Source: an uncultured Pirellulales bacterium (GTDB taxonomy: Bacteria > Planctomycetota > Phycisphaerae > Sedimentisphaerales > Anaerobacaceae). From it: DNA of 61,249 nucleotides. Location of the stretch: assembly GCA_964530105.1 (NCBI GenBank), contig CAZHBL010000001.1:1-61249 (forward strand). Reading direction: 5' to 3'. Positions 1 to 61,249 of this stretch are shown piece after piece; positions within the stretch are counted from its first letter, which is position 1, and each line of letters starts with the position of its first letter. The notes beneath the pieces are model-generated. The model searched no databases. It had not been told where the DNA came from and was given only the letters and a program-made list of their open reading frames with translations. The position numbers and the translations under genes are program-made.

Positions 1-1
1 A

Positions 2-178
2 GCAGAGCCACCGTCAATACAAGCGTTTGAAGGCCGCCGTCTCAAACTCGGTGACACTCACCCACACACATTAGAGTCTCTGCAGAGCCTGATCGAACTC
101 TACGAAGCCTGGAACAAGCCGGAAAAAGCCAAAGAGTGGCGAGTAAAACTGCCGCTAACTGAAGCTGTGAATGAGTGA
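2..178 (+). CDS. 3' end (partial, runs off the window) of a TPR-repeat protein; its tail is paralogous to the Ser/Thr-kinase-TPR protein at 57110..59527
   Basis: Frame 2 reads ...AFEGRRLKLGDTHPHTLESLQSLIELYEAWNKPEKAKEWRVKLPLTEAVNE* (stop 176-178). This is close to the C-terminus ...AVEGRRLKLGDTHPHTLESWHTLIELYESWNKPEKAKEWRAKLPQPEALKE* of ORF 57110..59527. Confidence 0.6.
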   Translation, partial: AEPPSIQAFEGRRLKLGDTHPHTLESLQSLIELYEAWNKPEKAKEWRVKLPLTEAVNE

Positions 179-395
179 CATTTCACCCCTAAAACAGCCC
201 CATTTTCACTCGCAAAACTCCTACAACTCAGCAACAACCCGAAAGCCCCTTATCTACCTATTTCCAGAAAACCCACAATCCAATAAACTCTTATCCATAA
301 ATGACTTAGGCAAGAGCCAAAAATTTGATATCGTTTCCAATGAACGGAGTCAAAAACAAAGAGCTGACAATTCTTTCATGCTGCCAGCCCTTTGA
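2..395 (+). repeat. Copy A of the 'kinase-TPR tail + 3' flank' repeat family (the most diverged copy)
   Basis: The coding tail is roughly 85% identical by eye to the reverse complement of 57110..57262. The flank shares blocks (ctcctacaact, ccttatct, atcgttt(c/t)caatgaacg, agagctgacaat..ctgcc.gccc) with 33454..33850. Confidence 0.55.
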
Positions 396-461
396 ATTTC
401 CCAGGCGTATTGTCTCTTTCTGAGTTAACTTACTGTGCCAACTCCACGATTTGTTCTGCGG

Positions 462-2192
462 TCAGGGCTCGGATACACTTATCACTTTGCTCTCCATCAC
501 AATGTCATGTATTTCCCAATCCTTCTGAGAGGCCAAGTCAATGAAAGCGCGGCGAAAAAGCAATACCACATCTACAGTGGTCGTATCATCCGTACCTGTG
601 ACGAAAGTATAAGTGGAACTGTCGGCTGCAAACGCGGCAATACGATTGTCGCTCAACAGACGTGTAGGATTCCAATACGCCCCAGTGGGTGAAACCTCGG
701 TCCAGAACTCTTCCAGCACCTTGGCGAATGCCTTGCCGGGCAGACCGCTGTAATAACCTTCGTTCGGATCTCCTACTCCACACCATTGAGGGACGACAGG
801 GCCGTCCGAGAAGTCGAGCAGATGACCATGTGAGTCGGTGGCTCTTACTACAAGAATGAGATGGCGGAGGGGAGAATCTGTCGGAACATGGTGGCCGGTT
901 CGGTCATTGGTAATCGTAACAGTGACAATAAGCAGTTCGCCATGACGATCGGCCTTCACATCCATATCGACGGCGTTACTCAGCAATTTCTCATTCGCCG
1001 CACCCGGCATGAAATGACTGAAAATCGTTTGCGGATCGCGAATGACTCCACCCTTGTCCAACCGGGCGAAGTGATTATTCTGCCCCGGCGGCATATGGCA
1101 ATCTTGGCAGGTCTTGCCGGTCTCAGGATTACTGTAGGGACTGTCCAGCCACTCACCGAACGAGTTGTATACTACCGTATTCCAGAAGATACCAAAGTGA
1201 CAAGCTGCACAGTATTGACTTTGCTTTTGTAAAAGGCTGTATGTATCTTCACCCGGGGCGACATCGTCGAACGGGCCGGCAAAGAGCTGATGACCTTCGG
1301 CCGGGCGACAGAATTCAAAAGACAACACACCGGGCATGTTCGGATAAGGCAGGCCGGAGATCGAATCAACACTAACATCCCGGATCTTATGGCAGAAATC
1401 GCAGGCGACACCTTCGGAGCCAACGCCGGAAACGGCCGTCGGGTCTGTGTTGTAGGCGGCATTAACAGCGGCAGCCGGAGTGTGGCAGGCCGCGCAGTTG
1501 CCTGCGGTACCGGGAAAGTCGAGTTTGTAACCCGGGCCAAAATATGGCTCGTTCGGATCTGGACGCAAGGGGATACGGCCGTAATCGCGTGTTTGGAAAA
1601 ATTGCGTTGCAGGGCTCTGGTTGCCGGCCATGTCCGTCCCGTTATACATTGTCAGAAAGCGGGAATTCTTAGCTGAGAGTGCATGAGCATCTTTGAGCCA
1701 TTCGCTGAACGGCAAAGCTGCCTGTGGATTATTGGGCTCGGCATGACAATTCTCGCAGCACGTATTCTCACCGGACCCCTCGTAACCGGCGCCGGTAAAA
1801 GCGCTCAACCATGCATAATCCGGATTGTCTATGTCACTGTGTGCGGTCAAAACAATTTCAATGTCCGAGTCGCCGGGAAGATACCTGGCCTGACCGCCAC
1901 CGATGTAGTAGCCTTCCGCCCAGGCAGTCAGGACGACAGGTTCGTTGGGAGACAGGCCGGATAGAACAAAGTTTCCTTCTATATCAGTAATAACCTTGTT
2001 CTCTGTAGCCTTCACCCGCACTGTCGCTCCGGCAACCGGACCATTGGCATCGCGAACAAGACCTGATACGGCGGTCAATGGCGTTTGTGAAGCAAATCCT
2101 AAGGTAGTTATTAAGAAAGCAAGAGCCAAACACATGACTACCCGAGTGACTCGATCGCCCGGAAGGGAATGTATACGTTTTTGATTCATCAT
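462..2192 (-). CDS. Secreted or membrane-anchored pentahaem c-type cytochrome with an N-terminal carboxypeptidase-regulatory-like beta-sandwich
   Basis: 576 aa. N-terminal hydrophobic segment VVMCLALAFLITTLGFA. CarboxypepD_reg-like GLVRDANGPVAGATVRVKA..DIEGNFVLSGL. Five CXXCH motifs (CENCH, CAACH, CDFCH, CAACH, CQDCH). Its start overlaps the stop of 2189..4915 by 4 nt. Confidence 0.8.
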   Translation of the reverse strand: MMNQKRIHSLPGDRVTRVVMCLALAFLITTLGFASQTPLTAVSGLVRDANGPVAGATVRVKATENKVITDIEGNFVLSGLSPNEPVVLTAWAEGYYIGGGQARYLPGDSDIEIVLTAHSDIDNPDYAWLSAFTGAGYEGSGENTCCENCHAEPNNPQAALPFSEWLKDAHALSAKNSRFLTMYNGTDMAGNQSPATQFFQTRDYGRIPLRPDPNEPYFGPGYKLDFPGTAGNCAACHTPAAAVNAAYNTDPTAVSGVGSEGVACDFCHKIRDVSVDSISGLPYPNMPGVLSFEFCRPAEGHQLFAGPFDDVAPGEDTYSLLQKQSQYCAACHFGIFWNTVVYNSFGEWLDSPYSNPETGKTCQDCHMPPGQNNHFARLDKGGVIRDPQTIFSHFMPGAANEKLLSNAVDMDVKADRHGELLIVTVTITNDRTGHHVPTDSPLRHLILVVRATDSHGHLLDFSDGPVVPQWCGVGDPNEGYYSGLPGKAFAKVLEEFWTEVSPTGAYWNPTRLLSDNRIAAFAADSSTYTFVTGTDDTTTVDVVLLFRRAFIDLASQKDWEIHDIVMESKVISVSEP

Positions 2193-4915
2193 TCACCTCC
2201 GACCATCGATTCCTGGGCCAGTGCCTGCTGTAGCGGCTCACTATTGAAATCCAAACGGTATACGCCGCCGCCTTCGGTCGCCGCATAGAGATGCAATCCG
2301 TTGGTCGAGATGGCCATACGGTTGACCGCCCGCATGCCCAGTGCAGTGTTGATCTGTCGCCAGACTCGACCGCCGTCTGTCGAACGATAGACACCGCTGA
2401 AAGAATCGGCGGCGTACAGCACCTGCGGATCCCTCGGATCGAATAAAATATCGGTAATATGGGACTCCGGGGGCATTCCATTCATTGATGGCTGCCAGGT
2501 TTTACCGCTATTGTCGCTGCGGTACAATCCACTATGCGCTAAACCCACAAAGATGATTTTAGAATCGCCCGAATGGACAACGACCGAAAGCGCTGCCGTC
2601 GCCGGAGTCGCCACATTCATCGCCGTCCAACTGCCGCCGGCGTCGATGGATTTGAGCAGTCCGTTTGTTCCTGTTGCGGCATAAACAACCTGTGGATCGG
2701 AAGGGTCGACACAAATGTCGATGATGTTTGCTTTCACAGAAAGCGTATCGTTGGCGGCGTTCCACGTTGCGCCGCTATCGCGCGAGACGTACACCCCGGC
2801 CGCCGGCAATAGGTCGTCGAACACACCGGCCGAGAAGAATGCAGAGGAGCCGGCGTATAAAGTCTTCGAGTCCGAAGGCGCAAAAGCAATCACTCTCCAT
2901 CCCATTCCTTCCGCAAGTCGGTCACCTGACCAATTCCACATTCTACCACCGTTATCACTGTGTAAAATGATAGGATCCCAGTTGTTAGAAGCCACCAAAT
3001 GCTGCGGATTCGACGGATCGACAGCAACTGCATTCCATTCGAGATGAAAGGCCGGCCGTGTGTTTCGGCCTATCCATGAATTGCCACCATCTGTGCTGGC
3101 GAAGAAACCACTCCGGGCCGCTGCATAGACTATTGCCGGATTTGTGGGGTCCACAACAATTGCACGCACTTGCGCACCTGTGTAGCCGTTGCTGGCGACC
3201 GTCCATGTTTGGCCGCCGTCGATGCTAAGGAAATTACCGCCGCCGTAGTTATTCGCAAAGACACGATTGGGATCGCGTGGATCGACCTGGAAATCGATGG
3301 GGAATCCGGCGCGGACGCCCGGCGATCCCCAGCCTTCTTCTCCGCTTGAGACCTTGCGCCAGGTCTGCCCACGATTGCTACTGCGATACACCGCTCCCGC
3401 ACTTCCGGCGTAGGCAACATTGGGATTCAATTGGGCAAACTCTACTGCATTGATGTTGTCATTGGGAACAACAGCCTGCCACGATGTACCGCCATTGATG
3501 GTCAGATACACACCCCCTCCATCAGGATAGGCATTGTTCCCGGTCCCTGCAAGAAGGATGTCAGGATTCGTTGGGTGCATGAATAATGTGCCAACGTAAA
3601 GATTCATCAGGCCATTATTTACCGGCTGCCATGTCTGGCCGCCGTTGGTCGACTTGAGGACACCTTCTCCGCCGGGCTTGTTAGCCGTATGATCGGAGTT
3701 GGCTGCCTCTCGATCAAAGATGCCGGTGGAGATGTAGAGCACGTCCGAGTCGCTGGGGTCGATCCAGATATAACGGGCCAGGTTGTTACCTCGCCAAACA
3801 GCGGTCCAATTCTCACCGCCGTCAATGGTTTTATAAATCACACCTTTGGTCTTATCGAACTCCCGGCCCTGTTGCGGCTGGCTGCTCCATGCGTAGCTGG
3901 AAATCTCGGCCGCGGCGTACACGATGTCGGAGGAGCGAGGATCAACGGTAAAGCCGCGAAAGGTGATACCTTCATACTCGATGATACCATTGTCCTTATC
4001 CACCCACGTCTGACCGGCATCTGTCGATTTGAAAATACCCCGAACATTCTGCGTCCCGATCCAAATAGTATCATAGTCATGTGGATCGATGGTCAGACTG
4101 AAGACCGGAACTGCGTCTCCCGACTCGCCCGTACGAGTATTTATACCCTGGTTGGAGGGATGCCACGTTTGTCCACCATCGGTGCTGATAAAGACTCCCG
4201 CCCAGGCATCCGTAACATACATTATATCGGGATTGTCGGGCCGCATCCGTACGTCATAGCCCAGACCGCCCAGCGGACCACCGGTGCGCACCCAGGTCAA
4301 AGATGTATTAGAAGCCTGACCGAACAGGCGGATGTCATCGATATATACGGCACTTTCCTCCAAAGTTTCGAAGGCGAAGGATCCCCCGCTCAGGGGATCG
4401 GGATCTGTGTACTCCCATTCGAGTTGGCCGTCAACTAAGAACCGCAGGTGCGGTCCGGAGCCGACGATTTCAATGTCATACCAATGATCGAAATCGCGAG
4501 TGACGCCCCCATGATTTAACAAATCGATGAAAGTATCAGGCCAGAACTGCTTATTCAAATAGGATCCATGCTCATGAAATCCGATAAAGTAACGTCCCTT
4601 GTCGTTTAGGCGACAGACCAGGTGTATACTTCCGTGTTGGAGATTCAGGCGGAACTGTAAGCGAAAGTCCTGCCAGGGGCCGACTAACGGCCTTGCCCAG
4701 GAGTGACCTACACCCCTGAGCATGCCTTCTGTTACAATCCATCCATCTTCCAACTCCCAATTCTGAACTTGCCCGTCATCAAAATTCTCTTCGAAAAGCA
4801 GTATTTCCTGTTCTTGAGCCCGGAGTTGATGATGCCCAACCATGATTGTCAGTATTATAACCGACAGCAGTAGTGTCTTGACTAAAGTATTGGCGCCTAT
4901 TGTGCTACTCTTCAT
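2189..4915 (-). CDS. Secreted BNR/Asp-box multi-propeller protein (sortilin / PSII-stability-factor-like) with an N-terminal DUF1080/LamG-like jelly-roll
   Basis: 908 aa with a signal peptide (LLLSVIILTIMVG..LRAQEQE). N-terminal FEENFDDGQVQNWELEDGWIV..GMLRG. At least 12 S-x-D-x-G-x-T-W Asp-boxes (STDGGQTW, STDAGQTW, TIDGGENW, STNGGQTW, SIDGGQTW, STDGGNSW, SRDSGATW, SDNSGKTW, STDGGRVW and others). Confidence 0.75.
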   Translation of the reverse strand: MKSSTIGANTLVKTLLLSVIILTIMVGHHQLRAQEQEILLFEENFDDGQVQNWELEDGWIVTEGMLRGVGHSWARPLVGPWQDFRLQFRLNLQHGSIHLVCRLNDKGRYFIGFHEHGSYLNKQFWPDTFIDLLNHGGVTRDFDHWYDIEIVGSGPHLRFLVDGQLEWEYTDPDPLSGGSFAFETLEESAVYIDDIRLFGQASNTSLTWVRTGGPLGGLGYDVRMRPDNPDIMYVTDAWAGVFISTDGGQTWHPSNQGINTRTGESGDAVPVFSLTIDPHDYDTIWIGTQNVRGIFKSTDAGQTWVDKDNGIIEYEGITFRGFTVDPRSSDIVYAAAEISSYAWSSQPQQGREFDKTKGVIYKTIDGGENWTAVWRGNNLARYIWIDPSDSDVLYISTGIFDREAANSDHTANKPGGEGVLKSTNGGQTWQPVNNGLMNLYVGTLFMHPTNPDILLAGTGNNAYPDGGGVYLTINGGTSWQAVVPNDNINAVEFAQLNPNVAYAGSAGAVYRSSNRGQTWRKVSSGEEGWGSPGVRAGFPIDFQVDPRDPNRVFANNYGGGNFLSIDGGQTWTVASNGYTGAQVRAIVVDPTNPAIVYAAARSGFFASTDGGNSWIGRNTRPAFHLEWNAVAVDPSNPQHLVASNNWDPIILHSDNGGRMWNWSGDRLAEGMGWRVIAFAPSDSKTLYAGSSAFFSAGVFDDLLPAAGVYVSRDSGATWNAANDTLSVKANIIDICVDPSDPQVVYAATGTNGLLKSIDAGGSWTAMNVATPATAALSVVVHSGDSKIIFVGLAHSGLYRSDNSGKTWQPSMNGMPPESHITDILFDPRDPQVLYAADSFSGVYRSTDGGRVWRQINTALGMRAVNRMAISTNGLHLYAATEGGGVYRLDFNSEPLQQALAQESMVGGE

Positions 4916-5257
4916 CCGATTACCCTCTTTTCAGTTTTGAATTATGATCTTTTATTTGTTCGTGTTACAGCCGTGACCTCGCAGACAAGAAACAGATTAA
5001 ACAAACATTTCAATCGTAGAAAACTATAATGATAAATTGAACTGAAAGCACCTCTGGTTGACGAGCTTTTTGTACGCATGGGCCATCCGACTATTCTAAT
5101 TGCGATGTCCAATTCCAAAGACATAACGAGTATAACAATTAGTACCTAAGAGTACAATACAAATTTATTATTCTAAAGAGAAGCTCTTTGAAGGAAAATA
5201 CAGTTGCATGTAGGTTTTTTATGAACTCAGAAATGCCACTGAGCTTAGACAAGTAGA

Positions 5258-5470
5258 ATGTTTCTAATGTTCCAATATTCACCTGAGTTGAATCCTGTTG
5301 AATTGATATGGCGTCAATTGAGACAGAGGAAACTGAGCAATCGGCTATACCCGACAATTGATCACCTGGAAGCCGCTGTAAGTGAGGCTTGGATGTGGAT
5401 ATCAAATCAGCAAGAGGAACTCTCAGATTTATGCTTATTCCCATGGATAAAAAAGGCTCTAATTAACTGA
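5258..5470 (+). mobile_element. IS630-family (DDE_3) transposase, C-terminal remnant only
   Basis: The 70-aa ORF contains the hallmark ...F(Q)YSPELNPVELIWRQLRQRKLSNRLY... The upstream frame is closed by stops (..V G F L * T Q K C H * A *), so the catalytic N-terminal two-thirds is missing. Confidence 0.7.
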
Positions 5471-5530
5471 ATTTGATATGAGATGTTCCTTTTCCTGATT
5501 TAAGTTTTCCAGAGACGGCCTTCGACGTAT

Positions 5531-5569
5531 GGAAAAGGCCGACAACCCTCCTTTAAGAGCTGTCGGCCC
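5531..5569 (-). terminator. Intrinsic terminator downstream of the decahaem cytochrome gene
   Basis: In minus sense: GGCCGACA-gctcttaaaggagggt-TGTCGGCC followed by TTTTCC. Perfect 8-bp GC-rich stem (5537-5544 / 5561-5568), about 75 nt after the stop at 5644. Confidence 0.6.
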
Positions 5570-5643
5570 TTATTGAATGTCCATACAGAACCATTGTACG
5601 GCCGGTACTGCTGTAAACTAACGTACTTTCTGTTCCCGTCTAT

Positions 5644-7698
5644 TTATTCTTCTTCTTCCGGTTCCCTCTGATACGGAGGCTTATAGGGATCCGAGATGTT
5701 GTGCATTATATCAGGAGAAAAGTCTGCATGAGAACCATGGCACACTATGCACGTCTCCACCTCGTTACCACTATACGGGTCGTCCGGCATCATGAAAAAC
5801 GTCATTAATTGACCGTGGTATATTGCTTCATCGCTGTCATGGCACGCAAGACACGCCAAGCGGGACGGCTCTTGTTTCCACATAGGATTATCAGCATGGC
5901 ACTTGGTGCAGTTCCTTATATCCTGCGGGAAGATGATTGAGCTGAAGTGTTCTGCATCTTCTTCGCCGTGAATTTCTTCGGGCTTGTCGAGATAATGACC
6001 ACGATGGACGCCGTGAATCCTCCGGGCTAAAGGAGCTGCGCCGAATCCCCAGTTCGAATCGTCCCACCCCGTCTTTCCTGCCAACTGGTTCTGATAATCA
6101 TGGCAGTTCTTGCAGACATCGGGATTGAAGGGGTATGAGCCGTGCATTTTGGTATCGCCGTGGCAATCGGTGCAGTTCGTGCAAATCTTCTGCTCCTCGG
6201 TCTCTGTGCCCACCTGGAAGTTAAGGACCGCCACGATGGCCGGATTATCGACATACCTTAGCTGGACGAAAACGGTGTACGTACCCGCCTCAAGGCCGGC
6301 AACATCTGCAAGCTGATAAGTGATGTCCTTAGCTGAACGCGAAACACCTGGATTTTCATCTGCCGGATCAGTACGAACCCGCAAGTCGTTATAGATATAA
6401 GAAGTCGATCCTGAGAGTTCATGATCGGCAGCGGCTGCAGTCAACGCCGGTTCCGTGTGGTCACGCGGACCAGAAACCTGCAAGCGGAAGCGATTCCAGT
6501 CTGCCTCGGTTATGGTTGCAGGATCGACGGCGAGGCTGGTGGCTGCGTTTTTGACGGTTACGGTAATCTGCGGCTTTTCGCCATCCACGTAGTGGGTCCC
6601 GTTGGCCGGTAGAGTCATGCCGAGTTCTACAGTAAACTCCGTACTCAAATCAACCTTGTGAACCATGGCAATGGGTGCTGGGGCCGTGCCCTCTGTCCAG
6701 GAACCGTCTGGCGGATGACAAAAAGAGCAGTCGGAATCGTTAGTCTGTTGACCGCCCGGATGCGCCTCAGCGGTTTGAGGTATTTCGGCAGCACTTCCAA
6801 ACCAGATATTATCATGGCAGGTGCCACAGGCCAGGCGAGAAGGTTCGGTTTTCCAGCGGTCATCTACATGGCACTTTGTGCAGTTCCGGACATCCGCGGG
6901 AAATTCAACATCTATATAGTCGCTAAAAATACCGGTATTCGGATCGTTGTTACGTGGATTCTCTAAATTCGCTCCCATGTGAATACCATGGATCCGATGT
7001 ATAATGGGATCGGGAATACGCACATCCTGATCATCCGGATCACGATACGCCGCATATCCATCGTTGTTATGACAGCTCTTGCACGTTCTGACAGCCCACG
7101 AGTCAATTGACGGGGACCCAAAAGAACCTTCTGAATGAGGATCGACGTGATGAAAGTAATATTGTCCATTATCAGCACCCAAATGGCAGGCGCCACATTT
7201 TTCCCTCTCAACTATTTGTGTTTCAAAAATATCCGTCCCGATCTGGAAATCAAGCAGTGGAAACGACTGAATGGTCTCATCCTGCATAACCGCCCTAAGA
7301 CCGATTGTATACGTACCTGGTTCCTCGTCGGAGACCGCCTGTAGATTATAGGTCAGGATATTGGCGTTAATATCTACACTTAGATCTGTTATAAGATCAA
7401 TATAATGGTGAGGCCTCACAGAGCGGTCCGTAGATGCGTTTAGCAACTTAACTGCCGTTTTAGTTTGTGTTGTTTCCTGTGGGCCATATGCATATAAACT
7501 TAATTGAGAATAGTCCTCCAGGCTAAACTGGCCGGGTAAAGAAACGGTAACTATTGGACTCTCACCAACGACAAAGTAAGAACCATTTGCCGGCTCCGAA
7601 ATACTCAGTAATACTTCTTCCTCGGCTACCTGCCCAATCGATCCAACGGTAAATATCGCAACGACCGCCACAAAGGTTAATGCTGATAATCTTTTCAT
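5644..7698 (-). CDS. Secreted decahaem c-type cytochrome built as (beta-domain + pentahaem) x2, an MtrC/OmcA-like architecture
   Basis: 684 aa with a signal peptide. Ten CXXCH motifs (CGACH, CKSCH, CTKCH, CGTCH, CSFCH / CTDCH, CKNCH, CTKCH, CLACH, CIVCH). Internal duplication is visible: RNCTKCHVDDRWKTEPSRLACGTCHD vs RNCTKCHADNPMWKQEPSRLACLACHD, and EPGTYTIGLRAV..LLDFQIGT vs EAGTYTVFVQLRY..VLNFQVGT. Confidence 0.85.
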   Translation of the reverse strand: MKRLSALTFVAVVAIFTVGSIGQVAEEEVLLSISEPANGSYFVVGESPIVTVSLPGQFSLEDYSQLSLYAYGPQETTQTKTAVKLLNASTDRSVRPHHYIDLITDLSVDINANILTYNLQAVSDEEPGTYTIGLRAVMQDETIQSFPLLDFQIGTDIFETQIVEREKCGACHLGADNGQYYFHHVDPHSEGSFGSPSIDSWAVRTCKSCHNNDGYAAYRDPDDQDVRIPDPIIHRIHGIHMGANLENPRNNDPNTGIFSDYIDVEFPADVRNCTKCHVDDRWKTEPSRLACGTCHDNIWFGSAAEIPQTAEAHPGGQQTNDSDCSFCHPPDGSWTEGTAPAPIAMVHKVDLSTEFTVELGMTLPANGTHYVDGEKPQITVTVKNAATSLAVDPATITEADWNRFRLQVSGPRDHTEPALTAAAADHELSGSTSYIYNDLRVRTDPADENPGVSRSAKDITYQLADVAGLEAGTYTVFVQLRYVDNPAIVAVLNFQVGTETEEQKICTNCTDCHGDTKMHGSYPFNPDVCKNCHDYQNQLAGKTGWDDSNWGFGAAPLARRIHGVHRGHYLDKPEEIHGEEDAEHFSSIIFPQDIRNCTKCHADNPMWKQEPSRLACLACHDSDEAIYHGQLMTFFMMPDDPYSGNEVETCIVCHGSHADFSPDIMHNISDPYKPPYQREPEEEE

Positions 7699-8017
7699 CC
7701 TGTTCTCCTTTCATCATTTCTTAATATACGATGCAAAACTCTACACTGTCTAAATCAAAGCCCTGCTGCCATTGACACGAGCTTTGCACAATCATCTACA
7801 TTACTTAATAACCAAGTTTATCGGTTATCTTCTATTTGTATTTGTTTTGAAACTTAATCATAATATAAATGGCCACTCTATTAAATCGGGGAGTTGCTGA
7901 TTTTGCTGTAAGCCTAACCTTTACAACGTATGGGTTAATACCTTATAGCTCTGGTGAAAAAACGAAGACTTTTAAGAAAACTGCGCTTGAGTTTTATGCA
8001 AAATAAAAACTCAACGA

Positions 8018-8734
8018 TTATATTGTAGGGAACCAAGTTTTATCTTGCCTACTAACCCACTGAAAAGCGCATCGGAGCAGTTCAGAGCCACTGCTCAGGT
8101 TCAGTTTCTTTTTGATACGAGACCGATAAGTCTCGATGGTTTTTGCGCTCAGGCAAAGCTGTTCGGCAATCTGGCGAGTCCCCTTCCCTTGGCCAATTAG
8201 TCTGAACACCTCCAGTTCACGATCTGTTAAACGGTCTATCGGCGAAGTACCAGCATCAGACTCATCGTTACCGATCAGGCTATATAGTAATTTTTCTTTC
8301 ATCGCTTCATTTAGGTACAATCGACCCTCTAAAACTTTGCGAATTGCCGTAATGACATTCTTTGTGGCTTCCTTCTTCGTTATATAGCCTTTTGCTCCCG
8401 CTCTAATGGCACGTTGAGCATAAAGAGATTCCTCATGCATAGACAGGGCTAACATAGGCAAGTCTGGGAAGTGAGCCTTGATGTCTTTCATCAAATCCAA
8501 ACCGCTCACGTTTTCAAGAGAAATGTCAACCGTTACTACATCGGGTTTCAATTTTTTTATAGCTTTGATTGTCTGATGTATGTCTTTGGCCCAACCACAT
8601 ACTACAATATCTTCTTCCTTATTTATCAGATCAGTAAGCCCTTCTATTACAATGGGATGGTCATCGACAATCAGAACTTTTCTTCTATTCTTGTTGGCTA
8701 CGTTTTGTCGTACTGCACAAACCATAAGTTCCAC
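8018..8734 (-). CDS. Two-component response regulator, NarL/FixJ (LuxR-type HTH) family
   Basis: 238 aa. REC domain (KVLIVDDHPIVIEGL.., DVVTVDISL). C-terminal HTH LTDRELEVFRLIGQGKGTRQIAEQLCLSAKTIETYRSRIKKKL. Confidence 0.9.
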   Translation of the reverse strand: MELMVCAVRQNVANKNRRKVLIVDDHPIVIEGLTDLINKEEDIVVCGWAKDIHQTIKAIKKLKPDVVTVDISLENVSGLDLMKDIKAHFPDLPMLALSMHEESLYAQRAIRAGAKGYITKKEATKNVITAIRKVLEGRLYLNEAMKEKLLYSLIGNDESDAGTSPIDRLTDRELEVFRLIGQGKGTRQIAEQLCLSAKTIETYRSRIKKKLNLSSGSELLRCAFQWVSRQDKTWFPTI

Positions 8735-8755
8735 CTATCTTGTTATAAATACTCT

Positions 8756-10342
8756 TCATTTGAGATTACAGGTTACAATCGTTCCCCCATTGTCTCCTTT
8801 ACGGACCTCCATCAAGCTGTTCATTACCTCAGCTCGATATCTCATAATTCTAAGTCCCATACCGTCCTCGCAGCTCGATCCCGCCGGAAAGTCCACACCG
8901 TCATTTTCAATTGTCAATCTTAAGCAACTACGTTCTGCAACCAAACCTATCATTATATTTTTTGCGTGGCCATGCTTGATAGCATTGGTAATAGCCTCTT
9001 GAGCAATTCTATATAGATTCGTCGCAACCGAAACATCATTAATTGAGACAGCGTTATCACACTTCAAGGTACACGAAACATCAAATAGTTCTTCCGTATT
9101 TGACGCTAGCTCCTGTATTGCTAATGCTAATCCATCTCTATCCAAATCAATGACGTGAAGCCCTTTGGCGAGATTGCGCGTCTGTTCGGCTGCCTGACCA
9201 AGACGTGATTTTATCTTCTCAGCATAAGTCATTTCTTCAACCAATGATTTGGTAGCCAACTTCTCTCCAAGTACTTCCATCATAAATGCTATCCCTGTTA
9301 GTTGCTGACCTATACTATCGTGTAACTCCTGTCCTATTCGCTGTCGCTCATGCTCAACGATGCTTAATAATTCTTTCTCCAAAAGTTTGCGTCTCTCAAT
9401 CTCCTTTTGCAGTTGCTCGTTAGCTTTTGTTAGTTCTGTCGTACGGGCTTGCACGAGCTCTTCTAAGTGCTCACGATGTTGCCTCAAATCTTTTTCCATC
9501 TGCTTCCGTTCGGTTATATCACGGAATATCTCCAGCTTCGAGATGCTTCCATCCGGATTGCGGATTGGGGTGTCGAGCAGATCATATGTTTTGCCGTTCG
9601 CTGGACAGTGCCATTCCCAACGAACGGTAGCACCATTTAAAACGTCCTGACTTATGCACCATGGACATTTATCCATGCGATTATAGAAGTAGTCATAGCA
9701 CTTTTGTCCGCAAGTCGATCCAAACGCCCTTTTGAGTGCAGGATTGATATATTGTATGTCGTATTGATCACTGGCAATATATACGCCATCTTCCATTGAA
9801 TCCAGAATGTTGGTCAATTTGTCCTTCTCAAACTGCAAAGCCTCTTCGGCTCTTTTGCGATCGGTGATATCTAAACAATACTCGATCATCTGGACAATAT
9901 TTCCACCATTGTCAAAAATCGGGAAACCATGAACCTCAACATTTCTTGTATTACCATCTTTATCGTAGTGGATATGCTCGACCGTCACAGGTTTCCTTGT
10001 TTTTTTCACCATTTCGAGCGGACACGGATGATCCTTACTTCCACACGGCTCGTTTTTTCTGTGAGTAAGAGCATGACAGGTTTCCGCTCCAATCGTGCCA
10101 TCCAAGTGAGCGGCGGAGTTTGTCATCTGGATCGTGTAATCCCTAGCGTCTATGACATAGAACGGATGTGTTAAAGACTCCAATACAGTTTCCAAGAACT
10201 CACTTCGCCCTAAGATATTTCCTGCTTTTGGCTTATTCGAATCAATGGCTTTCTTAGATTTGGTCCTTGCTTTCTTCATGTTACAAACCACTTGCACGAC
10301 TGGCCCTGCCAACTCGTTGACAAAGCCTATGTTAAAACGCAA
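8756..10342 (-). CDS. Cytoplasmic sensor histidine kinase with two Cys-rich PAS domains, HisKA_3 and HATPase_c
   Basis: 528 aa with no TM helix. H-box ERQRIGQELHDSIGQQL. N-box ITNAIKHGHAKN. G-boxes ENDGVDF / GMGLRIMRYRA. PAS cysteine motifs ETCHALTHRKNEPCGSKDHPCP and STCGQKCYDYFYNRMDKCPWC. The ORF starts at a TTG (10340-10342) preceded by AGAGGGG; an alternative ATG lies at 10279. Confidence 0.85.
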   Translation of the reverse strand: MRFNIGFVNELAGPVVQVVCNMKKARTKSKKAIDSNKPKAGNILGRSEFLETVLESLTHPFYVIDARDYTIQMTNSAAHLDGTIGAETCHALTHRKNEPCGSKDHPCPLEMVKKTRKPVTVEHIHYDKDGNTRNVEVHGFPIFDNGGNIVQMIEYCLDITDRKRAEEALQFEKDKLTNILDSMEDGVYIASDQYDIQYINPALKRAFGSTCGQKCYDYFYNRMDKCPWCISQDVLNGATVRWEWHCPANGKTYDLLDTPIRNPDGSISKLEIFRDITERKQMEKDLRQHREHLEELVQARTTELTKANEQLQKEIERRKLLEKELLSIVEHERQRIGQELHDSIGQQLTGIAFMMEVLGEKLATKSLVEEMTYAEKIKSRLGQAAEQTRNLAKGLHVIDLDRDGLALAIQELASNTEELFDVSCTLKCDNAVSINDVSVATNLYRIAQEAITNAIKHGHAKNIMIGLVAERSCLRLTIENDGVDFPAGSSCEDGMGLRIMRYRAEVMNSLMEVRKGDNGGTIVTCNLK

Positions 10343-10575
10343 TTTTACCCCTCTCTTGACTGCTTGTTATCTATTCTGCCCTGTTGCCCTGCAATATTCC
10401 TCATTGTGCAATCTGGAATGGCCGTTGTCAAGTGTACACATACGATTACATGGTTTGCCACCGTTAAAACCAATGCCCCTTTTTGTACAAGCAGATAATT
10501 CACGATACTCTTGTATCGTCTCGGATTAGGATATAGTGAGAGCAAAGGATTCACTTGCATCAGTGTTTGACGTTA

Positions 10576-11490
10576 TCAGTGAAGGTATCTCTTGCGATAA
10601 ATCAATAGCAATCCCGCAAAACTCAACAAAAATAATACCGACGAAATCGTAAATTTTGCCTGCCTGGTCTTGGCCAATGACAGTGACTCGATCATATTAT
10701 ATGTCTCTTTAGTAAGATCTGCATTGGTTCCGATACTCGATGCAAACTCGTTAATCTCTCTCATATTAAAGCTATGAAATGTCTGTCGTAATTGTGATAG
10801 CGTTTCACGGCTGTGATGATACATTTTATCCATTGCAAGGTTTTTGTAGCCATGCGCTTCCAGCCAGTCATAGAGTTTGGAGGAATTCTCTAACTGCAAT
10901 TGAGCGTTAACCATTATATGATAGATATTTGAGACTGCTTCCATCGTTGCAACACGGTGGCAAGTAGCGCAGCGGCCTCCCTCACTGCGGGACTTCACAT
11001 CGATGATCTCAGGACGGGATTCCTGGATGGCATGAGATCCCCTGCCGTGACAGTATAAACAGGTCGGATTGCCTAATTCCCCGTGAGGTGATCCCAGATG
11101 TTTTTCTTTAATATTGGAATGACACTTGCCGCAAAAGTAGCTGACAGCTCGCCCTCGCACAGCACTGGTAAACAGACTTTCGGTTCGCGGTACCAGCAAG
11201 AACTCTCTATCACGGTGTAAATGCGAGTGGTTCTTGAAGGCTTCCTCGCTGTCAAATTGGCCCTGTTTGACCGAAGGATCACCCCCATGGCATCCGTCAC
11301 AGGTGACGTTGTTCCGAAAGTGAATGCTTTGTTTCCATTCCTGCACCACTGCACTGAGCTTTCCAGGCAGGTTCTGATGGCAGGACACACAAGCATTGTC
11401 TTTGTAGGTACTGTCATTGGTCGATGCCTCGGCGCATATTTCCGACAGGAATACTAAACAACCGCAACAAAACAATAATCTCAACTTCAT
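10576..11490 (-). CDS. Pentahaem c-type cytochrome with a C-terminal membrane anchor; the cytochrome-c subunit of the Rieske/cyt b complex
   Basis: 304 aa. Signal peptide, then CVSCH, CDGCH, CGKCH, CLYCH, CATCH. C-terminal TM FTISSVLFLLSFAGLLLIY. Its start overlaps the upstream gene by 4 nt. Confidence 0.8.
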   Translation of the reverse strand: MKLRLLFCCGCLVFLSEICAEASTNDSTYKDNACVSCHQNLPGKLSAVVQEWKQSIHFRNNVTCDGCHGGDPSVKQGQFDSEEAFKNHSHLHRDREFLLVPRTESLFTSAVRGRAVSYFCGKCHSNIKEKHLGSPHGELGNPTCLYCHGRGSHAIQESRPEIIDVKSRSEGGRCATCHRVATMEAVSNIYHIMVNAQLQLENSSKLYDWLEAHGYKNLAMDKMYHHSRETLSQLRQTFHSFNMREINEFASSIGTNADLTKETYNMIESLSLAKTRQAKFTISSVLFLLSFAGLLLIYRKRYLH

Positions 11491-12518
11491 ACCAATTGAT
11501 CTCTTTCTTCCGGTTTCAGAGTGCGATGGACAGTTCGTAATTCGGTGATTAAAAAAGCATAGAAAACGGCCAAGGCAAACACCATGACGGCTACAGAATA
11601 CGCAAAGCTGCGAGTTTCACTATGTGCCCCTTCTGCGGGAATGAGCCCTCCTGCCGGCCACATGGCCCAGATCGTCAGACCCAGAAACAGAATCAGGCCC
11701 TCGGTAATCAAGCCTGCCATCAGCTTCACTCGGACAGTTTGATCTTTTCCATTGATGCGCCTTATCAAAAACCAAATGATAATCATCGTCAAAGGCACAA
11801 AGAACAGCAAACCCACAAAGTAGCCGGCGGAGGGACCTATGGCCCACGAAAGCCCCTGGCCAAGAACCACAAAGAATATCAGGGCCTGGAAGCATATCAG
11901 GATCAGTCCGGTATTTAACAACTTCAGCCACTCAAAGGCGTCGCGCAATCGCACTTTGCGCATCAGGTAGCCGACAGCAACATACACGACAAACCATAGC
12001 ACGGGCCAGACAAACATCGGATGAATAACGTCACGATAGGGATCGGGCATTTTGCTGCGAAACCATAATAAGACCGCCGCAGGTATAAGAAACACGAGCC
12101 ATTGCAGCCCAAAAATTGAAAGACCCCCGCGCCATTCATCCTTATTCACCCGGGCTGTCCGCAGCGGATACCAGAAGGGCAGAAGAAACAACAGGATGAC
12201 AACGACCATTTGAGTAAGAATCCCCAGAGCCTTGCCGCCGATTCCCAGTACTTCCGAAGGCATTAACTTGAGATACTGGTACACGGCAAGGAAATACCAC
12301 TCCGGACGAATGTGCGGCGGTGTCGTTGTCGGATCAGCGGGATCTTCTTCGTGGGCAATTCCATGGACCCCTAAATATTCCAGGTACGTAGGTAGAACGA
12401 CCAGAAACATCAGCAATGCAAGAGTGCAGAGCACCACGATAATCATTTTTACGATTTCGTGCGGGAAGAAAGGCTCTAAATGCTCCGGCTTATATTGTTC
12501 TCGGTAGTTAACACCCAT
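11487..12518 (-). CDS. Cytochrome b C-terminal / b6f subunit-IV-like protein with about 5 extra TM helices
   Basis: 343 aa. PetD/cyt b C-terminal signature PPHIRPEWYFLAVYQYLKLMP. About 8 predicted TM helices, against 3 in PetD. Confidence 0.8.
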   Translation of the reverse strand: MGVNYREQYKPEHLEPFFPHEIVKMIIVVLCTLALLMFLVVLPTYLEYLGVHGIAHEEDPADPTTTPPHIRPEWYFLAVYQYLKLMPSEVLGIGGKALGILTQMVVVILLFLLPFWYPLRTARVNKDEWRGGLSIFGLQWLVFLIPAAVLLWFRSKMPDPYRDVIHPMFVWPVLWFVVYVAVGYLMRKVRLRDAFEWLKLLNTGLILICFQALIFFVVLGQGLSWAIGPSAGYFVGLLFFVPLTMIIIWFLIRRINGKDQTVRVKLMAGLITEGLILFLGLTIWAMWPAGGLIPAEGAHSETRSFAYSVAVMVFALAVFYAFLITELRTVHRTLKPEERDQLV

Positions 12519-12550
12519 TTATAAATCTCCCATTTGATCGGATACTCCTG

Positions 12551-13222
12551 CTACAAAGGGCGTGAGATCCCGGTTCGTCGTATCATAAGAAAATGCAGCA
12601 CCATCATGAGAACACACAATGCAGGCAGAACCCAGATGTGCATAGCAAAAAAGAATCCCAGTGTCTCGCCGCTGATATTCTGGCCTCGTCTAATCAATAC
12701 GACGATAAGCTCTCCCAGAAGCGGGACCGCCGAGGGGATTTCAGTTCCCACTTTCGCTCCCCAGTATGAAAGCTGCGTCCACGGCAGCAGATAGCCCGTA
12801 AAAGCCATCATCGTCGTGGCCAACAAGAGGACCGAGCCGCTGATCCAGTGCAACTCACGCGGTTTGCGGAAAATTCGCAGGTACACAACGCGCGCCATGT
12901 GCAGGAAGACCAGGGCGATCATCATATTGGCGCCCACGGAATGGACCCGCTGAATCAACCAGCCCATCGGGACGTTGCTCTTGATGAATGTCACGCTGTC
13001 CCAGGCTCGTTCCGGATCCGGCTTATAGTACATAAGCAACAAAATACCGGTAAAGACCTGGATCATAAAAATCAGGAAGGCCAGCCCTCCAAAGCATCCC
13101 GCCCAGCTCAGCGTCATGGGAACCTGCTTTTGGGTAAGATTCTTTTGAACGACCGGAGTCAGATCGAAGCGGTCGTCCAGTTCTTTTCTGATACGCTTTA
13201 TTAATTCGATTAGTTTGCTCAT
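12551..13222 (-). CDS. petB: Cytochrome b6-type (split cytochrome b, N-terminal four-helix haem-binding subunit)
   Basis: 223 aa, alignable by eye to plastid/cyanobacterial b6 (GWLIQRVHSVGANMMIALVFLH.., PRELHWISG, LPWTQLSYWG, ..HFLMIRRTGISRPL*). His pairs are H-x13-H in helix B and H-x14-H in helix D. A Cys in WAGCFGG sits at the b6 haem-ci position (YCLGG). Confidence 0.85.
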   Translation of the reverse strand: MSKLIELIKRIRKELDDRFDLTPVVQKNLTQKQVPMTLSWAGCFGGLAFLIFMIQVFTGILLLMYYKPDPERAWDSVTFIKSNVPMGWLIQRVHSVGANMMIALVFLHMARVVYLRIFRKPRELHWISGSVLLLATTMMAFTGYLLPWTQLSYWGAKVGTEIPSAVPLLGELIVVLIRRGQNISGETLGFFFAMHIWVLPALCVLMMVLHFLMIRRTGISRPL

Positions 13223-13228
13223 TGCACT

Positions 13229-13717
13229 CTACGAGATCACGATCACGTTATTCTTGATTTCAAAGCTGATTTTTTTCAGCGGCACATTGGTAGGGCCTTT
13301 GACGACCTGTCCTTTGTCGTCGAAAACGGCTCCGTGGCACGGGCAATGAAAAATGTGCTCGTTCGGGTCCCACTTAACCAGGCAACCCAAATGCGTGCAC
13401 GCAGAATCGAAGACTTTGGGCTGCCGCTCCGTAAATATCAATGCAATTTGTGTACCCTGCCGGTCGAAAAACAATGCCTGGTCCTCACTCAAATCAGCAA
13501 TGGGAACTTCGATTTTTCTGGCTGTGTTGATTCGCTTCGGCAGGCGAAAAAATGAAAAAACCGGAAATGCGACAATGCACGCCGCGATACCGGTCATCAT
13601 GGCAAAACAAACATGGAAAAACCCCCGCCTGTTCTTCCGTGCCGAGACGGGTGCCGGCGAATTCGCTTTGGGGCAAGCGTAAGCGTTAGCTCTTTGATTA
13701 TCCTGGTTATTGTTCAT
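13229..13717 (-). CDS. Rieske [2Fe-2S] subunit
   Basis: 162 aa. TAT-like RKNRRGFF plus a TM anchor. Cluster boxes CTHLGC and CPCHGAVF. Confidence 0.9.
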   Translation of the reverse strand: MNNNQDNQRANAYACPKANSPAPVSARKNRRGFFHVCFAMMTGIAACIVAFPVFSFFRLPKRINTARKIEVPIADLSEDQALFFDRQGTQIALIFTERQPKVFDSACTHLGCLVKWDPNEHIFHCPCHGAVFDDKGQVVKGPTNVPLKKISFEIKNNVIVIS

Positions 13718-13757
13718 TTCAAGGCCCTTTCATTATATGTATGAAAACCCGGGTGTG

Positions 13758-14795
13758 TCAATTCACGCCTGTTTCAAGCAACCGTTTGGCTGCCTTTTTG
13801 TAGTAATTTAGTGCATGGTCAGTTTCTCCTTGCGCTTCGCTAACCATACCCATGAGATAATTGGCTTCAGGATGATCAGGATTCTTGGTCAGAATCCGTT
13901 GTAGTCTCATTTTGCTCTCTGCGATACCATTTCCACCCTGCATGATCTCGATCTGTGACATGACAAGATTTGCCTCTACGTCTTCGGCATTGTTCTGTAG
14001 CATCTTCTGCAACTCTTCGAGGGCGTCCGGGAGCAGGTTTAATTTTATCAGACATCTTGTCACACCGATCCTTGCCTCGGCGTATGTATTGTCAAGCTCC
14101 AGCGCTTCACGATACCGTTTCAGGGCAAGTGCGGTATAGTTTCTTCTCGCCAATTGCCTGGCCAGACTGGTAAGTCTATGAGCACGCTTGACGGATTCTT
14201 GTTGAGCAACGTTTTGCTGTGACGCAGATCGGGAAGATTCAAACTGTTGTCGCGTAATACGTTCTGTAGCCAGAAGGATCGCGTCCTCAACCATATCGGC
14301 AAACGAGAGTGGAACGCCGGATAAGGCCAGATCGACCCTGCCCTGCTTGTCTATCACAACTATGCTTGGCAAAACCGTAATACCGTAATCACCGAAAGCC
14401 TTAAGGTTCGTGTCCAGCAGTATTTCAACACCGATCTTATCTTTTCCACTAAGTTGAGCCGTCTGCTGCTGGTCTGGTGTGTGCGATATGATCAAAAAGA
14501 CGCTTAAGTCGGCTTCAGTCAGGCCTATGGTGTCAACTATTTCTTTTAATTTTACCAGGGATTCGGGTGTTTGTTGGTTGTAAGGTTCTCCGAAGATAAG
14601 AATGGTGGGTCGATCAAGCTTCTGCAGATCCACGTTCTCTAACGGGGAGGCCAGCCTCGGCAAGACAAGCTCCGGCGCCTTATCGAACTGATTAAGCTGA
14701 GAAAGGACGCGAACGGATGAGTTTGCATTCGTGATGAACAACAGGATCAGGAACGCATAGGATTTAATATTGCTCACAAAATATTGCATGGTCAA
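13758..14795 (-). CDS. Exported thioredoxin-fold (TlpA/ResA-like) protein lacking the CXXC motif, fused to C-terminal TPR repeats
   Basis: 345 aa with a signal peptide. TlpA-like layout (PTILIFGEPYNQQTPES where WCxxC is expected; cis-Pro region GITVLPSIVVIDKQGRV). C-terminal TPRs (ALKRYREALELDNTYAEA.., ANYLMGMVSEAQGETDHALNYYKKA). The only Cys lies in the TPR part. Confidence 0.6.
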   Translation of the reverse strand: MTMQYFVSNIKSYAFLILLFITNANSSVRVLSQLNQFDKAPELVLPRLASPLENVDLQKLDRPTILIFGEPYNQQTPESLVKLKEIVDTIGLTEADLSVFLIISHTPDQQQTAQLSGKDKIGVEILLDTNLKAFGDYGITVLPSIVVIDKQGRVDLALSGVPLSFADMVEDAILLATERITRQQFESSRSASQQNVAQQESVKRAHRLTSLARQLARRNYTALALKRYREALELDNTYAEARIGVTRCLIKLNLLPDALEELQKMLQNNAEDVEANLVMSQIEIMQGGNGIAESKMRLQRILTKNPDHPEANYLMGMVSEAQGETDHALNYYKKAAKRLLETGVN

Positions 14796-14840
14796 TTTCC
14801 TGAATTTAATGGTTTTCCAACCTTGGCGAATACCTTTAAT

Positions 14841-16193
14841 TTAATCCTCGGGCACTGAGCCGTCCAAAGGTTCTGCCAAAGGTATTGTTTTTGTTCGATC
14901 ATATTCTCTGGCTTTATGGCAGGCCGATTCGCATCTGCCGCCGTTGTCTTTCAGCTCGAACCCGAGTTTATATTGCCATTGCCCATACGGAACCGTTTCA
15001 CTGATATGGGCAAAATTCTTGCTTGCATGAACGGCATGACAGGCCCTGCAAGTACGACCGCGCTTCTCTCTATTGACGTGTACGTAGTGCAGATTAAGAT
15101 CGCCGTCTCTGAACTGAGTCACTCCCAGCCCGCTTTTGAAGGTGACCAGCTCGCTTCTATGGCACTTGAAACACAATTTATAAATGTCCGGGTTAAACGG
15201 TGCATAAAACAGCTCCGGATAGGCTTCTCTCAAGAGATTAAAATTAGAAGATGCATGAGGATCGTGGCAGGCTGAGCAATCTGCCTCTCTGATCGGGCCG
15301 TGATGATTGGGATTCTCTTTCAACAGCTTTGCCATATCTTTAAGTTTCCTGCCGTCTTTGAGTGTGATTTCTTTGTCGTGACAGCTAAGACATGTGTCAA
15401 GTGAAGACTTCTTCAGAAGCTTTGGAAAAACTGAAGAGTGTCCGTAATGACAGGTTTCGCATTGCTGTTGCTCGTTCAGCGGGCTGTGGACAACGCTGCT
15501 TTGCTCGATATGCTCTTCAATTTCCTTATGACAGGTGACACACAGCTTTCGCGGCTCGGCCAGAATATGGTCGGGCAGATCGGAACTGTGCGGGTCATGG
15601 CACAGAACACAATCGCCGTCCAGCGGCGGATGAAAATGGCGAGCTTGTTTGTCATAGTCGATTTTTTCTTTGTGGCAGGTTATGCAAAGTTCATTCCCCT
15701 GGGCGACAAGCAGCTTCGGCTTCCATGAGGAGTGCGGCTCGTGGCATAAGATACATGCTCCCATGGCTACGGGACCGTGCATGTTCTGTTTTTTCATAAA
15801 GCTGTCATCTGCGTGACAAATCAAACACAAATCCTGAGATGGATCGGCCCGCAAAGTGAACTGAAAATCACTTTGGTGCGGGTCGTGGCAGCCTACACAA
15901 TTGCCGTCCGCAACCGGTTGGTGGACATAATTTCTTGTCTCCAAAACGTGGCATGTCTGACACAATTCTTCTATTTTATGACTCAGTTGAAATTCATGTA
16001 AACCGGGCTTTAACTGCGTATGACAGGGATTACAGTCGCCTGCACCGACGGGACCGTGAACAACGGCCTTGCTCTGCAGGTTGGCGTGGCAATCGTAATC
16101 AAGACATGTCTTGTTTTGCATGTCGATCACCGAAGGGCTTTTGGTGGTGGCAAATAGCGAAATAACAAGAATATTAAAAACACTACGCATCAT
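14841..16193 (-). CDS. Periplasmic multihaem c-type cytochrome (13 CXXCH plus 2 variant motifs), a c7/c3-type repeat polymer
   Basis: 450 aa with a signal peptide. CNPCH, CQTCH, CVGCH, CLICH, CILCH, CITCH, CVLCH, CVTCH, CETCH, CLSCH, CSACH, CFKCH, CRACH, plus CLDYDCH (CX4CH) and CESACH (CX3CH). Recurrent H-x-P-(V/L)..G-x-C-x-x-CH-(D/E)-PH units. Confidence 0.85.
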   Translation of the reverse strand: MMRSVFNILVISLFATTKSPSVIDMQNKTCLDYDCHANLQSKAVVHGPVGAGDCNPCHTQLKPGLHEFQLSHKIEELCQTCHVLETRNYVHQPVADGNCVGCHDPHQSDFQFTLRADPSQDLCLICHADDSFMKKQNMHGPVAMGACILCHEPHSSWKPKLLVAQGNELCITCHKEKIDYDKQARHFHPPLDGDCVLCHDPHSSDLPDHILAEPRKLCVTCHKEIEEHIEQSSVVHSPLNEQQQCETCHYGHSSVFPKLLKKSSLDTCLSCHDKEITLKDGRKLKDMAKLLKENPNHHGPIREADCSACHDPHASSNFNLLREAYPELFYAPFNPDIYKLCFKCHRSELVTFKSGLGVTQFRDGDLNLHYVHVNREKRGRTCRACHAVHASKNFAHISETVPYGQWQYKLGFELKDNGGRCESACHKAREYDRTKTIPLAEPLDGSVPED

Positions 16194-16289
16194 TCTGCGC
16201 GCCCAACAATTGATGAGAAATTCTCTACATTATCAATTTACAAATTCCGATTTTAAGTCAGCAATCAGCATCTCTTAATCATTTTTCAC

Positions 16290-16763
16290 TCACTCGGCGT
16301 GTAAGGAATCGGCCCGAACAAGGACGTCCATCGCATCGGCCGGAGTCTTTGCTTCAAACAACTGATTTCTTAGCTCGGGGTTTGTCCCAAGACGTGCAAT
16401 CCCGGCAAGTGTGCGAACGTGCCTCTGGAAAGCCCCCTGTGGAATAAGCAACAGGATAATCAACTTTGCGGGCTGCCCATCGTGCGACTCGAAGGGTATG
16501 CCCGTCCGGGAAGTACCAAGGGCGGCTATGACGTCCTGAACGCAGTTTGCCACAGCATGAGGTACGGCGATGCCATGCTCGAGGCCGGTGCTGAGGGACC
16601 GTTCGCGATCAAATACGCCTTCTATGATCTCGTTTCTGTCTGTCAGTCGCAACTCGTGCGCGGAAATAAGAAGATCAACCAGCTCCTGGATTGCCTCCCA
16701 TTTGGTCGTTGCATCCAGATCTATTTTGATAATATCTTCTCTCAGTATTTCGGTTAAACGCAC
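16290..16763 (-). CDS. ptsN: PTS EIIA type-2 domain protein (EIIA-Ntr / PtsN-like regulator)
   Basis: 157 aa. PTS_EIIA_2 pattern with the phosphorylatable His in GLEHGIAVPHA. Starts 15 nt after the V-ATPase D gene. Confidence 0.7.
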   Translation of the reverse strand: MRLTEILREDIIKIDLDATTKWEAIQELVDLLISAHELRLTDRNEIIEGVFDRERSLSTGLEHGIAVPHAVANCVQDVIAALGTSRTGIPFESHDGQPAKLIILLLIPQGAFQRHVRTLAGIARLGTNPELRNQLFEAKTPADAMDVLVRADSLHAE

Positions 16764-16778
16764 AATCTTACCTCACAT

Positions 16779-17453
16779 TTACGTTTGCCCCGAAGAAACA
16801 TCTTCGTACTCGCCGAGTCCTTCGTTTTTGCTTCGGGTCTTCTTCCGCTTCAGCCTTTTAAGCCTGAATGTGTCTTCGCGCTCTCGCTGATCAAGCGTAT
16901 CACGGATAAAGCCGATCTGCTCTCGCAGGCCCGGCAGCAGACGCTGCTCGAGGGCATTAACCCGGCGAGATGTTTTCCTGATATGCTCGGCCAGCACGGC
17001 AAGCTTATGCTCTACCGGAGCTACGTGAATCGCATGTTCGATGACCTGCTCGAATCGCTCTGCAGTTTCATCGATTCGAGCGCTGACCGTATATGACGTA
17101 TAGCCGCGAGATTCGGAGGCGCGAACCGAATAGTCGCTCGTTACATCGATCACACTGGCGCCCCAGATATTCCGCTTCTTCAACTCTACCGTCACGGGCC
17201 GGTGCGTTGCGGAGGATACCGAGGAAAGTGTTTCGGTCCCATCGACTGCGATGGCAGTTAACAAAGACTGAACGGCTTTGATTACGGCCGAGCGCATCTT
17301 GTCTCGTTCCGACGAGAAATCTTTGAGTTCCTTTAGAAATTCCCTTATGAGCACCTCCCGTTTGGATCGGAGCATCTGTGCACCCTGCTCGGCCAGGCGG
17401 ACCTGTGCACGCCGGGTAAGCAATTCCGTTCGTGTCGGACTTACCTGTTCCAT
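16779..17453 (-). CDS. atpD: V/A-type ATP synthase subunit D
   Basis: 224 aa. N-terminus PTRTELLTRRAQVRLAEQGAQMLRSKREVLIREF is typical of subunit D. Last gene of the operon. Confidence 0.85.
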   Translation of the reverse strand: MEQVSPTRTELLTRRAQVRLAEQGAQMLRSKREVLIREFLKELKDFSSERDKMRSAVIKAVQSLLTAIAVDGTETLSSVSSATHRPVTVELKKRNIWGASVIDVTSDYSVRASESRGYTSYTVSARIDETAERFEQVIEHAIHVAPVEHKLAVLAEHIRKTSRRVNALEQRLLPGLREQIGFIRDTLDQREREDTFRLKRLKRKKTRSKNEGLGEYEDVSSGQT

Positions 17454-17507
17454 CGACTACCGTTCCAGGTTCCCATTTTGCGATTTTTTTGTAAAATGGG
17501 GTCCCTA

Positions 17508-18926
17508 TCAATAAAAAGGTGTCTTAACGCCATCTTCCATCAACTCTGAAAAGTACCTGCTTATCAGTTCCTTATTAATCCTGCGGAGTTCAGATTTCGG
17601 TATAATTCCCAGTATCTTCCAGCCGATGTCCAGCGTCTCAGCGATGGATCTTTCCTGATCCGCCTGGTGAATCATCTGCTGTTCGAACAAGTCGGCAAAT
17701 CGCAGAAACTTTCTGTCGAGGTCGCTGAGCGCTTCTTCGCCGACAATTGCGGTCAGCCGCCTGATTTCCTGCCCTTCAGCATAACATGAATAAAGCTGAT
17801 TGGCAAGCTCCCGGTGATCCTCGCGTGTGGACCCGGCCCCTATTCCGTTATTCATAAGTCTCGAAAGCGACTTGAGAACATCGACCGGCGGGAAAATGCC
17901 TCGTCGATGCAACTGGCGGGAAAGCACTATCTGTCCTTCGGTGATATAGCCCGTAAGGTCCGGTATGGGATGGGTGATATCATCATCCGGCATGGTGAGA
18001 ATGGGAAGCAACGTAACCGAACCGTTCAATCCTTTTATGCTTCCCGCCCGCTCGTAAAGTGTTGCTAAGTCCGTGTACATGTAACCTGGATATCCTCGCC
18101 GTCCGGGAATTTCTTCCCTTGCTGTCGCCACTTCGCGCAGCGCTTCGCAGTAGTTCGTCAAGTCGGTAAGGAGCACAAGAACGTGAAAGCCCCGCTTAAA
18201 AGCGAGATATTCTGCGGTTGTCAATGCAAATCGCGGTGTCAGGAGTCGCTCTATCGTCGGATCGCTCGCCAGGTTCATGAACGTAACGCACCTGTTTCGG
18301 GCTCCGGTTCTTTCGAATTCCGATAGGAAAAAGGAGGCCTCGCGTTTGGTTATTCCTATGGCCCCAAAGACAACCACAAACCGCACGTCTTCCCCAATAG
18401 CTTTGGATTGCCTTAGTATCTGGGCGGCGATCTCGTTAGCCGGCAGGCCGGAACCGGAGAAAATCGGAAGCTTTTGTCCACGGACAAGCGTGTTGAAACC
18501 ATCGATGGCCGATATGCCGGTCTGAAGAAAATCTCTGGGCCGTTCTCTCGAAACGGGATTTATTGGGGTGCCCGATATGGGCAGCGACTCATCCGCGACA
18601 ATTGGAACCAGACCGTCGGTAGGTTTTCCCGAACCGCTGAAAACTCTTCCTATCAGCGCTTCGGAGACCCCGAATCTCACCTCCCTATCCACCAGCGATA
18701 CACGCGTATTAACAACGTCAAGCCCCATGGTCTGTTCGAAAACCTGAACGACGGCAATCGTATCCGAGACCTCAATTACCTGCCCGCCGCATTTTTCCCC
18801 GTCCGGCGCTGTGATCTCAACGAGGGCCGAATAAGGAAGGTCCGAGGCACTCCTGAGATAAAGAAGCGGACCGGCGATGCGAGTTACACCGCTGTAATGT
18901 TTCTTCATTAATTCTTTTGATTTCAT
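17508..18926 (-). CDS. atpB: V/A-type ATP synthase subunit B
   Basis: 472 aa. Conserved B-subunit stretches: [45 protein letters not shown]. Confidence 0.9.
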
Positions 18927-20716
18927 GATTTGTTCTCACTCAACGACAAACTTCCAAAGGAATCGGTAAGTTGTTTTTCAAGAGCCTCGCACCGACGGTC
19001 ACATCGATCTTCCGCAACTTCGCGCAACCGCGAGACATCCTCGCGGACGGGCAGTGCGAGCATTTCGTCCAAGTCACATCCTTTTGAAAGTGCATCGGTG
19101 CACTTCGAATAGAAAGCCAGAAGTATCTCCAGCATTTTATGTTGTTTGTGAACGGAACATGAAGCATCATACTCCGACATTGCATTTTGTTGAAGAAAAC
19201 AATCGCGGAGCATCCTGCTGGTTTCCAGAACCAGGCGGTCCTGCGGAGGAAGGGCATCGGGCCCGACCAACTGGACCATCTCCTGCAGTTCAGCATCTTT
19301 CTGGAGAATTTCGAGCAGTGTCTCCCGAAGCCCGGACCAGGCTTGATCGACGTTCTTCGAGAACCAGCCTCGGAGCGTTTCGACGTAGAGGGTATAGCTG
19401 CGATGCCAGTTGATCGCCGGATAGTGTCTTCTGCGGGCAAGTGAGGCATCCAATGCCCATAAAGCACCTGTTACACGTATTGTGCTCTGCGTGACGGGTT
19501 CTGAAAAGTCGCCACCGGGGGGAGAGACTGCTCCGACGATTGTTAGCGATCCCGTTCGCTCTTCTTTACCGAGACATTGTACCTTTCCGGCGCGTTCGTA
19601 GAACGATGCAAGCCGAGAAGCAAGATAGGTAGGATAGCCTTCTTCTCCCGGCATCTCTTCGAGCCTGGAGGATATTTCCCGCAGGGCTTCGGCCCATCGA
19701 GAGGTTGAATCGACCATGACCGCGACAGAATGGCCCATATCCCTGAAATACTCCGCCATTGTGACCCCGACGTAGGACGATGCCTCGCGTGCCGCAACGG
19801 GCATATTGGAGGTGTTCACAATCAGCACGGTTCTGTCCATTAGTTTTCCGCCCGTTCGAGGGTCGCTGAGTAAAGGAAACTCCGAGAGCACATCGGCCAT
19901 TTCGTTGCCCCTTTCTCCACAGCCAACGTAAACGATTATCTCTGCGGCGGAGAATTTTGCCAAAGACTGCTCCAGCACGGTTTTGCCGGTGCCGAACCCG
20001 CCCGGCAGACACGCCGTTCCGCCCAGCGCTATGGGAAACAGGCAGTCCAGGACCCGCTGACCGGTAATAAATGGCTCAGTACAGTCGAGCTTGTTCTTCG
20101 ATGGGCGGGGCGTCTTTGCCGGCCATTGCTGGGCCAGGCACAGCGATCGGCCGTCGTCCAATGTACAGACTGTATCGAGCACTGTAAATTCTCCCTTGTT
20201 GATTTTGGCTATAGTACCTTCGACTGCGGGAGGGATCATGATAGTATGAGTGAAAGTACTTGTTTCGGTCACTTGGCCGATACTGTCTCCGGGTTCGACT
20301 TTCTGCCCGACCTTGACATCCGGCTCGAAGAGCCAGCTTCTCTCGGTATCGAGAGGTTCCGCCGCCAGTCCGCGGGAGATAAAATCACCGCCTGATTTAC
20401 GTAGCATTTCCAGAGGTCGCTGAACTCCGTCAAAGACGTTTCCAAGGAGTCCCGGTCCCAGAGTGACTAACAGTGGGTGTCCGGTTCCCACTACAGGCTC
20501 GCCTATGGATATCCCGGAGGTATCCTCGTAGGTCTGTATAAACGCCGTATCTCCATCCAGACGTATAATCTCCCCCATAAGCCCGGCGGCGCCAACCTTA
20601 ACAATCTCATACATACGTGAGCCGCTCATGGAACGGGCAATAACTGCAGGCCCGGAAACTTTTATGATGGCACCATTAACACTTTTCCTGGAACTTGCCA
20701 TTTTTTTGAACCTCAC
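18923..20716 (-). CDS. atpA: V/A-type ATP synthase catalytic subunit A
   Basis: 597 aa. Walker [46 protein letters not shown]. 4-nt overlaps with both F and B. Confidence 0.9.
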
Positions 20717-21048
20717 AATTTTATATTAAGCTGATAGCCAATAGCAAGCCGTATAAGACGGGCCACATAGTCATCCTGCGGCAGCCTTTCGGTATCGCGC
20801 CAGCGAAGCTCGCCGTCGATGGATACAAGCATGGGCCCGTTGCCCCGGGACAGGGCCGTTTTAACCTGCTTGTCGAGTCCGGATGACAACTTTTCGTCCA
20901 TGATGACAATACCGTATTGACCACCTGAGATTATCTTTGCCAAAGCCTGGGAGGCCTGTTTTGCATCGGAGACCGTGCAGGTCTCGAGGCCTGCAAGTGC
21001 AAAACCTCTGGCGAGTTCTTTTTCACTAATTGCTAATACCTTCAACAA
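20713..21048 (-). CDS. atpF: V/A-type ATP synthase subunit F
   Basis: 111 aa. [21 protein letters not shown]...YGIVIMDE pattern. Position between C and A. Confidence 0.75.
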
Positions 21049-22093
21049 GGAAAAGCTCCTCTCTTATGGCAGGTGCGGGCTTGCCGAATGAGTTATCTCT
21101 CAGGAGTATTCTGAGATTTATAAATTCGTTGTATTTCCTCCATACATAGCCCATTGGTACACCGATTCCGAGCGGGTCCGCTCTGAACATTTTGCAGCCG
21201 GTTTCAACGATCTCGATATCGAGGAATCGTTCCATGACGGCCAGCCTTCGGGACTCACCAAACGCCAGAATGCCTCTGTCTATCGCGCGTCTGAAATATG
21301 TATCAGCCAGAATTTCAAAGCTCATTTCAAGAGAAGAGCTTTTCTCGACCTCCGAAAGCATTCGAGCAGTAATACGGCCGCCGGGAATAGGTACAATGCG
21401 GTCAGGACGACGGCCGGATTGAACCTGTGAAACGGCCCACAAGACATTCTTGACATTGAGCAGGTCTATCTGGTTTCGAATGTGGTTCCTCATCAGGTTG
21501 TGGTCCTCGTCTTCGACAGTAAGATTATCCAGTGCCCATTCGAAGAAAATTCGCATGAATCTGGGTTCCATGAAAGCACAATTAAATTGGCCGGAATATT
21601 TTCGTATGACTTTCTGTAGCTCGAAGGTGAACGGGAAGTTCCACGCCGTTAGAGCATCGATTACGGTTTTGACATTGTCTTCTGCTGCAAGTTCTTCCAA
21701 TTCCACATCGCCTAACTCGCCAGCAGGAAAGACAGCGGTAAGTATCTCTTCCGGCAACAGTTCCGCGGCCTTACCTCGTATAATGGCAATGATATTCTGC
21801 GTGTCCCACATGCGGAATTGAATGTTCAGCAGTTGGCGCGGCTTGGGAGCAGCTAAAGCGCGGATCTTCTCGAATGTGTCGAACAGGTTGCGGCGCAGGC
21901 CCCACTCGATACCTGAGACGCTTCGGTCACGCTCCAATGCTTCCCTAATGTGAGTGCTGTAGGACGAACTCAGGAGCGCATCGACCAATGGGGCAGTACC
22001 CTGGCTTACCAGTATCTGCTCATAGAATTCCCTGGCCAGCAGATTACTGTGCATTCCCTTGATCCGAGCGTTCAAATAGTCGTACTCGCTCAT
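21026..22093 (-). CDS. atpC: V/A-type ATP synthase subunit C (V0 d-like)
   Basis: 355 aa. N-terminal YDYLNARIKGMHSNLL motif. Position between E and F. Confidence 0.8.
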   Translation of the reverse strand: MSEYDYLNARIKGMHSNLLAREFYEQILVSQGTAPLVDALLSSSYSTHIREALERDRSVSGIEWGLRRNLFDTFEKIRALAAPKPRQLLNIQFRMWDTQNIIAIIRGKAAELLPEEILTAVFPAGELGDVELEELAAEDNVKTVIDALTAWNFPFTFELQKVIRKYSGQFNCAFMEPRFMRIFFEWALDNLTVEDEDHNLMRNHIRNQIDLLNVKNVLWAVSQVQSGRRPDRIVPIPGGRITARMLSEVEKSSSLEMSFEILADTYFRRAIDRGILAFGESRRLAVMERFLDIEIVETGCKMFRADPLGIGVPMGYVWRKYNEFINLRILLRDNSFGKPAPAIREELFLVEGISN

Positions 22094-22704
22094 TTACTCT
22101 CTTCTCCTGAAGTTTCGCCGTCAAACAGAAGCTCAATCAGTTCCCGTTTCATTACCCCTTGAGCCATTTCCATTCGGGTTTCAATGCTGTTGTCGATAGA
22201 TTGTGAGCCTCCATCGGTCTCGACAATGAAAGTTCCTTTCGGACCATCACAGACCACTACTGAGATTGACGCAGGTAAATCCCCTAACAGCGATTTGGCC
22301 AGCGACAGATCGGCCTTGGAGATTCGAAGACGCATATCATCGCAGTTTACTCTGTCGATGGCTTCCTGGACGAGCCGTTTGAAGATATCTTTGTATGTCT
22401 CGGTATCGTACAGTATGGCGATCTGCCCGCTCGCGAGTTCAAAAACCTCCCTGAGAGCCTCATTCTTCACTTCAATGAGTCGGTCGCGGATTTCGAGCTG
22501 TGCTTTACCCACAATACATTCGGATTCCATGCGGAGCTGGTTATCAAGCCCGGCGAGCGCCTCGTCGTGGAACTGCTTAATCTGAGCTTCTGTACTTTCA
22601 GTGATTTTAGCAATTTCCAGCTCGGCCTGCGCGCGTACTTCGGCCTTTTCAGCGTCTGCCGTCTCTTTAATCGCAGCTAACAATTGCCTGACATCATCCC
22701 GCAT
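22090..22704 (-). CDS. atpE: V/A-type ATP synthase subunit E (peripheral stalk)
   Basis: Coiled-coil N-terminus plus a globular C-terminus. The ORF extends to 22752, but the ATG at 22704 (MRDDVRQLL) follows AAGGA and avoids a 32-nt overlap with K. Confidence 0.75.
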   Translation of the reverse strand: MRDDVRQLLAAIKETADAEKAEVRAQAELEIAKITESTEAQIKQFHDEALAGLDNQLRMESECIVGKAQLEIRDRLIEVKNEALREVFELASGQIAILYDTETYKDIFKRLVQEAIDRVNCDDMRLRISKADLSLAKSLLGDLPASISVVVCDGPKGTFIVETDGGSQSIDNSIETRMEMAQGVMKRELIELLFDGETSGEESK

Positions 22705-22720
22705 CTCTTTCAATCCTTTC

Positions 22721-23056
22721 TTATGTGAACAGCAGGACGACCGCAACGACAAATCCCAGTATAACCATTGTTTCCGGAATGGCCACTAAGAGAATAACTG
22801 TGCCGGACAGTTCCGGCTTCTCAGCCAGCGTGCCGCAGCCGGCGGCTCCGATTCGACTTTGGGCCATTGCCGTAGCCAGGGCACAAAGGCCAACTGCCAG
22901 GGCCGCCGCAACGGCTATTAATCCCAGGGCAAAGTCACTTTTTACGCCCTCGGTTGTTTGGCTGTCCGACTTCTGCTCGGCAGCTTGGCAATAAGTTGAG
23001 CAGAAAAGCAACAAACAAATCGCTATTATCACTCTTGCCCGTTTGACAAAACTCAT
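22721..23056 (-). CDS. atpK: V/A-type ATP synthase proteolipid subunit K (single hairpin, Thermus-like signal-type N-terminus)
   Basis: 111 aa. GLIAVAAALAVGLCALATAMAQSRIGAAG ... LLVAIPETMVILGFVV, with the conserved helix-2 Glu. Confidence 0.85.
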   Translation of the reverse strand: MSFVKRARVIIAICLLLFCSTYCQAAEQKSDSQTTEGVKSDFALGLIAVAAALAVGLCALATAMAQSRIGAAGCGTLAEKPELSGTVILLVAIPETMVILGFVVAVVLLFT

Positions 23057-25014
23057 AACATTTCTCCTTTCGTTCTGAATGGACAGTAGACTCTTCCACC
23101 CGTAGAGTAGAATTTTGAAAAGAATTCAACATAATGCAAACGCAGTCCTTGTATGGTCGGATCGACAATTCCCAACACTAAGTTCAGCGCATGAAAAAGT
23201 ATGACGACGAGGGCCGCCAAGACAATGTTTCCAATGGCCCCGCCGAAACGATTGGCCAGCATGGCAAGGACCGCCGAAGCCATTCCTATCGCCATGATTC
23301 GAGCGTACGAAAGAACGTTTCCTACCGTGCTTAACAATTCCAGAGGCAGAATCATACCGTGCATGGGGTGGTTAATCATGGAGACTGCCATCAGAATGAA
23401 GAAGGCAAGAAGTGCTCCGATTCCAACCGTGGAAAAAGCTTCAGGCAGCAGGCGCGCAAGCCTTGCCACGATGAAGAAAAGGCCAACGAGTCCCACTATT
23501 CGCGCCAAACAATCGATGGCCTTGCTCTTTTCGCCCGTTCTGCGCGCGTTGAATATGCCGAGCACGAGCCCGCACAAAGTATGCGCGATGCCTACGGCCA
23601 CCGCCAGCAAAAGATAGCCCAGCAGTGCTCCTGTTTTATCGGGGCCATCCAGCGCGAGCCGTTCTCTCCAGAGGGGTCTAAGCCCCAGATGATGCCCGAA
23701 GGTTCCGAAGAACTCGCCAAAGACAAAGCCGAAGATGATAGTATAGAACGCACACCAAGCCAGAACTGTGCCGAGTGCACGAGCCAAGTTGCCGGAGCGT
23801 TGCCGAAATCGTAGAAAGAGCGCCCCGGCCGTGAGAAGCAGCCCGTAACCGATATCTGCAAGCATAAGTCCGAACATCGGAGGGAAGAATGCTGCAACAT
23901 AAGATGTGGGATCAATAGTTCCATAACGCGGAAGGGGGAACAATGCAAGCAATTGCTCGAATGGCCGAACAGGACTGGCGTTTGACAGGCGAACCGGTGG
24001 AGTATTGACTGTCTCACGCGAATGAAGTTTCTGAACGACTATGGGCCACTGGGATATTGACTGGATCCGGGTCGAAAGTGTTTCGATATGTGTGGTGGGA
24101 ACCCAGCCATGAATTATGAACGTGTAGTCCGTCTGTGCAAAACTGGCGATGGCATTAAATCTGCTGAGTCGATCATCACAAACGGCTTTAAGCGCCAATA
24201 GAAGTGAAGCCCTCGTGGTGAAAAACTCCTGCATTTGGCCTGAAAGCTTCCGTTGCTCAGCCCTGAGTTTTGAAAGGTCGTTGCGGACGGTAATAAGAGC
24301 TTCCTCGAACGGCTTGTCCCTGAGCTGCCGTGGCCCGTGTATTTCGCTGATTCCCGCTTCGGAGATGAAATGTCGCACGTCAGAAGCGTACCGTTTATTG
24401 AAACCGACAAGGGCGGCGAGGCGACCGCCTTTGAGCTGGGCACCGAGAAATCGACACTGTCCCGAGGTAAGCTTATGAATATGTTCTTTCAGCAATGTCC
24501 TGGCGCTAAGGTTTTTTCGCTCGAAGATCACGCCTACGAGCTCGTAATCTCCGGGCAATTCGCTGCTTTCGACTAATGGAGCCAGCGCCTCGGCAAGTTC
24601 CTCGTATACGGCCAGAACCCTGACGTCATCGTCGAGGTTCCTTCTACGCCTCATAAAAGACCGAACCTGAGCGTGCACTTTTCTGGCCGTTGTCACTACC
24701 CCGATATCGTCACTCTTGGTCCACTGCCGGTACTGTGAAGCAAATTCTTCGGAGTTTCTCAGTCTCGAAACGAGCAGCTTCGGGATATGGGCAATACCGT
24801 CTTCCGTCAGCAGCTTGGAGAGTTCTTCGTATGTCTGACTTTGCCGCACCTGCTCTTCAGAAAGGTGTATCTTACGAAGAAACACAGTCTTGCTTTCACC
24901 GGCAATAGGAATCTCTTCGATGTGCATCACCCCGGTCTGCTGCAACGTATCAAGGACAGAATCAAAGACCTTTTTGGGGCCGATGATTTCGACGAAACTC
25001 ATGGCCTCTATCAC
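23053..25014 (-). CDS. atpI: V/A-type ATP synthase subunit I (a-subunit)
   Basis: 653 aa. Soluble N-terminal half plus a multi-TM C-terminal half containing the conserved Arg region VLSYARIMAIGMAS. Confidence 0.85.
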   Translation of the reverse strand: MIEAMSFVEIIGPKKVFDSVLDTLQQTGVMHIEEIPIAGESKTVFLRKIHLSEEQVRQSQTYEELSKLLTEDGIAHIPKLLVSRLRNSEEFASQYRQWTKSDDIGVVTTARKVHAQVRSFMRRRRNLDDDVRVLAVYEELAEALAPLVESSELPGDYELVGVIFERKNLSARTLLKEHIHKLTSGQCRFLGAQLKGGRLAALVGFNKRYASDVRHFISEAGISEIHGPRQLRDKPFEEALITVRNDLSKLRAEQRKLSGQMQEFFTTRASLLLALKAVCDDRLSRFNAIASFAQTDYTFIIHGWVPTTHIETLSTRIQSISQWPIVVQKLHSRETVNTPPVRLSNASPVRPFEQLLALFPLPRYGTIDPTSYVAAFFPPMFGLMLADIGYGLLLTAGALFLRFRQRSGNLARALGTVLAWCAFYTIIFGFVFGEFFGTFGHHLGLRPLWRERLALDGPDKTGALLGYLLLAVAVGIAHTLCGLVLGIFNARRTGEKSKAIDCLARIVGLVGLFFIVARLARLLPEAFSTVGIGALLAFFILMAVSMINHPMHGMILPLELLSTVGNVLSYARIMAIGMASAVLAMLANRFGGAIGNIVLAALVVILFHALNLVLGIVDPTIQGLRLHYVEFFSKFYSTGGRVYCPFRTKGEML

Positions 25015-25373
25015 GTTTCATCCCCCACGGCAATTACTGCATCTACTACTCTTTGAACGGCCCGGGCCATATTCCTCTTTACCTTTTGCTGCAAATGTGC
25101 TCTGCGTTTTTCCGAAGACCGGCTGATTTGCTCTGCCTGCTTCTGCAGCTCTGCCAGCCCATCCTTTCGTCTCTGTTCCACGAGTTCCGAGATGCTAAGT
25201 CGGCCTTCCTGGACGTGCTGTTCCGCTTGTTTCTCGGCTTGACTGATCTGATTCTCTGCTTCGTGCCGAACCTGTTTCAGCTCTGTCCTAAGTTGCTGCT
25301 CCTGCCTCTCTATGACCGGAATGAGTGAAGCCTGACGTTCGTCTTGTGTGTCTTTACCTTTAGTTGCCGACAC
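25011..25373 (-). CDS. V/A-type ATP synthase small coiled-coil stalk subunit (G/H-like)
   Basis: 120 aa, highly charged and helical (..EQQLRTELKQVRHEAENQISQAEKQAEQHV..). First gene of the operon. GTG start at 25373 preceded by AAGGAGAG. 4-nt overlap with I. Confidence 0.6.
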   Translation of the reverse strand: MSATKGKDTQDERQASLIPVIERQEQQLRTELKQVRHEAENQISQAEKQAEQHVQEGRLSISELVEQRRKDGLAELQKQAEQISRSSEKRRAHLQQKVKRNMARAVQRVVDAVIAVGDET

Positions 25374-25570
25374 TCATCTCTCCTTTTCTGCCCGGCAGAT
25401 CTCTTCTGGAACCGCTCTTATAAAGTGTTACATGGTTGTTCGCCTTAGCATTAGTTAAGCCGAGGCTGGCGTAACCTTCCTTAAGAAATCCCACTACAGA
25501 GCTTGCCGAAATGGCACATACCACACTACTCTGTGGTTGGTCAACTATGTTACCTCCCTTCCCAAATTCA

Positions 25571-25599
25571 ATAATAAACGATAGGAACAGGGATGTCAA
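25571..25599 (-). promoter_or_regulatory. Candidate sigma-70-type promoter of the ATPase operon
   Basis: In minus sense: TTGACA (25594-25599), 17 nt, TATTAT (25571-25576), about 200 nt upstream of the GTG start. Confidence 0.3.
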
Positions 25600-26053
25600 T
25601 CAGGTAAAAGCTGATTTTATTGTAGTCATAGACACTACTATACATCAGATATACATCAGATGATAGACTATAAACCGCCGCCAGAGTCTAAGATTAGATA
25701 GAAATACTGAAATTTCATACCATCATAAGAATGTGGAGCCGCTTGTCGAGATCATATCGTCACTCAAAACTACTCTAACAGAGATTGTGATGGTCTCAAC
25801 AAGAGCATTGTCCTTGCTCCTAATAACAAGTAGTGCTATTCTATTGAGCAATAGTCAATGTTCAAAGATGAAACAGAATTACGAAAAGTTATAGACCATT
25901 TGGTGGCAAGCATGATTGCCACAAATGTGGCAAGGAAGAAGTTCTATGGCGTCAAAAACAAAGAGGACTGGTGAACTCTCTTAAGCTGCCCTTATACTAT
26001 ATTGAGTGTTCTATTTCTTTCGAGAAAGCCTACTGTGCCAGGGCTGCGATTTA

Positions 26054-27790
26054 CTATGGGCTTACTACCCGGTTGTAGATACGGACATCGTCGATCAGGC
26101 CGGAAAAGAAGCTGCCGGAAGCATAGTCCTTTCCAACACCGATATATAGACCCATCAGAGAACCTACGAGGCTGGATTGTATTTCTTCGGCGGCTACTAC
26201 ACCATCAACCCAGAGCGTTCTGTGAGAACCATCCCACACAAAACCGATCCTATGCCAGGTATCGTCGGTTATGACAGTCTGCGACCACAAGGGACCGCTG
26301 TTGCGACCGGGACCGGCAAGCTCTGTCATCAAGTTGCCCTCAGCATCCATTGCAAGCCAATTGCCACCGCCCGGTTGCGAAATGATCACCTGGCCGGGTG
26401 CGCCGCCCTTAATCCATACAACTACGCTGAAAGGGTTGTCCGCTGAATTTATGCCGGTGCCGCTGATGATACAATCGTCTATCCCATCCAATTCAAGTGC
26501 TCCACCAATCATACCCCCGGCCGGTTGCCAGATAGCACCGCCGACAACAAAATCGTCGTTACCAATGACATTCTCGTGAGCAGTCATGCCTTCTATCTCG
26601 TCCAATGCCCAGTGTGCCGCAAGTGTTGGGTCATTTACATCCTTGAACAGGTTATCCGAAAGCATGACAAGGTCTTGAACATCCACAATACCGTCACCCC
26701 ATGGTTCTGGGGCGATATCATAAAGTTCATTGTCTGTATGCCAGTGATCGATCAGGATGGATACGTCTGCACTGTTGATAATTCCATCCCCATTAAAGTC
26801 AGGTGGAGTGTTACCGAGTCCGGTGTCGTATTCCCACACGGTCGAGAGATGAACGCTGTAGGGGTAAGATGATGATGAACCGCCAATGATGTATATCTTA
26901 TCGCCCATAGCACTGACACCCATACCGAGCATTTGGATTGGCATATCGTCTTCTTCTGTCCAGGTATCAGTTGCTGGATCATACCGGAAAACTTCAGGAA
27001 AAGGCTTACCGCCTCTTCTGATATTTCCTCCAAAGGCATAGATCTTCCCATTCACCACAGCGGACTGTAACCAGAAAGATCTTGGCGTTGGCATATCTGC
27101 TTTCTTCGTCCAGGTGTCTGTTACCGGATCGTACACTTCAACCGTTGAAAAGGCTGCCCAAGCAGTTTCTGGTACCCCACCAAATGCGTATATCTTCCCA
27201 TTAACAACATTGGTGGCCATAAATTCTCTTGCGGTTGGCATGTCAGCTTTCGTAGTCCACGTGTCCGTCGCCGGATCGTACTCTTCTACGGTCGTTATCT
27301 CGAGTCCGCCCCCGCCCCTGTCACCTCCGATAGCATAGATTTTTCCATTCACCGCACTGGTGGCTAAAGCATTTCTTGCAGTTGGCATATCAGCCTTTTG
27401 CGTCCAGATGTCTGTAACTGGATCATATTCTTCTACAGTGGCCAGCATAGTTCCACCCCAGAAGTTTGAACCGCCGAAGACATAGATCTTCCCGTTAGCC
27501 ACACTGCTGGCATGCATAACCCTTGGTGTTGGCATTTCAGCTTTCTCTGTCCATGTATCTGTGACCGGATCATATTCTTCTACCTTTTGGGAGCTGTTAA
27601 CACTTCCAATAGCATAGATTTTCCCGTTCACTACATTTGTGGATAAGCCCCATCTGGCCGTTGGCATGTCGGCCTTCTGCGTCCAGGTGGCGGCTTGTGT
27701 ACTCCCTGCCCAAGTCAGAACAATTACCGTAACCAAACCAATTATGACAAATGTGGTTTTGAAATTCTTATATCTATTATTCGTTTTCAT
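26054..27790 (-). CDS. Secreted Kelch-repeat beta-propeller + dockerin-like + LamG (Laminin_G_3) protein
   Basis: 578 aa with a signal peptide. About 6 Kelch units (VNGKIYA(I/F)GG ... VEEYDP.TDTWT.KADMPT.R). Two dockerin/EF-hand-like segments (DFNGDGIINSADVSILIDHW, PWGDGIVDVQDLVMLSDNL). LamG tail (..GGALELDGIDDCI..WHRIGFVWDG..LWVDG..GLIDDVRIYNRVVS). Confidence 0.8.
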   Translation of the reverse strand: MKTNNRYKNFKTTFVIIGLVTVIVLTWAGSTQAATWTQKADMPTARWGLSTNVVNGKIYAIGSVNSSQKVEEYDPVTDTWTEKAEMPTPRVMHASSVANGKIYVFGGSNFWGGTMLATVEEYDPVTDIWTQKADMPTARNALATSAVNGKIYAIGGDRGGGGLEITTVEEYDPATDTWTTKADMPTAREFMATNVVNGKIYAFGGVPETAWAAFSTVEVYDPVTDTWTKKADMPTPRSFWLQSAVVNGKIYAFGGNIRRGGKPFPEVFRYDPATDTWTEEDDMPIQMLGMGVSAMGDKIYIIGGSSSSYPYSVHLSTVWEYDTGLGNTPPDFNGDGIINSADVSILIDHWHTDNELYDIAPEPWGDGIVDVQDLVMLSDNLFKDVNDPTLAAHWALDEIEGMTAHENVIGNDDFVVGGAIWQPAGGMIGGALELDGIDDCIISGTGINSADNPFSVVVWIKGGAPGQVIISQPGGGNWLAMDAEGNLMTELAGPGRNSGPLWSQTVITDDTWHRIGFVWDGSHRTLWVDGVVAAEEIQSSLVGSLMGLYIGVGKDYASGSFFSGLIDDVRIYNRVVSP

Positions 27791-27855
27791 TTTTTGTTAC
27801 TCCTTTAAATGAGTTTTTTCGGTTGTAACTATTGGCATCTCATTTGTCCCTTCTT

Positions 27856-27887
27856 CCCCGTCCCGACAGATGGCTATCGGGACGGGG
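27856..27887 (-). terminator. GC-rich hairpin downstream of 27915..28958 (terminator-like, no U-tract)
   Basis: Perfect 11-bp stem CCCCGTCCCGA (27856-27866) / TCGGGACGGGG (27877-27887), 28 nt after the stop. Confidence 0.45.
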
Positions 27888-27914
27888 TAAAGGGATATCG
27901 TTAGTGATTATTTT

Positions 27915-28958
27915 CTATTTGAAGACCTTCACCACATCGGATTGAATCGAAGTGGGATCTGCACCTTCTGCAATAAACTCTACAAAGTGTGTATTAATGG
28001 CGTAGATACAGTTGCCATATCCTATGATCGTAGTCGGTATCGAAAAATCATTGCTCACGAGATTCTTGACAAACGTACCCTGAGTCAGATCTTCCGATAG
28101 CTCCACCACGGCAATCTTTTGCGTGAAGTTCTGCATAATGTAAAGTGTTCGAACATCCATATAGAGACCATCACCATCCGGGAACAACTGTTCATCTCCC
28201 TGGATAGCTACAGGAGATGCGGCTCCGGTTTCGGTATCCACCAGGTAAAGAACGCCTGTGGCAATATTGACTATAACCAGTTGTTTGCCGTCAAAATCAC
28301 CTACGAGACCATTGGCATTGAAATCGTTGGGATCCATCTCGAAGCCAGTCATTTCGATCTTCTCAAAATTAGATGAGAAAACCTTCCCATCATTTTCAAG
28401 GGGTATCTTATACAGAGTAGTACTGACGGAATCGGTACAATATACTGCTTTGTCCGTAACCAGCACATCATTTGCTACTATGTTGTCGCCGAAAATAATC
28501 TCTCCTAATAATCGTCCGCTGGTGGCGGCGTAAACTTTGACTCCCTGTTCCCACCAGGGACCAGCAAAACCCGATGAGAATCCAGTGGCGGCATAAAGAT
28601 AATCAGTACGCGCGTCATAGGACAAACCAGATAGCGGTTTTCCTGTAGGCGGCACAAGAATCTGGCCTTCTCCGGTCAGTAGATTGCCCTTGTAAATGGC
28701 TCCGGCGTTTGTGAGATTACCCGACCAGGAATTGCCACCAACAAAGAAATCCGTATCCCTGCCCAACTCTATTCCTTCTGGTTCCATTCCGGCAGTAATT
28801 GGAATCAGATCCGGCCAGATGACTCGTTCTGTTTGGTCTATCTCATGGGCGATTGCAATTGTGCTGAGAGTTACTGTGAGTGTGATCGCCGCTGCAAGCA
28901 ACAGGACACTCTGATGTAAACGGTTTGTATTTGTACTGTTCATGATTCTATTCTCCAT
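27915..28958 (-). CDS. Secreted hypothetical protein, probably a six-bladed beta-propeller (SMP-30/SGL-like fold)
   Basis: 347 aa. Signal/TM segment LLLAAAITLTVTLSTIAIA. Repetitive beta-strand-rich sequence. No catalytic motif recognised. Confidence 0.4.
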   Translation of the reverse strand: MENRIMNSTNTNRLHQSVLLLAAAITLTVTLSTIAIAHEIDQTERVIWPDLIPITAGMEPEGIELGRDTDFFVGGNSWSGNLTNAGAIYKGNLLTGEGQILVPPTGKPLSGLSYDARTDYLYAATGFSSGFAGPWWEQGVKVYAATSGRLLGEIIFGDNIVANDVLVTDKAVYCTDSVSTTLYKIPLENDGKVFSSNFEKIEMTGFEMDPNDFNANGLVGDFDGKQLVIVNIATGVLYLVDTETGAASPVAIQGDEQLFPDGDGLYMDVRTLYIMQNFTQKIAVVELSEDLTQGTFVKNLVSNDFSIPTTIIGYGNCIYAINTHFVEFIAEGADPTSIQSDVVKVFK

Positions 28959-28995
28959 TCTTGTTTTTGTCCTCGGTTTGCTATATAATTAAAAA

Positions 28996-29090
28996 GCTCT
29001 CGGCTTGGGCGCGCAAACCATCCGCCCGGGTCAGGACTGGTCGGTGAGTCGTTTGCTCGGCAGCTGTTGCTCACCGGCCACTTTTTTTAT
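28996..29090 (+). ncRNA. Candidate small RNA (~95 nt), defined by an orphan plus-strand promoter-like site and an intrinsic terminator
   Basis: TTGTTT (28961-28966), 17 nt, TATAAT (28984-28989). Hairpin GGTCGGTGAG (29039-29048) / CTCACCGGCC (29070-29079, one G.U) followed by A-C-TTTTTTT (29082-29088). No ATG in between, and no plus-strand gene nearby. Confidence 0.25.
29039..29090 (+). terminator. Plus-strand intrinsic terminator (10-11 bp stem + U7)
   Basis: See the ncRNA entry. The U-tract is present only in the plus orientation. Confidence 0.5.
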
Positions 29091-29154
29091 TCTTTTCAAG
29101 ACTAAGATTGTCCTATTTACGAGAGCTACAAATGCAGTATCTTTTTTGCAGAGT

Positions 29155-32100
29155 TCACCTCCTTTCTTTTGACCGCTGCCCGGCCTCAATAATGTTGATG
29201 CTCTTCCACGAAGGTGCTCTAAGGAAAGAGGCCCTATGTTCATTGTCGATCGCACAGATCATGTTGCCATCCGGTGAGAATTGCACCGATGTCAGCGTCC
29301 GCGTAACGTCAGCGTCTAATCGGGCGATTTCCTGCCTGGTTGAGACATCCCACAATCTTAGCGCCCCTTTGCCGCTACTGCCCGAAACCAAACGCCGACC
29401 ATCCGGCGAAAAGGCTACACTGTTAAATTCTCTGGGACCACGTATTCGGCCTGTGGACTGACGGGTTTTCCAGTCCCAGAGGCTGATGAAATCTCCTTCT
29501 GCGATTGAGGCCAGCAAGGGTTCAGTTGGTGAAACTGCGAATTCGTTATTAAAACCTCTTGATTTGACATCAATCCGTGCTAATTCCTTCGATTGCGAAA
29601 GGTCCCACCAAACCAAATCACTGTCGTTGCTCACGCACAGAAGGATATTCGACTTTTGTGGAATAGCGTAGCGGGCTTTCTCGAAATACTTAAAATTAAG
29701 TCCGCTCTCTACCCTGGATATCAATTGCCAGGTGTCGATGTTCCACTGAGAAATTCTATTTCCAAACTCCACGGCAACCAAAGATGTGCCGTCAGTCGAA
29801 AATCCAACCGGGTGAATCTTTCCTGATATAGCCTTTCGGTGAGCAACGACTTGAAGGTCTTCCGTATCCAACACCCACAATTCTCCTGACACGGTTCCCG
29901 CAATCAATTGGCCCCCATCGGGAGACAGAATGAGCATACTACCAGACCCGAGTTCGACAGATGATGAGTACTTTTTGGTGAATGTATTTGCGTCCCAAAT
30001 GCCGGCCGAACCATTCTTGTCGATGGCGTAGAAAAACCGGATGTCTGCTGAAAAAACCACTTTCCTGACCGGTTCAGCCAACAGGTGCTCTCTAAAAGGC
30101 GACAGCGGTGCATTCAGGTCCCATTCCAGAATCTGTCCATCTTCGCCTGCGCTGACAGCCCTGGACGCGTCGGATGTCAGTGAAACAGAATGCACACCAG
30201 ATTGATGCCCTCTTAATACTCTGGTGGTGACCCGGCGCTGCATATCCCAAACACGAAGTGTTTGATCGGCGCTGGCGCTTATTAGCTGTTTACCATCGGG
30301 CGTAAACGTTAATGAGGTCACCCAGGCACTGTGGCCTTTCAGCGGCGGTTCCTGTTCCCATGAGGTGGTATTTAACAGTCCAATCTCGGTCATCTCAAAT
30401 CCGGAGCCGATGGCCACATAACGTGAATCAGGCGATATAGCTAAGCGAGTATCCTCGTCTCGAGCCGGCTGCTGATGCACGATGTGACCAGTAACCACGT
30501 CGACGATCTTCAGTTCGTCCACCCCGCCTATGGCCAAACGGCGGCCGTCTGGAAAAAAGGCAATATCATGACGGCCCCACCAGCTACTCCGAACGGGCCA
30601 CTGATGGATAATGGCCTGCCGGCGCCAATCCCAAAGAACGGCCCCGGAGTGTGCAAATATGGCAAGCGTCTTGTCATCAGGCGAAAACGACAAAGAAGAA
30701 AATGCCCCTGACGGAATCATTGTTTCCAATTTCCACGTGTCGGCATCATAAATGTGGATTTCATGTACGTCATTCACGCTGTCACAATGTAGAGCCAGAT
30801 ATTTGCCTGAATTCGAGAACGCAAATCCACGCGCCGACCCGCCGGGAAGGTGAACGTCCTTCAGTTCCTTTCTGGTCTGGAAATTCCACAAGCGCCGCCT
30901 ATGAGGGTAAAGCGTAGGGCCCGTTTGGAATCCGCTGGTTACCATATATCGTTGATCAGGGCTGATTCGCAACGCAAACACCCTACCCATGTCCGCCGGA
31001 GTATCCCAGGTGAAAACGGCGTCACTTTGGGACTGCGCCCAGGCGTACCGCCACTCCCAACCACGGAAGTCCGGTTCTCCAGGCTTTGGAACATGTTGAC
31101 GAACGCTCTCCTGAACGCGACCGAACAGGTTTTCTTCCAAAGCTCTAAACGCCAGCGACATGTCGGAATTGTAGGCACGCTTCAGGGCGTTAACTTCATT
31201 TCTCCTGGCCTGCATCCCCTCCCAGACGCTGATCCCCATACCTACCATCAGAGCCATAACAACAGCACTTATCGCTATGAAAACGACTTTGTTTCGACGC
31301 CAGGCTTTCTGAAGCCTGTACACCGCGCTGGGTGGCCGGGCGACGACAGGCTCATTGTCGAGATGCCGCTTGATGTCTGATGCGAGTTCACTGGCAGTTT
31401 CAAATCGGCGTGTTCTATCCTTCTCAAGGCATTTCATTACAATCCAGTCCAAATCACCTCTCACTAATTTCCTCAACGATTCCGGGCTGCTCTGGCGATA
31501 GGCCGCAATGCCGGTCAGGGCCTCTCCCATGGTGCTTAACCTGGTCGATGGTTTGGGGGGTTCTTCCTCTTGAATGATTCGCTGCATCTCAACATATCCC
31601 CTTTTCCTTAACTCTTCGCTGTCCAGGGGTGTTGTACCGGTGAGTAATTCGTAAAGCAAGATTCCTAATGAATAGACATCAGTACGTGTGTCAATGTCAA
31701 GATCGCTGAACTGTGCCTGTTCAGGACTCATATATACCGGCGTACCGATCATCTGTGCGTATCGTGTAAACAGCGTTTTTTCAGTAAGTCTTTGATTGGT
31801 GGCTCTGGCAATACCAAAATCGATCACCTTCGGCACCGCACAGTCGTCATGAAGCGCGACCATGACGTTGGTGGGCTTAATATCACGGTGAATAATTCCC
31901 TTTTGATGTGCATGTTGGACTGCGTTACAAACCTGAACAAACAAATCCAATCGCTGCTGGGTGCTGAGCATGTTCTTATCGCAATATTCCGTGATCGGGA
32001 CGCCTCTGACAAGTTCCATAACGAAATATGGCCGGCCTGTCTCAGTAGCACCTGCATCCAGAACCTTGGCAATATTTGAATGGTCCATCATGGCAAGAGC

Positions 32101-32508
32101 CTGGCGTTCTGCCTCAAATCGCGCGATAACCGACTTGGTGTCCATCCCCACTTTGATAATCTTAAGGGCTACTTTGCGACGAATCGGTCTTTCTTGCTCA
32201 GCCATATAAACCACAGCCATGCCACCTTCACCGATTTGCTCCAAAAGCTTGTATCGACCTATGAATGCGCCAGGGGCTTCTGTCGGGATTTGGCCTCCAG
32301 CAGGCATATCACATATTGTGGGTGGGTCCTCAAGAAAACCGTCTTCGATTTCATTAAGTTCGAGCAGTGTCTGCACTCGGTTAAAGAGGTCATGATCGTT
32401 TCCACAGGCTTTTCTTAAATATGCTGTCCGTTCAATAGGACCATTCAATTCGAGGGCGGCGTGGAAGATCGATTCTTCATCGTTACTGTCTTTATTTTTG
32501 GCAACCAT
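29155..32508 (-). CDS. Ser/Thr protein kinase with one TM helix and a large C-terminal WD40 beta-propeller region
   Basis: 1117 aa. Kinase motifs [59 protein letters not shown]. Multiple WD40-type units (..[31 protein letters not shown].., [11 protein letters not shown]..). Confidence 0.9.
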
Positions 32509-32606
32509 TACATAGCTCCCGAAAGTCGTTTCATAATATAATGCGAAATGTGCGCCTCAAATTGCGTCAGAAAAATATAAATTTTTGAAAAAAATCTGCG
32601 TTGCGG

Positions 32607-33185
32607 CTAAATTGACTTGTTTCTTTTGGTGATCTCAAAGCGCAGCCAGCAACGCGCGTATTTCCAATATCGGTCTGCTGTAGCAGAAGAAATGCCGAGA
32701 ATTTCAGCCGCCTGCTTTCCTGTCAAACCGGCGAAATAGCGTAGTTTGACGAGATCAGCCTTGACTCTATCTTTGTTTGATAGCTTCTCCAGTGCCTCGT
32801 CCACGGCAAGCAAATGGTCTATGGATGACTCACTATTGTCCATAACCATGATCTCATCCAGTTCGATCCGCTGGTATGTACCGCCATTCTTAAGGTTCTT
32901 CTTTCGTCGTGCACGTTCGACGAGAATCCTGCGCATCGCTTCGGCGGCTGCCTTGAAGAAGTGCCCTTTATTGTCCCAGCTCTGATCCTCTGTCCCAACC
33001 AATCTGAGATATGCCTCGTGCACAAGTGCTGTTGCCTGCAGCGTCTGACCGGGTAGTTCATGAGATAATTTCTGAGCAGCGAGAAGACGCAATTCCTCAT
33101 ATACCAATGGAAGCAGTTCGTCTACGGCCCGATCATCTCCATGTTCTATCGCGTGCAGTATGCGAGTGACATCGGTCATGCTCAC
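32607..33185 (-). CDS. ECF-type RNA polymerase sigma factor (Planctomycete/Acidobacteria-type, TIGR02999-like)
   Basis: 192 aa. N-terminus VTRILHAIEHGDDRAVDELLPLVYEELRLLAAQKL. Region 4: LVKLRYFAGLTGKQAAEILGISSATADRYWKYARCWL. Confidence 0.85.
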   Translation of the reverse strand: MSMTDVTRILHAIEHGDDRAVDELLPLVYEELRLLAAQKLSHELPGQTLQATALVHEAYLRLVGTEDQSWDNKGHFFKAAAEAMRRILVERARRKKNLKNGGTYQRIELDEIMVMDNSESSIDHLLAVDEALEKLSNKDRVKADLVKLRYFAGLTGKQAAEILGISSATADRYWKYARCWLRFEITKRNKSI

Positions 33186-33247
33186 ACTCGATTTCTGATT
33201 CTTCTATGTTTCCTTTATGACACAAAGCGCATCAAAAATGCGCTAAT

Positions 33248-33306
33248 CATATTGGACTTTATTAGTCTTATATAATGAAATTAGTCCAATATGTTCATCA
33301 TGTCAA
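33248..33306 (-). promoter_or_regulatory. Candidate promoter/operator of the ECF sigma gene
   Basis: In minus sense: TTGACA (33301-33306), 17 nt, TAATTT (33278-33283). It overlaps a perfect 11-bp inverted repeat CATATTGGACT (33248-33258) / AGTCCAATATG (33283-33293). Confidence 0.3.
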
Positions 33307-33345
33307 CAAAAAAAGTAAGTTTTTTGATAATATTTCTATGCACAG

Positions 33346-33850
33346 ATAGAATTATGGAAAAACCTAATCGTCCTATACGAAGCCTGGAACAAGCCGGAAA
33401 AGGCCGAAGAGTGGCGAGCAAAACTACCACAAACAGAAGCGGTGGAAGAGTAACATAATGCCCTTAAGATGACCTCAATTTCTCGAGAAGATCTATACAA
33501 TCCTCCTACAACTGTACAACTCCTTATCTGCCAGTTGTTGAAGACCTCCATCTTCATAAACCTTTCTTGGAAAAGGCGTTACAAAAGCATCAGAAAATGC
33601 TATCGTTTTCAATGAACGCTGTCAATTAGTGAGTTATTTGGGCTGATGCCTCGTGACGCAGATACATCATGGAAAAATTTTTGTGGCAATAGGGATGTTA
33701 GTGTTTGACTTTGAACTCTTCGTGGGAAACCGGCATGATCTCCCGGCCAGCAAGGAAATACATTGTCTTTGATCGAATGTCCTCGATTCGTAATTTTTAA
33801 TCGTGCCCAATAAACCCGAAAGAGCTGACAATCTCTCAGACTGCCGACCC
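33346..33850 (+). repeat. Copy B of the 'kinase-TPR tail + 3' flank' repeat family: an orphan gene remnant
   Basis: 33364..33453 reads LIVLYEAWNKPEKAEEWRAKLPQTEAVEE* with no start codon; the frame opens only at 33331, after a TAA. The following ~180 nt are about 80% identical by eye to the reverse complement of 56936..57109. The blocks shared with copy A resume at 33821-33850, after a ~190-nt extra segment. Confidence 0.65.
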
Positions 33851-34150
33851 TACATGCAACCGAGGTCGTCGTATATAGGCATTCTGGGCCTTCTCTTTCT
33901 TCTTGACCGCTTTATTTCTCTTGTTGTGTGTGTTTTGTTGTACCTTTTTACAGGTGTTTGTTGTCAGCATAAATCGCAGTGATTTATATTGCATATATAG
34001 GAATTTGGTGTTATACTCGACAAAATGAAGGAATCAGGCAGGCTCACAGGATAAGGCAAGGCAGCCATTAGAATCGCACCGCAAGCCTGTTTTGTCAGGG
34101 ACTACTTTCACCGGTACGGAGTGGTCATCATCTTTTGAGAGGGTAGAGAA

Positions 34151-37100
34151 ATGAAACGCAAGCTGCATCTTTCAGGACTTACATGGATTCTTCTGGTTCT
34201 TGGGTTTTCTACTACAATTCGTGCACAGACCCTTTCAGGGCGAGTGTACGAGGGGGAATACCTCAGTGAGCCACCCACAGCAAAGGGACTAACGGGTGTC
34301 ACCGTCACACTCTACGGTTCCAATAACAGTGGCCAGAGGGGAACCTACATTACCAGCACGACTACGGGCTCTGACGGTTGGTATGGACTTGAAGCAGAGC
34401 AGGGCTACGAGTTCTATACTATCGTCTGCGGGGGTAAATCAGGGTACTCATTTCAAGGCTCCAGCTCGGTAAGTGGATCTGCCTCGGGCGAAGAAATTCA
34501 ATACTCACTACCCTTGGCGGGCAAGACGCTAACGGGCAATAAATTTTGGTACACAAGCAATACTCCTCCGCCGACGAACAATCCGCCGGTCGCGAAGGAC
34601 GATTCGGCAACAACACCCCAGGATACGGCGGTCGATATCGATGTCCTGTACAATGACAACGACCCGGACGGTGACCCCCTGCATATCAATAGCGCCACGG
34701 ACCCTCCGCACGGCACAACCGTCAATCACGGCAGTAATATCACATACACTCCCGATTCTGGATTCACGGGTACCGACACATTCGATTATATCGCCGGTGA
34801 CGGCAAAGGCGGCACAGATACAGCAACTGTCACGGTAACAGTCGACGAAGGTGGAGAGCCACCCACCGGCACAGGAATCTTAGATGGCTACAAACGAGAT
34901 GCCGATACGGGGGCAGGTCTTGAAAACTGGCGAATCTTTATCGACCTGAACGGCAATGGCACGTGGGACCCCCGCGAGCCGAGTGCTATAACCAACACAG
35001 ACGGGTATTACCAGATCACCGATGTCGAGCCCGGCACCTATCGTGTCTGTGAACAGATGCAGGACGGCTGGGAAGGTGATCAGCCGTGCGTCGAAGGTGT
35101 GACCATTGTTGAGGGTACAATGACAACGCAGGACTTCTATAACCGAAGAACGGAAGGCCCTGCCGGCGAATATATAATCAACGGAGTTAAATATAACGAC
35201 CTCAACGACAATGGCATAAAAGATCCCAACGAGCCGGGCCTTGGGGGCTGGCGGATAACGCTGGAAGACGGTGACCACAACCTTCTGGCGACGGCGACGA
35301 CCGATTACAATGGTCAGTATACTTTAACTATCACGGAGCCCGGAACATACATTGTAGATGAGGTGCAGCAGCCTGGCTGGCGCCAGACGGATCCTGTTGG
35401 GGCAGATGGTGAGCCTTCGGCTCAATACTTCCTGTTCTCAGAACTCCCGGAGCCTTATGCTGTGATGGATTATATCGACTTCGGCAACCACCGGGAAGAA
35501 ACACCAGAGGGGCAGGACTACACATCCGACGTATGCTTCAATGTTGAAATAACCACCCCGACTGGCACTGTTGAAAAACTGACTCTGACCGGGCCGATGA
35601 CCCAACGTGTTGATGTCGGGCCTAACGGCGAAGCATCTGATATGGGAGGAAACGGCCGAGAAGAGGTCATAACTGAGCTTGTGAGTCTGAATCTGTTTGG
35701 CATAGATCCGATAGTGGGACAGGTCAGAATGAGCCTGAACGCTAATATGGCGTCCTTCGGCCAGATCGAGGAGCGTGCCAACAATACGCCCGGTGTACTG
35801 GACATTCCACCGTTTACGGCAACCGGCGATGCTGATAGTTTCATCGATGTGTTCTTCCAGCTCGAAGTGGGAGGAACGGTTTTTCTGACAAACCAGCCGA
35901 TACGGCTGACTGCCATCATTACCCACCTTCCTCCAGTGGACGATTACTCCGACATATCACAGACAAAAGTCGAACTGCTGGACCAAAACGGCCAACCTAC
36001 AGGTTATCAACTAAGTTCCATCACGTCCTGTCAGGAGGCTCCGCTCGAAGGAGCAGGGACAATCCTCGGCGTTAAATTCAATGACCTTAATGGCAACGGG
36101 CAGCGTGATATTGGTGAGCCCGGGCTGCCTGGCTGGCAAATCATGTTAGAAGATATAGAAGATCCCGGCCGAAAAGTTCTGGCGACGACAACAACCGATT
36201 CCAATGGTCTGTATACGTTCACTGGCCTCGAGGTCGGATGGTACCTCATAGAAGAGGAGCAGAAGCCCGGCTGGAAACAGACGTATCCCGGACTGGGACA
36301 GGGCGCCCCTTGCGCTTGGGCCGTCTTGCCGCTACAATTGATGCCGGATTTTGATTACTACGATTTCAATTTCGGTAACCACTGGACTGGAACCGAACCG
36401 CCGGAAGGAGCAGGCTCGATTCGCGGCGTCAAATTCAACGACCTCAACGAGAACGGCCGAAAAGATGCCGATGAACCGGGTCTCTCAGGCTGGAAAATCA
36501 CACTTATGGACAATGACGGCTTCGTTCTGGCAACCACTACAACCAATCGGAATGGCGAATATCAATTCGACAACCTCGAACCGGGCACGTATGGAGTGAG
36601 CGAAGAAGATAAGCAAGATTGGTTTCAAACGTTTCCCGCCGAAAAGCACTATTCTGGCGTCAGGCTAAGTCAGGGCGAGGTCTTGATGGATATGGACTTC
36701 GGCAACCACTGGACCGGGACCGAACCGCCGGGAGGTGACGGCGGCGGATCTGTGGTGGTGATCAAAGAAGCGACACCTGCAGACGATACCCCGTTTCTCT
36801 TTTGTGCTAATTTTCGTCCTGGGGGCTTTTTCGACACGTTATGTGCATACTTGACGGATCCATCCAATAACACATGGACTATCAACAATCCCAACCGACT
36901 GCAAAAGGTCGGCGAAACAGTCCCTGCCGGGTGGATACTAACGGATATTACTATCACCGGTGACACGGACAATGGCTCTTTGGTTCATGTGTTCAATCAC
37001 TTCGTCGATGTGGATTATGATGAAGGGGAAAATATTGTCATCACCTTTAAGAATAAAAAAACAGGTGAGGGACAATACGACTTCGGCGATGCGCCGGATC

Positions 37101-40100
37101 CGACATATCCGACATTGCTGGTAAACAACGGCGCTCGGCACCGGATCGATCCGACTATGTATCTGGGTTCGAGCATTGACCCAGAAATGGACGGCCAACC
37201 GACTTCGACCGCCGACGGAGATAACACCGGTGGTGCCAATGATGAAGATGGTGTCACCATGCCGTCAATCATTACAGCGGGTCAATCCATTCCTATAAAT
37301 GTGGTAGCCTCCAGTGCAGGGACCCTCAATGCCTGGATTGACTTCAATATCAATGGCGATTGGGCAGATCCAGGAGAACACTTCATTGCCGCACAACCTG
37401 TTGTTCCGGGTACGAATACATTCACGCTGATTGTTCCAGCGAGTGTGCAGCCTGGACAGTCGTTTGCCCGTTTTCGATTTAGTTCTGAACGCGATATCGG
37501 TTTTGACGGGGAAGCACCCGACGGTGAAGTGGAGGATTATGCGGTCGCGATCCAGGAACCGGGAAGGGGTTCTCTTACCATAATTAAAGACGCCACACCG
37601 AAAGATGATACACCTTTCTGGATTAGTGTCGTCTATGGTTCTATGGGCGGCGCTGGGCCGTATCGCGATCCATCAAGCAACAGATCAACCCTTACCAATG
37701 GTCCGTCTGGGACCTACTATATCGGAGAAGCGGTTACCAGTGGCTGGATCCTTAAAGACATTGTTGTCACGGGAGATACGGATAACGGAACTACCGTCGA
37801 TTTGAATCAGGGTTTTGTGAATGTGGATCTGGACGATGGTGAGGCCATCACAGTGGTCTTCAAGAATGAAAAGACCGGCAATGTTGAATGGGATTTCGGC
37901 GATGCGCCGGATTCGTACAAGACGTACCACGCCAGCGGCGGGCCATATCATGATGTCGGGCAGGTGATGTTTGGAAGCTCAGTTGACGCCGAGACAGACG
38001 GCCAGCCGGGACCGCTTGCCGACACCGACAGCGATGACGGCATATCTTTCCCGCTGGGTTTGGAAGTGAATAAATTCGCAATCGTCCTATTGAACGTCAA
38101 TGCGCCGTCCGGCGTGCTAACCGGTATCGAAGGATGGATCGACTACGATCAAAGCCAAACATTTGAAACTGATGAACTATTCGTTACAACATACCACATT
38201 GGAGTGGGCGTTCCTGTGTTTCAGGCCGAGATCATCCAGGTCCCGGGCGATGCAGTGCCCGGATGGACCTATGCGAGGTTCAGGATACATAACAAAGATT
38301 TTTCCGCGGGTGGGCTGTCCCCCACCGGCTATGGCAGTGAGGGCGAAGTAGAAGATTATCGCGTCGAAATAAAGGCTGAAGGGACACCGGCGCCGCCCGG
38401 TGCGATCATTGGTGGGATCAAGTTCAATGACCTTAACGATAACGAAGTGTGGGACACAAACGAACCAGCCTTACCAGGTTGGACCATTTGGCTGGACGCC
38501 AATCAGAATGGCATAGAAGATGCCGGTGACCAATATACCAAAACCGATACAAGCGGTTATTTCCAGTTTGTCGGACTAGCTGCGGGACAGTATCTGGTTG
38601 GCGAAGTGCAACAGACCGATTGGACACAGACGGCTCCGGTAGGCGGCACAATAACCGTGACGGTAGGTCCTAACGCACCGAGCTTGGGTATTTTGTTCGG
38701 TAATCGTCAGTCCGGTGGGCCAACCTATGATGGTCGTATTTGCGGCAGCAAGTGGAATGACCTCAATGGCGATAGCATACCTGATGCCAATGAACCTTTC
38801 CTGGCAGGCTGGAATATCTATCTGGACATAAACCACAATGGCCGATGGGATATAGGTGAACCGTCTCAAACAACAGATGCTACCGGCTTCTTCGAGTTTA
38901 CAGGCCTGGCCGTCGGCAGCTATACGGTTGCTGAAGAAATGAAGTCGGGATGGAAACAGACCTGGCCAGGAGGAACTGAAACACATATTATTTCCGTCCA
39001 GTCCACACAGGTACAACCTGAGTGTGTGATGTTCGGTAACCAACAGATAGGAACCGGCTTGTCCCTCGACTGGGGAGACGCACCTGACCCGAACTATCCG
39101 ACGTTGCGAGCTGGCAATGGTGCATATCACGTGATTGTCCCCGGCATATTCTTAGGTGGCGGCGTTGATCCCGATGCTGATGGTCAGCCGGCGCCGGATG
39201 CACGGGGTGATGATTCGGATGGCAGTGACGACGAAGACGGCGTCTTTTTTATCTCGCCACTAATGCCCGGTCAGCAGGCCGAAGTGGAAGTCATTGCGTC
39301 TTCGGCAGGATATCTGGATGCCTCGATAGATTTCGACGCTGACGGGAGCTGGTCCCAGGCATCGGATCAGATCTTCACGTCAGAACCAATACTGGCTGGT
39401 AGCAATATCTTGTACTTCCAGGTACCGTCGAGCATAGCAATCGACATCGACACCTATGCCCGTTTTCGATTCAGCTCCGCCGGCGGATTGGCACCGGATG
39501 GACCGGCCCAGGATGGAGAGGTCGAAGATTATCACATCCTGCTCGGTGAAAATGGTCCAGGCGTACCGGGCGAAGAGGAAATGCCGCATGTCAAATGGTC
39601 ACAGCCGCCGATAGAAATCGACCCGAACATAAATGTACCGCCAGTGTTCTGCGGATGGAACGAGCCGGCCCGGTCCACCGAACAATCCGGCCAAATCAGG
39701 CAATGGCGCATGGATGCCGATGACTTCCGTTGTCTTGGCCCAATTCCAGTGACACGAATTCGATGGTGGGGTGGATACAAGGCATGGGCGTCGCCAGGGC
39801 CGCCGGAATTGCAGCCCACGACCTGGCATATCGGTTTCTGGGCAAACCAGATCAATGGCATCGATCAAAACGAGTTATTCCCTGAGCGTATGGTCTGGTC
39901 ATTGGAGATTCCTGCTGAGCGGGTACATTTCGAACCTGTGGGGCTAAATGAATTTCCGGAGAAACAGCCAGAGATATGTTTCGTCTACGAAGTCGAGTTG
40001 GAACCGGAAGAGTGGTTCCACCAGACAGAGTTTGAGAGTAACGACGATGTCTTCTGGATCAGCATTACAGCCATCTATCCCGCAGATGCCGAGCCGGTGA

Positions 40101-42142
40101 ACCAATGGGGTTGGGCAACGCGACCGCATATCTGGGGCAGTGGTGCGGTCATGCCGGCCATCATGGGAGATTGGCCGACATACGACGAGCGTCTGTTCTC
40201 CGGAAGGATCTACCCAATAGAGAATTCACTGTTGTGCGGGCGGAACCAGGCTTATGACCTGTGCTTTGAATTGCTAACCGAACAATCGTGGGTCAGTTGG
40301 GACCAGCCTTTTACCGACGTTCGCGAATGGCAGGACTACTCGGACGATAAGTCCATGGCTCTGGAGTCGGAAGAAGGTGGGCTGCTGATATCACGCGAGG
40401 TTGTCGATGACTGGCCATGCGAGCTTCTGGATCCCGTCACTGCAATTGTTTGGAACGGCTCATATATCGGGTACGGATATGAAGCGTGTAAATGTGAAGA
40501 AGTTCCAGAGCCGCGCAGGCCCGACTATTTCCTGCTGTCAATTCGGGATAATACACCGGGGTCTGACACGGAGCATGATAATCATCCCGGCGAAAAAATC
40601 TGGGAATTCAGAGCGGAAAACTACGATGAAGTCCTGGTTGGCTATGACCGAAATCCTGATGGTGAATCGAATGAGCCGGTATTCCGCTATTCCGTGAGGT
40701 TGCCGGAAGAAGCATGGTTCCGGCAAGATACACCGGAAAACATCTACTGGTTCAGTGTCGTAGCAGTGTTCAGAGAATCTTCCGGAGAAATCCCCTACGA
40801 CTGGGGCTGGACTCATCGCAGTCATACTTTCGGCAGCCCTGCCCTTTCTATCGACTCCGGAACTGAGGCAACATCTCAATGGCAGACACTGCTCGATTCG
40901 ACCGGACGATCTGTTGATATGTCATTCACACTCTCTACGACACCTGAACAGCGGTCCCCGACCGGTCAAGTCTATTATTCCAAATCCACCGATAACGGAG
41001 CGATGTTTGAACCAGGGGCAATAATCAATAATACCTCTGCGGAACCGGCCCCCCGGATTAATCCGGCGATAGCCGTAGATGACCAAGGAATAATTCATGT
41101 GGTCTGGGAGGATTACGGAACGGATCCTGCTCTCGCTAACATCATGTATGCAAAGAGCATGAATGACGGCATGAGCTTTGACGAGAGCGTCATGGTTGAT
41201 GATGCAATCACAGTTTCGACCCATCAGGCAAAACCGCAAATCGCAGTGGACATCGATGGGGTCATCCATGTGGCTTGGGAGGATTACAGACGCGATTCGC
41301 GACTTGGTGATATCTATTACGCAAAAAGCACCGATGGCGGCATGACATTCGGCGATGATGTGTGCGTTGATGACCTGATCACTATTACCAGCCGGCAAAT
41401 CAATCCCGTGATAGCGGTTGACAGCCGGAGGATTATCCACGTGGCGTGGGAAGACTACAGGGACAACGCCGAATTTGGAAATATCTACTATGCAAAGAGC
41501 ACTGACGGAGGACAGACATTCGGCACAGACATACGGATCGATGATATTTTTACAGACACGACACATCAGTGCAATCCGGCTATTGCTACAGATCCTCTTG
41601 GGACCGTGTTCATCGTCTGGGAAGACTACAGGAACGCTCCACATTTGGGTGATATATACTGTGCGCGGAGCACCGATGGCGGCGAAACCTTCCAAGAGAA
41701 CCTGATTGTTGACGATCTGATTACCATTACACATCGCCAAATACGTCCCGCCGTAGCCGTGGACAATCAAGGGATTGTCTATGTCGTGTGGGAAGATTAC
41801 AGAGACAATACGGAATTAGGTAACATCTATTGTGCAAGAAGTATGGATCATGGTCAGACGTTCGAGGATGACGTCATGGTTGACGCAATATATACGCACA
41901 CGACCCATCAGGCCAATCCGGCCATCGCAACGGCTGGACAAGGGCTCGTGCACATTGTATGGGAGGACTATCGAGATAATCCCGAGCACGCGAACATCTA
42001 CCATTCAATGAGCTTGGACGAGGGCAAGACATTCGGCGAAGATTTGGTTGTTAATGAACGTGGCCCTATGACATCATCCCGGCATAATCCGGCGATAGCT
42101 GTAGATAAGTTTGGTGTCGTGCATCTCGTTTGGCAGGAATAG
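34151..42142 (+). CDS. Giant secreted multidomain surface/adhesin-like protein (2663 aa)
   Basis: Signal peptide. CarboxypepD_reg-like domain. Cadherin-like domain (PVAKDDSATTPQDTAVDIDVLYNDNDPDGDPL...TDTATVTVTV). About 8 SdrD-B/Cna-B-like units (G.K(F/Y/W)NDLN.NG..D..EPGL.GW.I.L). Two prealbumin-like IK(E/D)ATP.DDTPF modules. Three GEVED domains (FGDAPD..Y....G..H ... ARFRFSS ... GEVEDY). Two tandem unassigned ~200-aa modules (KWSQPP.../SWDQPF...). C-terminal 7-repeat BNR-like propeller (Y(Y/C)A(K/R)S.DGG.TF ... NPAIAVD..G.(I/V)H(V/I)VWEDYR). Confidence 0.9.
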   Translation: MKRKLHLSGLTWILLVLGFSTTIRAQTLSGRVYEGEYLSEPPTAKGLTGVTVTLYGSNNSGQRGTYITSTTTGSDGWYGLEAEQGYEFYTIVCGGKSGYSFQGSSSVSGSASGEEIQYSLPLAGKTLTGNKFWYTSNTPPPTNNPPVAKDDSATTPQDTAVDIDVLYNDNDPDGDPLHINSATDPPHGTTVNHGSNITYTPDSGFTGTDTFDYIAGDGKGGTDTATVTVTVDEGGEPPTGTGILDGYKRDADTGAGLENWRIFIDLNGNGTWDPREPSAITNTDGYYQITDVEPGTYRVCEQMQDGWEGDQPCVEGVTIVEGTMTTQDFYNRRTEGPAGEYIINGVKYNDLNDNGIKDPNEPGLGGWRITLEDGDHNLLATATTDYNGQYTLTITEPGTYIVDEVQQPGWRQTDPVGADGEPSAQYFLFSELPEPYAVMDYIDFGNHREETPEGQDYTSDVCFNVEITTPTGTVEKLTLTGPMTQRVDVGPNGEASDMGGNGREEVITELVSLNLFGIDPIVGQVRMSLNANMASFGQIEERANNTPGVLDIPPFTATGDADSFIDVFFQLEVGGTVFLTNQPIRLTAIITHLPPVDDYSDISQTKVELLDQNGQPTGYQLSSITSCQEAPLEGAGTILGVKFNDLNGNGQRDIGEPGLPGWQIMLEDIEDPGRKVLATTTTDSNGLYTFTGLEVGWYLIEEEQKPGWKQTYPGLGQGAPCAWAVLPLQLMPDFDYYDFNFGNHWTGTEPPEGAGSIRGVKFNDLNENGRKDADEPGLSGWKITLMDNDGFVLATTTTNRNGEYQFDNLEPGTYGVSEEDKQDWFQTFPAEKHYSGVRLSQGEVLMDMDFGNHWTGTEPPGGDGGGSVVVIKEATPADDTPFLFCANFRPGGFFDTLCAYLTDPSNNTWTINNPNRLQKVGETVPAGWILTDITITGDTDNGSLVHVFNHFVDVDYDEGENIVITFKNKKTGEGQYDFGDAPDPTYPTLLVNNGARHRIDPTMYLGSSIDPEMDGQPTSTADGDNTGGANDEDGVTMPSIITAGQSIPINVVASSAGTLNAWIDFNINGDWADPGEHFIAAQPVVPGTNTFTLIVPASVQPGQSFARFRFSSERDIGFDGEAPDGEVEDYAVAIQEPGRGSLTIIKDATPKDDTPFWISVVYGSMGGAGPYRDPSSNRSTLTNGPSGTYYIGEAVTSGWILKDIVVTGDTDNGTTVDLNQGFVNVDLDDGEAITVVFKNEKTGNVEWDFGDAPDSYKTYHASGGPYHDVGQVMFGSSVDAETDGQPGPLADTDSDDGISFPLGLEVNKFAIVLLNVNAPSGVLTGIEGWIDYDQSQTFETDELFVTTYHIGVGVPVFQAEIIQVPGDAVPGWTYARFRIHNKDFSAGGLSPTGYGSEGEVEDYRVEIKAEGTPAPPGAIIGGIKFNDLNDNEVWDTNEPALPGWTIWLDANQNGIEDAGDQYTKTDTSGYFQFVGLAAGQYLVGEVQQTDWTQTAPVGGTITVTVGPNAPSLGILFGNRQSGGPTYDGRICGSKWNDLNGDSIPDANEPFLAGWNIYLDINHNGRWDIGEPSQTTDATGFFEFTGLAVGSYTVAEEMKSGWKQTWPGGTETHIISVQSTQVQPECVMFGNQQIGTGLSLDWGDAPDPNYPTLRAGNGAYHVIVPGIFLGGGVDPDADGQPAPDARGDDSDGSDDEDGVFFISPLMPGQQAEVEVIASSAGYLDASIDFDADGSWSQASDQIFTSEPILAGSNILYFQVPSSIAIDIDTYARFRFSSAGGLAPDGPAQDGEVEDYHILLGENGPGVPGEEEMPHVKWSQPPIEIDPNINVPPVFCGWNEPARSTEQSGQIRQWRMDADDFRCLGPIPVTRIRWWGGYKAWASPGPPELQPTTWHIGFWANQINGIDQNELFPERMVWSLEIPAERVHFEPVGLNEFPEKQPEICFVYEVELEPEEWFHQTEFESNDDVFWISITAIYPADAEPVNQWGWATRPHIWGSGAVMPAIMGDWPTYDERLFSGRIYPIENSLLCGRNQAYDLCFELLTEQSWVSWDQPFTDVREWQDYSDDKSMALESEEGGLLISREVVDDWPCELLDPVTAIVWNGSYIGYGYEACKCEEVPEPRRPDYFLLSIRDNTPGSDTEHDNHPGEKIWEFRAENYDEVLVGYDRNPDGESNEPVFRYSVRLPEEAWFRQDTPENIYWFSVVAVFRESSGEIPYDWGWTHRSHTFGSPALSIDSGTEATSQWQTLLDSTGRSVDMSFTLSTTPEQRSPTGQVYYSKSTDNGAMFEPGAIINNTSAEPAPRINPAIAVDDQGIIHVVWEDYGTDPALANIMYAKSMNDGMSFDESVMVDDAITVSTHQAKPQIAVDIDGVIHVAWEDYRRDSRLGDIYYAKSTDGGMTFGDDVCVDDLITITSRQINPVIAVDSRRIIHVAWEDYRDNAEFGNIYYAKSTDGGQTFGTDIRIDDIFTDTTHQCNPAIATDPLGTVFIVWEDYRNAPHLGDIYCARSTDGGETFQENLIVDDLITITHRQIRPAVAVDNQGIVYVVWEDYRDNTELGNIYCARSMDHGQTFEDDVMVDAIYTHTTHQANPAIATAGQGLVHIVWEDYRDNPEHANIYHSMSLDEGKTFGEDLVVNERGPMTSSRHNPAIAVDKFGVVHLVWQE

Positions 42143-42186
42143 ATCACCGTACATCGTCAGCAGAAATGAGCAAAAAGTTCATTAAG

Positions 42187-42936
42187 TTAGTAATCAATTT
42201 GAGCAGGAGCTTTTCTGCCCGAGCGAATTACGCACGCTACCAGTGATGCTTCCATTATCGCATCGCCCGCAATGAAGACACCTGGTCGGCTTGTCATACA
42301 TGAGCTATCTTGCTTTTCATGACTTCTTTCACCAATCTCCAAATCAAACTGGCTAACCATGTCGTTATTTGGAACACGTAGGAAACCAATCGCCAACAAA
42401 ACAATGTCCGCTTTCATTGTGAATTCAGTTCCAGGTGTCTCTTGTATTTTCCAGCCGTTAGGTCCTTTAATCCATTCCACCTCCGAACAGCGTAGCTCAC
42501 CAACTCTTGTCCCCACACCAGATATTTCATTTGTTTGAATACACCAGCGCCGAATACATCCCTCTTCATGTGAAGTAGAAGTCCGTGAGATATTTGGCCA
42601 ACTTGGCCAGGGTGTATCAGATGGTCGGTCACCAGGCGACTTTGGAAATATTTCGAACTGGTATATTTCTCTTGCACCTTGACGTCGTGCCATGCCAACA
42701 CAATCACTACCTGTGTCACCTCCACCAATAACGACTGCGATCTTTTCCTTCGCTGAAATAACTTGTTCAGGATTAATCTTTTCGCCGGCGGCGATTTTGT
42801 TTTCCTGTTTCAAATAATCGGTAGCAAAGAGGGCATTATCAAGATGCCCCCCCGGTATTAGAAGGTCTCTTGGTGTCTCGGATCCAATCGTCCATGTCCC
42901 CCCAGAGTCTGGAGGTGTCTGATGCAGAAACGGCAT
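42187..42936 (-). pseudogene. gltD: N-terminally truncated glutamate-synthase small-subunit-like (GltD family) oxidoreductase
   Basis: The 249-aa ORF matches only the C-terminal half of GltD-type proteins (PRDLLIPGG.., VVIGGGDTGSDCVGMARRQGA, PWPSWPNISRTSTSHEEG, FIAGDA..). The Fe-S and first Rossmann regions are absent, and the terminal consensus is degraded (EASLVACVI where GQSLVVWAI is expected). The sequence upstream is AT-rich with no homology. Confidence 0.55.
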
Positions 42937-43316
42937 ATTATATAAATGCTTTTGATAACAGAAGACAAGAGATTAATCGTTGAAAATGTCGACCAAGGTG
43001 TGATGGTGCAAATGGGAGTCGTTCGTAAAAAAGACAAGTAATATGCTATCAATAATACAAAAAACGATATTGCTTTGTGTAGAGATTTTTTATATACTTG
43101 ATTTTAATAAAAGCACAATTGCAGGGCTGAGGTTATCTCGCTTTTTCCTCTCCCTCCGCACCTCAGCCCTGTATCCTTCTTCTGATCGAGTCGGAATTTC
43201 TGTATGCTTTTCCTGGTGCCGTTGTTCACAATTTGTTTACTCCTGAGAAACAATACAATAAAAGGCCCTTTCATGTAACAGGACCTTTTCAATTAATGCA
43301 AGTCTTACTGTACGAC

Positions 43317-43519
43317 TTACACCGGATTTACGTTGGTCGCACACGGGCCTTTCTTGCCCTCTCCGATTTCAAACTCGACCTTCTGGCCATCCTTAAGCGA
43401 AGCAACCATCGATTTTAATCTCCGAATAGTGAACAAAACAAATCATTTCCACCGTTATCTGGTACAATAAAGCCGAATCCCTTTTTTGCATTAAACCATT
43501 TTACTGTGCCTGTACTCAC
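43317..43519 (-). pseudogene. Cold-shock protein (CspA family) gene disrupted by two frameshifts
   Basis: From a GTG start: [28 protein letters not shown], then the frame breaks (C S L F G D *). The +1 frame gives [10 protein letters not shown]; a further shift gives ASLKDGQKVEFEIGEGKKGPCATNVNPV*. The locus is 203 nt, not a multiple of 3. An extra T lies in a T-run (GATTTGTTTTGTTCAC), and 2 nt appear to be missing at GATGGTT^GCTTCG. Confidence 0.65.
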
Positions 43520-43913
43520 GTCTTTGCCTCCTGGGCCTGCTTCCAGGCCACTCCACTGATATCTCTTATTTCTTTAAACCTGGAAGTATACTCCTGAGAG
43601 ATAAAAGAATAAAACTTCCCAAACAGTTCATTTAGTATAATGACTTTTTTTCCGAAAAATAATAAAAAATCCGGCTTGAATTATAGACAATTATGTGGAT
43701 ATGGATAAAATGAATGACATAGGCAATTGTATTAAAGCCCCTGTCCGTTTATATGAAGGAGGAGTAAAAAACAGGGGCTTGTTTTTTAAGTTTATGATGC
43801 TATGGGGCAATGGAAAAGAGGTGATCTCTATCGATATTTGTGATTAACTGGTACTATTACTGTTAGTCAATAAGCCTAAAAACATAATTTAAATGGATTG
43901 AAAGGAGAAGAAA

Positions 43914-46235
43914 ATGCCCAGAATATATCCGTCCTTATTGTCTTTTGCGTTGATGCTTTCAGTAACAGTAGTAAGTTCATCTGTGCTTCTCGCGGTCGAA
44001 AAGAAGCTTCCTGTCGATTATGTGGACCCGATACTGGGAACAGCAAGTTCAAGGTGGATGCTTTATCCTGGCCCGAGTATGCCTTTTAGTATGGTTAAAC
44101 TAAGCCCTGACAATCAAAAACAAAGCTGGAAGGCTGGGTATGAGTATACGATAGAGAACATCGCCGGCTTCAGTCACATTCATTCGTGGACGATGGCCGG
44201 CCTGCTGACAATGCCAATTACAGGAAAACTTCAGATATTCCCTGGGCCGGAGAGTGATCCTGATAAAGGGTACAGATCAAGATTCAGCCACGATACCGAG
44301 GCTGCATCTCCGGGATATTATGCCGTGACTCTTGAAGATTACGGCATTCGGGCAGAGTTGACTTCGACAACCAGAGCCGGTTTTCAGCGATATACGTTTC
44401 CAGAGGCGGACGAAGCCTATATTCTATTCGACCTCAAATTCCCCACAGAGTATGGGTTCGAAGTACTGGATGCCTGCATCGAAAAGGTCAGTGATTCAGA
44501 AATCAGAGGTTATTCGAAACAACAGGCGGGAAGATACGCTAAATGGAACGAGTATACCGTTCACTTTGTCGTAAAGTTCAGCAGGCCTTTCAATTCCTTT
44601 GGAGGTTGGACGGGCAATACGATTCATCAAGCTGTCAATAAAGTTGCCGGTGACGGGGACGTTGGCGCTTTTGTGCGTTATTCGACATCCAAAGGTGAAG
44701 TCATCAAGATAAAGACCGGGATTTCACTTGTAAGTATTGACCAGGCCGCCCTGAATCTGGAAACGGAGATGTCACGATTTGGATGGGATTTTGACGCCGT
44801 TAGAAATCATGCCCGCAGCACGTGGAATGATTTGTTGAGTAAAATCGAGGTTGAGGGAGGCTCTGAAACCGACCTAATTAAGTTCTACACCAATCTGTAC
44901 CGCTCCTATTGTGCGCGGACAATTTGGAGCGATGTGAACGGAAAATACGTGGATATGTATGAGAGTGTCCAACAACTGCAAGACCCGGACTCACCTGTAT
45001 ACGGTTGTGATGCTTTCTGGAATACTTTCTGGAATCTGAACCAGTTGTGGACATTGGTCACGCCGGACATAGCAAATAAGTGGGTCAAGTCCCTGCTGGA
45101 AATATATGATCGAGGAGGATGGTTGCCAAAAGGCCCTACGGGCATCGAGTATTCCAGCATTATGGTGGCATCGCACGAGATAGCGCTAATCGTGAGCGCC
45201 TATCAAAAGGGGATCCGGAATTTCGATGTTGAAAAAGCATACAAAGCCATGAAGCATATTCAAACCACCCCGGGCCAACCCCACGAAGGTGGCGGCTATG
45301 TTGGCAACCACCAGTTGAAATCCTATATGGAGCTTGGATATGTGCCAGTGGAAAATGGACCTGTGTCCAACACTCTGGAGTATGCTTACGATGATTGGTG
45401 CGTTGCTCAAATGGCGCAAGCTCTTGGCAAGAAAGACGACACCGAGTATTTCACAAAAAGGGCGGCAAACTACAAAAATGTCTTCGACCCTTCCGTCGGA
45501 TACATGCATCAGAAGCACCGGGATGGTTCATGGGTTAAGGACTTTTCTCCGTTTTCGGGTAAGGGTTTTGTGGAGGGCAATTCGTGGCAGTACACGTGGT
45601 TTGCTCCTCACGATGTCAAAGGGATTTTGAATCTGCTGGGCCGGGAACAATTCAATAACAGATTGGAGGATGGTTTTGAGAAATCCCGGAAAAGCAACTT
45701 CAATGCAACTAATGACAGGTTCGAAGATTTTCCCATCAACCACGGGAATCAGCCGAACATGCAGGCGGCCTGGCTTTTCAACTTCTCAGGTGCTCCGTGG
45801 TTAACACAGAAGTGGGTCCGCGAGATATTGGATCACTATTACGGCACCGGTCCAATTGACGGCTATCCGGGAGATGAGGATCAAGGCCAGATGGGAGCCT
45901 GGTATGTGATGAGTGCTATGGGACTTTTCGAGATGAATGGAGGTACGGCGGTCGAACCCACCTATGAGGTCGCAAGCCCCATATTTAATAAGATCACTAT
46001 TCATCTTGATGACAAATACTACAAAGGTGGCAATTTTGTAATCGAGGCTAAGAACAACCCAGGCAAAAATAAATACATCCAGTCGGCAATGCTTGACGGA
46101 AAGCCTTTGAACAAACCTTGGTTTTACCATCAGGAGCTTGTGGATGGCGGTAAGTTAGTTCTTCAAATGGGTCCCGAGCCGAACAAACAGTGGGGCAGCG
46201 CACCCGATGAGGCTCCACCATCTATGACGAAGTAG
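43914..46235 (+). CDS. Glycoside hydrolase family 92 (alpha-mannosidase)
   Basis: 773 aa with a signal peptide. GH92 N-terminal signature VDPILGT...YPGPSMPFSMVKLSPDN. Later conserved blocks (GFSHIHSWTMAG, EYAYDDWCVAQMA, GNQPNMQAAWLFNFSG). Good RBS: GAAAGGAGAAGAAAATG. Confidence 0.9.
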   Translation: MPRIYPSLLSFALMLSVTVVSSSVLLAVEKKLPVDYVDPILGTASSRWMLYPGPSMPFSMVKLSPDNQKQSWKAGYEYTIENIAGFSHIHSWTMAGLLTMPITGKLQIFPGPESDPDKGYRSRFSHDTEAASPGYYAVTLEDYGIRAELTSTTRAGFQRYTFPEADEAYILFDLKFPTEYGFEVLDACIEKVSDSEIRGYSKQQAGRYAKWNEYTVHFVVKFSRPFNSFGGWTGNTIHQAVNKVAGDGDVGAFVRYSTSKGEVIKIKTGISLVSIDQAALNLETEMSRFGWDFDAVRNHARSTWNDLLSKIEVEGGSETDLIKFYTNLYRSYCARTIWSDVNGKYVDMYESVQQLQDPDSPVYGCDAFWNTFWNLNQLWTLVTPDIANKWVKSLLEIYDRGGWLPKGPTGIEYSSIMVASHEIALIVSAYQKGIRNFDVEKAYKAMKHIQTTPGQPHEGGGYVGNHQLKSYMELGYVPVENGPVSNTLEYAYDDWCVAQMAQALGKKDDTEYFTKRAANYKNVFDPSVGYMHQKHRDGSWVKDFSPFSGKGFVEGNSWQYTWFAPHDVKGILNLLGREQFNNRLEDGFEKSRKSNFNATNDRFEDFPINHGNQPNMQAAWLFNFSGAPWLTQKWVREILDHYYGTGPIDGYPGDEDQGQMGAWYVMSAMGLFEMNGGTAVEPTYEVASPIFNKITIHLDDKYYKGGNFVIEAKNNPGKNKYIQSAMLDGKPLNKPWFYHQELVDGGKLVLQMGPEPNKQWGSAPDEAPPSMTK

Positions 46236-46412
46236 ACTAAGTGAACGTAATTTCTTAGACATAATAGTCCTCCTTCAAAAAAATAAACATAAGTTGCTGA
46301 TTGAAATGTAAAAATAACTGCTAACCTGAATATTTCATAGAATTTTCTGATTTTATGATGGCGCGATAGCCTAACTGTTTGTAATATTTGAAGTTATACA
46401 AAAAACACATAC

Positions 46413-46772
46413 ATGAACAGAAAGGCTATCGTTATGACAGATTGTAATCAACAAACCTTACAGTTTTCAAGTCTGAAAAGCAAAAAAATCATGGCGGATT
46501 TTAACGGAGGCAGCCTCACTTCAGATGCAGGCGCGTTGCTCTTGCGAGAGGTAGATAAGCACCTGGGCCTGATTGATGCCATCAACAATTGCATCCCCGA
46601 TCCGCGCAATCCGTTCTATACAGTGCATCAGCAAAGAACAATGCTTGCACAGCGTATATTTGGGATTGCCTTAGGATACGAAGACCTCAACGACCAGAAG
46701 GCTCTTCGGGAAGATCCGTTGTTTCAGATTGTCTCAGACATCCGTTCAAAGATTTGTTTTCGGAAGTCTTGA
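46413..46772 (+). mobile_element. IS1380-family (IS4-like DDE) transposase, N-terminal fragment only
   Basis: 119 aa: FNGGSLTSDAGALLLREVDKHLGLIDAINNCIPDPRN...HQQRTMLAQRIFGIALGYEDLNDQKALREDPLFQ. It then diverges and terminates, so the DDE catalytic domain is absent. Confidence 0.65.
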
Positions 46773-46881
46773 GACGGCTTCGAGTTTTTGAAAGGCCATT
46801 TATGTTATCAGGCTGATGTGGGCAAAATCTTGTTTTTAACCGGCATAGATTAAGTTGAGGAACTGATCGGAAAGAACTCTA

Positions 46882-47856
46882 TTAGAGAGACAGGAGTTTA
46901 TCTTCGATCCACCGCCAGGTTTGCAGATAGTCGCCTTTTGCGATGATCGCCTCAAGCTCACGGTGGTTCTGCCGCTTCAGCAACGCCCACAGCTTGTTCG
47001 TCAGGCGCACGTTCATCTCGAACGTCCCTTTGATGTCCCATCGCGTCGGGGACGTATCGGACGTCAGAAAATCATCATAACCATACTTTTGGAGATAGTA
47101 AAGAAACTCCACATAATCCAGGAGATGGTGAGTTCCCACCATAAAGTCCCAGTCCCATTTTCCGTTATTGTCATTAATATGGATGTAGTACGGAAACCTA
47201 CTATGCGCCAGGAGCGAGACCGCCTCAGCGGGATTCTCATTCCCGTACATCGAGTGACCGAAGTCCAGCGTTACCCCCATCTGGTCGATCCCAATCTCGC
47301 TTAACAGCAGCAGTGCCTTTGCGGCGGTGTCAACAAAGCACCGCCCCCGAGTCTCGCTTGGCTTGTACTCGATAAACAGCGGGATTTCTGGAAGGTAGCT
47401 GCCCGCCCGGCTGAGTGTCTCGACCAGATTCTTCCAGGCTTCGCCGTAATCGTATTGGAAGTTAAACTCATAGCCGTCCGCAAGCGGACAGCAGGTGACC
47501 TTGTCGGCGCCGACGGTTTCGGCATAGTCCTTCGCTTTTTTAATGAAGTTCACGGCCTTGGCGCGAACGTCAGCATCCGTCGAAGTAAGACTGCCATTGC
47601 GAAATTCCGGCTCGGCCTTGACGTTGACGTTCACGGCTGAGATTGCAAGCGAGTACTTTTCGAGCAATTTTTTCATTTGCTCAGGATCTTCACAGACTTC
47701 ATAGGGATAGACCGTCTCGACGCCGGAGACGCCGTCCATTGCCGAGGCCATCTGGAGACGTTCTTCCAGGGTCTTTGCCGGATTGTATTCATGAAATCGA
47801 TCCTTCGTCGTGCTTAGAAAACTTGTTATCACAGCATGTTTAATTGGTCCGTCCAT
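46882..47856 (-). CDS. Sugar phosphate isomerase/epimerase (xylose-isomerase-like TIM barrel)
   Basis: AP_endonuc_2-type pattern (..LDFGHSMY.., YYIHINDNNG.WDWD). The ATG at 47856 (MDGPIKHAV) is preceded by TAGGAGTCAAATCA. The longer ORF start at 47907 would overlap the upstream gene by 40 nt. Confidence 0.75.
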   Translation of the reverse strand: MDGPIKHAVITSFLSTTKDRFHEYNPAKTLEERLQMASAMDGVSGVETVYPYEVCEDPEQMKKLLEKYSLAISAVNVNVKAEPEFRNGSLTSTDADVRAKAVNFIKKAKDYAETVGADKVTCCPLADGYEFNFQYDYGEAWKNLVETLSRAGSYLPEIPLFIEYKPSETRGRCFVDTAAKALLLLSEIGIDQMGVTLDFGHSMYGNENPAEAVSLLAHSRFPYYIHINDNNGKWDWDFMVGTHHLLDYVEFLYYLQKYGYDDFLTSDTSPTRWDIKGTFEMNVRLTNKLWALLKRQNHRELEAIIAKGDYLQTWRWIEDKLLSL

Positions 47857-47867
47857 TGATTTGACTC

Positions 47868-50717
47868 CTAATTCCACTTTTGACGGTTCTTCACAAGAAC
47901 TACCCAATCTTTATCGGGTGTGTCTGGAGCAGGCCCTATCTTCACTTTTTGACCTGCCATGAGGTTTTCGCTGATTCCATCGAACTGGCCCGTTCGTGGA
48001 TTGTACCAGCGTTTCACAAATGCACCCTCTGCACGGCTGAGGTCGAGAACTCCGGTTTGCTTCGCGGTTGGCAGATAAATCGCATAGCACTCCCCCGCTT
48101 TTGCGAATACCTGCCCTTCGTGAGAGCAAGTCTTACCGGTGTATGTCGATTCACCGGTTAGCAGCTCGTCCGCCGGCTCCATTTCCCAAAATGGCAACTG
48201 CTCTTCCATGAACTTGCGTGCATACCAGATATACTTCCAAAGATAGTCGTACTTGCGGAAGTCCTGCGTATCGAGCAGTTCGGCCACGATGAACTCAACT
48301 TGTCCGCCGGAAAGGTATGCGGGCCAAAGCTTTTCTTTTCGCAGTGCAGCCGAATCATCCACCGGTATCCACGGCTGATCGTTCGTCGTGACCGTAAACT
48401 CATCCACAGCAATAGGAATTGGCCGTCCGGCATCCCGCGTCAGCTTTCGGAACGTCTCGATAACCGGCTTAATATCATTACGGCCGATCTGAAGTGACGT
48501 GATACTGAAGAGCTTGTCACCCAGGAACGGTTTCCACGCGTTGACAGGGTCCCCGGCGTGGTGCACGGTGATGGGATGACCGTAAGGATCGAGCTGCGCG
48601 ACGAAGGCGGCGAATTCCTTGATGCTCTGCGGTCCGAGATCCAGCCCGAGATTGTACTCCTCGCAGAGATTCCAGATTAGCGCATTGTGGTGTCCGAAAC
48701 GGGCGATCATCTCTCGATAGAACAACTTGCGCTCGGTCGTGAGGTCCTTTCCGCCGAGTTCGAGTTTGTTGTTCTTCTCGGCCTCGTTGAATACGAAGTG
48801 CAGAACGATTCCCTTCGCCTGAGCGTAGCTAAAGACAATCTGCCACTGATGGAGCTTGCTGATGTCATAATGCACGTCATTGTTGTCGGCAGCGCCTGCC
48901 GGATTAATCTTGCCTGCAAAGGGCCAGACGTTCTGCCCGTCGCCGCCGATATTCATCGGCAGAAAGTAGATCAGGTTCACATGCTGCTCAGCAAGATAGT
49001 TGATAGCACCGATGATTCCTTTGCCGCGACCCTCTCCCCAATCGGGGTCGCCCGGCTTCCAATCGCGAATGTGCCCGGCGTATTTCTTCACGACGAAACG
49101 ACTGCCTGAACGTGTATTGTCGAAACCGTAATAGGCCAGGAAATCCTCCGGGCTGTCGGTTCCCCCTTTAATCCAATAGCGGTTGTCGCCCAGAGTCTTG
49201 AGATAGAATTTACCGGGTACGTATGCAAGCTTGCCTTTGCTCAGGAAGCCGGGGGCGTTCGGATCGGTGCTTGCTACATCAAACTTACCTGTTTGCCCAT
49301 CCGGAATATCCGGCTCGCCGGCGTCCGGATCGAGCGATACGGCGACCTGCTTACTCTTACGAAATGACGCCTGGAACGACCAATGGCCTGCCGCATCGGG
49401 TGTAAAGTGAGCGCGCCACACGTTACCTGTTCCGTTCCCGTGCCCGTCGCCATCAAAGAACCCGGGGACAGTGTATCTCGCGCCTGTAGGCCCGCTGAAG
49501 GTTACAATAAGCCGGTAGTCCAGGAACGGATTGGGAGACTCGTCCGTTTCGGACGCGGTCGGACCACGAAAACTCACGGTAATAGGATGCCAAACTCTCC
49601 GTTCACCTTCGACAATAGGATCGAGGATGGCTTCGCCGACCTTTTTGAGAAATATGTTCTGCTCGGCGGTCGTGATTGGGTCTTCCTCTCCGTCTAAACC
49701 CAGCCGCACAATGACCATGTTCCATGTGGGGACAACGAACAGAAAATTGTTATTGTAGCCGCTGCGCGCGTACATGCGGACCGGTGCATCGGGCCACCTG
49801 CGTTTGCCTTCGGGCGTCACCCCGTTGGGCCACCAGTGGTATCCGTAAACGCCGGAGCCTTTGCGATCACTGGTTTCAAGAGCATTAGGGATTGAAGGAG
49901 GAACCTGCACGCTTGTTGCCTCACGGACCCATGAGGCGGGGACGAGCTGCTTTCCAATCCAGTTGCCTTCGTTTAGGAACAGAAGCCCGAATCGCGCCAG
50001 GTCGCTCGCTGAGATAACGAGGCCGCCCGTCCAGTTGGGGACTTTGCCCGTGGCGTCCGGCTGCCAATCCGTCCCGGAGATACCGACCGGGTCGAAGATT
50101 CGACGCTTCAAGTAGTCGTTGAGCGGCTCACCGGCAATCTGGGTGAGCACATAACCGTACTGCTGTGTGGCCTCATCCCAGTACTGGTACTTCGTTCCAG
50201 GAGCAAAGAACGGGGGCAGCGGACGGACAAACGCGTTTTCGTCGCCACGATGTTTCTCGTCAAAGTCATAAGAGCCTCCGACGCCGTCAAAACCGGATGT
50301 CATCGTCGCGAAGTGGCGGAGCGTAACGTTAGGATAATACTCGGCTAAGTCTTTCGGATTGTACTGCATAGCCAACGTGTCCAATGTGCACTTTCCGTCT
50401 TCGATCAACAGCCCCTGGACGGTGCTCGTGAATGCTTTTGTGACGGACCAGACTCGTTGTCGGCGATCCACTTCGGGGCCTTGCCAGATAACCCGCCCGT
50501 TGCGGACGATGATAAGCCTCTTGACGCCGTTGCTCCCGGAATGTTCGCGAAGATAATCTGCAGCAGCTTGCAGTTTTGCCGGGTCAACGCTCTGGGATTC
50601 GGGCGTAGCCACGTCCCACGCAGCGCCGGGAAATGCCATCTGACTCGGCCGTGCCGCCTGGTTGAATGTCGCAGCGAACAATAGAACAAAGCCGGTGCAA
50701 ATCCGATCTTTCGTCAT
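47868..50717 (-). CDS. Secreted fusion protein: class-C beta-lactamase-like serine hydrolase + DUF5060 + GH5/GH140-like (DUF4038-type) TIM barrel + C-terminal beta-domain
   Basis: 949 aa with a signal peptide. S-x-x-K SVTKAF, then YHWWPNG. DUF5060-like WHPITVSFRGP...YTVPGFFDGDG...WRAHFTPDAAGHWSF. Glycosidase-like core NLIYFLPMNIGGDGQNVWPF ... IVLHFVFNEAE ... ALIWNLCEEY. Confidence 0.65.
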   Translation of the reverse strand: MTKDRICTGFVLLFAATFNQAARPSQMAFPGAAWDVATPESQSVDPAKLQAAADYLREHSGSNGVKRLIIVRNGRVIWQGPEVDRRQRVWSVTKAFTSTVQGLLIEDGKCTLDTLAMQYNPKDLAEYYPNVTLRHFATMTSGFDGVGGSYDFDEKHRGDENAFVRPLPPFFAPGTKYQYWDEATQQYGYVLTQIAGEPLNDYLKRRIFDPVGISGTDWQPDATGKVPNWTGGLVISASDLARFGLLFLNEGNWIGKQLVPASWVREATSVQVPPSIPNALETSDRKGSGVYGYHWWPNGVTPEGKRRWPDAPVRMYARSGYNNNFLFVVPTWNMVIVRLGLDGEEDPITTAEQNIFLKKVGEAILDPIVEGERRVWHPITVSFRGPTASETDESPNPFLDYRLIVTFSGPTGARYTVPGFFDGDGHGNGTGNVWRAHFTPDAAGHWSFQASFRKSKQVAVSLDPDAGEPDIPDGQTGKFDVASTDPNAPGFLSKGKLAYVPGKFYLKTLGDNRYWIKGGTDSPEDFLAYYGFDNTRSGSRFVVKKYAGHIRDWKPGDPDWGEGRGKGIIGAINYLAEQHVNLIYFLPMNIGGDGQNVWPFAGKINPAGAADNNDVHYDISKLHQWQIVFSYAQAKGIVLHFVFNEAEKNNKLELGGKDLTTERKLFYREMIARFGHHNALIWNLCEEYNLGLDLGPQSIKEFAAFVAQLDPYGHPITVHHAGDPVNAWKPFLGDKLFSITSLQIGRNDIKPVIETFRKLTRDAGRPIPIAVDEFTVTTNDQPWIPVDDSAALRKEKLWPAYLSGGQVEFIVAELLDTQDFRKYDYLWKYIWYARKFMEEQLPFWEMEPADELLTGESTYTGKTCSHEGQVFAKAGECYAIYLPTAKQTGVLDLSRAEGAFVKRWYNPRTGQFDGISENLMAGQKVKIGPAPDTPDKDWVVLVKNRQKWN

Positions 50718-50719
50718 GT

Positions 50720-51265
50720 CTATGCCTCCTGAATCTCAGTTACTCTTTTGATATCCGGGTCCGTAAAACCATCAAGAACATCGCGCGCGACTGATGAAAA
50801 GCTGTACATAACAGCACCATCTTCACCCGCCTGAAACCAGTGTTTTGTTCCCGGCTCGGCCGTGACCTGGTCGCCCGGCTTAAGTATAAGCTCGTGGCGC
50901 GCCGTATAGACGCCTTCTTTTCCGGCCGGTATTGAACCGGCCCGCATGTTGTCATCACCGGGGATGTAGAGCCGCAGCGTGCCCGAGACCACCCTTACGA
51001 TTTCTTCCTTGCCCGGATCATCGCCCACCGGCGGGTGCCAGTGCTCAGGCAGCGTCTGACCGGGAAACAGGGCGACAACTTTTACAGCAATTCTGTTCGT
51101 GGCGACCAGCGTCAAAATCTGAGCGCCCTCGACATCGAGCCGGCCCAGGCCAAAGTCAGCCACTTCTACCTTATGCGTCTCATCGTCAGTGATGCATAAG
51201 CCGGATTCCCGGATCATGGCCGCCGCATGACTTTGTGCCGCAGCGTATTCTGATTTTGTTAGCAT
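50720..51265 (-). CDS. D-lyxose/D-mannose-family sugar isomerase (cupin)
   Basis: 181 aa. LPEHWHPPVGDDPGKEEIVRVVSGTLRLYIPGD ... GDQVTAEPGTKHWFQAG is typical of YdaE-like D-lyxose isomerases. Confidence 0.7.
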   Translation of the reverse strand: MLTKSEYAAAQSHAAAMIRESGLCITDDETHKVEVADFGLGRLDVEGAQILTLVATNRIAVKVVALFPGQTLPEHWHPPVGDDPGKEEIVRVVSGTLRLYIPGDDNMRAGSIPAGKEGVYTARHELILKPGDQVTAEPGTKHWFQAGEDGAVMYSFSSVARDVLDGFTDPDIKRVTEIQEA

Positions 51266-51280
51266 ACACAGCTCCCGGTT

Positions 51281-52696
51281 TTATTTCAGAAAGAATATCT
51301 TATACGTAAGAAGCCCGCCTACCAAAAGTACCGCAGCAATTATAAAAAGAATAAGCCGGATTTTGACTTGCCTCGGAGAGACCGAATCCGATATGGCCTT
51401 CTTCGGATTCATAAACAACCATGCAACGGCCGCCAATACGTTGATGGTTGCCGCGAAGACAAAGAACGAATTAGCCGTTCCCGTTTCTTCGGCGAAATAG
51501 GGCAACGTCACGTGCGCGACGAAACGCGGAAAGATAATAGCGCTAAAGGCTGAGCCGAGGTTGCCCAGCATGTTCATCGCGCCGGAGACCGCACCGGAGT
51601 TCTTGCCGCCGACATCCATACAGAACGACCAGCTCGGGCTGAGAGTTAGTTCGACGCCGAAGACAGCGATGCTAAAGCAAAGAATGAACTTCAGAGGGCC
51701 GGCTCCACCCATCTGCGTTGTCAGCATCAATCCCAACGCACCTATAATGAATCCCGTCAGTGCCGGAAGCCGGCGGGAATTCACGTGAAATCCTTTGCCG
51801 TACAGAAACGTAACCAATGCGCCGGAAATCCAGTGAGCAAACATGCCGAATATCAGCGGAATAGGTGCATAGATAGCTGCACTCGATCCCCATTGCCCTA
51901 TCAAGTATGGTTGGAGCCATGTAAAACTAATAAAGAATGTGATGTTGCTGGCGATGTACTGGAACATCGCCAGAAGCATATTGCCGGAGGTAACGATTAG
52001 GGCAAAAGGGACTCTCGCCGATGAGGTGCGACCTTCTGTTAATCCTTTTCGGATGTAGCTTAGCTCGGAGGCATTGACCTGAGGGTGGTCTTCGGGATCG
52101 TTTCGGAACCAAGACAGCCAGAGGCTCACCCATACGATCCCGAGGATCCCGTTAAGAACAAAGGTTAGACGCCAACCCACCAGCGAAATAAGAAAGGGCA
52201 TCAGGAGCAGTGAAAAAGCCGCTCCGACCCTGGCGCCCGAATGAAAAAGCCCCTGTGCAATGCCGCGTTCTTTGGCCGGAACCCAGTTGTACATTGCCCG
52301 TGTCGCCCCGGGAAAAGCCCCCGCCTCACCGACACCGAAGAGAAACCGTATCAGCACTAATGAAAAGACGTTGAATGCGGCCGCCGTCAACATCGTGAAC
52401 ATGCTCCACAGCGAAACGACCCACCCCAGTACTTTTCGCGGCCCGAGAACATCGGCGAGCCAGCCTGCGGGAATCTGAAACAAGGCGTAGCCGATAGCAA
52501 ACACGCCGAAAATATACCCCATCATGTCATTGTTAATGCCAAGGTCGTTCTGCATAGTACCGGCCGCCGATGAAATGCAGGCGCGATCCATGAAGGTATT
52601 GACTGTGTGGAAAAAAAGAAGGCCGATTAGCCAATAGCGTCCGTGGCTTTTTCTGGCATCATTGTTCGGGAACTTACCAGCCTTCACTTGAAGCAT
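51281..52696 (-). CDS. MFS transporter (anion:cation symporter / hexuronate-type)
   Basis: About 12 TM helices. MDRACISSAAG..., GWLADVLGPRK motif. The ORF extends to 52747, but the ATG at 52696 sits 1 nt after the BKACE stop (TAA-A-ATG). Start uncertain. Confidence 0.8.
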   Translation of the reverse strand: MLQVKAGKFPNNDARKSHGRYWLIGLLFFHTVNTFMDRACISSAAGTMQNDLGINNDMMGYIFGVFAIGYALFQIPAGWLADVLGPRKVLGWVVSLWSMFTMLTAAAFNVFSLVLIRFLFGVGEAGAFPGATRAMYNWVPAKERGIAQGLFHSGARVGAAFSLLLMPFLISLVGWRLTFVLNGILGIVWVSLWLSWFRNDPEDHPQVNASELSYIRKGLTEGRTSSARVPFALIVTSGNMLLAMFQYIASNITFFISFTWLQPYLIGQWGSSAAIYAPIPLIFGMFAHWISGALVTFLYGKGFHVNSRRLPALTGFIIGALGLMLTTQMGGAGPLKFILCFSIAVFGVELTLSPSWSFCMDVGGKNSGAVSGAMNMLGNLGSAFSAIIFPRFVAHVTLPYFAEETGTANSFFVFAATINVLAAVAWLFMNPKKAISDSVSPRQVKIRLILFIIAAVLLVGGLLTYKIFFLK

Positions 52697-52697
52697 T

Positions 52698-53525
52698 TTA
52701 TCTTTTCGGCCTGTCAGGGGCGATTCCATACATCTTTCTTGTCTCATCAGGACTTGTAACGCTTCGTCCTAATTGCTCAATGAGCTCGCGCGCCTTTGCA
52801 ACGAACTCTACGTTATTTGAGGCTTTCCTGCCGGGAGCAAGATACATCGAATCCTCAAATCCCACACGGACGTTGCCGCCAAGAGCAACCGACAAAGCAT
52901 GAAGGCTGTAGTCTGCGGCATGATGAGGTGTCAGAGTCCATACCGCATCGGCGGGCAACTGCCTGACCATGAATAAGATATTATCCGGCTTGGCGGGCAG
53001 CGTTCCGGGAAAACCAAGAGCAATATTCACGAGTAAAGGATGCTTAATAAGGCCTTTTTTGAGCAGGCGGTCTATCATTGTCATCATACCCGGCTCGAAA
53101 AACGTCATCTCCGGAATGACATTGTTCCTGTGCATCTTCTCGGCCCAAAATTCCACGTCCCCCGGCGTGTTTATATACGCCTGCTCGCCCACATTGCAGG
53201 AACCCATATTCAGCGATCCGGTTTCCACTTGTGGGACCTCAACCGAGACAGAGCGCTGGTCTCGCGTAAGGTCGGAAACTCCGCCGGTTGAGCCTTGTAT
53301 GATGATGTCGCATCTGGCTCGTATCATCCGGACCGTCTCTTGGAAATTCGACGTATCTACCGTAGCGTTTCCCTGCTCGTCGATGACATGCAAATGGACA
53401 ACCGAAGCACCAGCCCGGTAACACTCGTATATCTCCTGCGCCAGTTGTTCGGGGGTAGGGAAGCAATCAACATCATCATAGTAGCTCTGTGCCAGCGGTG
53501 CAACGGTTATGGCCACTTTGGTCAT
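52698..53525 (-). CDS. BKACE-family (DUF849; 3-keto-5-aminohexanoate cleavage enzyme-like) protein
   Basis: 275 aa. VAITVAP..., ASVVHLHV, IIQGSTGG, LGGNVRVGFEDS are hallmark blocks of the beta-keto acid cleavage enzyme TIM barrel. Confidence 0.75.
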   Translation of the reverse strand: MTKVAITVAPLAQSYYDDVDCFPTPEQLAQEIYECYRAGASVVHLHVIDEQGNATVDTSNFQETVRMIRARCDIIIQGSTGGVSDLTRDQRSVSVEVPQVETGSLNMGSCNVGEQAYINTPGDVEFWAEKMHRNNVIPEMTFFEPGMMTMIDRLLKKGLIKHPLLVNIALGFPGTLPAKPDNILFMVRQLPADAVWTLTPHHAADYSLHALSVALGGNVRVGFEDSMYLAPGRKASNNVEFVAKARELIEQLGRSVTSPDETRKMYGIAPDRPKR

Positions 53526-53836
53526 TGTGTCAATCTTTCAAAAGTAGGGGACAATCATGTTTGGTGCCGTAAGGTATCCCCAACGGGCCCCGGCCCATAG
53601 CGGTATAGGGCCTAATATACATGCACGGCATTATATCATAAATATCTTATTTAGTATTTATGCCTGCTAAAACCCTATATGTCAACCCTTGTCCTGCGAT
53701 GTACCACAACCGTGTAACACTGGCAAACCCGCACAGATTATGTTAGGATTTATGACAATCTCCGAACGAGGTGATTGTATACGATTGTTTCGAGACCAAT
53801 GAAAATAGATTGCCCAACAAAAAGAGGTGACAAATC

Positions 53837-55192
53837 ATGAGTGATAAGAAAAGATTATCGAGCCGTAGAGATTTCCTCAAGCGTGCATCAGCCTTCTGCG
53901 TGGGAACCTATGGAATGCCCTATCTTGTCCCAGGCTCGGTTCTTGGCGCCGGCGCCCCGAGCAACCGAATCAACGTCGGCTGTATAGGCATGGGCAATAT
54001 GGGCTTTACGGATTTGCAGGGTCTTATGAACCAGGATGATACCCGGATCGTCGCGGTATGCGATGTGAACCGGGGCAGTTACGGCTACAAGACCGCCGAG
54101 CAGTTTCGCGGTCGTGAGCCTGCCCGCAAGCTCGTGAACGACTATTACGCGAAGAATCAACGCCCAGGAACCTATACCGGCTGCGACGCATACAGTGACT
54201 TCCGCGATCTGTTAGCTCGCGACGATATCGACGCCGTCTCGGTCACTGTGCCGGACCATTGGCATGCAATCCCGACAATAATGGCGGCCCAGGCTGGAAA
54301 ACATATTTATTGTCAGAAACCGCTGAGCTTGACGATCGCAGAAGGCCGCGCGATGGTCGAAGCGGTCCGCCGTCACGGCGTAATTCTCCAGACCGGCAGC
54401 CAGCACCGCTCCAAGGACACCATGCGTTTTGCCTGCGAGCTTGTTCGCAACGGCCGTATCGGTCAGGTCAAACGCGTGCTCACCAGTTTAGAGCGGCACG
54501 GCTTGCGAACTGACATTGATACCTGGGAGCCTACGCCGGTGCCGGATGGATTTGACTACGACCTGTGGCTGGGGCCTGCGCCGTGGGCGCCACATCACTC
54601 GAACCGCTGTTTCTACACCTTCCGCTTTATCCAGGACTATGCAGGCGGCGAGACCACAAACACGGGCGCTCACAAGTTCGATATTGTCCAGTGGGGTCTC
54701 GGCACCGAGCACACCGGACCGGTTGAGATTGAAGATCTTGGCAGCGAGTTTCCCAAGACAGGTCTGTACGACGCTGTCAGCAAGATTCACTTTCGCGCCA
54801 GGTATGCCAACGGAGTCGAGCTGATTTGCACGCCGGGCGGGGTAGGCGGCACTGCCCGCTTCGAGGGTACCAAAGGTTCGGTATTCATGGATTGGAACTC
54901 GATGCGCACGGAGCCGGAATCTCTGGCGACGACCGTCATTGGTCCGAATGAAATCCATCTTTACCAAAGCCGGGATCACAAGCGCAATTTCCTCGACTGC
55001 ATAAGGTCGGGACAGGACCCGATTGCTCCAGTCGAGGTTGGACATCGTTCGGCAAGCGTATGCCACCTGGCCAATATCGCCATGAGACTCGGGCGAAAAC
55101 TCCGCTGGAACCCGGACGAAGAACGCTTTGTCGGCGACGACCAGGCTAATCGACTGTTGAGTAAACCTCTACATGCCCCGTGGCATGTGTAG
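53837..55192 (+). CDS. Gfo/Idh/MocA-family oxidoreductase with a TAT signal
   Basis: 451 aa. SRRDFLKRASAF twin-Arg signal. Rossmann INVGCIGMGNMG. GKHIYCQKPL motif. Confidence 0.85.
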   Translation: MSDKKRLSSRRDFLKRASAFCVGTYGMPYLVPGSVLGAGAPSNRINVGCIGMGNMGFTDLQGLMNQDDTRIVAVCDVNRGSYGYKTAEQFRGREPARKLVNDYYAKNQRPGTYTGCDAYSDFRDLLARDDIDAVSVTVPDHWHAIPTIMAAQAGKHIYCQKPLSLTIAEGRAMVEAVRRHGVILQTGSQHRSKDTMRFACELVRNGRIGQVKRVLTSLERHGLRTDIDTWEPTPVPDGFDYDLWLGPAPWAPHHSNRCFYTFRFIQDYAGGETTNTGAHKFDIVQWGLGTEHTGPVEIEDLGSEFPKTGLYDAVSKIHFRARYANGVELICTPGGVGGTARFEGTKGSVFMDWNSMRTEPESLATTVIGPNEIHLYQSRDHKRNFLDCIRSGQDPIAPVEVGHRSASVCHLANIAMRLGRKLRWNPDEERFVGDDQANRLLSKPLHAPWHV

Positions 55193-55269
55193 AGAACTTT
55201 ATAAAGTCGTTAGTCGCTGGTGAATAGTGAATAGTGCCAACGACCAACGATGAAATAGGAGTACTGTTT

Positions 55270-56439
55270 ATGACAACTATAATGCGATCCATTGTCTTTT
55301 TCGTTACCGTTGCTGTTCTGCTGCCGGCGACGTTGTCGGTCGGCGGGCGGCTTGAGAAGGAAGGCTATTTCCCACCGCCGGAATCGGAAGGCGGCTGGCG
55401 AATGCTTAACAAGCCCGATCAAATCAGGTGCATCACCGGAATGGACCCTGAAAAGCTGTCCGAACTGAAGGATTGGCTCATGGCCTCCGACAAGCGCAAC
55501 TTTGCGGCGGTAGTGATTCGTAACGGTTACATCGTGCTTCAAGTCGAGCGGGGCAACAGCGCTAAGACCGACTCGCGCCGAGTCGCCTCCGTTTCCAAAG
55601 CGATCTGCGCTACCGTTCTGGCCATCGCCTCAGAGCGGAGCCAGCATGGTCTGACGCCAAGGAAAATGTCGTTCGACGATCCGGCGTTCGACTTCATCCC
55701 CTGGGCCAGGCCGCTCAGCGATCCCCGCAAGGCGAAAATCACAGTCAAGCAACTGCTCAATCACACATCGGGCATCTGCCCGGAGGCGACCGGAGCGCCA
55801 AATGACGGCACGTGGCAGTATATCCTCGGCCTCAGCGGCGACGAGCGGACAGCGAAGCTGGCGTTCGATCCGGGCACGGCGTGCGGCTATTCGACAATGG
55901 CGCTGGCTCACGCGGCACTGGTCTGTGAGACCGTCACTGGTAAGCCTTACGACGAATTTGCCGTCGAATCGCTATTCAAACCAATTGGATGCGAGCACTG
56001 GTGGTTCCAATACTACGACGGCGGTAAGGAAATCGGCAGGCATCCGTCGCACGGAATGGGCATGCCGGCCCGCGACCTGGCTCGCATTGCATACTGCATG
56101 ATGCGAAACGGCAAGTGGAATGACAAACAGGTTATTCCGGCCTGGTTTGTCGAGCAAACCGCGGCGCCAACACACAATGTAAAGGGCCTGGAAATGCGTT
56201 TCAAACTCAACGACGAGACATTCTCTCACGGCTGGCAACTGCCTGCCCGTTTGAATGATCCGCACGTTCGCGGCATACCCGAGGACGCCCGCTACAAACC
56301 CGGTTCCGGCGGTCAGCTCATCGCGTTCGTACCCAGTCTGGACCTGGTCGTCACTCGACAGACCGGCAGCAGCGGCTCCTGGGAGTACGAGGAGTACCTG
56401 CGCCGAGCATGTGAGACAGTGGTGAAACAAGCTAGATGA
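55270..56439 (+). CDS. Secreted serine hydrolase (beta-lactamase/transpeptidase-like)
   Basis: S-x-x-K SVSKAI. HTSG motif (LLNHTSG). The ATG at 55270 (MTTIMRSIVFF..) is preceded by AGGAG; the ORF track starts at a GTG at 55234. Confidence 0.75.
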   Translation: MTTIMRSIVFFVTVAVLLPATLSVGGRLEKEGYFPPPESEGGWRMLNKPDQIRCITGMDPEKLSELKDWLMASDKRNFAAVVIRNGYIVLQVERGNSAKTDSRRVASVSKAICATVLAIASERSQHGLTPRKMSFDDPAFDFIPWARPLSDPRKAKITVKQLLNHTSGICPEATGAPNDGTWQYILGLSGDERTAKLAFDPGTACGYSTMALAHAALVCETVTGKPYDEFAVESLFKPIGCEHWWFQYYDGGKEIGRHPSHGMGMPARDLARIAYCMMRNGKWNDKQVIPAWFVEQTAAPTHNVKGLEMRFKLNDETFSHGWQLPARLNDPHVRGIPEDARYKPGSGGQLIAFVPSLDLVVTRQTGSSGSWEYEEYLRRACETVVKQAR

Positions 56440-56935
56440 ATTCCAGCCCGGTTCGTCGCTTTGATATACGCGTGATAGTTGCTCAGTGCTTGTAAGGCAT
56501 CTACTCTGTAATTTGTTTTAGATACGGTACTGCATTGTCGGAAATAGCGAAGCAATATCTCATGTAAAATTGTCACAAGATATAGGAAATTGTCTAAGGG
56601 CCTTCAGGAAGAACACAAATAGAAACATCTCTTCCGTATTTATGCAGAAATTCTTTGATAGCGTCCTCAACTTTTGAACACGGTTTGAGAAAAGCTCAAT
56701 TTGCTCATCGCTGAGATTGCGGCGGTGGAAGTATACGTCCGATTTCTGACAGATCATGCTGTGAACCTGTGCCTGCCACATATCCTGTCGTATAAAATCC
56801 TTTTCATGGATTTTTCGCAGAAGAGAATGATGGCTCTCGGCTTCACACAGACACTTGTCGTATTCTCTGTGGGATGGGAGGAATGGTGAAATCGTGTTTT
56901 TTTCCTCGACATTGACTAAAGATATATTATCCGAG

Positions 56936-57262
56936 AATTCGCTAAGTTCATTGAAAACGATTGCATTTTGTGATGTTTTTGTAAAGCCTTTTTTAAGAAA
57001 GGTTTATGGAGATGGCAATTTTCATAAATTAGCAGATAAAAGGTTGTATAGTTGTAGAAGGGTTGTTTAGATTTCCTCTTGAAATTGATGCCATTTTAAG
57101 GGCATTATGTCACTCTTTCAGGGCTTCTGGTTGCGGCAGTTTTGCTCGCCACTCTTTGGCTTTTTCTGGTTTGTTCCAGGATTCGTAGAGTTCGATTAGA
57201 GTGTGCCAAGATTCTAAAGTGTGTGGATGAGTGTCACCGAGTTTGAGGCGGCGGCCTTCAAC
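56936..57262 (-). repeat. Copy C of the 'kinase-TPR tail + 3' flank' repeat family (attached to the intact gene)
   Basis: The reverse complement of 57110..57262 matches 2..178. The reverse complement of 56936..57109 matches 33454..33628 (cataatgcccttaa.atg.c.tcaatttc...ctacaact.tacaac..cttatctgc...cataaacctttctt..aaaaggc.ttacaaaa.catca.aaaatgc.atcgttttcaatgaac). Confidence 0.65.
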
Positions 57263-59527
57263 GGCTTCGAGAAGTAATGGTACTGCATCCTCACAACGAC
57301 CTTGCTCTTTGTAAACTATGCCCAGGTCGTTTTTGGACTCCAGTGTATCCGGATGATCATCTCCCAATTTGTCCCGTCTTACCTTCAAAGCTTCTATGAA
57401 TAAGGATTCAGCTTCATCGTATTTTTTCTGTTTTGTGCGCAGCACGGCCAGACCATTTACAAATTCGAGCATCGCCGGGTGGTTATCGCGCAATCGACGG
57501 CGTCCAGTCTCCAGGATCTGATCAAACAAATCATTCGCATCCTCGTAATCGCCTTGATCAGTACGTAGCTTTGCAAGACTGTACATTATCCTTACTGTCC
57601 CCATGTGCTCATCACCCAGGATTTTCTGCGCCTTCTTAAGTATCTCGACTAGCAGCGCATTAGCATCTTCGCATTGCCCTTGAATCCGGTAGATTTCGCC
57701 CAGGGTTTTTCTGTAAAGCAGCAGCCATTGGGACTCTTCTTGCCAATCAACAGTCGCCAGTGTCTGCCGCAACGATGTCTCGGCTTTCTTATAAAAGCCT
57801 TGTGCTGTATACACACGGGCTAAATCGCATTGGCAGCAAAGCAAATCTAATGATAAGCCAGCTTTACCACCCTTATCCTTTTCGGCTTGCAATATCTCAT
57901 TGTATAAAGATTCTGCTTGTTCATATTTACCCAAATGATAGTATGTCAAAGCAAGACCGCTTTTCATCTTCCGCACATCGGCTCCGTCCACGTGTTGGCT
58001 GATTTGGAGTATCTTTGTCTGTAAATCTTCCGCATCTTGATATCGACCCTGGTCCTCGTAAGCCGAGCCTAACAACCATCTTGCCCCCAGAGTGTCCAGA
58101 TGATCTTCACCATAGTGATATCTATAGATTTTATATGCACGATCCAAGTGTTCCTCGGCATTATTCGACTCTCCAAGAAGCAGGTATGTCCATCCCAAGG
58201 CTTCCTGCACCCATGCTTTAGTCAGTGGCTGTTTTGTAAACTTGCCCTTAAGCTCCTCCGACCCAGCGTCAAGTACAAAGCTGACGGTTGCCTCACCAGC
58301 TTTAGCATTTACCACGGATCCCAAGATATCATCTCTGAAGAATTCAGCGATAGCCTTCACTTCAACCCGCGCGCGGTATTCTCCAATTGCCAGGACCGTG
58401 GAAACAATAATCCCGGAGGTAAGGACAAATAGTACTGCAGCGGTGCCGATTACCAATGCTCTGTGCCTCCGCACGAACTTCCCCATCCGATACAACGTAG
58501 TCGGCCGTCCGGCCAGTACAAGTTCGTCATTGAGGTGCCGTTGTATGTCTTCGGCCAAGGCGTGTGCTGTCTGGTAACGCCGCATCCGGTCTTTCTCCAT
58601 AGCCTTGAGCGTTATCCAGTCTAGGTCCCCCCGAAGTCTGCGCTGAAGAGCAGCCGGATCAGCCCGGCGATGTTGCGCCAGTTTCGTCGATTCTTCGCGA
58701 GACAGTCTGCTCAGCTTTGTGCTCGGCGTCTTGGGCTCCTGCTCGCAAATTACATGGCGAATGTGATCGATTCCACCTTCGCGAAGCTCCTTCGGATCGA
58801 ATGGGATAGCGCCTGTCAGAAGTTCATAAAGGACAACGCCAAGCGAGTAAACATCCGATCGTGTATCGACATCCTGGCCTGTTGTCTCAGCCTGCTCGGG
58901 ACTCATATACTCGGGCGTACCGACAAAATGGCCCGGCTCGGTCACCAGCGTCCGCTCTGTCAGCGGTTGGCTAATGGCTTTGGCTACTCCAAAATCGATG
59001 ATCTTGGGAACCGCATGCTGGCCGTGAATAGTTACCTGTACATTCGAAGATTTGATATCGCGGTGGATGATACCTTTTTGATGAGCATGCTGAAGACCTT
59101 CACAGACCTGCATGAATAATTGCAGCCGTTCCTCGATGCTTAGCTTATGCTGATCGCAGTACTCGGTGATAGACATGCCATCGACATATTCCATCGAAAA
59201 ATATGGATGCCCGTCCTTTGTAGTTCCGGCATCGTAAACATGAGCGATGTTCGGATGGTCCAAAAGGGACAAAGCCTGCCGCTCGGCCTCGAAGCGAGCC
59301 ATGACCCTCTTCGAATCCATGCCGGGCTTAACGATTTTCAGTGCGACTTTGCGCTGGATAGGATGCTTCTGCCGAGCCAGATAGACTACTCCCATTCCGC
59401 CCTCACCAAGAACGCGAAGGATTTTATATCCTTCTATTTCGGGCAGATCAGAGAGATTTTCCGGACCCGATCCCGGATCACTTACAGTCGGCAAATGCTC
59501 TGAGTCGTGCTCTTGGTTCGCTTTCAT
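57110..59527 (-). CDS. Ser/Thr protein kinase with one TM helix and C-terminal TPR repeats
   Basis: 805 aa. VALKIVK, HRDIKSSNVQV, DFGVAKA, GTPEYMSPEQ. TM LVIGTAAVLFVLTSGIIVSTVLAI. About 8 TPR_12-like units (..AEEHLDRAYKIYRYHYGEDHLDTL.., DDHPDTLESKNDLGIVYKEQGR..). Confidence 0.9.
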   Translation of the reverse strand: MKANQEHDSEHLPTVSDPGSGPENLSDLPEIEGYKILRVLGEGGMGVVYLARQKHPIQRKVALKIVKPGMDSKRVMARFEAERQALSLLDHPNIAHVYDAGTTKDGHPYFSMEYVDGMSITEYCDQHKLSIEERLQLFMQVCEGLQHAHQKGIIHRDIKSSNVQVTIHGQHAVPKIIDFGVAKAISQPLTERTLVTEPGHFVGTPEYMSPEQAETTGQDVDTRSDVYSLGVVLYELLTGAIPFDPKELREGGIDHIRHVICEQEPKTPSTKLSRLSREESTKLAQHRRADPAALQRRLRGDLDWITLKAMEKDRMRRYQTAHALAEDIQRHLNDELVLAGRPTTLYRMGKFVRRHRALVIGTAAVLFVLTSGIIVSTVLAIGEYRARVEVKAIAEFFRDDILGSVVNAKAGEATVSFVLDAGSEELKGKFTKQPLTKAWVQEALGWTYLLLGESNNAEEHLDRAYKIYRYHYGEDHLDTLGARWLLGSAYEDQGRYQDAEDLQTKILQISQHVDGADVRKMKSGLALTYYHLGKYEQAESLYNEILQAEKDKGGKAGLSLDLLCCQCDLARVYTAQGFYKKAETSLRQTLATVDWQEESQWLLLYRKTLGEIYRIQGQCEDANALLVEILKKAQKILGDEHMGTVRIMYSLAKLRTDQGDYEDANDLFDQILETGRRRLRDNHPAMLEFVNGLAVLRTKQKKYDEAESLFIEALKVRRDKLGDDHPDTLESKNDLGIVYKEQGRCEDAVPLLLEAVEGRRLKLGDTHPHTLESWHTLIELYESWNKPEKAKEWRAKLPQPEALKE

Positions 59528-60141
59528 TAATTACTCCACATGGTTTGACAGACACGCCGGGCATCGGAAAATAATTCAACCAATTCGGCGGCCATCCAGT
59601 CTTTTTCGATCAGCAAAGCAAAAGATTCGTCAAGTTTCTCATAAGAGTATTTTGTGATCTTCTTGTTGTGAAGAGTCAGGCAACGCGCGATAGCCGCATG
59701 ATAAATTGTGTTTGCCACGGCACGCTGAGTTCCGGAATCTAACGTCCCGGTCAAACGCTTTGAAGCTTCTTTGATCAACTGTAATTGGCCTATCGAAGAG
59801 TCGGGGCCGAAGAATAATTGCTTCAGGGATTGCCCGACAAGCAAAGCCACATCAGACTGCCGGCTCGCTGAAATCTCCGAAACAGTCGGAAACAACAAGC
59901 TGCTGCCGGGCATGACCTCGGTCAGCTCGCCATGGAGCATTTGAGTTAGATTTTCTTCGGCGCATTCCGCCTCTGATGATTCTTGATTCCTTACCGCCAC
60001 GGCGAACAGATCCGCCAGTTGGCCAAGTCGTAATCCGAATGTCGTTTTTTTGTTACTGCTCATATAAAGCCTCACGTTCGGTGTTCTGCGTTCTGCGAAG
60101 TCCACACCATCGCAGCACGCAGAACTATATTGTTCTCTCAT
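59527..60141 (-). CDS. Hypothetical cytoplasmic protein between the sigma factor and kinase genes (function unknown)
   Basis: 204-aa ORF with an alternative ATG at 60063 (MSSNKKTTFG..). Its stop, TAA, shares one nt with the kinase ATG (TAATG). No TM helix, no anti-sigma Zn motif, no family recognised. Confidence 0.5.
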   Translation of the reverse strand: MREQYSSACCDGVDFAERRTPNVRLYMSSNKKTTFGLRLGQLADLFAVAVRNQESSEAECAEENLTQMLHGELTEVMPGSSLLFPTVSEISASRQSDVALLVGQSLKQLFFGPDSSIGQLQLIKEASKRLTGTLDSGTQRAVANTIYHAAIARCLTLHNKKITKYSYEKLDESFALLIEKDWMAAELVELFSDARRVCQTMWSN

Positions 60142-60169
60142 AGATACCTTACGCGGCTTATTGGTAATA

Positions 60170-60943
60170 TTACCGTCCTTTTGCCAAAAATTTCATTAAT
60201 TCCAGCATTTCTTCATCAATCTCGTGCTCTGACGCCACTGACTCGCGGAGCAAACGCTTCGCCGCGGCCTGAAATCGCCTCTTGACGGCGAAAATCATGC
60301 TGGAAGCTTTCGTTGTCTCATCAACACCGTATTTGCGGCACAACTCTTCAAGCCCCAGCGGCTCGGCAGAAGCTAAGATCGGATGCAGGACCCTGTCGTT
60401 GAACATGTCCCAATGTACCGCCATGGCGCTCTGACGGCATTCAGTCTCTACCTCCTCAAGCATACGATCCAATAGCTCGCACACCCAGGCGTAGTGAAAA
60501 ACCTCATCTGAATCCAGATTATCGGCCGCCTCCGGCAGCTCGCCAAAGGTGGAGTCTTCCAGAGAAATGATTTTGTCCTGAGGTATCCGCTTTTGGGCAA
60601 TTTCCTTTCGGTGCTCGCTGACCAAATAGTGATCCAATGCCCTTAAAAGAAGTGTCCGAAAACGGCCTTTTGCCCTATCAGCCCGTTGAATCAGCTCGCG
60701 ACCCAAAACAACTTCATGAAAAAATCCCTGAGTTAGGTCCTTTGCCTTCTCGCTGTTATACCCCTTATGCCGCAGGTAGCAGTAAACGGGTTTCCAGTAA
60801 GCCCTGAGAAAATCGCCGACCAGGGCCTTGCTTGCGGCATCATCATTCGAACCTATTGCCTCAATCGCAGTCCAGCAGGTGGCTCCGAAGGTCCTCTTTG
60901 CTCCCCCGATGCTCGTATATTTGTCGGCCTTCATAGCAATCAT
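60170..60943 (-). CDS. Extended ECF-like sigma-70 family factor
   Basis: 257 aa. Region-2-like FLRAYWKPVYCYLRHKGYNSEKAKDLTQGFFHEVV. Region-4-like LCRKYGVDETTKASSMIFAVKRRFQAAAKRLLRE. A ~60-aa insertion lies between them. Confidence 0.6.
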   Translation of the reverse strand: MIAMKADKYTSIGGAKRTFGATCWTAIEAIGSNDDAASKALVGDFLRAYWKPVYCYLRHKGYNSEKAKDLTQGFFHEVVLGRELIQRADRAKGRFRTLLLRALDHYLVSEHRKEIAQKRIPQDKIISLEDSTFGELPEAADNLDSDEVFHYAWVCELLDRMLEEVETECRQSAMAVHWDMFNDRVLHPILASAEPLGLEELCRKYGVDETTKASSMIFAVKRRFQAAAKRLLRESVASEHEIDEEMLELMKFLAKGR

Positions 60944-61249
60944 TCCGAAATCTCAGATTCAGCTATGCCACAGGTACACAAAACCGAACTCACATACCCG
61001 GCCGTGAATTTGTTGCCGGCAAGAGATGCTATCGCTTGAGGCCGGAGCATACTTAAAAGCCAATTCTACAGAAAAAATCTCCTATTTGCAAGCTCCAAAT
61101 GGCCAGTCCCATGATTTTATTAAAATTCCTGCAATATGGCGAATTTCCTGCGTTTGTTTGTGTGGAAACAAGAAAAGAAACAACAAATTGTCAATTTAAG
61201 ACTTCCGCAAAATGAGTGATTTTTGACAGAGGTCAGAGTTGATAAGCAA

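Follow-up and report, generated by a model that had tools for sequence, protein, structure and literature searches.

The 19 genes between positions 25373 and 5644 of the window (the whole 61,249-nucleotide stretch of DNA analyzed here, from a planctomycete of the Phycisphaerae, probably Sedimentisphaerales) form three separately conserved modules, as seen in a comparison with ~100 related loci: a V/A-type ATPase operon with an EIIA(Ntr)-like gene (module A), a Rieske/cytochrome b6 block with multihaem cytochromes (module B), and a two-component system followed by a decahaem cytochrome (module C, Table 1). Because each module occurs without the others in related loci, this span is probably a lineage-specific juxtaposition of three individually conserved bioenergetic modules, with an ATPase that is not dedicated to the cytochrome pathway. 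A previous sequence-only reading of this DNA had instead proposed a single pathway that comes with an ATPase and regulators of its own, a view not supported by relatives in which A, B, and C are each found alone.

Gene content of the span

The open reading frames of that earlier reading are all present at the coordinates given, on the minus strand, and Pfam returned every one of its domain assignments. The gene run is indeed co-directional, although this is not special, since all genes called from 462 to 33185 lie on the minus strand. Packing from 25373 to 10576 is as tight as had been described (gaps ≤96 nt, 4-nt overlaps at five junctions), but the stretch holds 16 genes (nine for the ATPase, EIIA, and six more) rather than 17. 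The count of 28 CXXCH motifs in the span (13 + 5 + 10) and 33 in the window was reproduced, with the five others coming from 462-2192 and all 33 confined to four ORFs. Likewise, none of the large ORFs of the window was identified as a catalytic subunit of a terminal oxidase or reductase.

Table 1. Positions of the modules, genes, and candidate transcription signals in and next to the 25373-5644 span.
Feature	Position	Strand	Content or match
Module A	25373-16290	-	V/A-ATPase H-I-K-E-C-F-A-B-D + EIIA(Ntr)-like gene; 10 genes
H/G-like small coiled-coil stalk subunit, operon's first gene	25011..25373	-	weak V-ATPase_G_2, E=0.0066
Subunit I (a), membrane stator	23053..25014	-	PF01496 V_ATPase_I
Subunit K (c, proteolipid)	22721..23056	-	PF00137; NCBIfam V-type subunit K PRK06251
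Subunit E	22090..22752	-	PF01991
Subunit C (d/AC39)	21026..22093	-	PF01992, E=1.5e-46
Subunit F	20713..21048	-	PF01990
Catalytic subunit A	18923..20716	-	ATP-synt_ab + Xtn insertion + VA_C
Subunit B, non-catalytic	17508..18926	-	ATP-synt_ab + VA_C
Subunit D, central stalk	16779..17453	-	PF01813, E=1.1e-44
EIIA(Ntr)-like, conserved gene 10 of this type of ATPase operon	16290..16763	-	PTS_EIIA_2 PF00359, E=3.6e-29
Module B	16193-10576	-	c13, Trx-fold/TPR, Rieske, b6, subunit IV, pentahaem c
c13, periplasmic multihaem cytochrome, MtrA/DmsE-like	14841..16193	-	Paired_CXXCH_1, E=4.6e-65
Trx-fold + TPR protein, secreted	13758..14795	-	AhpC-TSA/Redoxin, E about 2e-5; TPR_19, E=4e-12
Candidate internal promoter, Trx/TPR-Rieske spacer	13732..13761	-	sigma-70 consensus TTGACA-18-TATAAT, 12/12 match
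Rieske 2Fe-2S subunit	13229..13717	-	PF00355
Cytochrome b6-type subunit (split b)	12551..13222	-	Cytochrome_B PF00033, E=4.5e-55
Extended subunit IV, 343 aa	11487..12518	-	Cytochrom_B_C PF00032
Pentahaem c (c5), position of cytochrome c1/f	10576..11490	-	five CXXCH; c3/c7-like Pfam matches
Module C	10342-5644	-	PAS kinase, NarL-type regulator, OmcA/MtrC-like decahaem
Cytoplasmic PAS-PAS-HisKA_3 histidine kinase	8756..10342	-	PAS_4, PAS_9, HisKA_3, HATPase_c
NarL/GerE-type response regulator	8018..8734	-	Response_reg + GerE
OmcA/MtrC/MtrF-like decahaem cytochrome	5644..7698	-	two Mtrc-MtrF_II-IV stretches, E=2.5e-29
Intrinsic-terminator-like hairpin + UUUU, 3' of decahaem gene	5537..5568	-	fold z=-4.35; 0/200 shuffles equal

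An ATPase operon ending in EIIA

Module A is predicted to be a standard bacterial V/A-type rotary ATPase operon, with an EIIA(Ntr)-like phosphocarrier as its constant last gene. The subunit set and order are those of the reference A/V-type operons, i.e., Thermus atp and Methanosarcina ahaHIKECFABD. The H/G-like gene has the same opening position in L002, L087, L089, and L090 (117-120 aa), and its product is 61-81% identical in close relatives. The C-terminal half of subunit I is predicted to contain seven hydrophobic segments, while subunit K is a hairpin of two TM helices extended by a hydrophobic N terminus (hydrophobic segments 1-19, 42-60, and 87-105) and has its carboxylate in an ..AIPETMV.. 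stretch. Subunit E probably starts downstream of the listed TTG, because the corresponding genes of L002 and L087 encode proteins of 204 aa. Subunit A has a Walker A motif (GGFGTGKT, residue 239), which is absent from subunit B. The latter is 91-96% identical in the relatives with EIIA identities of 82% or more, whereas L088 has a value of 76%.

The EIIA protein shares the PTS_EIIA_2 fold family and the conserved phospho-His with PtsN/EIIA(Ntr): PtsN proteins are its closest solved relatives (4gqx, E=1.2e-17), and neither His69 (in a GIAVPH motif) nor His115 varies between phyla. It reaches 64 bits against the PtsN equivalog model (cutoff 139), and rpoN does not adjoin it here. In all full-length homologues with a recovered upstream flank, the EIIA gene lies directly 3' of atpD. 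This ATPase and EIIA unit is found without cytochromes, and with unrelated genes downstream of it, in Phycisphaerales, Spirochaetia, and other lineages (L087, L089 from Spirochaetia, L090, L096, L099, L102, and L103), across which EIIA is 55-88% identical. In L087, for instance, the ATPase is 61-95% identical to that of the window (B subunit 95%) and EIIA 89%. A conserved terminal EIIA gene is, to our knowledge, not a recognized feature of the reference operons, a literature search found no paper tying EIIA to the V/A-ATPase, and this cross-phylum link looks under-described. Given the gene adjacency, it is tempting to suggest that EIIA could tune the ATPase, or its expression, to the PEP/phosphorylation state.

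A b6f-like complex with multihaem partners

Module B is predicted to encode a b6f-like Rieske/cytochrome b complex with a pentahaem c replacing cytochrome f/c1, most likely a menaquinol:multihaem-cytochrome oxidoreductase. The Rieske protein has a Tat-type NRRGFF motif, one TM anchor (36-54), and two cluster-binding boxes, CTHLGC and CPCHGA, the second of which points to the low-potential type. The top solved match of the b6 subunit is Chlamydomonas b6 (1q90_B, E=4.3e-51), with four conserved His and a Cys aligned with b6 Cys35, the haem ci site. Subunit IV, which ranges from 211 to 343 aa among relatives, carries PEWY at residue 72 and eight hydrophobic segments (~8 predicted TM helices), and its end overlaps by 4 nt the start of the pentahaem c, whose product has a signal peptide and is anchored by a C-terminal TM segment (280-298). 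Split b, PEWY, the four His, the haem-ci Cys, the Rieske boxes (CTHLGC/CPCHG), and the Tat motif are thus shared with b6f and with the b6c of Firmicutes/Heliobacteria. Unlike these complexes, module B has a pentahaem c for cytochrome f, ~8 rather than 3 TM helices in subunit IV, and c13 and the Trx/TPR protein as additional constant partners, and no small Pet subunits were identified.

Besides its 13 CXXCH, c13 displays a CX4CH (C30..H36) and a CX3CH (C421..H426), and it may bind 15 haems rather than 13 because these two motifs, like all the others, are invariant across 17 homologues (alignment A1). It resembles the DmsE family (TIGR03508, E=2e-33, below cutoff) and PDB chain 6r2q_A (E=3.7e-17), which we take to be MtrA, and its 2830 homologues come mostly from Planctomycetota. 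The Trx-fold/TPR gene follows c13 in most of 80 genome loci, including those devoid of Rieske/b6. Its product, with a single Cys (position 248), no CXXC, and a weak TPR_CcmH_CycH match (E=1.2e-4), is predicted to be a redox-inactive, constant partner of c13, which would probably assist the maturation or docking of this large cytochrome.

In such a complex, menaquinol would be oxidized at the Qo site of Rieske/b6, and electrons would pass from the Rieske protein to the pentahaem c and on to a periplasmic multihaem wire, presumably with proton release and Q-cycle charge separation. In L104 and L105, futalosine-pathway menaquinone genes are located 2 kb past the decahaem gene. The presence of a Rieske/b6 complex looks under-described for this lineage, which the literature presents as fermentative.

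The combination of genes had been taken for an undescribed module, which does not hold for the order multihaem, Rieske, b, membrane subunit, multihaem: module B follows the gene order of Geobacter sulfurreducens extKLMNOPQS (part of extHIJKLMNOPQS, GSU2930-2937). Module B has no counterpart of the NAD(P)-oxidoreductase-like or HAO-like subunits encoded in anammox Rieske/b (R/b) operons. The closest described analogue of module B is Geobacter ExtMNOPQS, which comprises cytochromes with 12, 10, and 4 haems, the last of these encoded at the end, after a Rieske protein, a cytochrome b of 23 kDa, and a membrane protein (PMC5877670). The best-scoring NCBIfam model for the window b6 is ExtP (224 bits), yet under its cutoff of 290, next to cytochrome b6 (219 bits, cutoff 325). 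The planctomycete block differs from Ext by its Trx-fold/TPR gene, a C-terminally anchored pentahaem replacing the ExtS lipoprotein, and an 8-TM subunit IV, whereas the ExtI porin, ExtH rhodanese, and selenocysteine cytochrome of Geobacter are not in the window. Within the same phylum, Kuenenia R/b-2 and R/b-3, likened to module B by description, are Rieske/b complexes whose genes lie with those of multihaem c. Anammox Rieske/b complexes associated with multihaem c-type cytochromes have unclear roles (PMC12954380).

A decahaem cytochrome and the fate of electrons

The histidine kinase of module C, with Cys-rich PAS regions, keeps its link to the two other genes in L097, L104, L105, and L106, where the NarL-type regulator is 70-83% identical and the decahaem gene always directly downstream. 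This pair would control the OmcA/MtrC-family decahaem cytochrome, itself the likeliest candidate for a distal acceptor or surface-exposed reductase. As in Shewanella MtrCAB/OmcA, the decahaem protein, which matches MtrF (3pmq, E=1.6e-7), has two II/IV-type pentahaem domains (CXXCH at residues 168-324 and 509-650), each preceded by a haem-free stretch. In contrast to the Shewanella conduit, no outer-membrane porin (MtrB/ExtI-like) or MtrB-type barrel was found in the window, the decahaem has a Sec signal but no lipobox Cys (no Cys in its first 35 residues), c13 has 13-15 haems rather than 10, and the NCBIfam scores of both c13 and the decahaem (TIGR03507, 181 bits for a cutoff of 209) are under the cutoffs. 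The route first proposed, from quinol through Rieske/b6 to a multihaem wire, fits these parts; its continuation to an extracellular acceptor is plausible yet unproven, with neither porin nor terminal reductase seen in the window.

Block B could alternatively be the general complex III of Phycisphaerae, delivering electrons to soluble reductases of the periplasm whose genes lie elsewhere (for nitrite, nitric oxide, sulfur compounds, or oxygen), with an unrelated periplasmic decahaem and no extracellular acceptor, which we consider possible but doubtful. Of the 74 loci with enough downstream sequence, 42 show the order c13-Trx/TPR-Rieske-b6-(subunit IV)-c5, and the block is conserved across dozens of Phycisphaerae species, cultured Fontivita pretiosa among them, nearly always without ATPase; its retention in lineages that live in very different ways argues for a general complex III rather than an extracellular route. 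Compatible with this are the window's lack of a porin, a lipoprotein signal, and a reductase, as well as the nitrate, nitrite, and sulfur reductases reported from Phycisphaerae genomes in published surveys (PMC11266412). However, c13 is nearest to the MtrA/DmsE conduit cytochromes, and MtrC-like decahaems adjoin block B in the window, in L104, and in L016 and L021 (directly 5' of the block in the last two). Decahaem homologues also include collagen, dockerin, or SpaA-type domains, typical of surface proteins, and Geobacter Ext, whose own function is unresolved, adjoins a porin-cytochrome conduit (PMC5877670).

The modules together and apart

The recurrence of gene order beyond the window, on which the sequence-only reading had depended, was found within one clade: the ATPase-EIIA-c13 order occurs in at least 10 related contigs (L002, L003, L007, L009, L013, L088, L092, L093, L094, and L098). 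A-B adjacency is restricted to a narrow clade of sediment Planctomycetota (c13 identity ≥58%), with ATPase/EIIA located 5' of c13 in 0/67 loci at ≤56% c13 identity, 1/6 at 57-65%, and 5/6 at ≥75%. In a neighbour-joining tree, built without support values, the A-B loci group into one clade, within which is nested L008, whose block B (78% c13 identity) has no ATPase, so that the adjacency appears to have been lost inside this clade. Overall, related contigs carry A-B, A-C, B-C, or a single module: L097 lacks the Rieske block and has the kinase directly after EIIA (ATPase-EIIA-kinase-regulator-decahaem), L104 has module C after c5, and L106 has kinase-regulator-decahaem alone. Because most of the clade's informative loci, with c13 identities of 58-84%, keep A and B adjacent and A-C and B-C pairs occur, some selection for co-localization, and hence a functional tie, is possible.

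No terminator-like structure was detected by RNA folding between EIIA and c13 (z=0.07), where one between ATPase and cytochrome genes had been considered a possibility, and the hairpin 3' of the decahaem gene is the only strong intrinsic terminator. The modules being head-to-tail with no terminator before that point, read-through co-expression of A, B, and C is likely in the window's clade. The candidate promoter in the Trx/TPR-Rieske spacer is the only 12/12 sigma-70 match in 20 kb. In L007, the closest relative with a short spacer, its -35 is kept and its -10 reads TAGAAT, and L002, L008, and L013 have a ~130-nt insertion at this spacer.

It is tempting to extend this to a single co-transcribed island for extracellular electron transfer, in which all 19 genes would be integrated with a dedicated ATPase, an EIIA switch, and a two-component regulator. 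Close gene spacing, a sole strong terminator after the last gene, the 10 or more contigs with ATPase-EIIA-c13 (separated by 13 nt in L002), and the A-C and B-C pairs, which suggest that the three modules are generally kept near one another in this clade, all point that way. Such an island is nonetheless improbable: each module stands alone in close relatives (A in L087, B in L008, C in L106), Spirochaetia and other lineages have ATPase and EIIA with no cytochromes nearby, EIIA and c13 are separated by 13 to about 197 nt depending on the locus, and a perfect promoter consensus sits inside the supposed unit. A juxtaposition of independent modules is the reading we retain. Reverse flow, with electrons drawn from outside the cell (from Fe(II), a cathode, or a partner cell) through the multihaems and uphill across Rieske/b6 to menaquinone, with the V/A-ATPase hydrolyzing ATP for the ion gradient, has precedents in the MtrA homologues PioA and MtoA, which function in Fe(II) oxidation, and in iron oxidizers running bc complexes in reverse, and would suit both an ATPase adjoining the Rieske block and the common role of fermenters' V/A-ATPases as pumps, but it is very improbable, as sequences give no direction, the adjacency is conserved in one clade only, and the window has no carbon-fixation or other energy-demanding reductive module.

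Beyond the span, the pentahaem protein encoded at 462-2192, with five CXXCH, shows a faint NCBIfam match to ExtKL.

Gene content of the span

All ORFs of the sequence-only reading were reproduced at the same coordinates, each on the minus strand, and Pfam bore out their assignments: V/A-ATPase subunits I, K, E, C, F, A, B and D, a PTS_EIIA_2 protein, a Paired_CXXCH multihaem cytochrome (c13), an AhpC/Redoxin-like protein with TPR repeats (Trx/TPR), a Rieske protein, Cytochrome_B (b6-type), Cytochrom_B_C (subunit IV), a c3/c7-like pentahaem cytochrome (c5), a PAS/HisKA_3 kinase, a Response_reg/GerE regulator, and a decahaem cytochrome with two MtrC/MtrF II/IV pentahaem domains. For comparison with related loci (L-numbers), these genes are grouped as modules A, B and C (see table). 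The CXXCH counts were also as claimed, with 28 in the span (13 + 5 + 10) and 33 when the five of a further pentahaem gene near the contig start are included, and a six-frame check of the window confined all 33 to four ORFs. Between 25373 and 10576, no gap exceeds 96 nt and genes overlap by 4 nt at five junctions, and a scan of large ORFs elsewhere in the window found none encoding a terminal oxidase or reductase. The proposed 17-gene unit, however, comprises 16 genes, and the co-directionality of the span, although real, is not special: the minus strand is used throughout 462-33185, such that co-directionality alone carries little information.

Coordinates of the features discussed, in the window and in related loci
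Feature	Location	Coordinates	Strand
Module A (ATPase genes H-I-K-E-C-F-A-B-D, EIIA)	window	25373-16290	-
Module B, or block B (c13, Trx/TPR, Rieske, b6, subunit IV, c5)	window	16193-10576	-
c13	window	14841-16193	-
Module C (kinase, regulator, decahaem)	window	10342-5644	-
PAS kinase	window	8756-10342	-
Non-coding gap before first ATPase gene	window	25374-26053	
TTGACA-18-TATAAT	window	13761-13732	-
Hairpin followed by U's	window	5537-5568	
Pentahaem cytochrome	window	462-2192	-
Beta-propeller protein	window	2189-4915	-
2663-aa protein	window	34151-42142	+
249-aa ORF	window	42187-42936	-
Stretch of lowest GC	window	42001-44000	
Conserved palindrome	L004	about 9880-9920	
HdrA/NfnB-like, MvhD and MetF-C-terminal genes	L008	2110-9018	
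MtrC-like decahaem gene	L016	7515-9707	
Two tandem MtrC-like decahaem genes	L021	4768-9700	
Partial EIIA gene	L100	137-427	
Partial EIIA gene	L101	4619-4909	
Futalosine-pathway genes	L104	12319-15355	
Futalosine-pathway genes	L105	6199-9235	

Distribution and synteny of the three modules

Broadly, c13 belongs to a large family (2830 homologues at E<=1e-10), whose named members are almost all from Planctomycetota or Phycisphaerae. To evaluate gene order, one genome per GTDB species was scanned with a c13 alignment, which gave 80 loci with 10-kb flanks in which the window proteins were placed by tblastn. The six-gene block c13-Trx/TPR-Rieske-b6-(subunit IV)-c5 was detected in 42 of the 74 loci with enough downstream sequence, including cultured Fontivita pretiosa (CP191258.1). 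Block B occurs in dozens of Phycisphaerae species.

The sequence-only reading had taken the whole span as a single dedicated module and had named recurrence of the gene order across lineages as a check. Neither expectation was borne out, as the A-B order is limited to one clade and the modules lie apart even in close relatives. ATPase and EIIA genes were found upstream of c13 in five of six loci at >=75% c13 identity, one of six at 57-65%, and 0 of 67 at <=56%. The exception among the closest loci (L008, c13 78% identical) has no ATPase upstream and HdrA/MvhD/MetF-like genes instead. These L008 genes, located before block B, encode a 1493-aa HdrA/NfnB-like flavoprotein, MvhD (FlpD) and a MetF-C-terminal protein (DUF5981), an electron-bifurcation-type module in the place of the ATPase.

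Conversely, module A occurs with other neighbors. In L087, a complete Phycisphaerales MAG with 95% ATPase B-subunit identity to the window, the gene after EIIA encodes a sulfatase; in L096, Mrp/Nuo-like antiporter subunits come next; and unrelated genes take this place in a Spirochaetia contig as well as in three further lineages. Scanning metagenomes with EIIA added four loci with the EIIA-to-c13 junction (L092, L093, L094 and L098), as well as one (L097) in which ATPase and EIIA lead directly into the kinase, regulator (77%) and decahaem (72%) genes, with the Rieske block absent.

Module C was beside block B in 0 of the 80 genome loci. The view that its genes are unlinked was nonetheless overturned by the conserved trio in L097 and L104-L106: L104 carries block B and then kinase, regulator and decahaem, ordered as in the window, and L106 carries the trio alone. 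A 690-aa gene after c5 in L088, considered as a hidden module C, was rejected as such, as it had no Pfam match and no decahaem similarity. Separately, two more distant Planctomycetota loci have MtrC-like decahaem genes directly upstream of c13/block B, one in L016 and two in tandem in L021, 23-24% identical to that of the window; L021 also holds a second c13-Trx/TPR pair.

In rough neighbor-joining trees of c13 and b6, the A-B loci form one clade with the B-only L008 nested within, and the sister group comprises L088 (A-B) and four B-only loci. Because of these two placements, A-B adjacency is either derived in one clade and repeatedly lost, or gained twice. Overall, the combinations seen were A-B-C (window), A-B, A-C, B-C, and each module alone, which makes A, B and C separable units of inheritance that, within the clade of the window, tend to cluster with each other and with further bioenergetic genes. 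Among complete relatives, CP070806.1 carries module A alone and OY970194.1 module B alone.

An EIIA gene as the last member of a V/A-ATPase operon

The ATPase subunit set is full by Pfam, i.e., A (with the non-homologous insertion), B, D, F, C(d), E, I(a) and K(c), in the canonical A/V operon order; the G/H-like subunit is weakly supported (E=0.0066). Subunit A has the Walker A motif GGFGTGKT, which is absent in B, and subunit K has a Gln in helix 1 and a Glu-Thr in helix 2.

The EIIA protein matches PF00359 (PTS_EIIA_2, E=3.6e-29) and fits the phospho-His motif G-[IL]-A-[IVL]-P-H as GIAVPH. Across 11 sequences from several phyla, both His69 of this motif and His115 are invariant, and identity within the family is 55-88% across phyla. 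Its closest solved structures are PtsN proteins, yet it scored below the NCBIfam PtsN equivalog cutoff (TIGR01419, 64.2 vs. 138.7 bits) and that of PRK10896 (48 vs. 221 bits), so that it is best described as an Ntr-like PTS_EIIA_2 protein, not a demonstrated PtsN orthologue. No EI(Ntr) or NPr/HPr was detected among the large ORFs scanned in the 61-kb window.

All full-length EIIA homologues with a recovered upstream flank lie directly 3' of atpD. The gene is the constant tenth member of the H-I-K-E-C-F-A-B-D operon in Planctomycetota, Spirochaetia and other lineages (window, L087, L089, L090, L102 and L103), and the linkage thus crosses phyla. This strong conservation and fixed position argue for a functional tie between EIIA and the ATPase. 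We found no paper linking a V-type ATPase to EIIA/PtsN, although the literature could still contain one. Two metagenome loci (L100 and L101) encode only the C-terminal two-thirds of EIIA (residues 61-157, 84% identity), and in L101 the preceding 4.6 kb contain no ATPase; these partial genes may be a rearrangement remnant.

A Rieske/cytochrome b block with multihaem partners

Cytochrome b in block B is split into b6 and subunit IV. The b6 protein aligns end to end with Chlamydomonas b6 and keeps its four His ligands as well as a Cys at the position of Cys35, the haem-ci site, and subunit IV has about 8 predicted TM helices and PEWY at residue 72. The Rieske protein has a Tat motif and the boxes CTHLGC and CPCHGA; Ala in place of Ser after the second box is a trait of low-potential, menaquinol-type Rieske proteins. 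The third redox subunit is not a monohaem cytochrome f/c1 but the pentahaem c5, whose signal peptide and C-terminal anchor indicate that it takes their place. Module B is therefore a variant Rieske/cytochrome b complex of a b6f-like subclass, in the manner of the Geobacter and anammox complexes.

Cytochrome c13 matches the DmsE family and 6r2q chain A (MtrA of the MtrCAB structure), and is MtrA/DmsE-like below the NCBIfam cutoff (116 vs. 192 bits). It had been read as a 13-haem protein; the 13 CXXCH motifs stand, but two more motifs, CX4CH (C30..H36) and CX3CH (C421..H426), are invariant in 17 homologues at 42-74% identity, and c13 may thus bind 15 haems. The adjacent Trx/TPR gene accompanies c13 even in loci without Rieske/b6. 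Its two domains are as first described, but the Trx-fold has no CXXC and the protein a single Cys, which rules out a redox-active thioredoxin. It has a weak CcmH/CycH-TPR match, and we infer a maturation or docking chaperone, perhaps related to the two non-canonical haem motifs of c13.

The best described analogue of module B is the Geobacter selenite/tellurite "ext" cluster (12-haem, 10-haem, Rieske, 23-kDa cytochrome b, membrane protein and 4-haem), which adjoins a porin-cytochrome set and whose own function is unsettled (PMC5877670). The window b6 ranks top against ExtP in NCBIfam but below the cutoff (224 vs. 290 bits), the ExtKL (selenocysteine cytochrome) model gave 21.7 bits against a cutoff of 250, and no porin (ExtI) or rhodanese (ExtH) domain occurs in the scanned ORFs of the window, which shares gene order only. 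Further reference points are cytochrome b6f and b6c, anammox Rieske/b and MtrCAB. Compared to the latter, c13 would carry 13-15 haems where MtrA is a decahaem, the scanned window ORFs include no MtrB/PioB-type outer-membrane barrel, and the OmcA/MtrC-family decahaem of MtrCAB is a lipoprotein, whereas the window decahaem has no lipobox. The span contains no fundamentally new category of system, only variants of established types in a package confined to one clade.

The kinase, regulator and decahaem cytochrome

The decahaem cytochrome, with haem-free stretches before and between its two II/IV pentahaem domains, matches MtrF and reached 181 bits against TIGR03507 (cutoff 209). Its lipobox is missing because the first 35 residues contain no Cys. 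Chloroflexi and other phyla have homologues at 50-60% identity, and the collagen, dockerin or SpaA-type domains borne by some of them suggest that the protein is on the surface or outside the cell. The kinase lacks TM segments, and Cys/His-rich stretches within its PAS regions (..CHALTHRKNEPCGSKDHPCP.. and ..CGQKCYDYFYNRMDKCPWC..) could bind a metal or redox cofactor. In the closest relatives, L104 and L105, and unlike in the window, VitK2_biosynth and fused radical-SAM/CofH_C genes (futalosine-pathway menaquinone genes) follow the decahaem gene at a distance of about 2 kb.

Transcription signals

The gap between EIIA and c13 measures 96 nt in the window and is shorter in L002 (13 nt) and longer in L009 and L013 (about 195 nt); in the window it showed weak promoter-like matches and no terminator-like fold (z=0.07). 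A strong hairpin then U's follows the decahaem gene (z=-4.35). Transcription reading through from the ATPase genes into those of the cytochromes is therefore plausible. The Trx/TPR-Rieske spacer contains a perfect TTGACA-18-TATAAT, partly kept in L007 only, just about 14 nt upstream of the Rieske ATG, and a transcript from this candidate promoter would be nearly leaderless. The same spacer has an about 130-nt insertion in L002, L008 and L013. This consensus and the hairpin are the only noteworthy results of the scan; neither promoter-like sites (33 vs. 22.7±5.2 in shuffles) nor terminator-like sites (22 vs. 20.4) were clearly in excess.

Upstream of the first ATPase gene, the 680-nt non-coding gap matches no Rfam family and includes a promoter-like TTGACA-17-TATTAT about 250 nt before the start codon. 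The ATPase-less relatives L004, L010 and L014 share a conserved palindrome, TATCCTACTAT-N10-ATAGTAGGATA, upstream of c13, which looks like an operator site and is absent from the window.

Proposed electron flow and its implications

In the best-supported scheme, electrons would pass from menaquinol through Rieske/b6 (a proton-motive Q-cycle) to the pentahaem c, c13 and further acceptors, the MtrC-like decahaem being the most likely next partner. Which way electrons run, which quinone is used and which acceptor comes last are inferred; for menaquinone, the futalosine genes beside module C in L104 and L105 offer a hint. The ATPase would use or build an ion gradient independently of the cytochrome path, EIIA would modulate it, and the PAS kinase/NarL pair would control the decahaem gene.

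It is tempting to combine these steps, with EIIA as a dedicated regulator or peripheral subunit of a cross-phylum V/A-ATPase subfamily, and the ATPase co-expressed with Rieske/b6 and a surface decahaem in a Sedimentisphaerales-like clade, although we consider this joint reading rather unlikely. If true, EIIA would couple PEP/phosphotransfer state directly to a rotary ATPase, and a lineage published as strictly fermentative would gain a short respiratory path that ends at extracellular acceptors.

Anoxic sediments harbor abundant Phycisphaerae. The conservation of block B in dozens of their species implies that pathway-based annotation misses a quinol-oxidising, energy-conserving step in this class, and, in those loci where they are attached, MtrC-like cytochromes suggest metal or other extracellular electron sinks. 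A recent class-wide genome survey described Sedimentisphaerales as strictly fermentative, with the respiratory chain missing, and reported no bc1 complex in Phycisphaerales (PMC11266412). Our own literature search on Rieske/cytochrome b in planctomycetes yielded nothing, which proves no absence from the literature. The position of EIIA at the end of the V/A-ATPase operon provides a testable hypothesis, i.e., that a nitrogen-type PTS regulates a rotary ATPase. Both the spread of the Rieske/b6-multihaem block in Phycisphaerae and the ATPase-EIIA linkage across phyla deserve follow-up; the "ATPase plus cytochromes" package, with its separable parts and clade-restricted distribution, is of lesser importance.

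Neighboring genes and relatives of the window

The nearest genome loci are labeled Sedimentisphaerales, Planctomycetota or, inconsistently, Pirellulales, and a JGI metagenome contig carries a stretch identical to the window DNA. Elsewhere, the window has a gene content characteristic of planctomycetes, with a PF07638 ECF sigma factor, GH92, a giant surface protein, and Ser/Thr kinases bearing WD40 or TPR repeats. An Rfam scan of the entire window returned 0 families at threshold. The giant protein (2663 aa) combines SdrD_B, GEVED, DUF7901, cadherin-like, Big_9 and BNR-like domains and is presumed to be an adhesin of the cell surface. The stretch of lowest GC (0.417) contains the 249-aa ORF, which matches just the C-terminal quarter of Pyr_redox_2 and may be a gene remnant. 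Near the contig start, the pentahaem cytochrome, which begins with a CarboxypepD_reg domain and faintly matches ExtKL, shares 4 nt with the gene of a 908-aa BNR/Sortilin-Vps10 beta-propeller, an unusual pair that may form a second extracytoplasmic redox unit.
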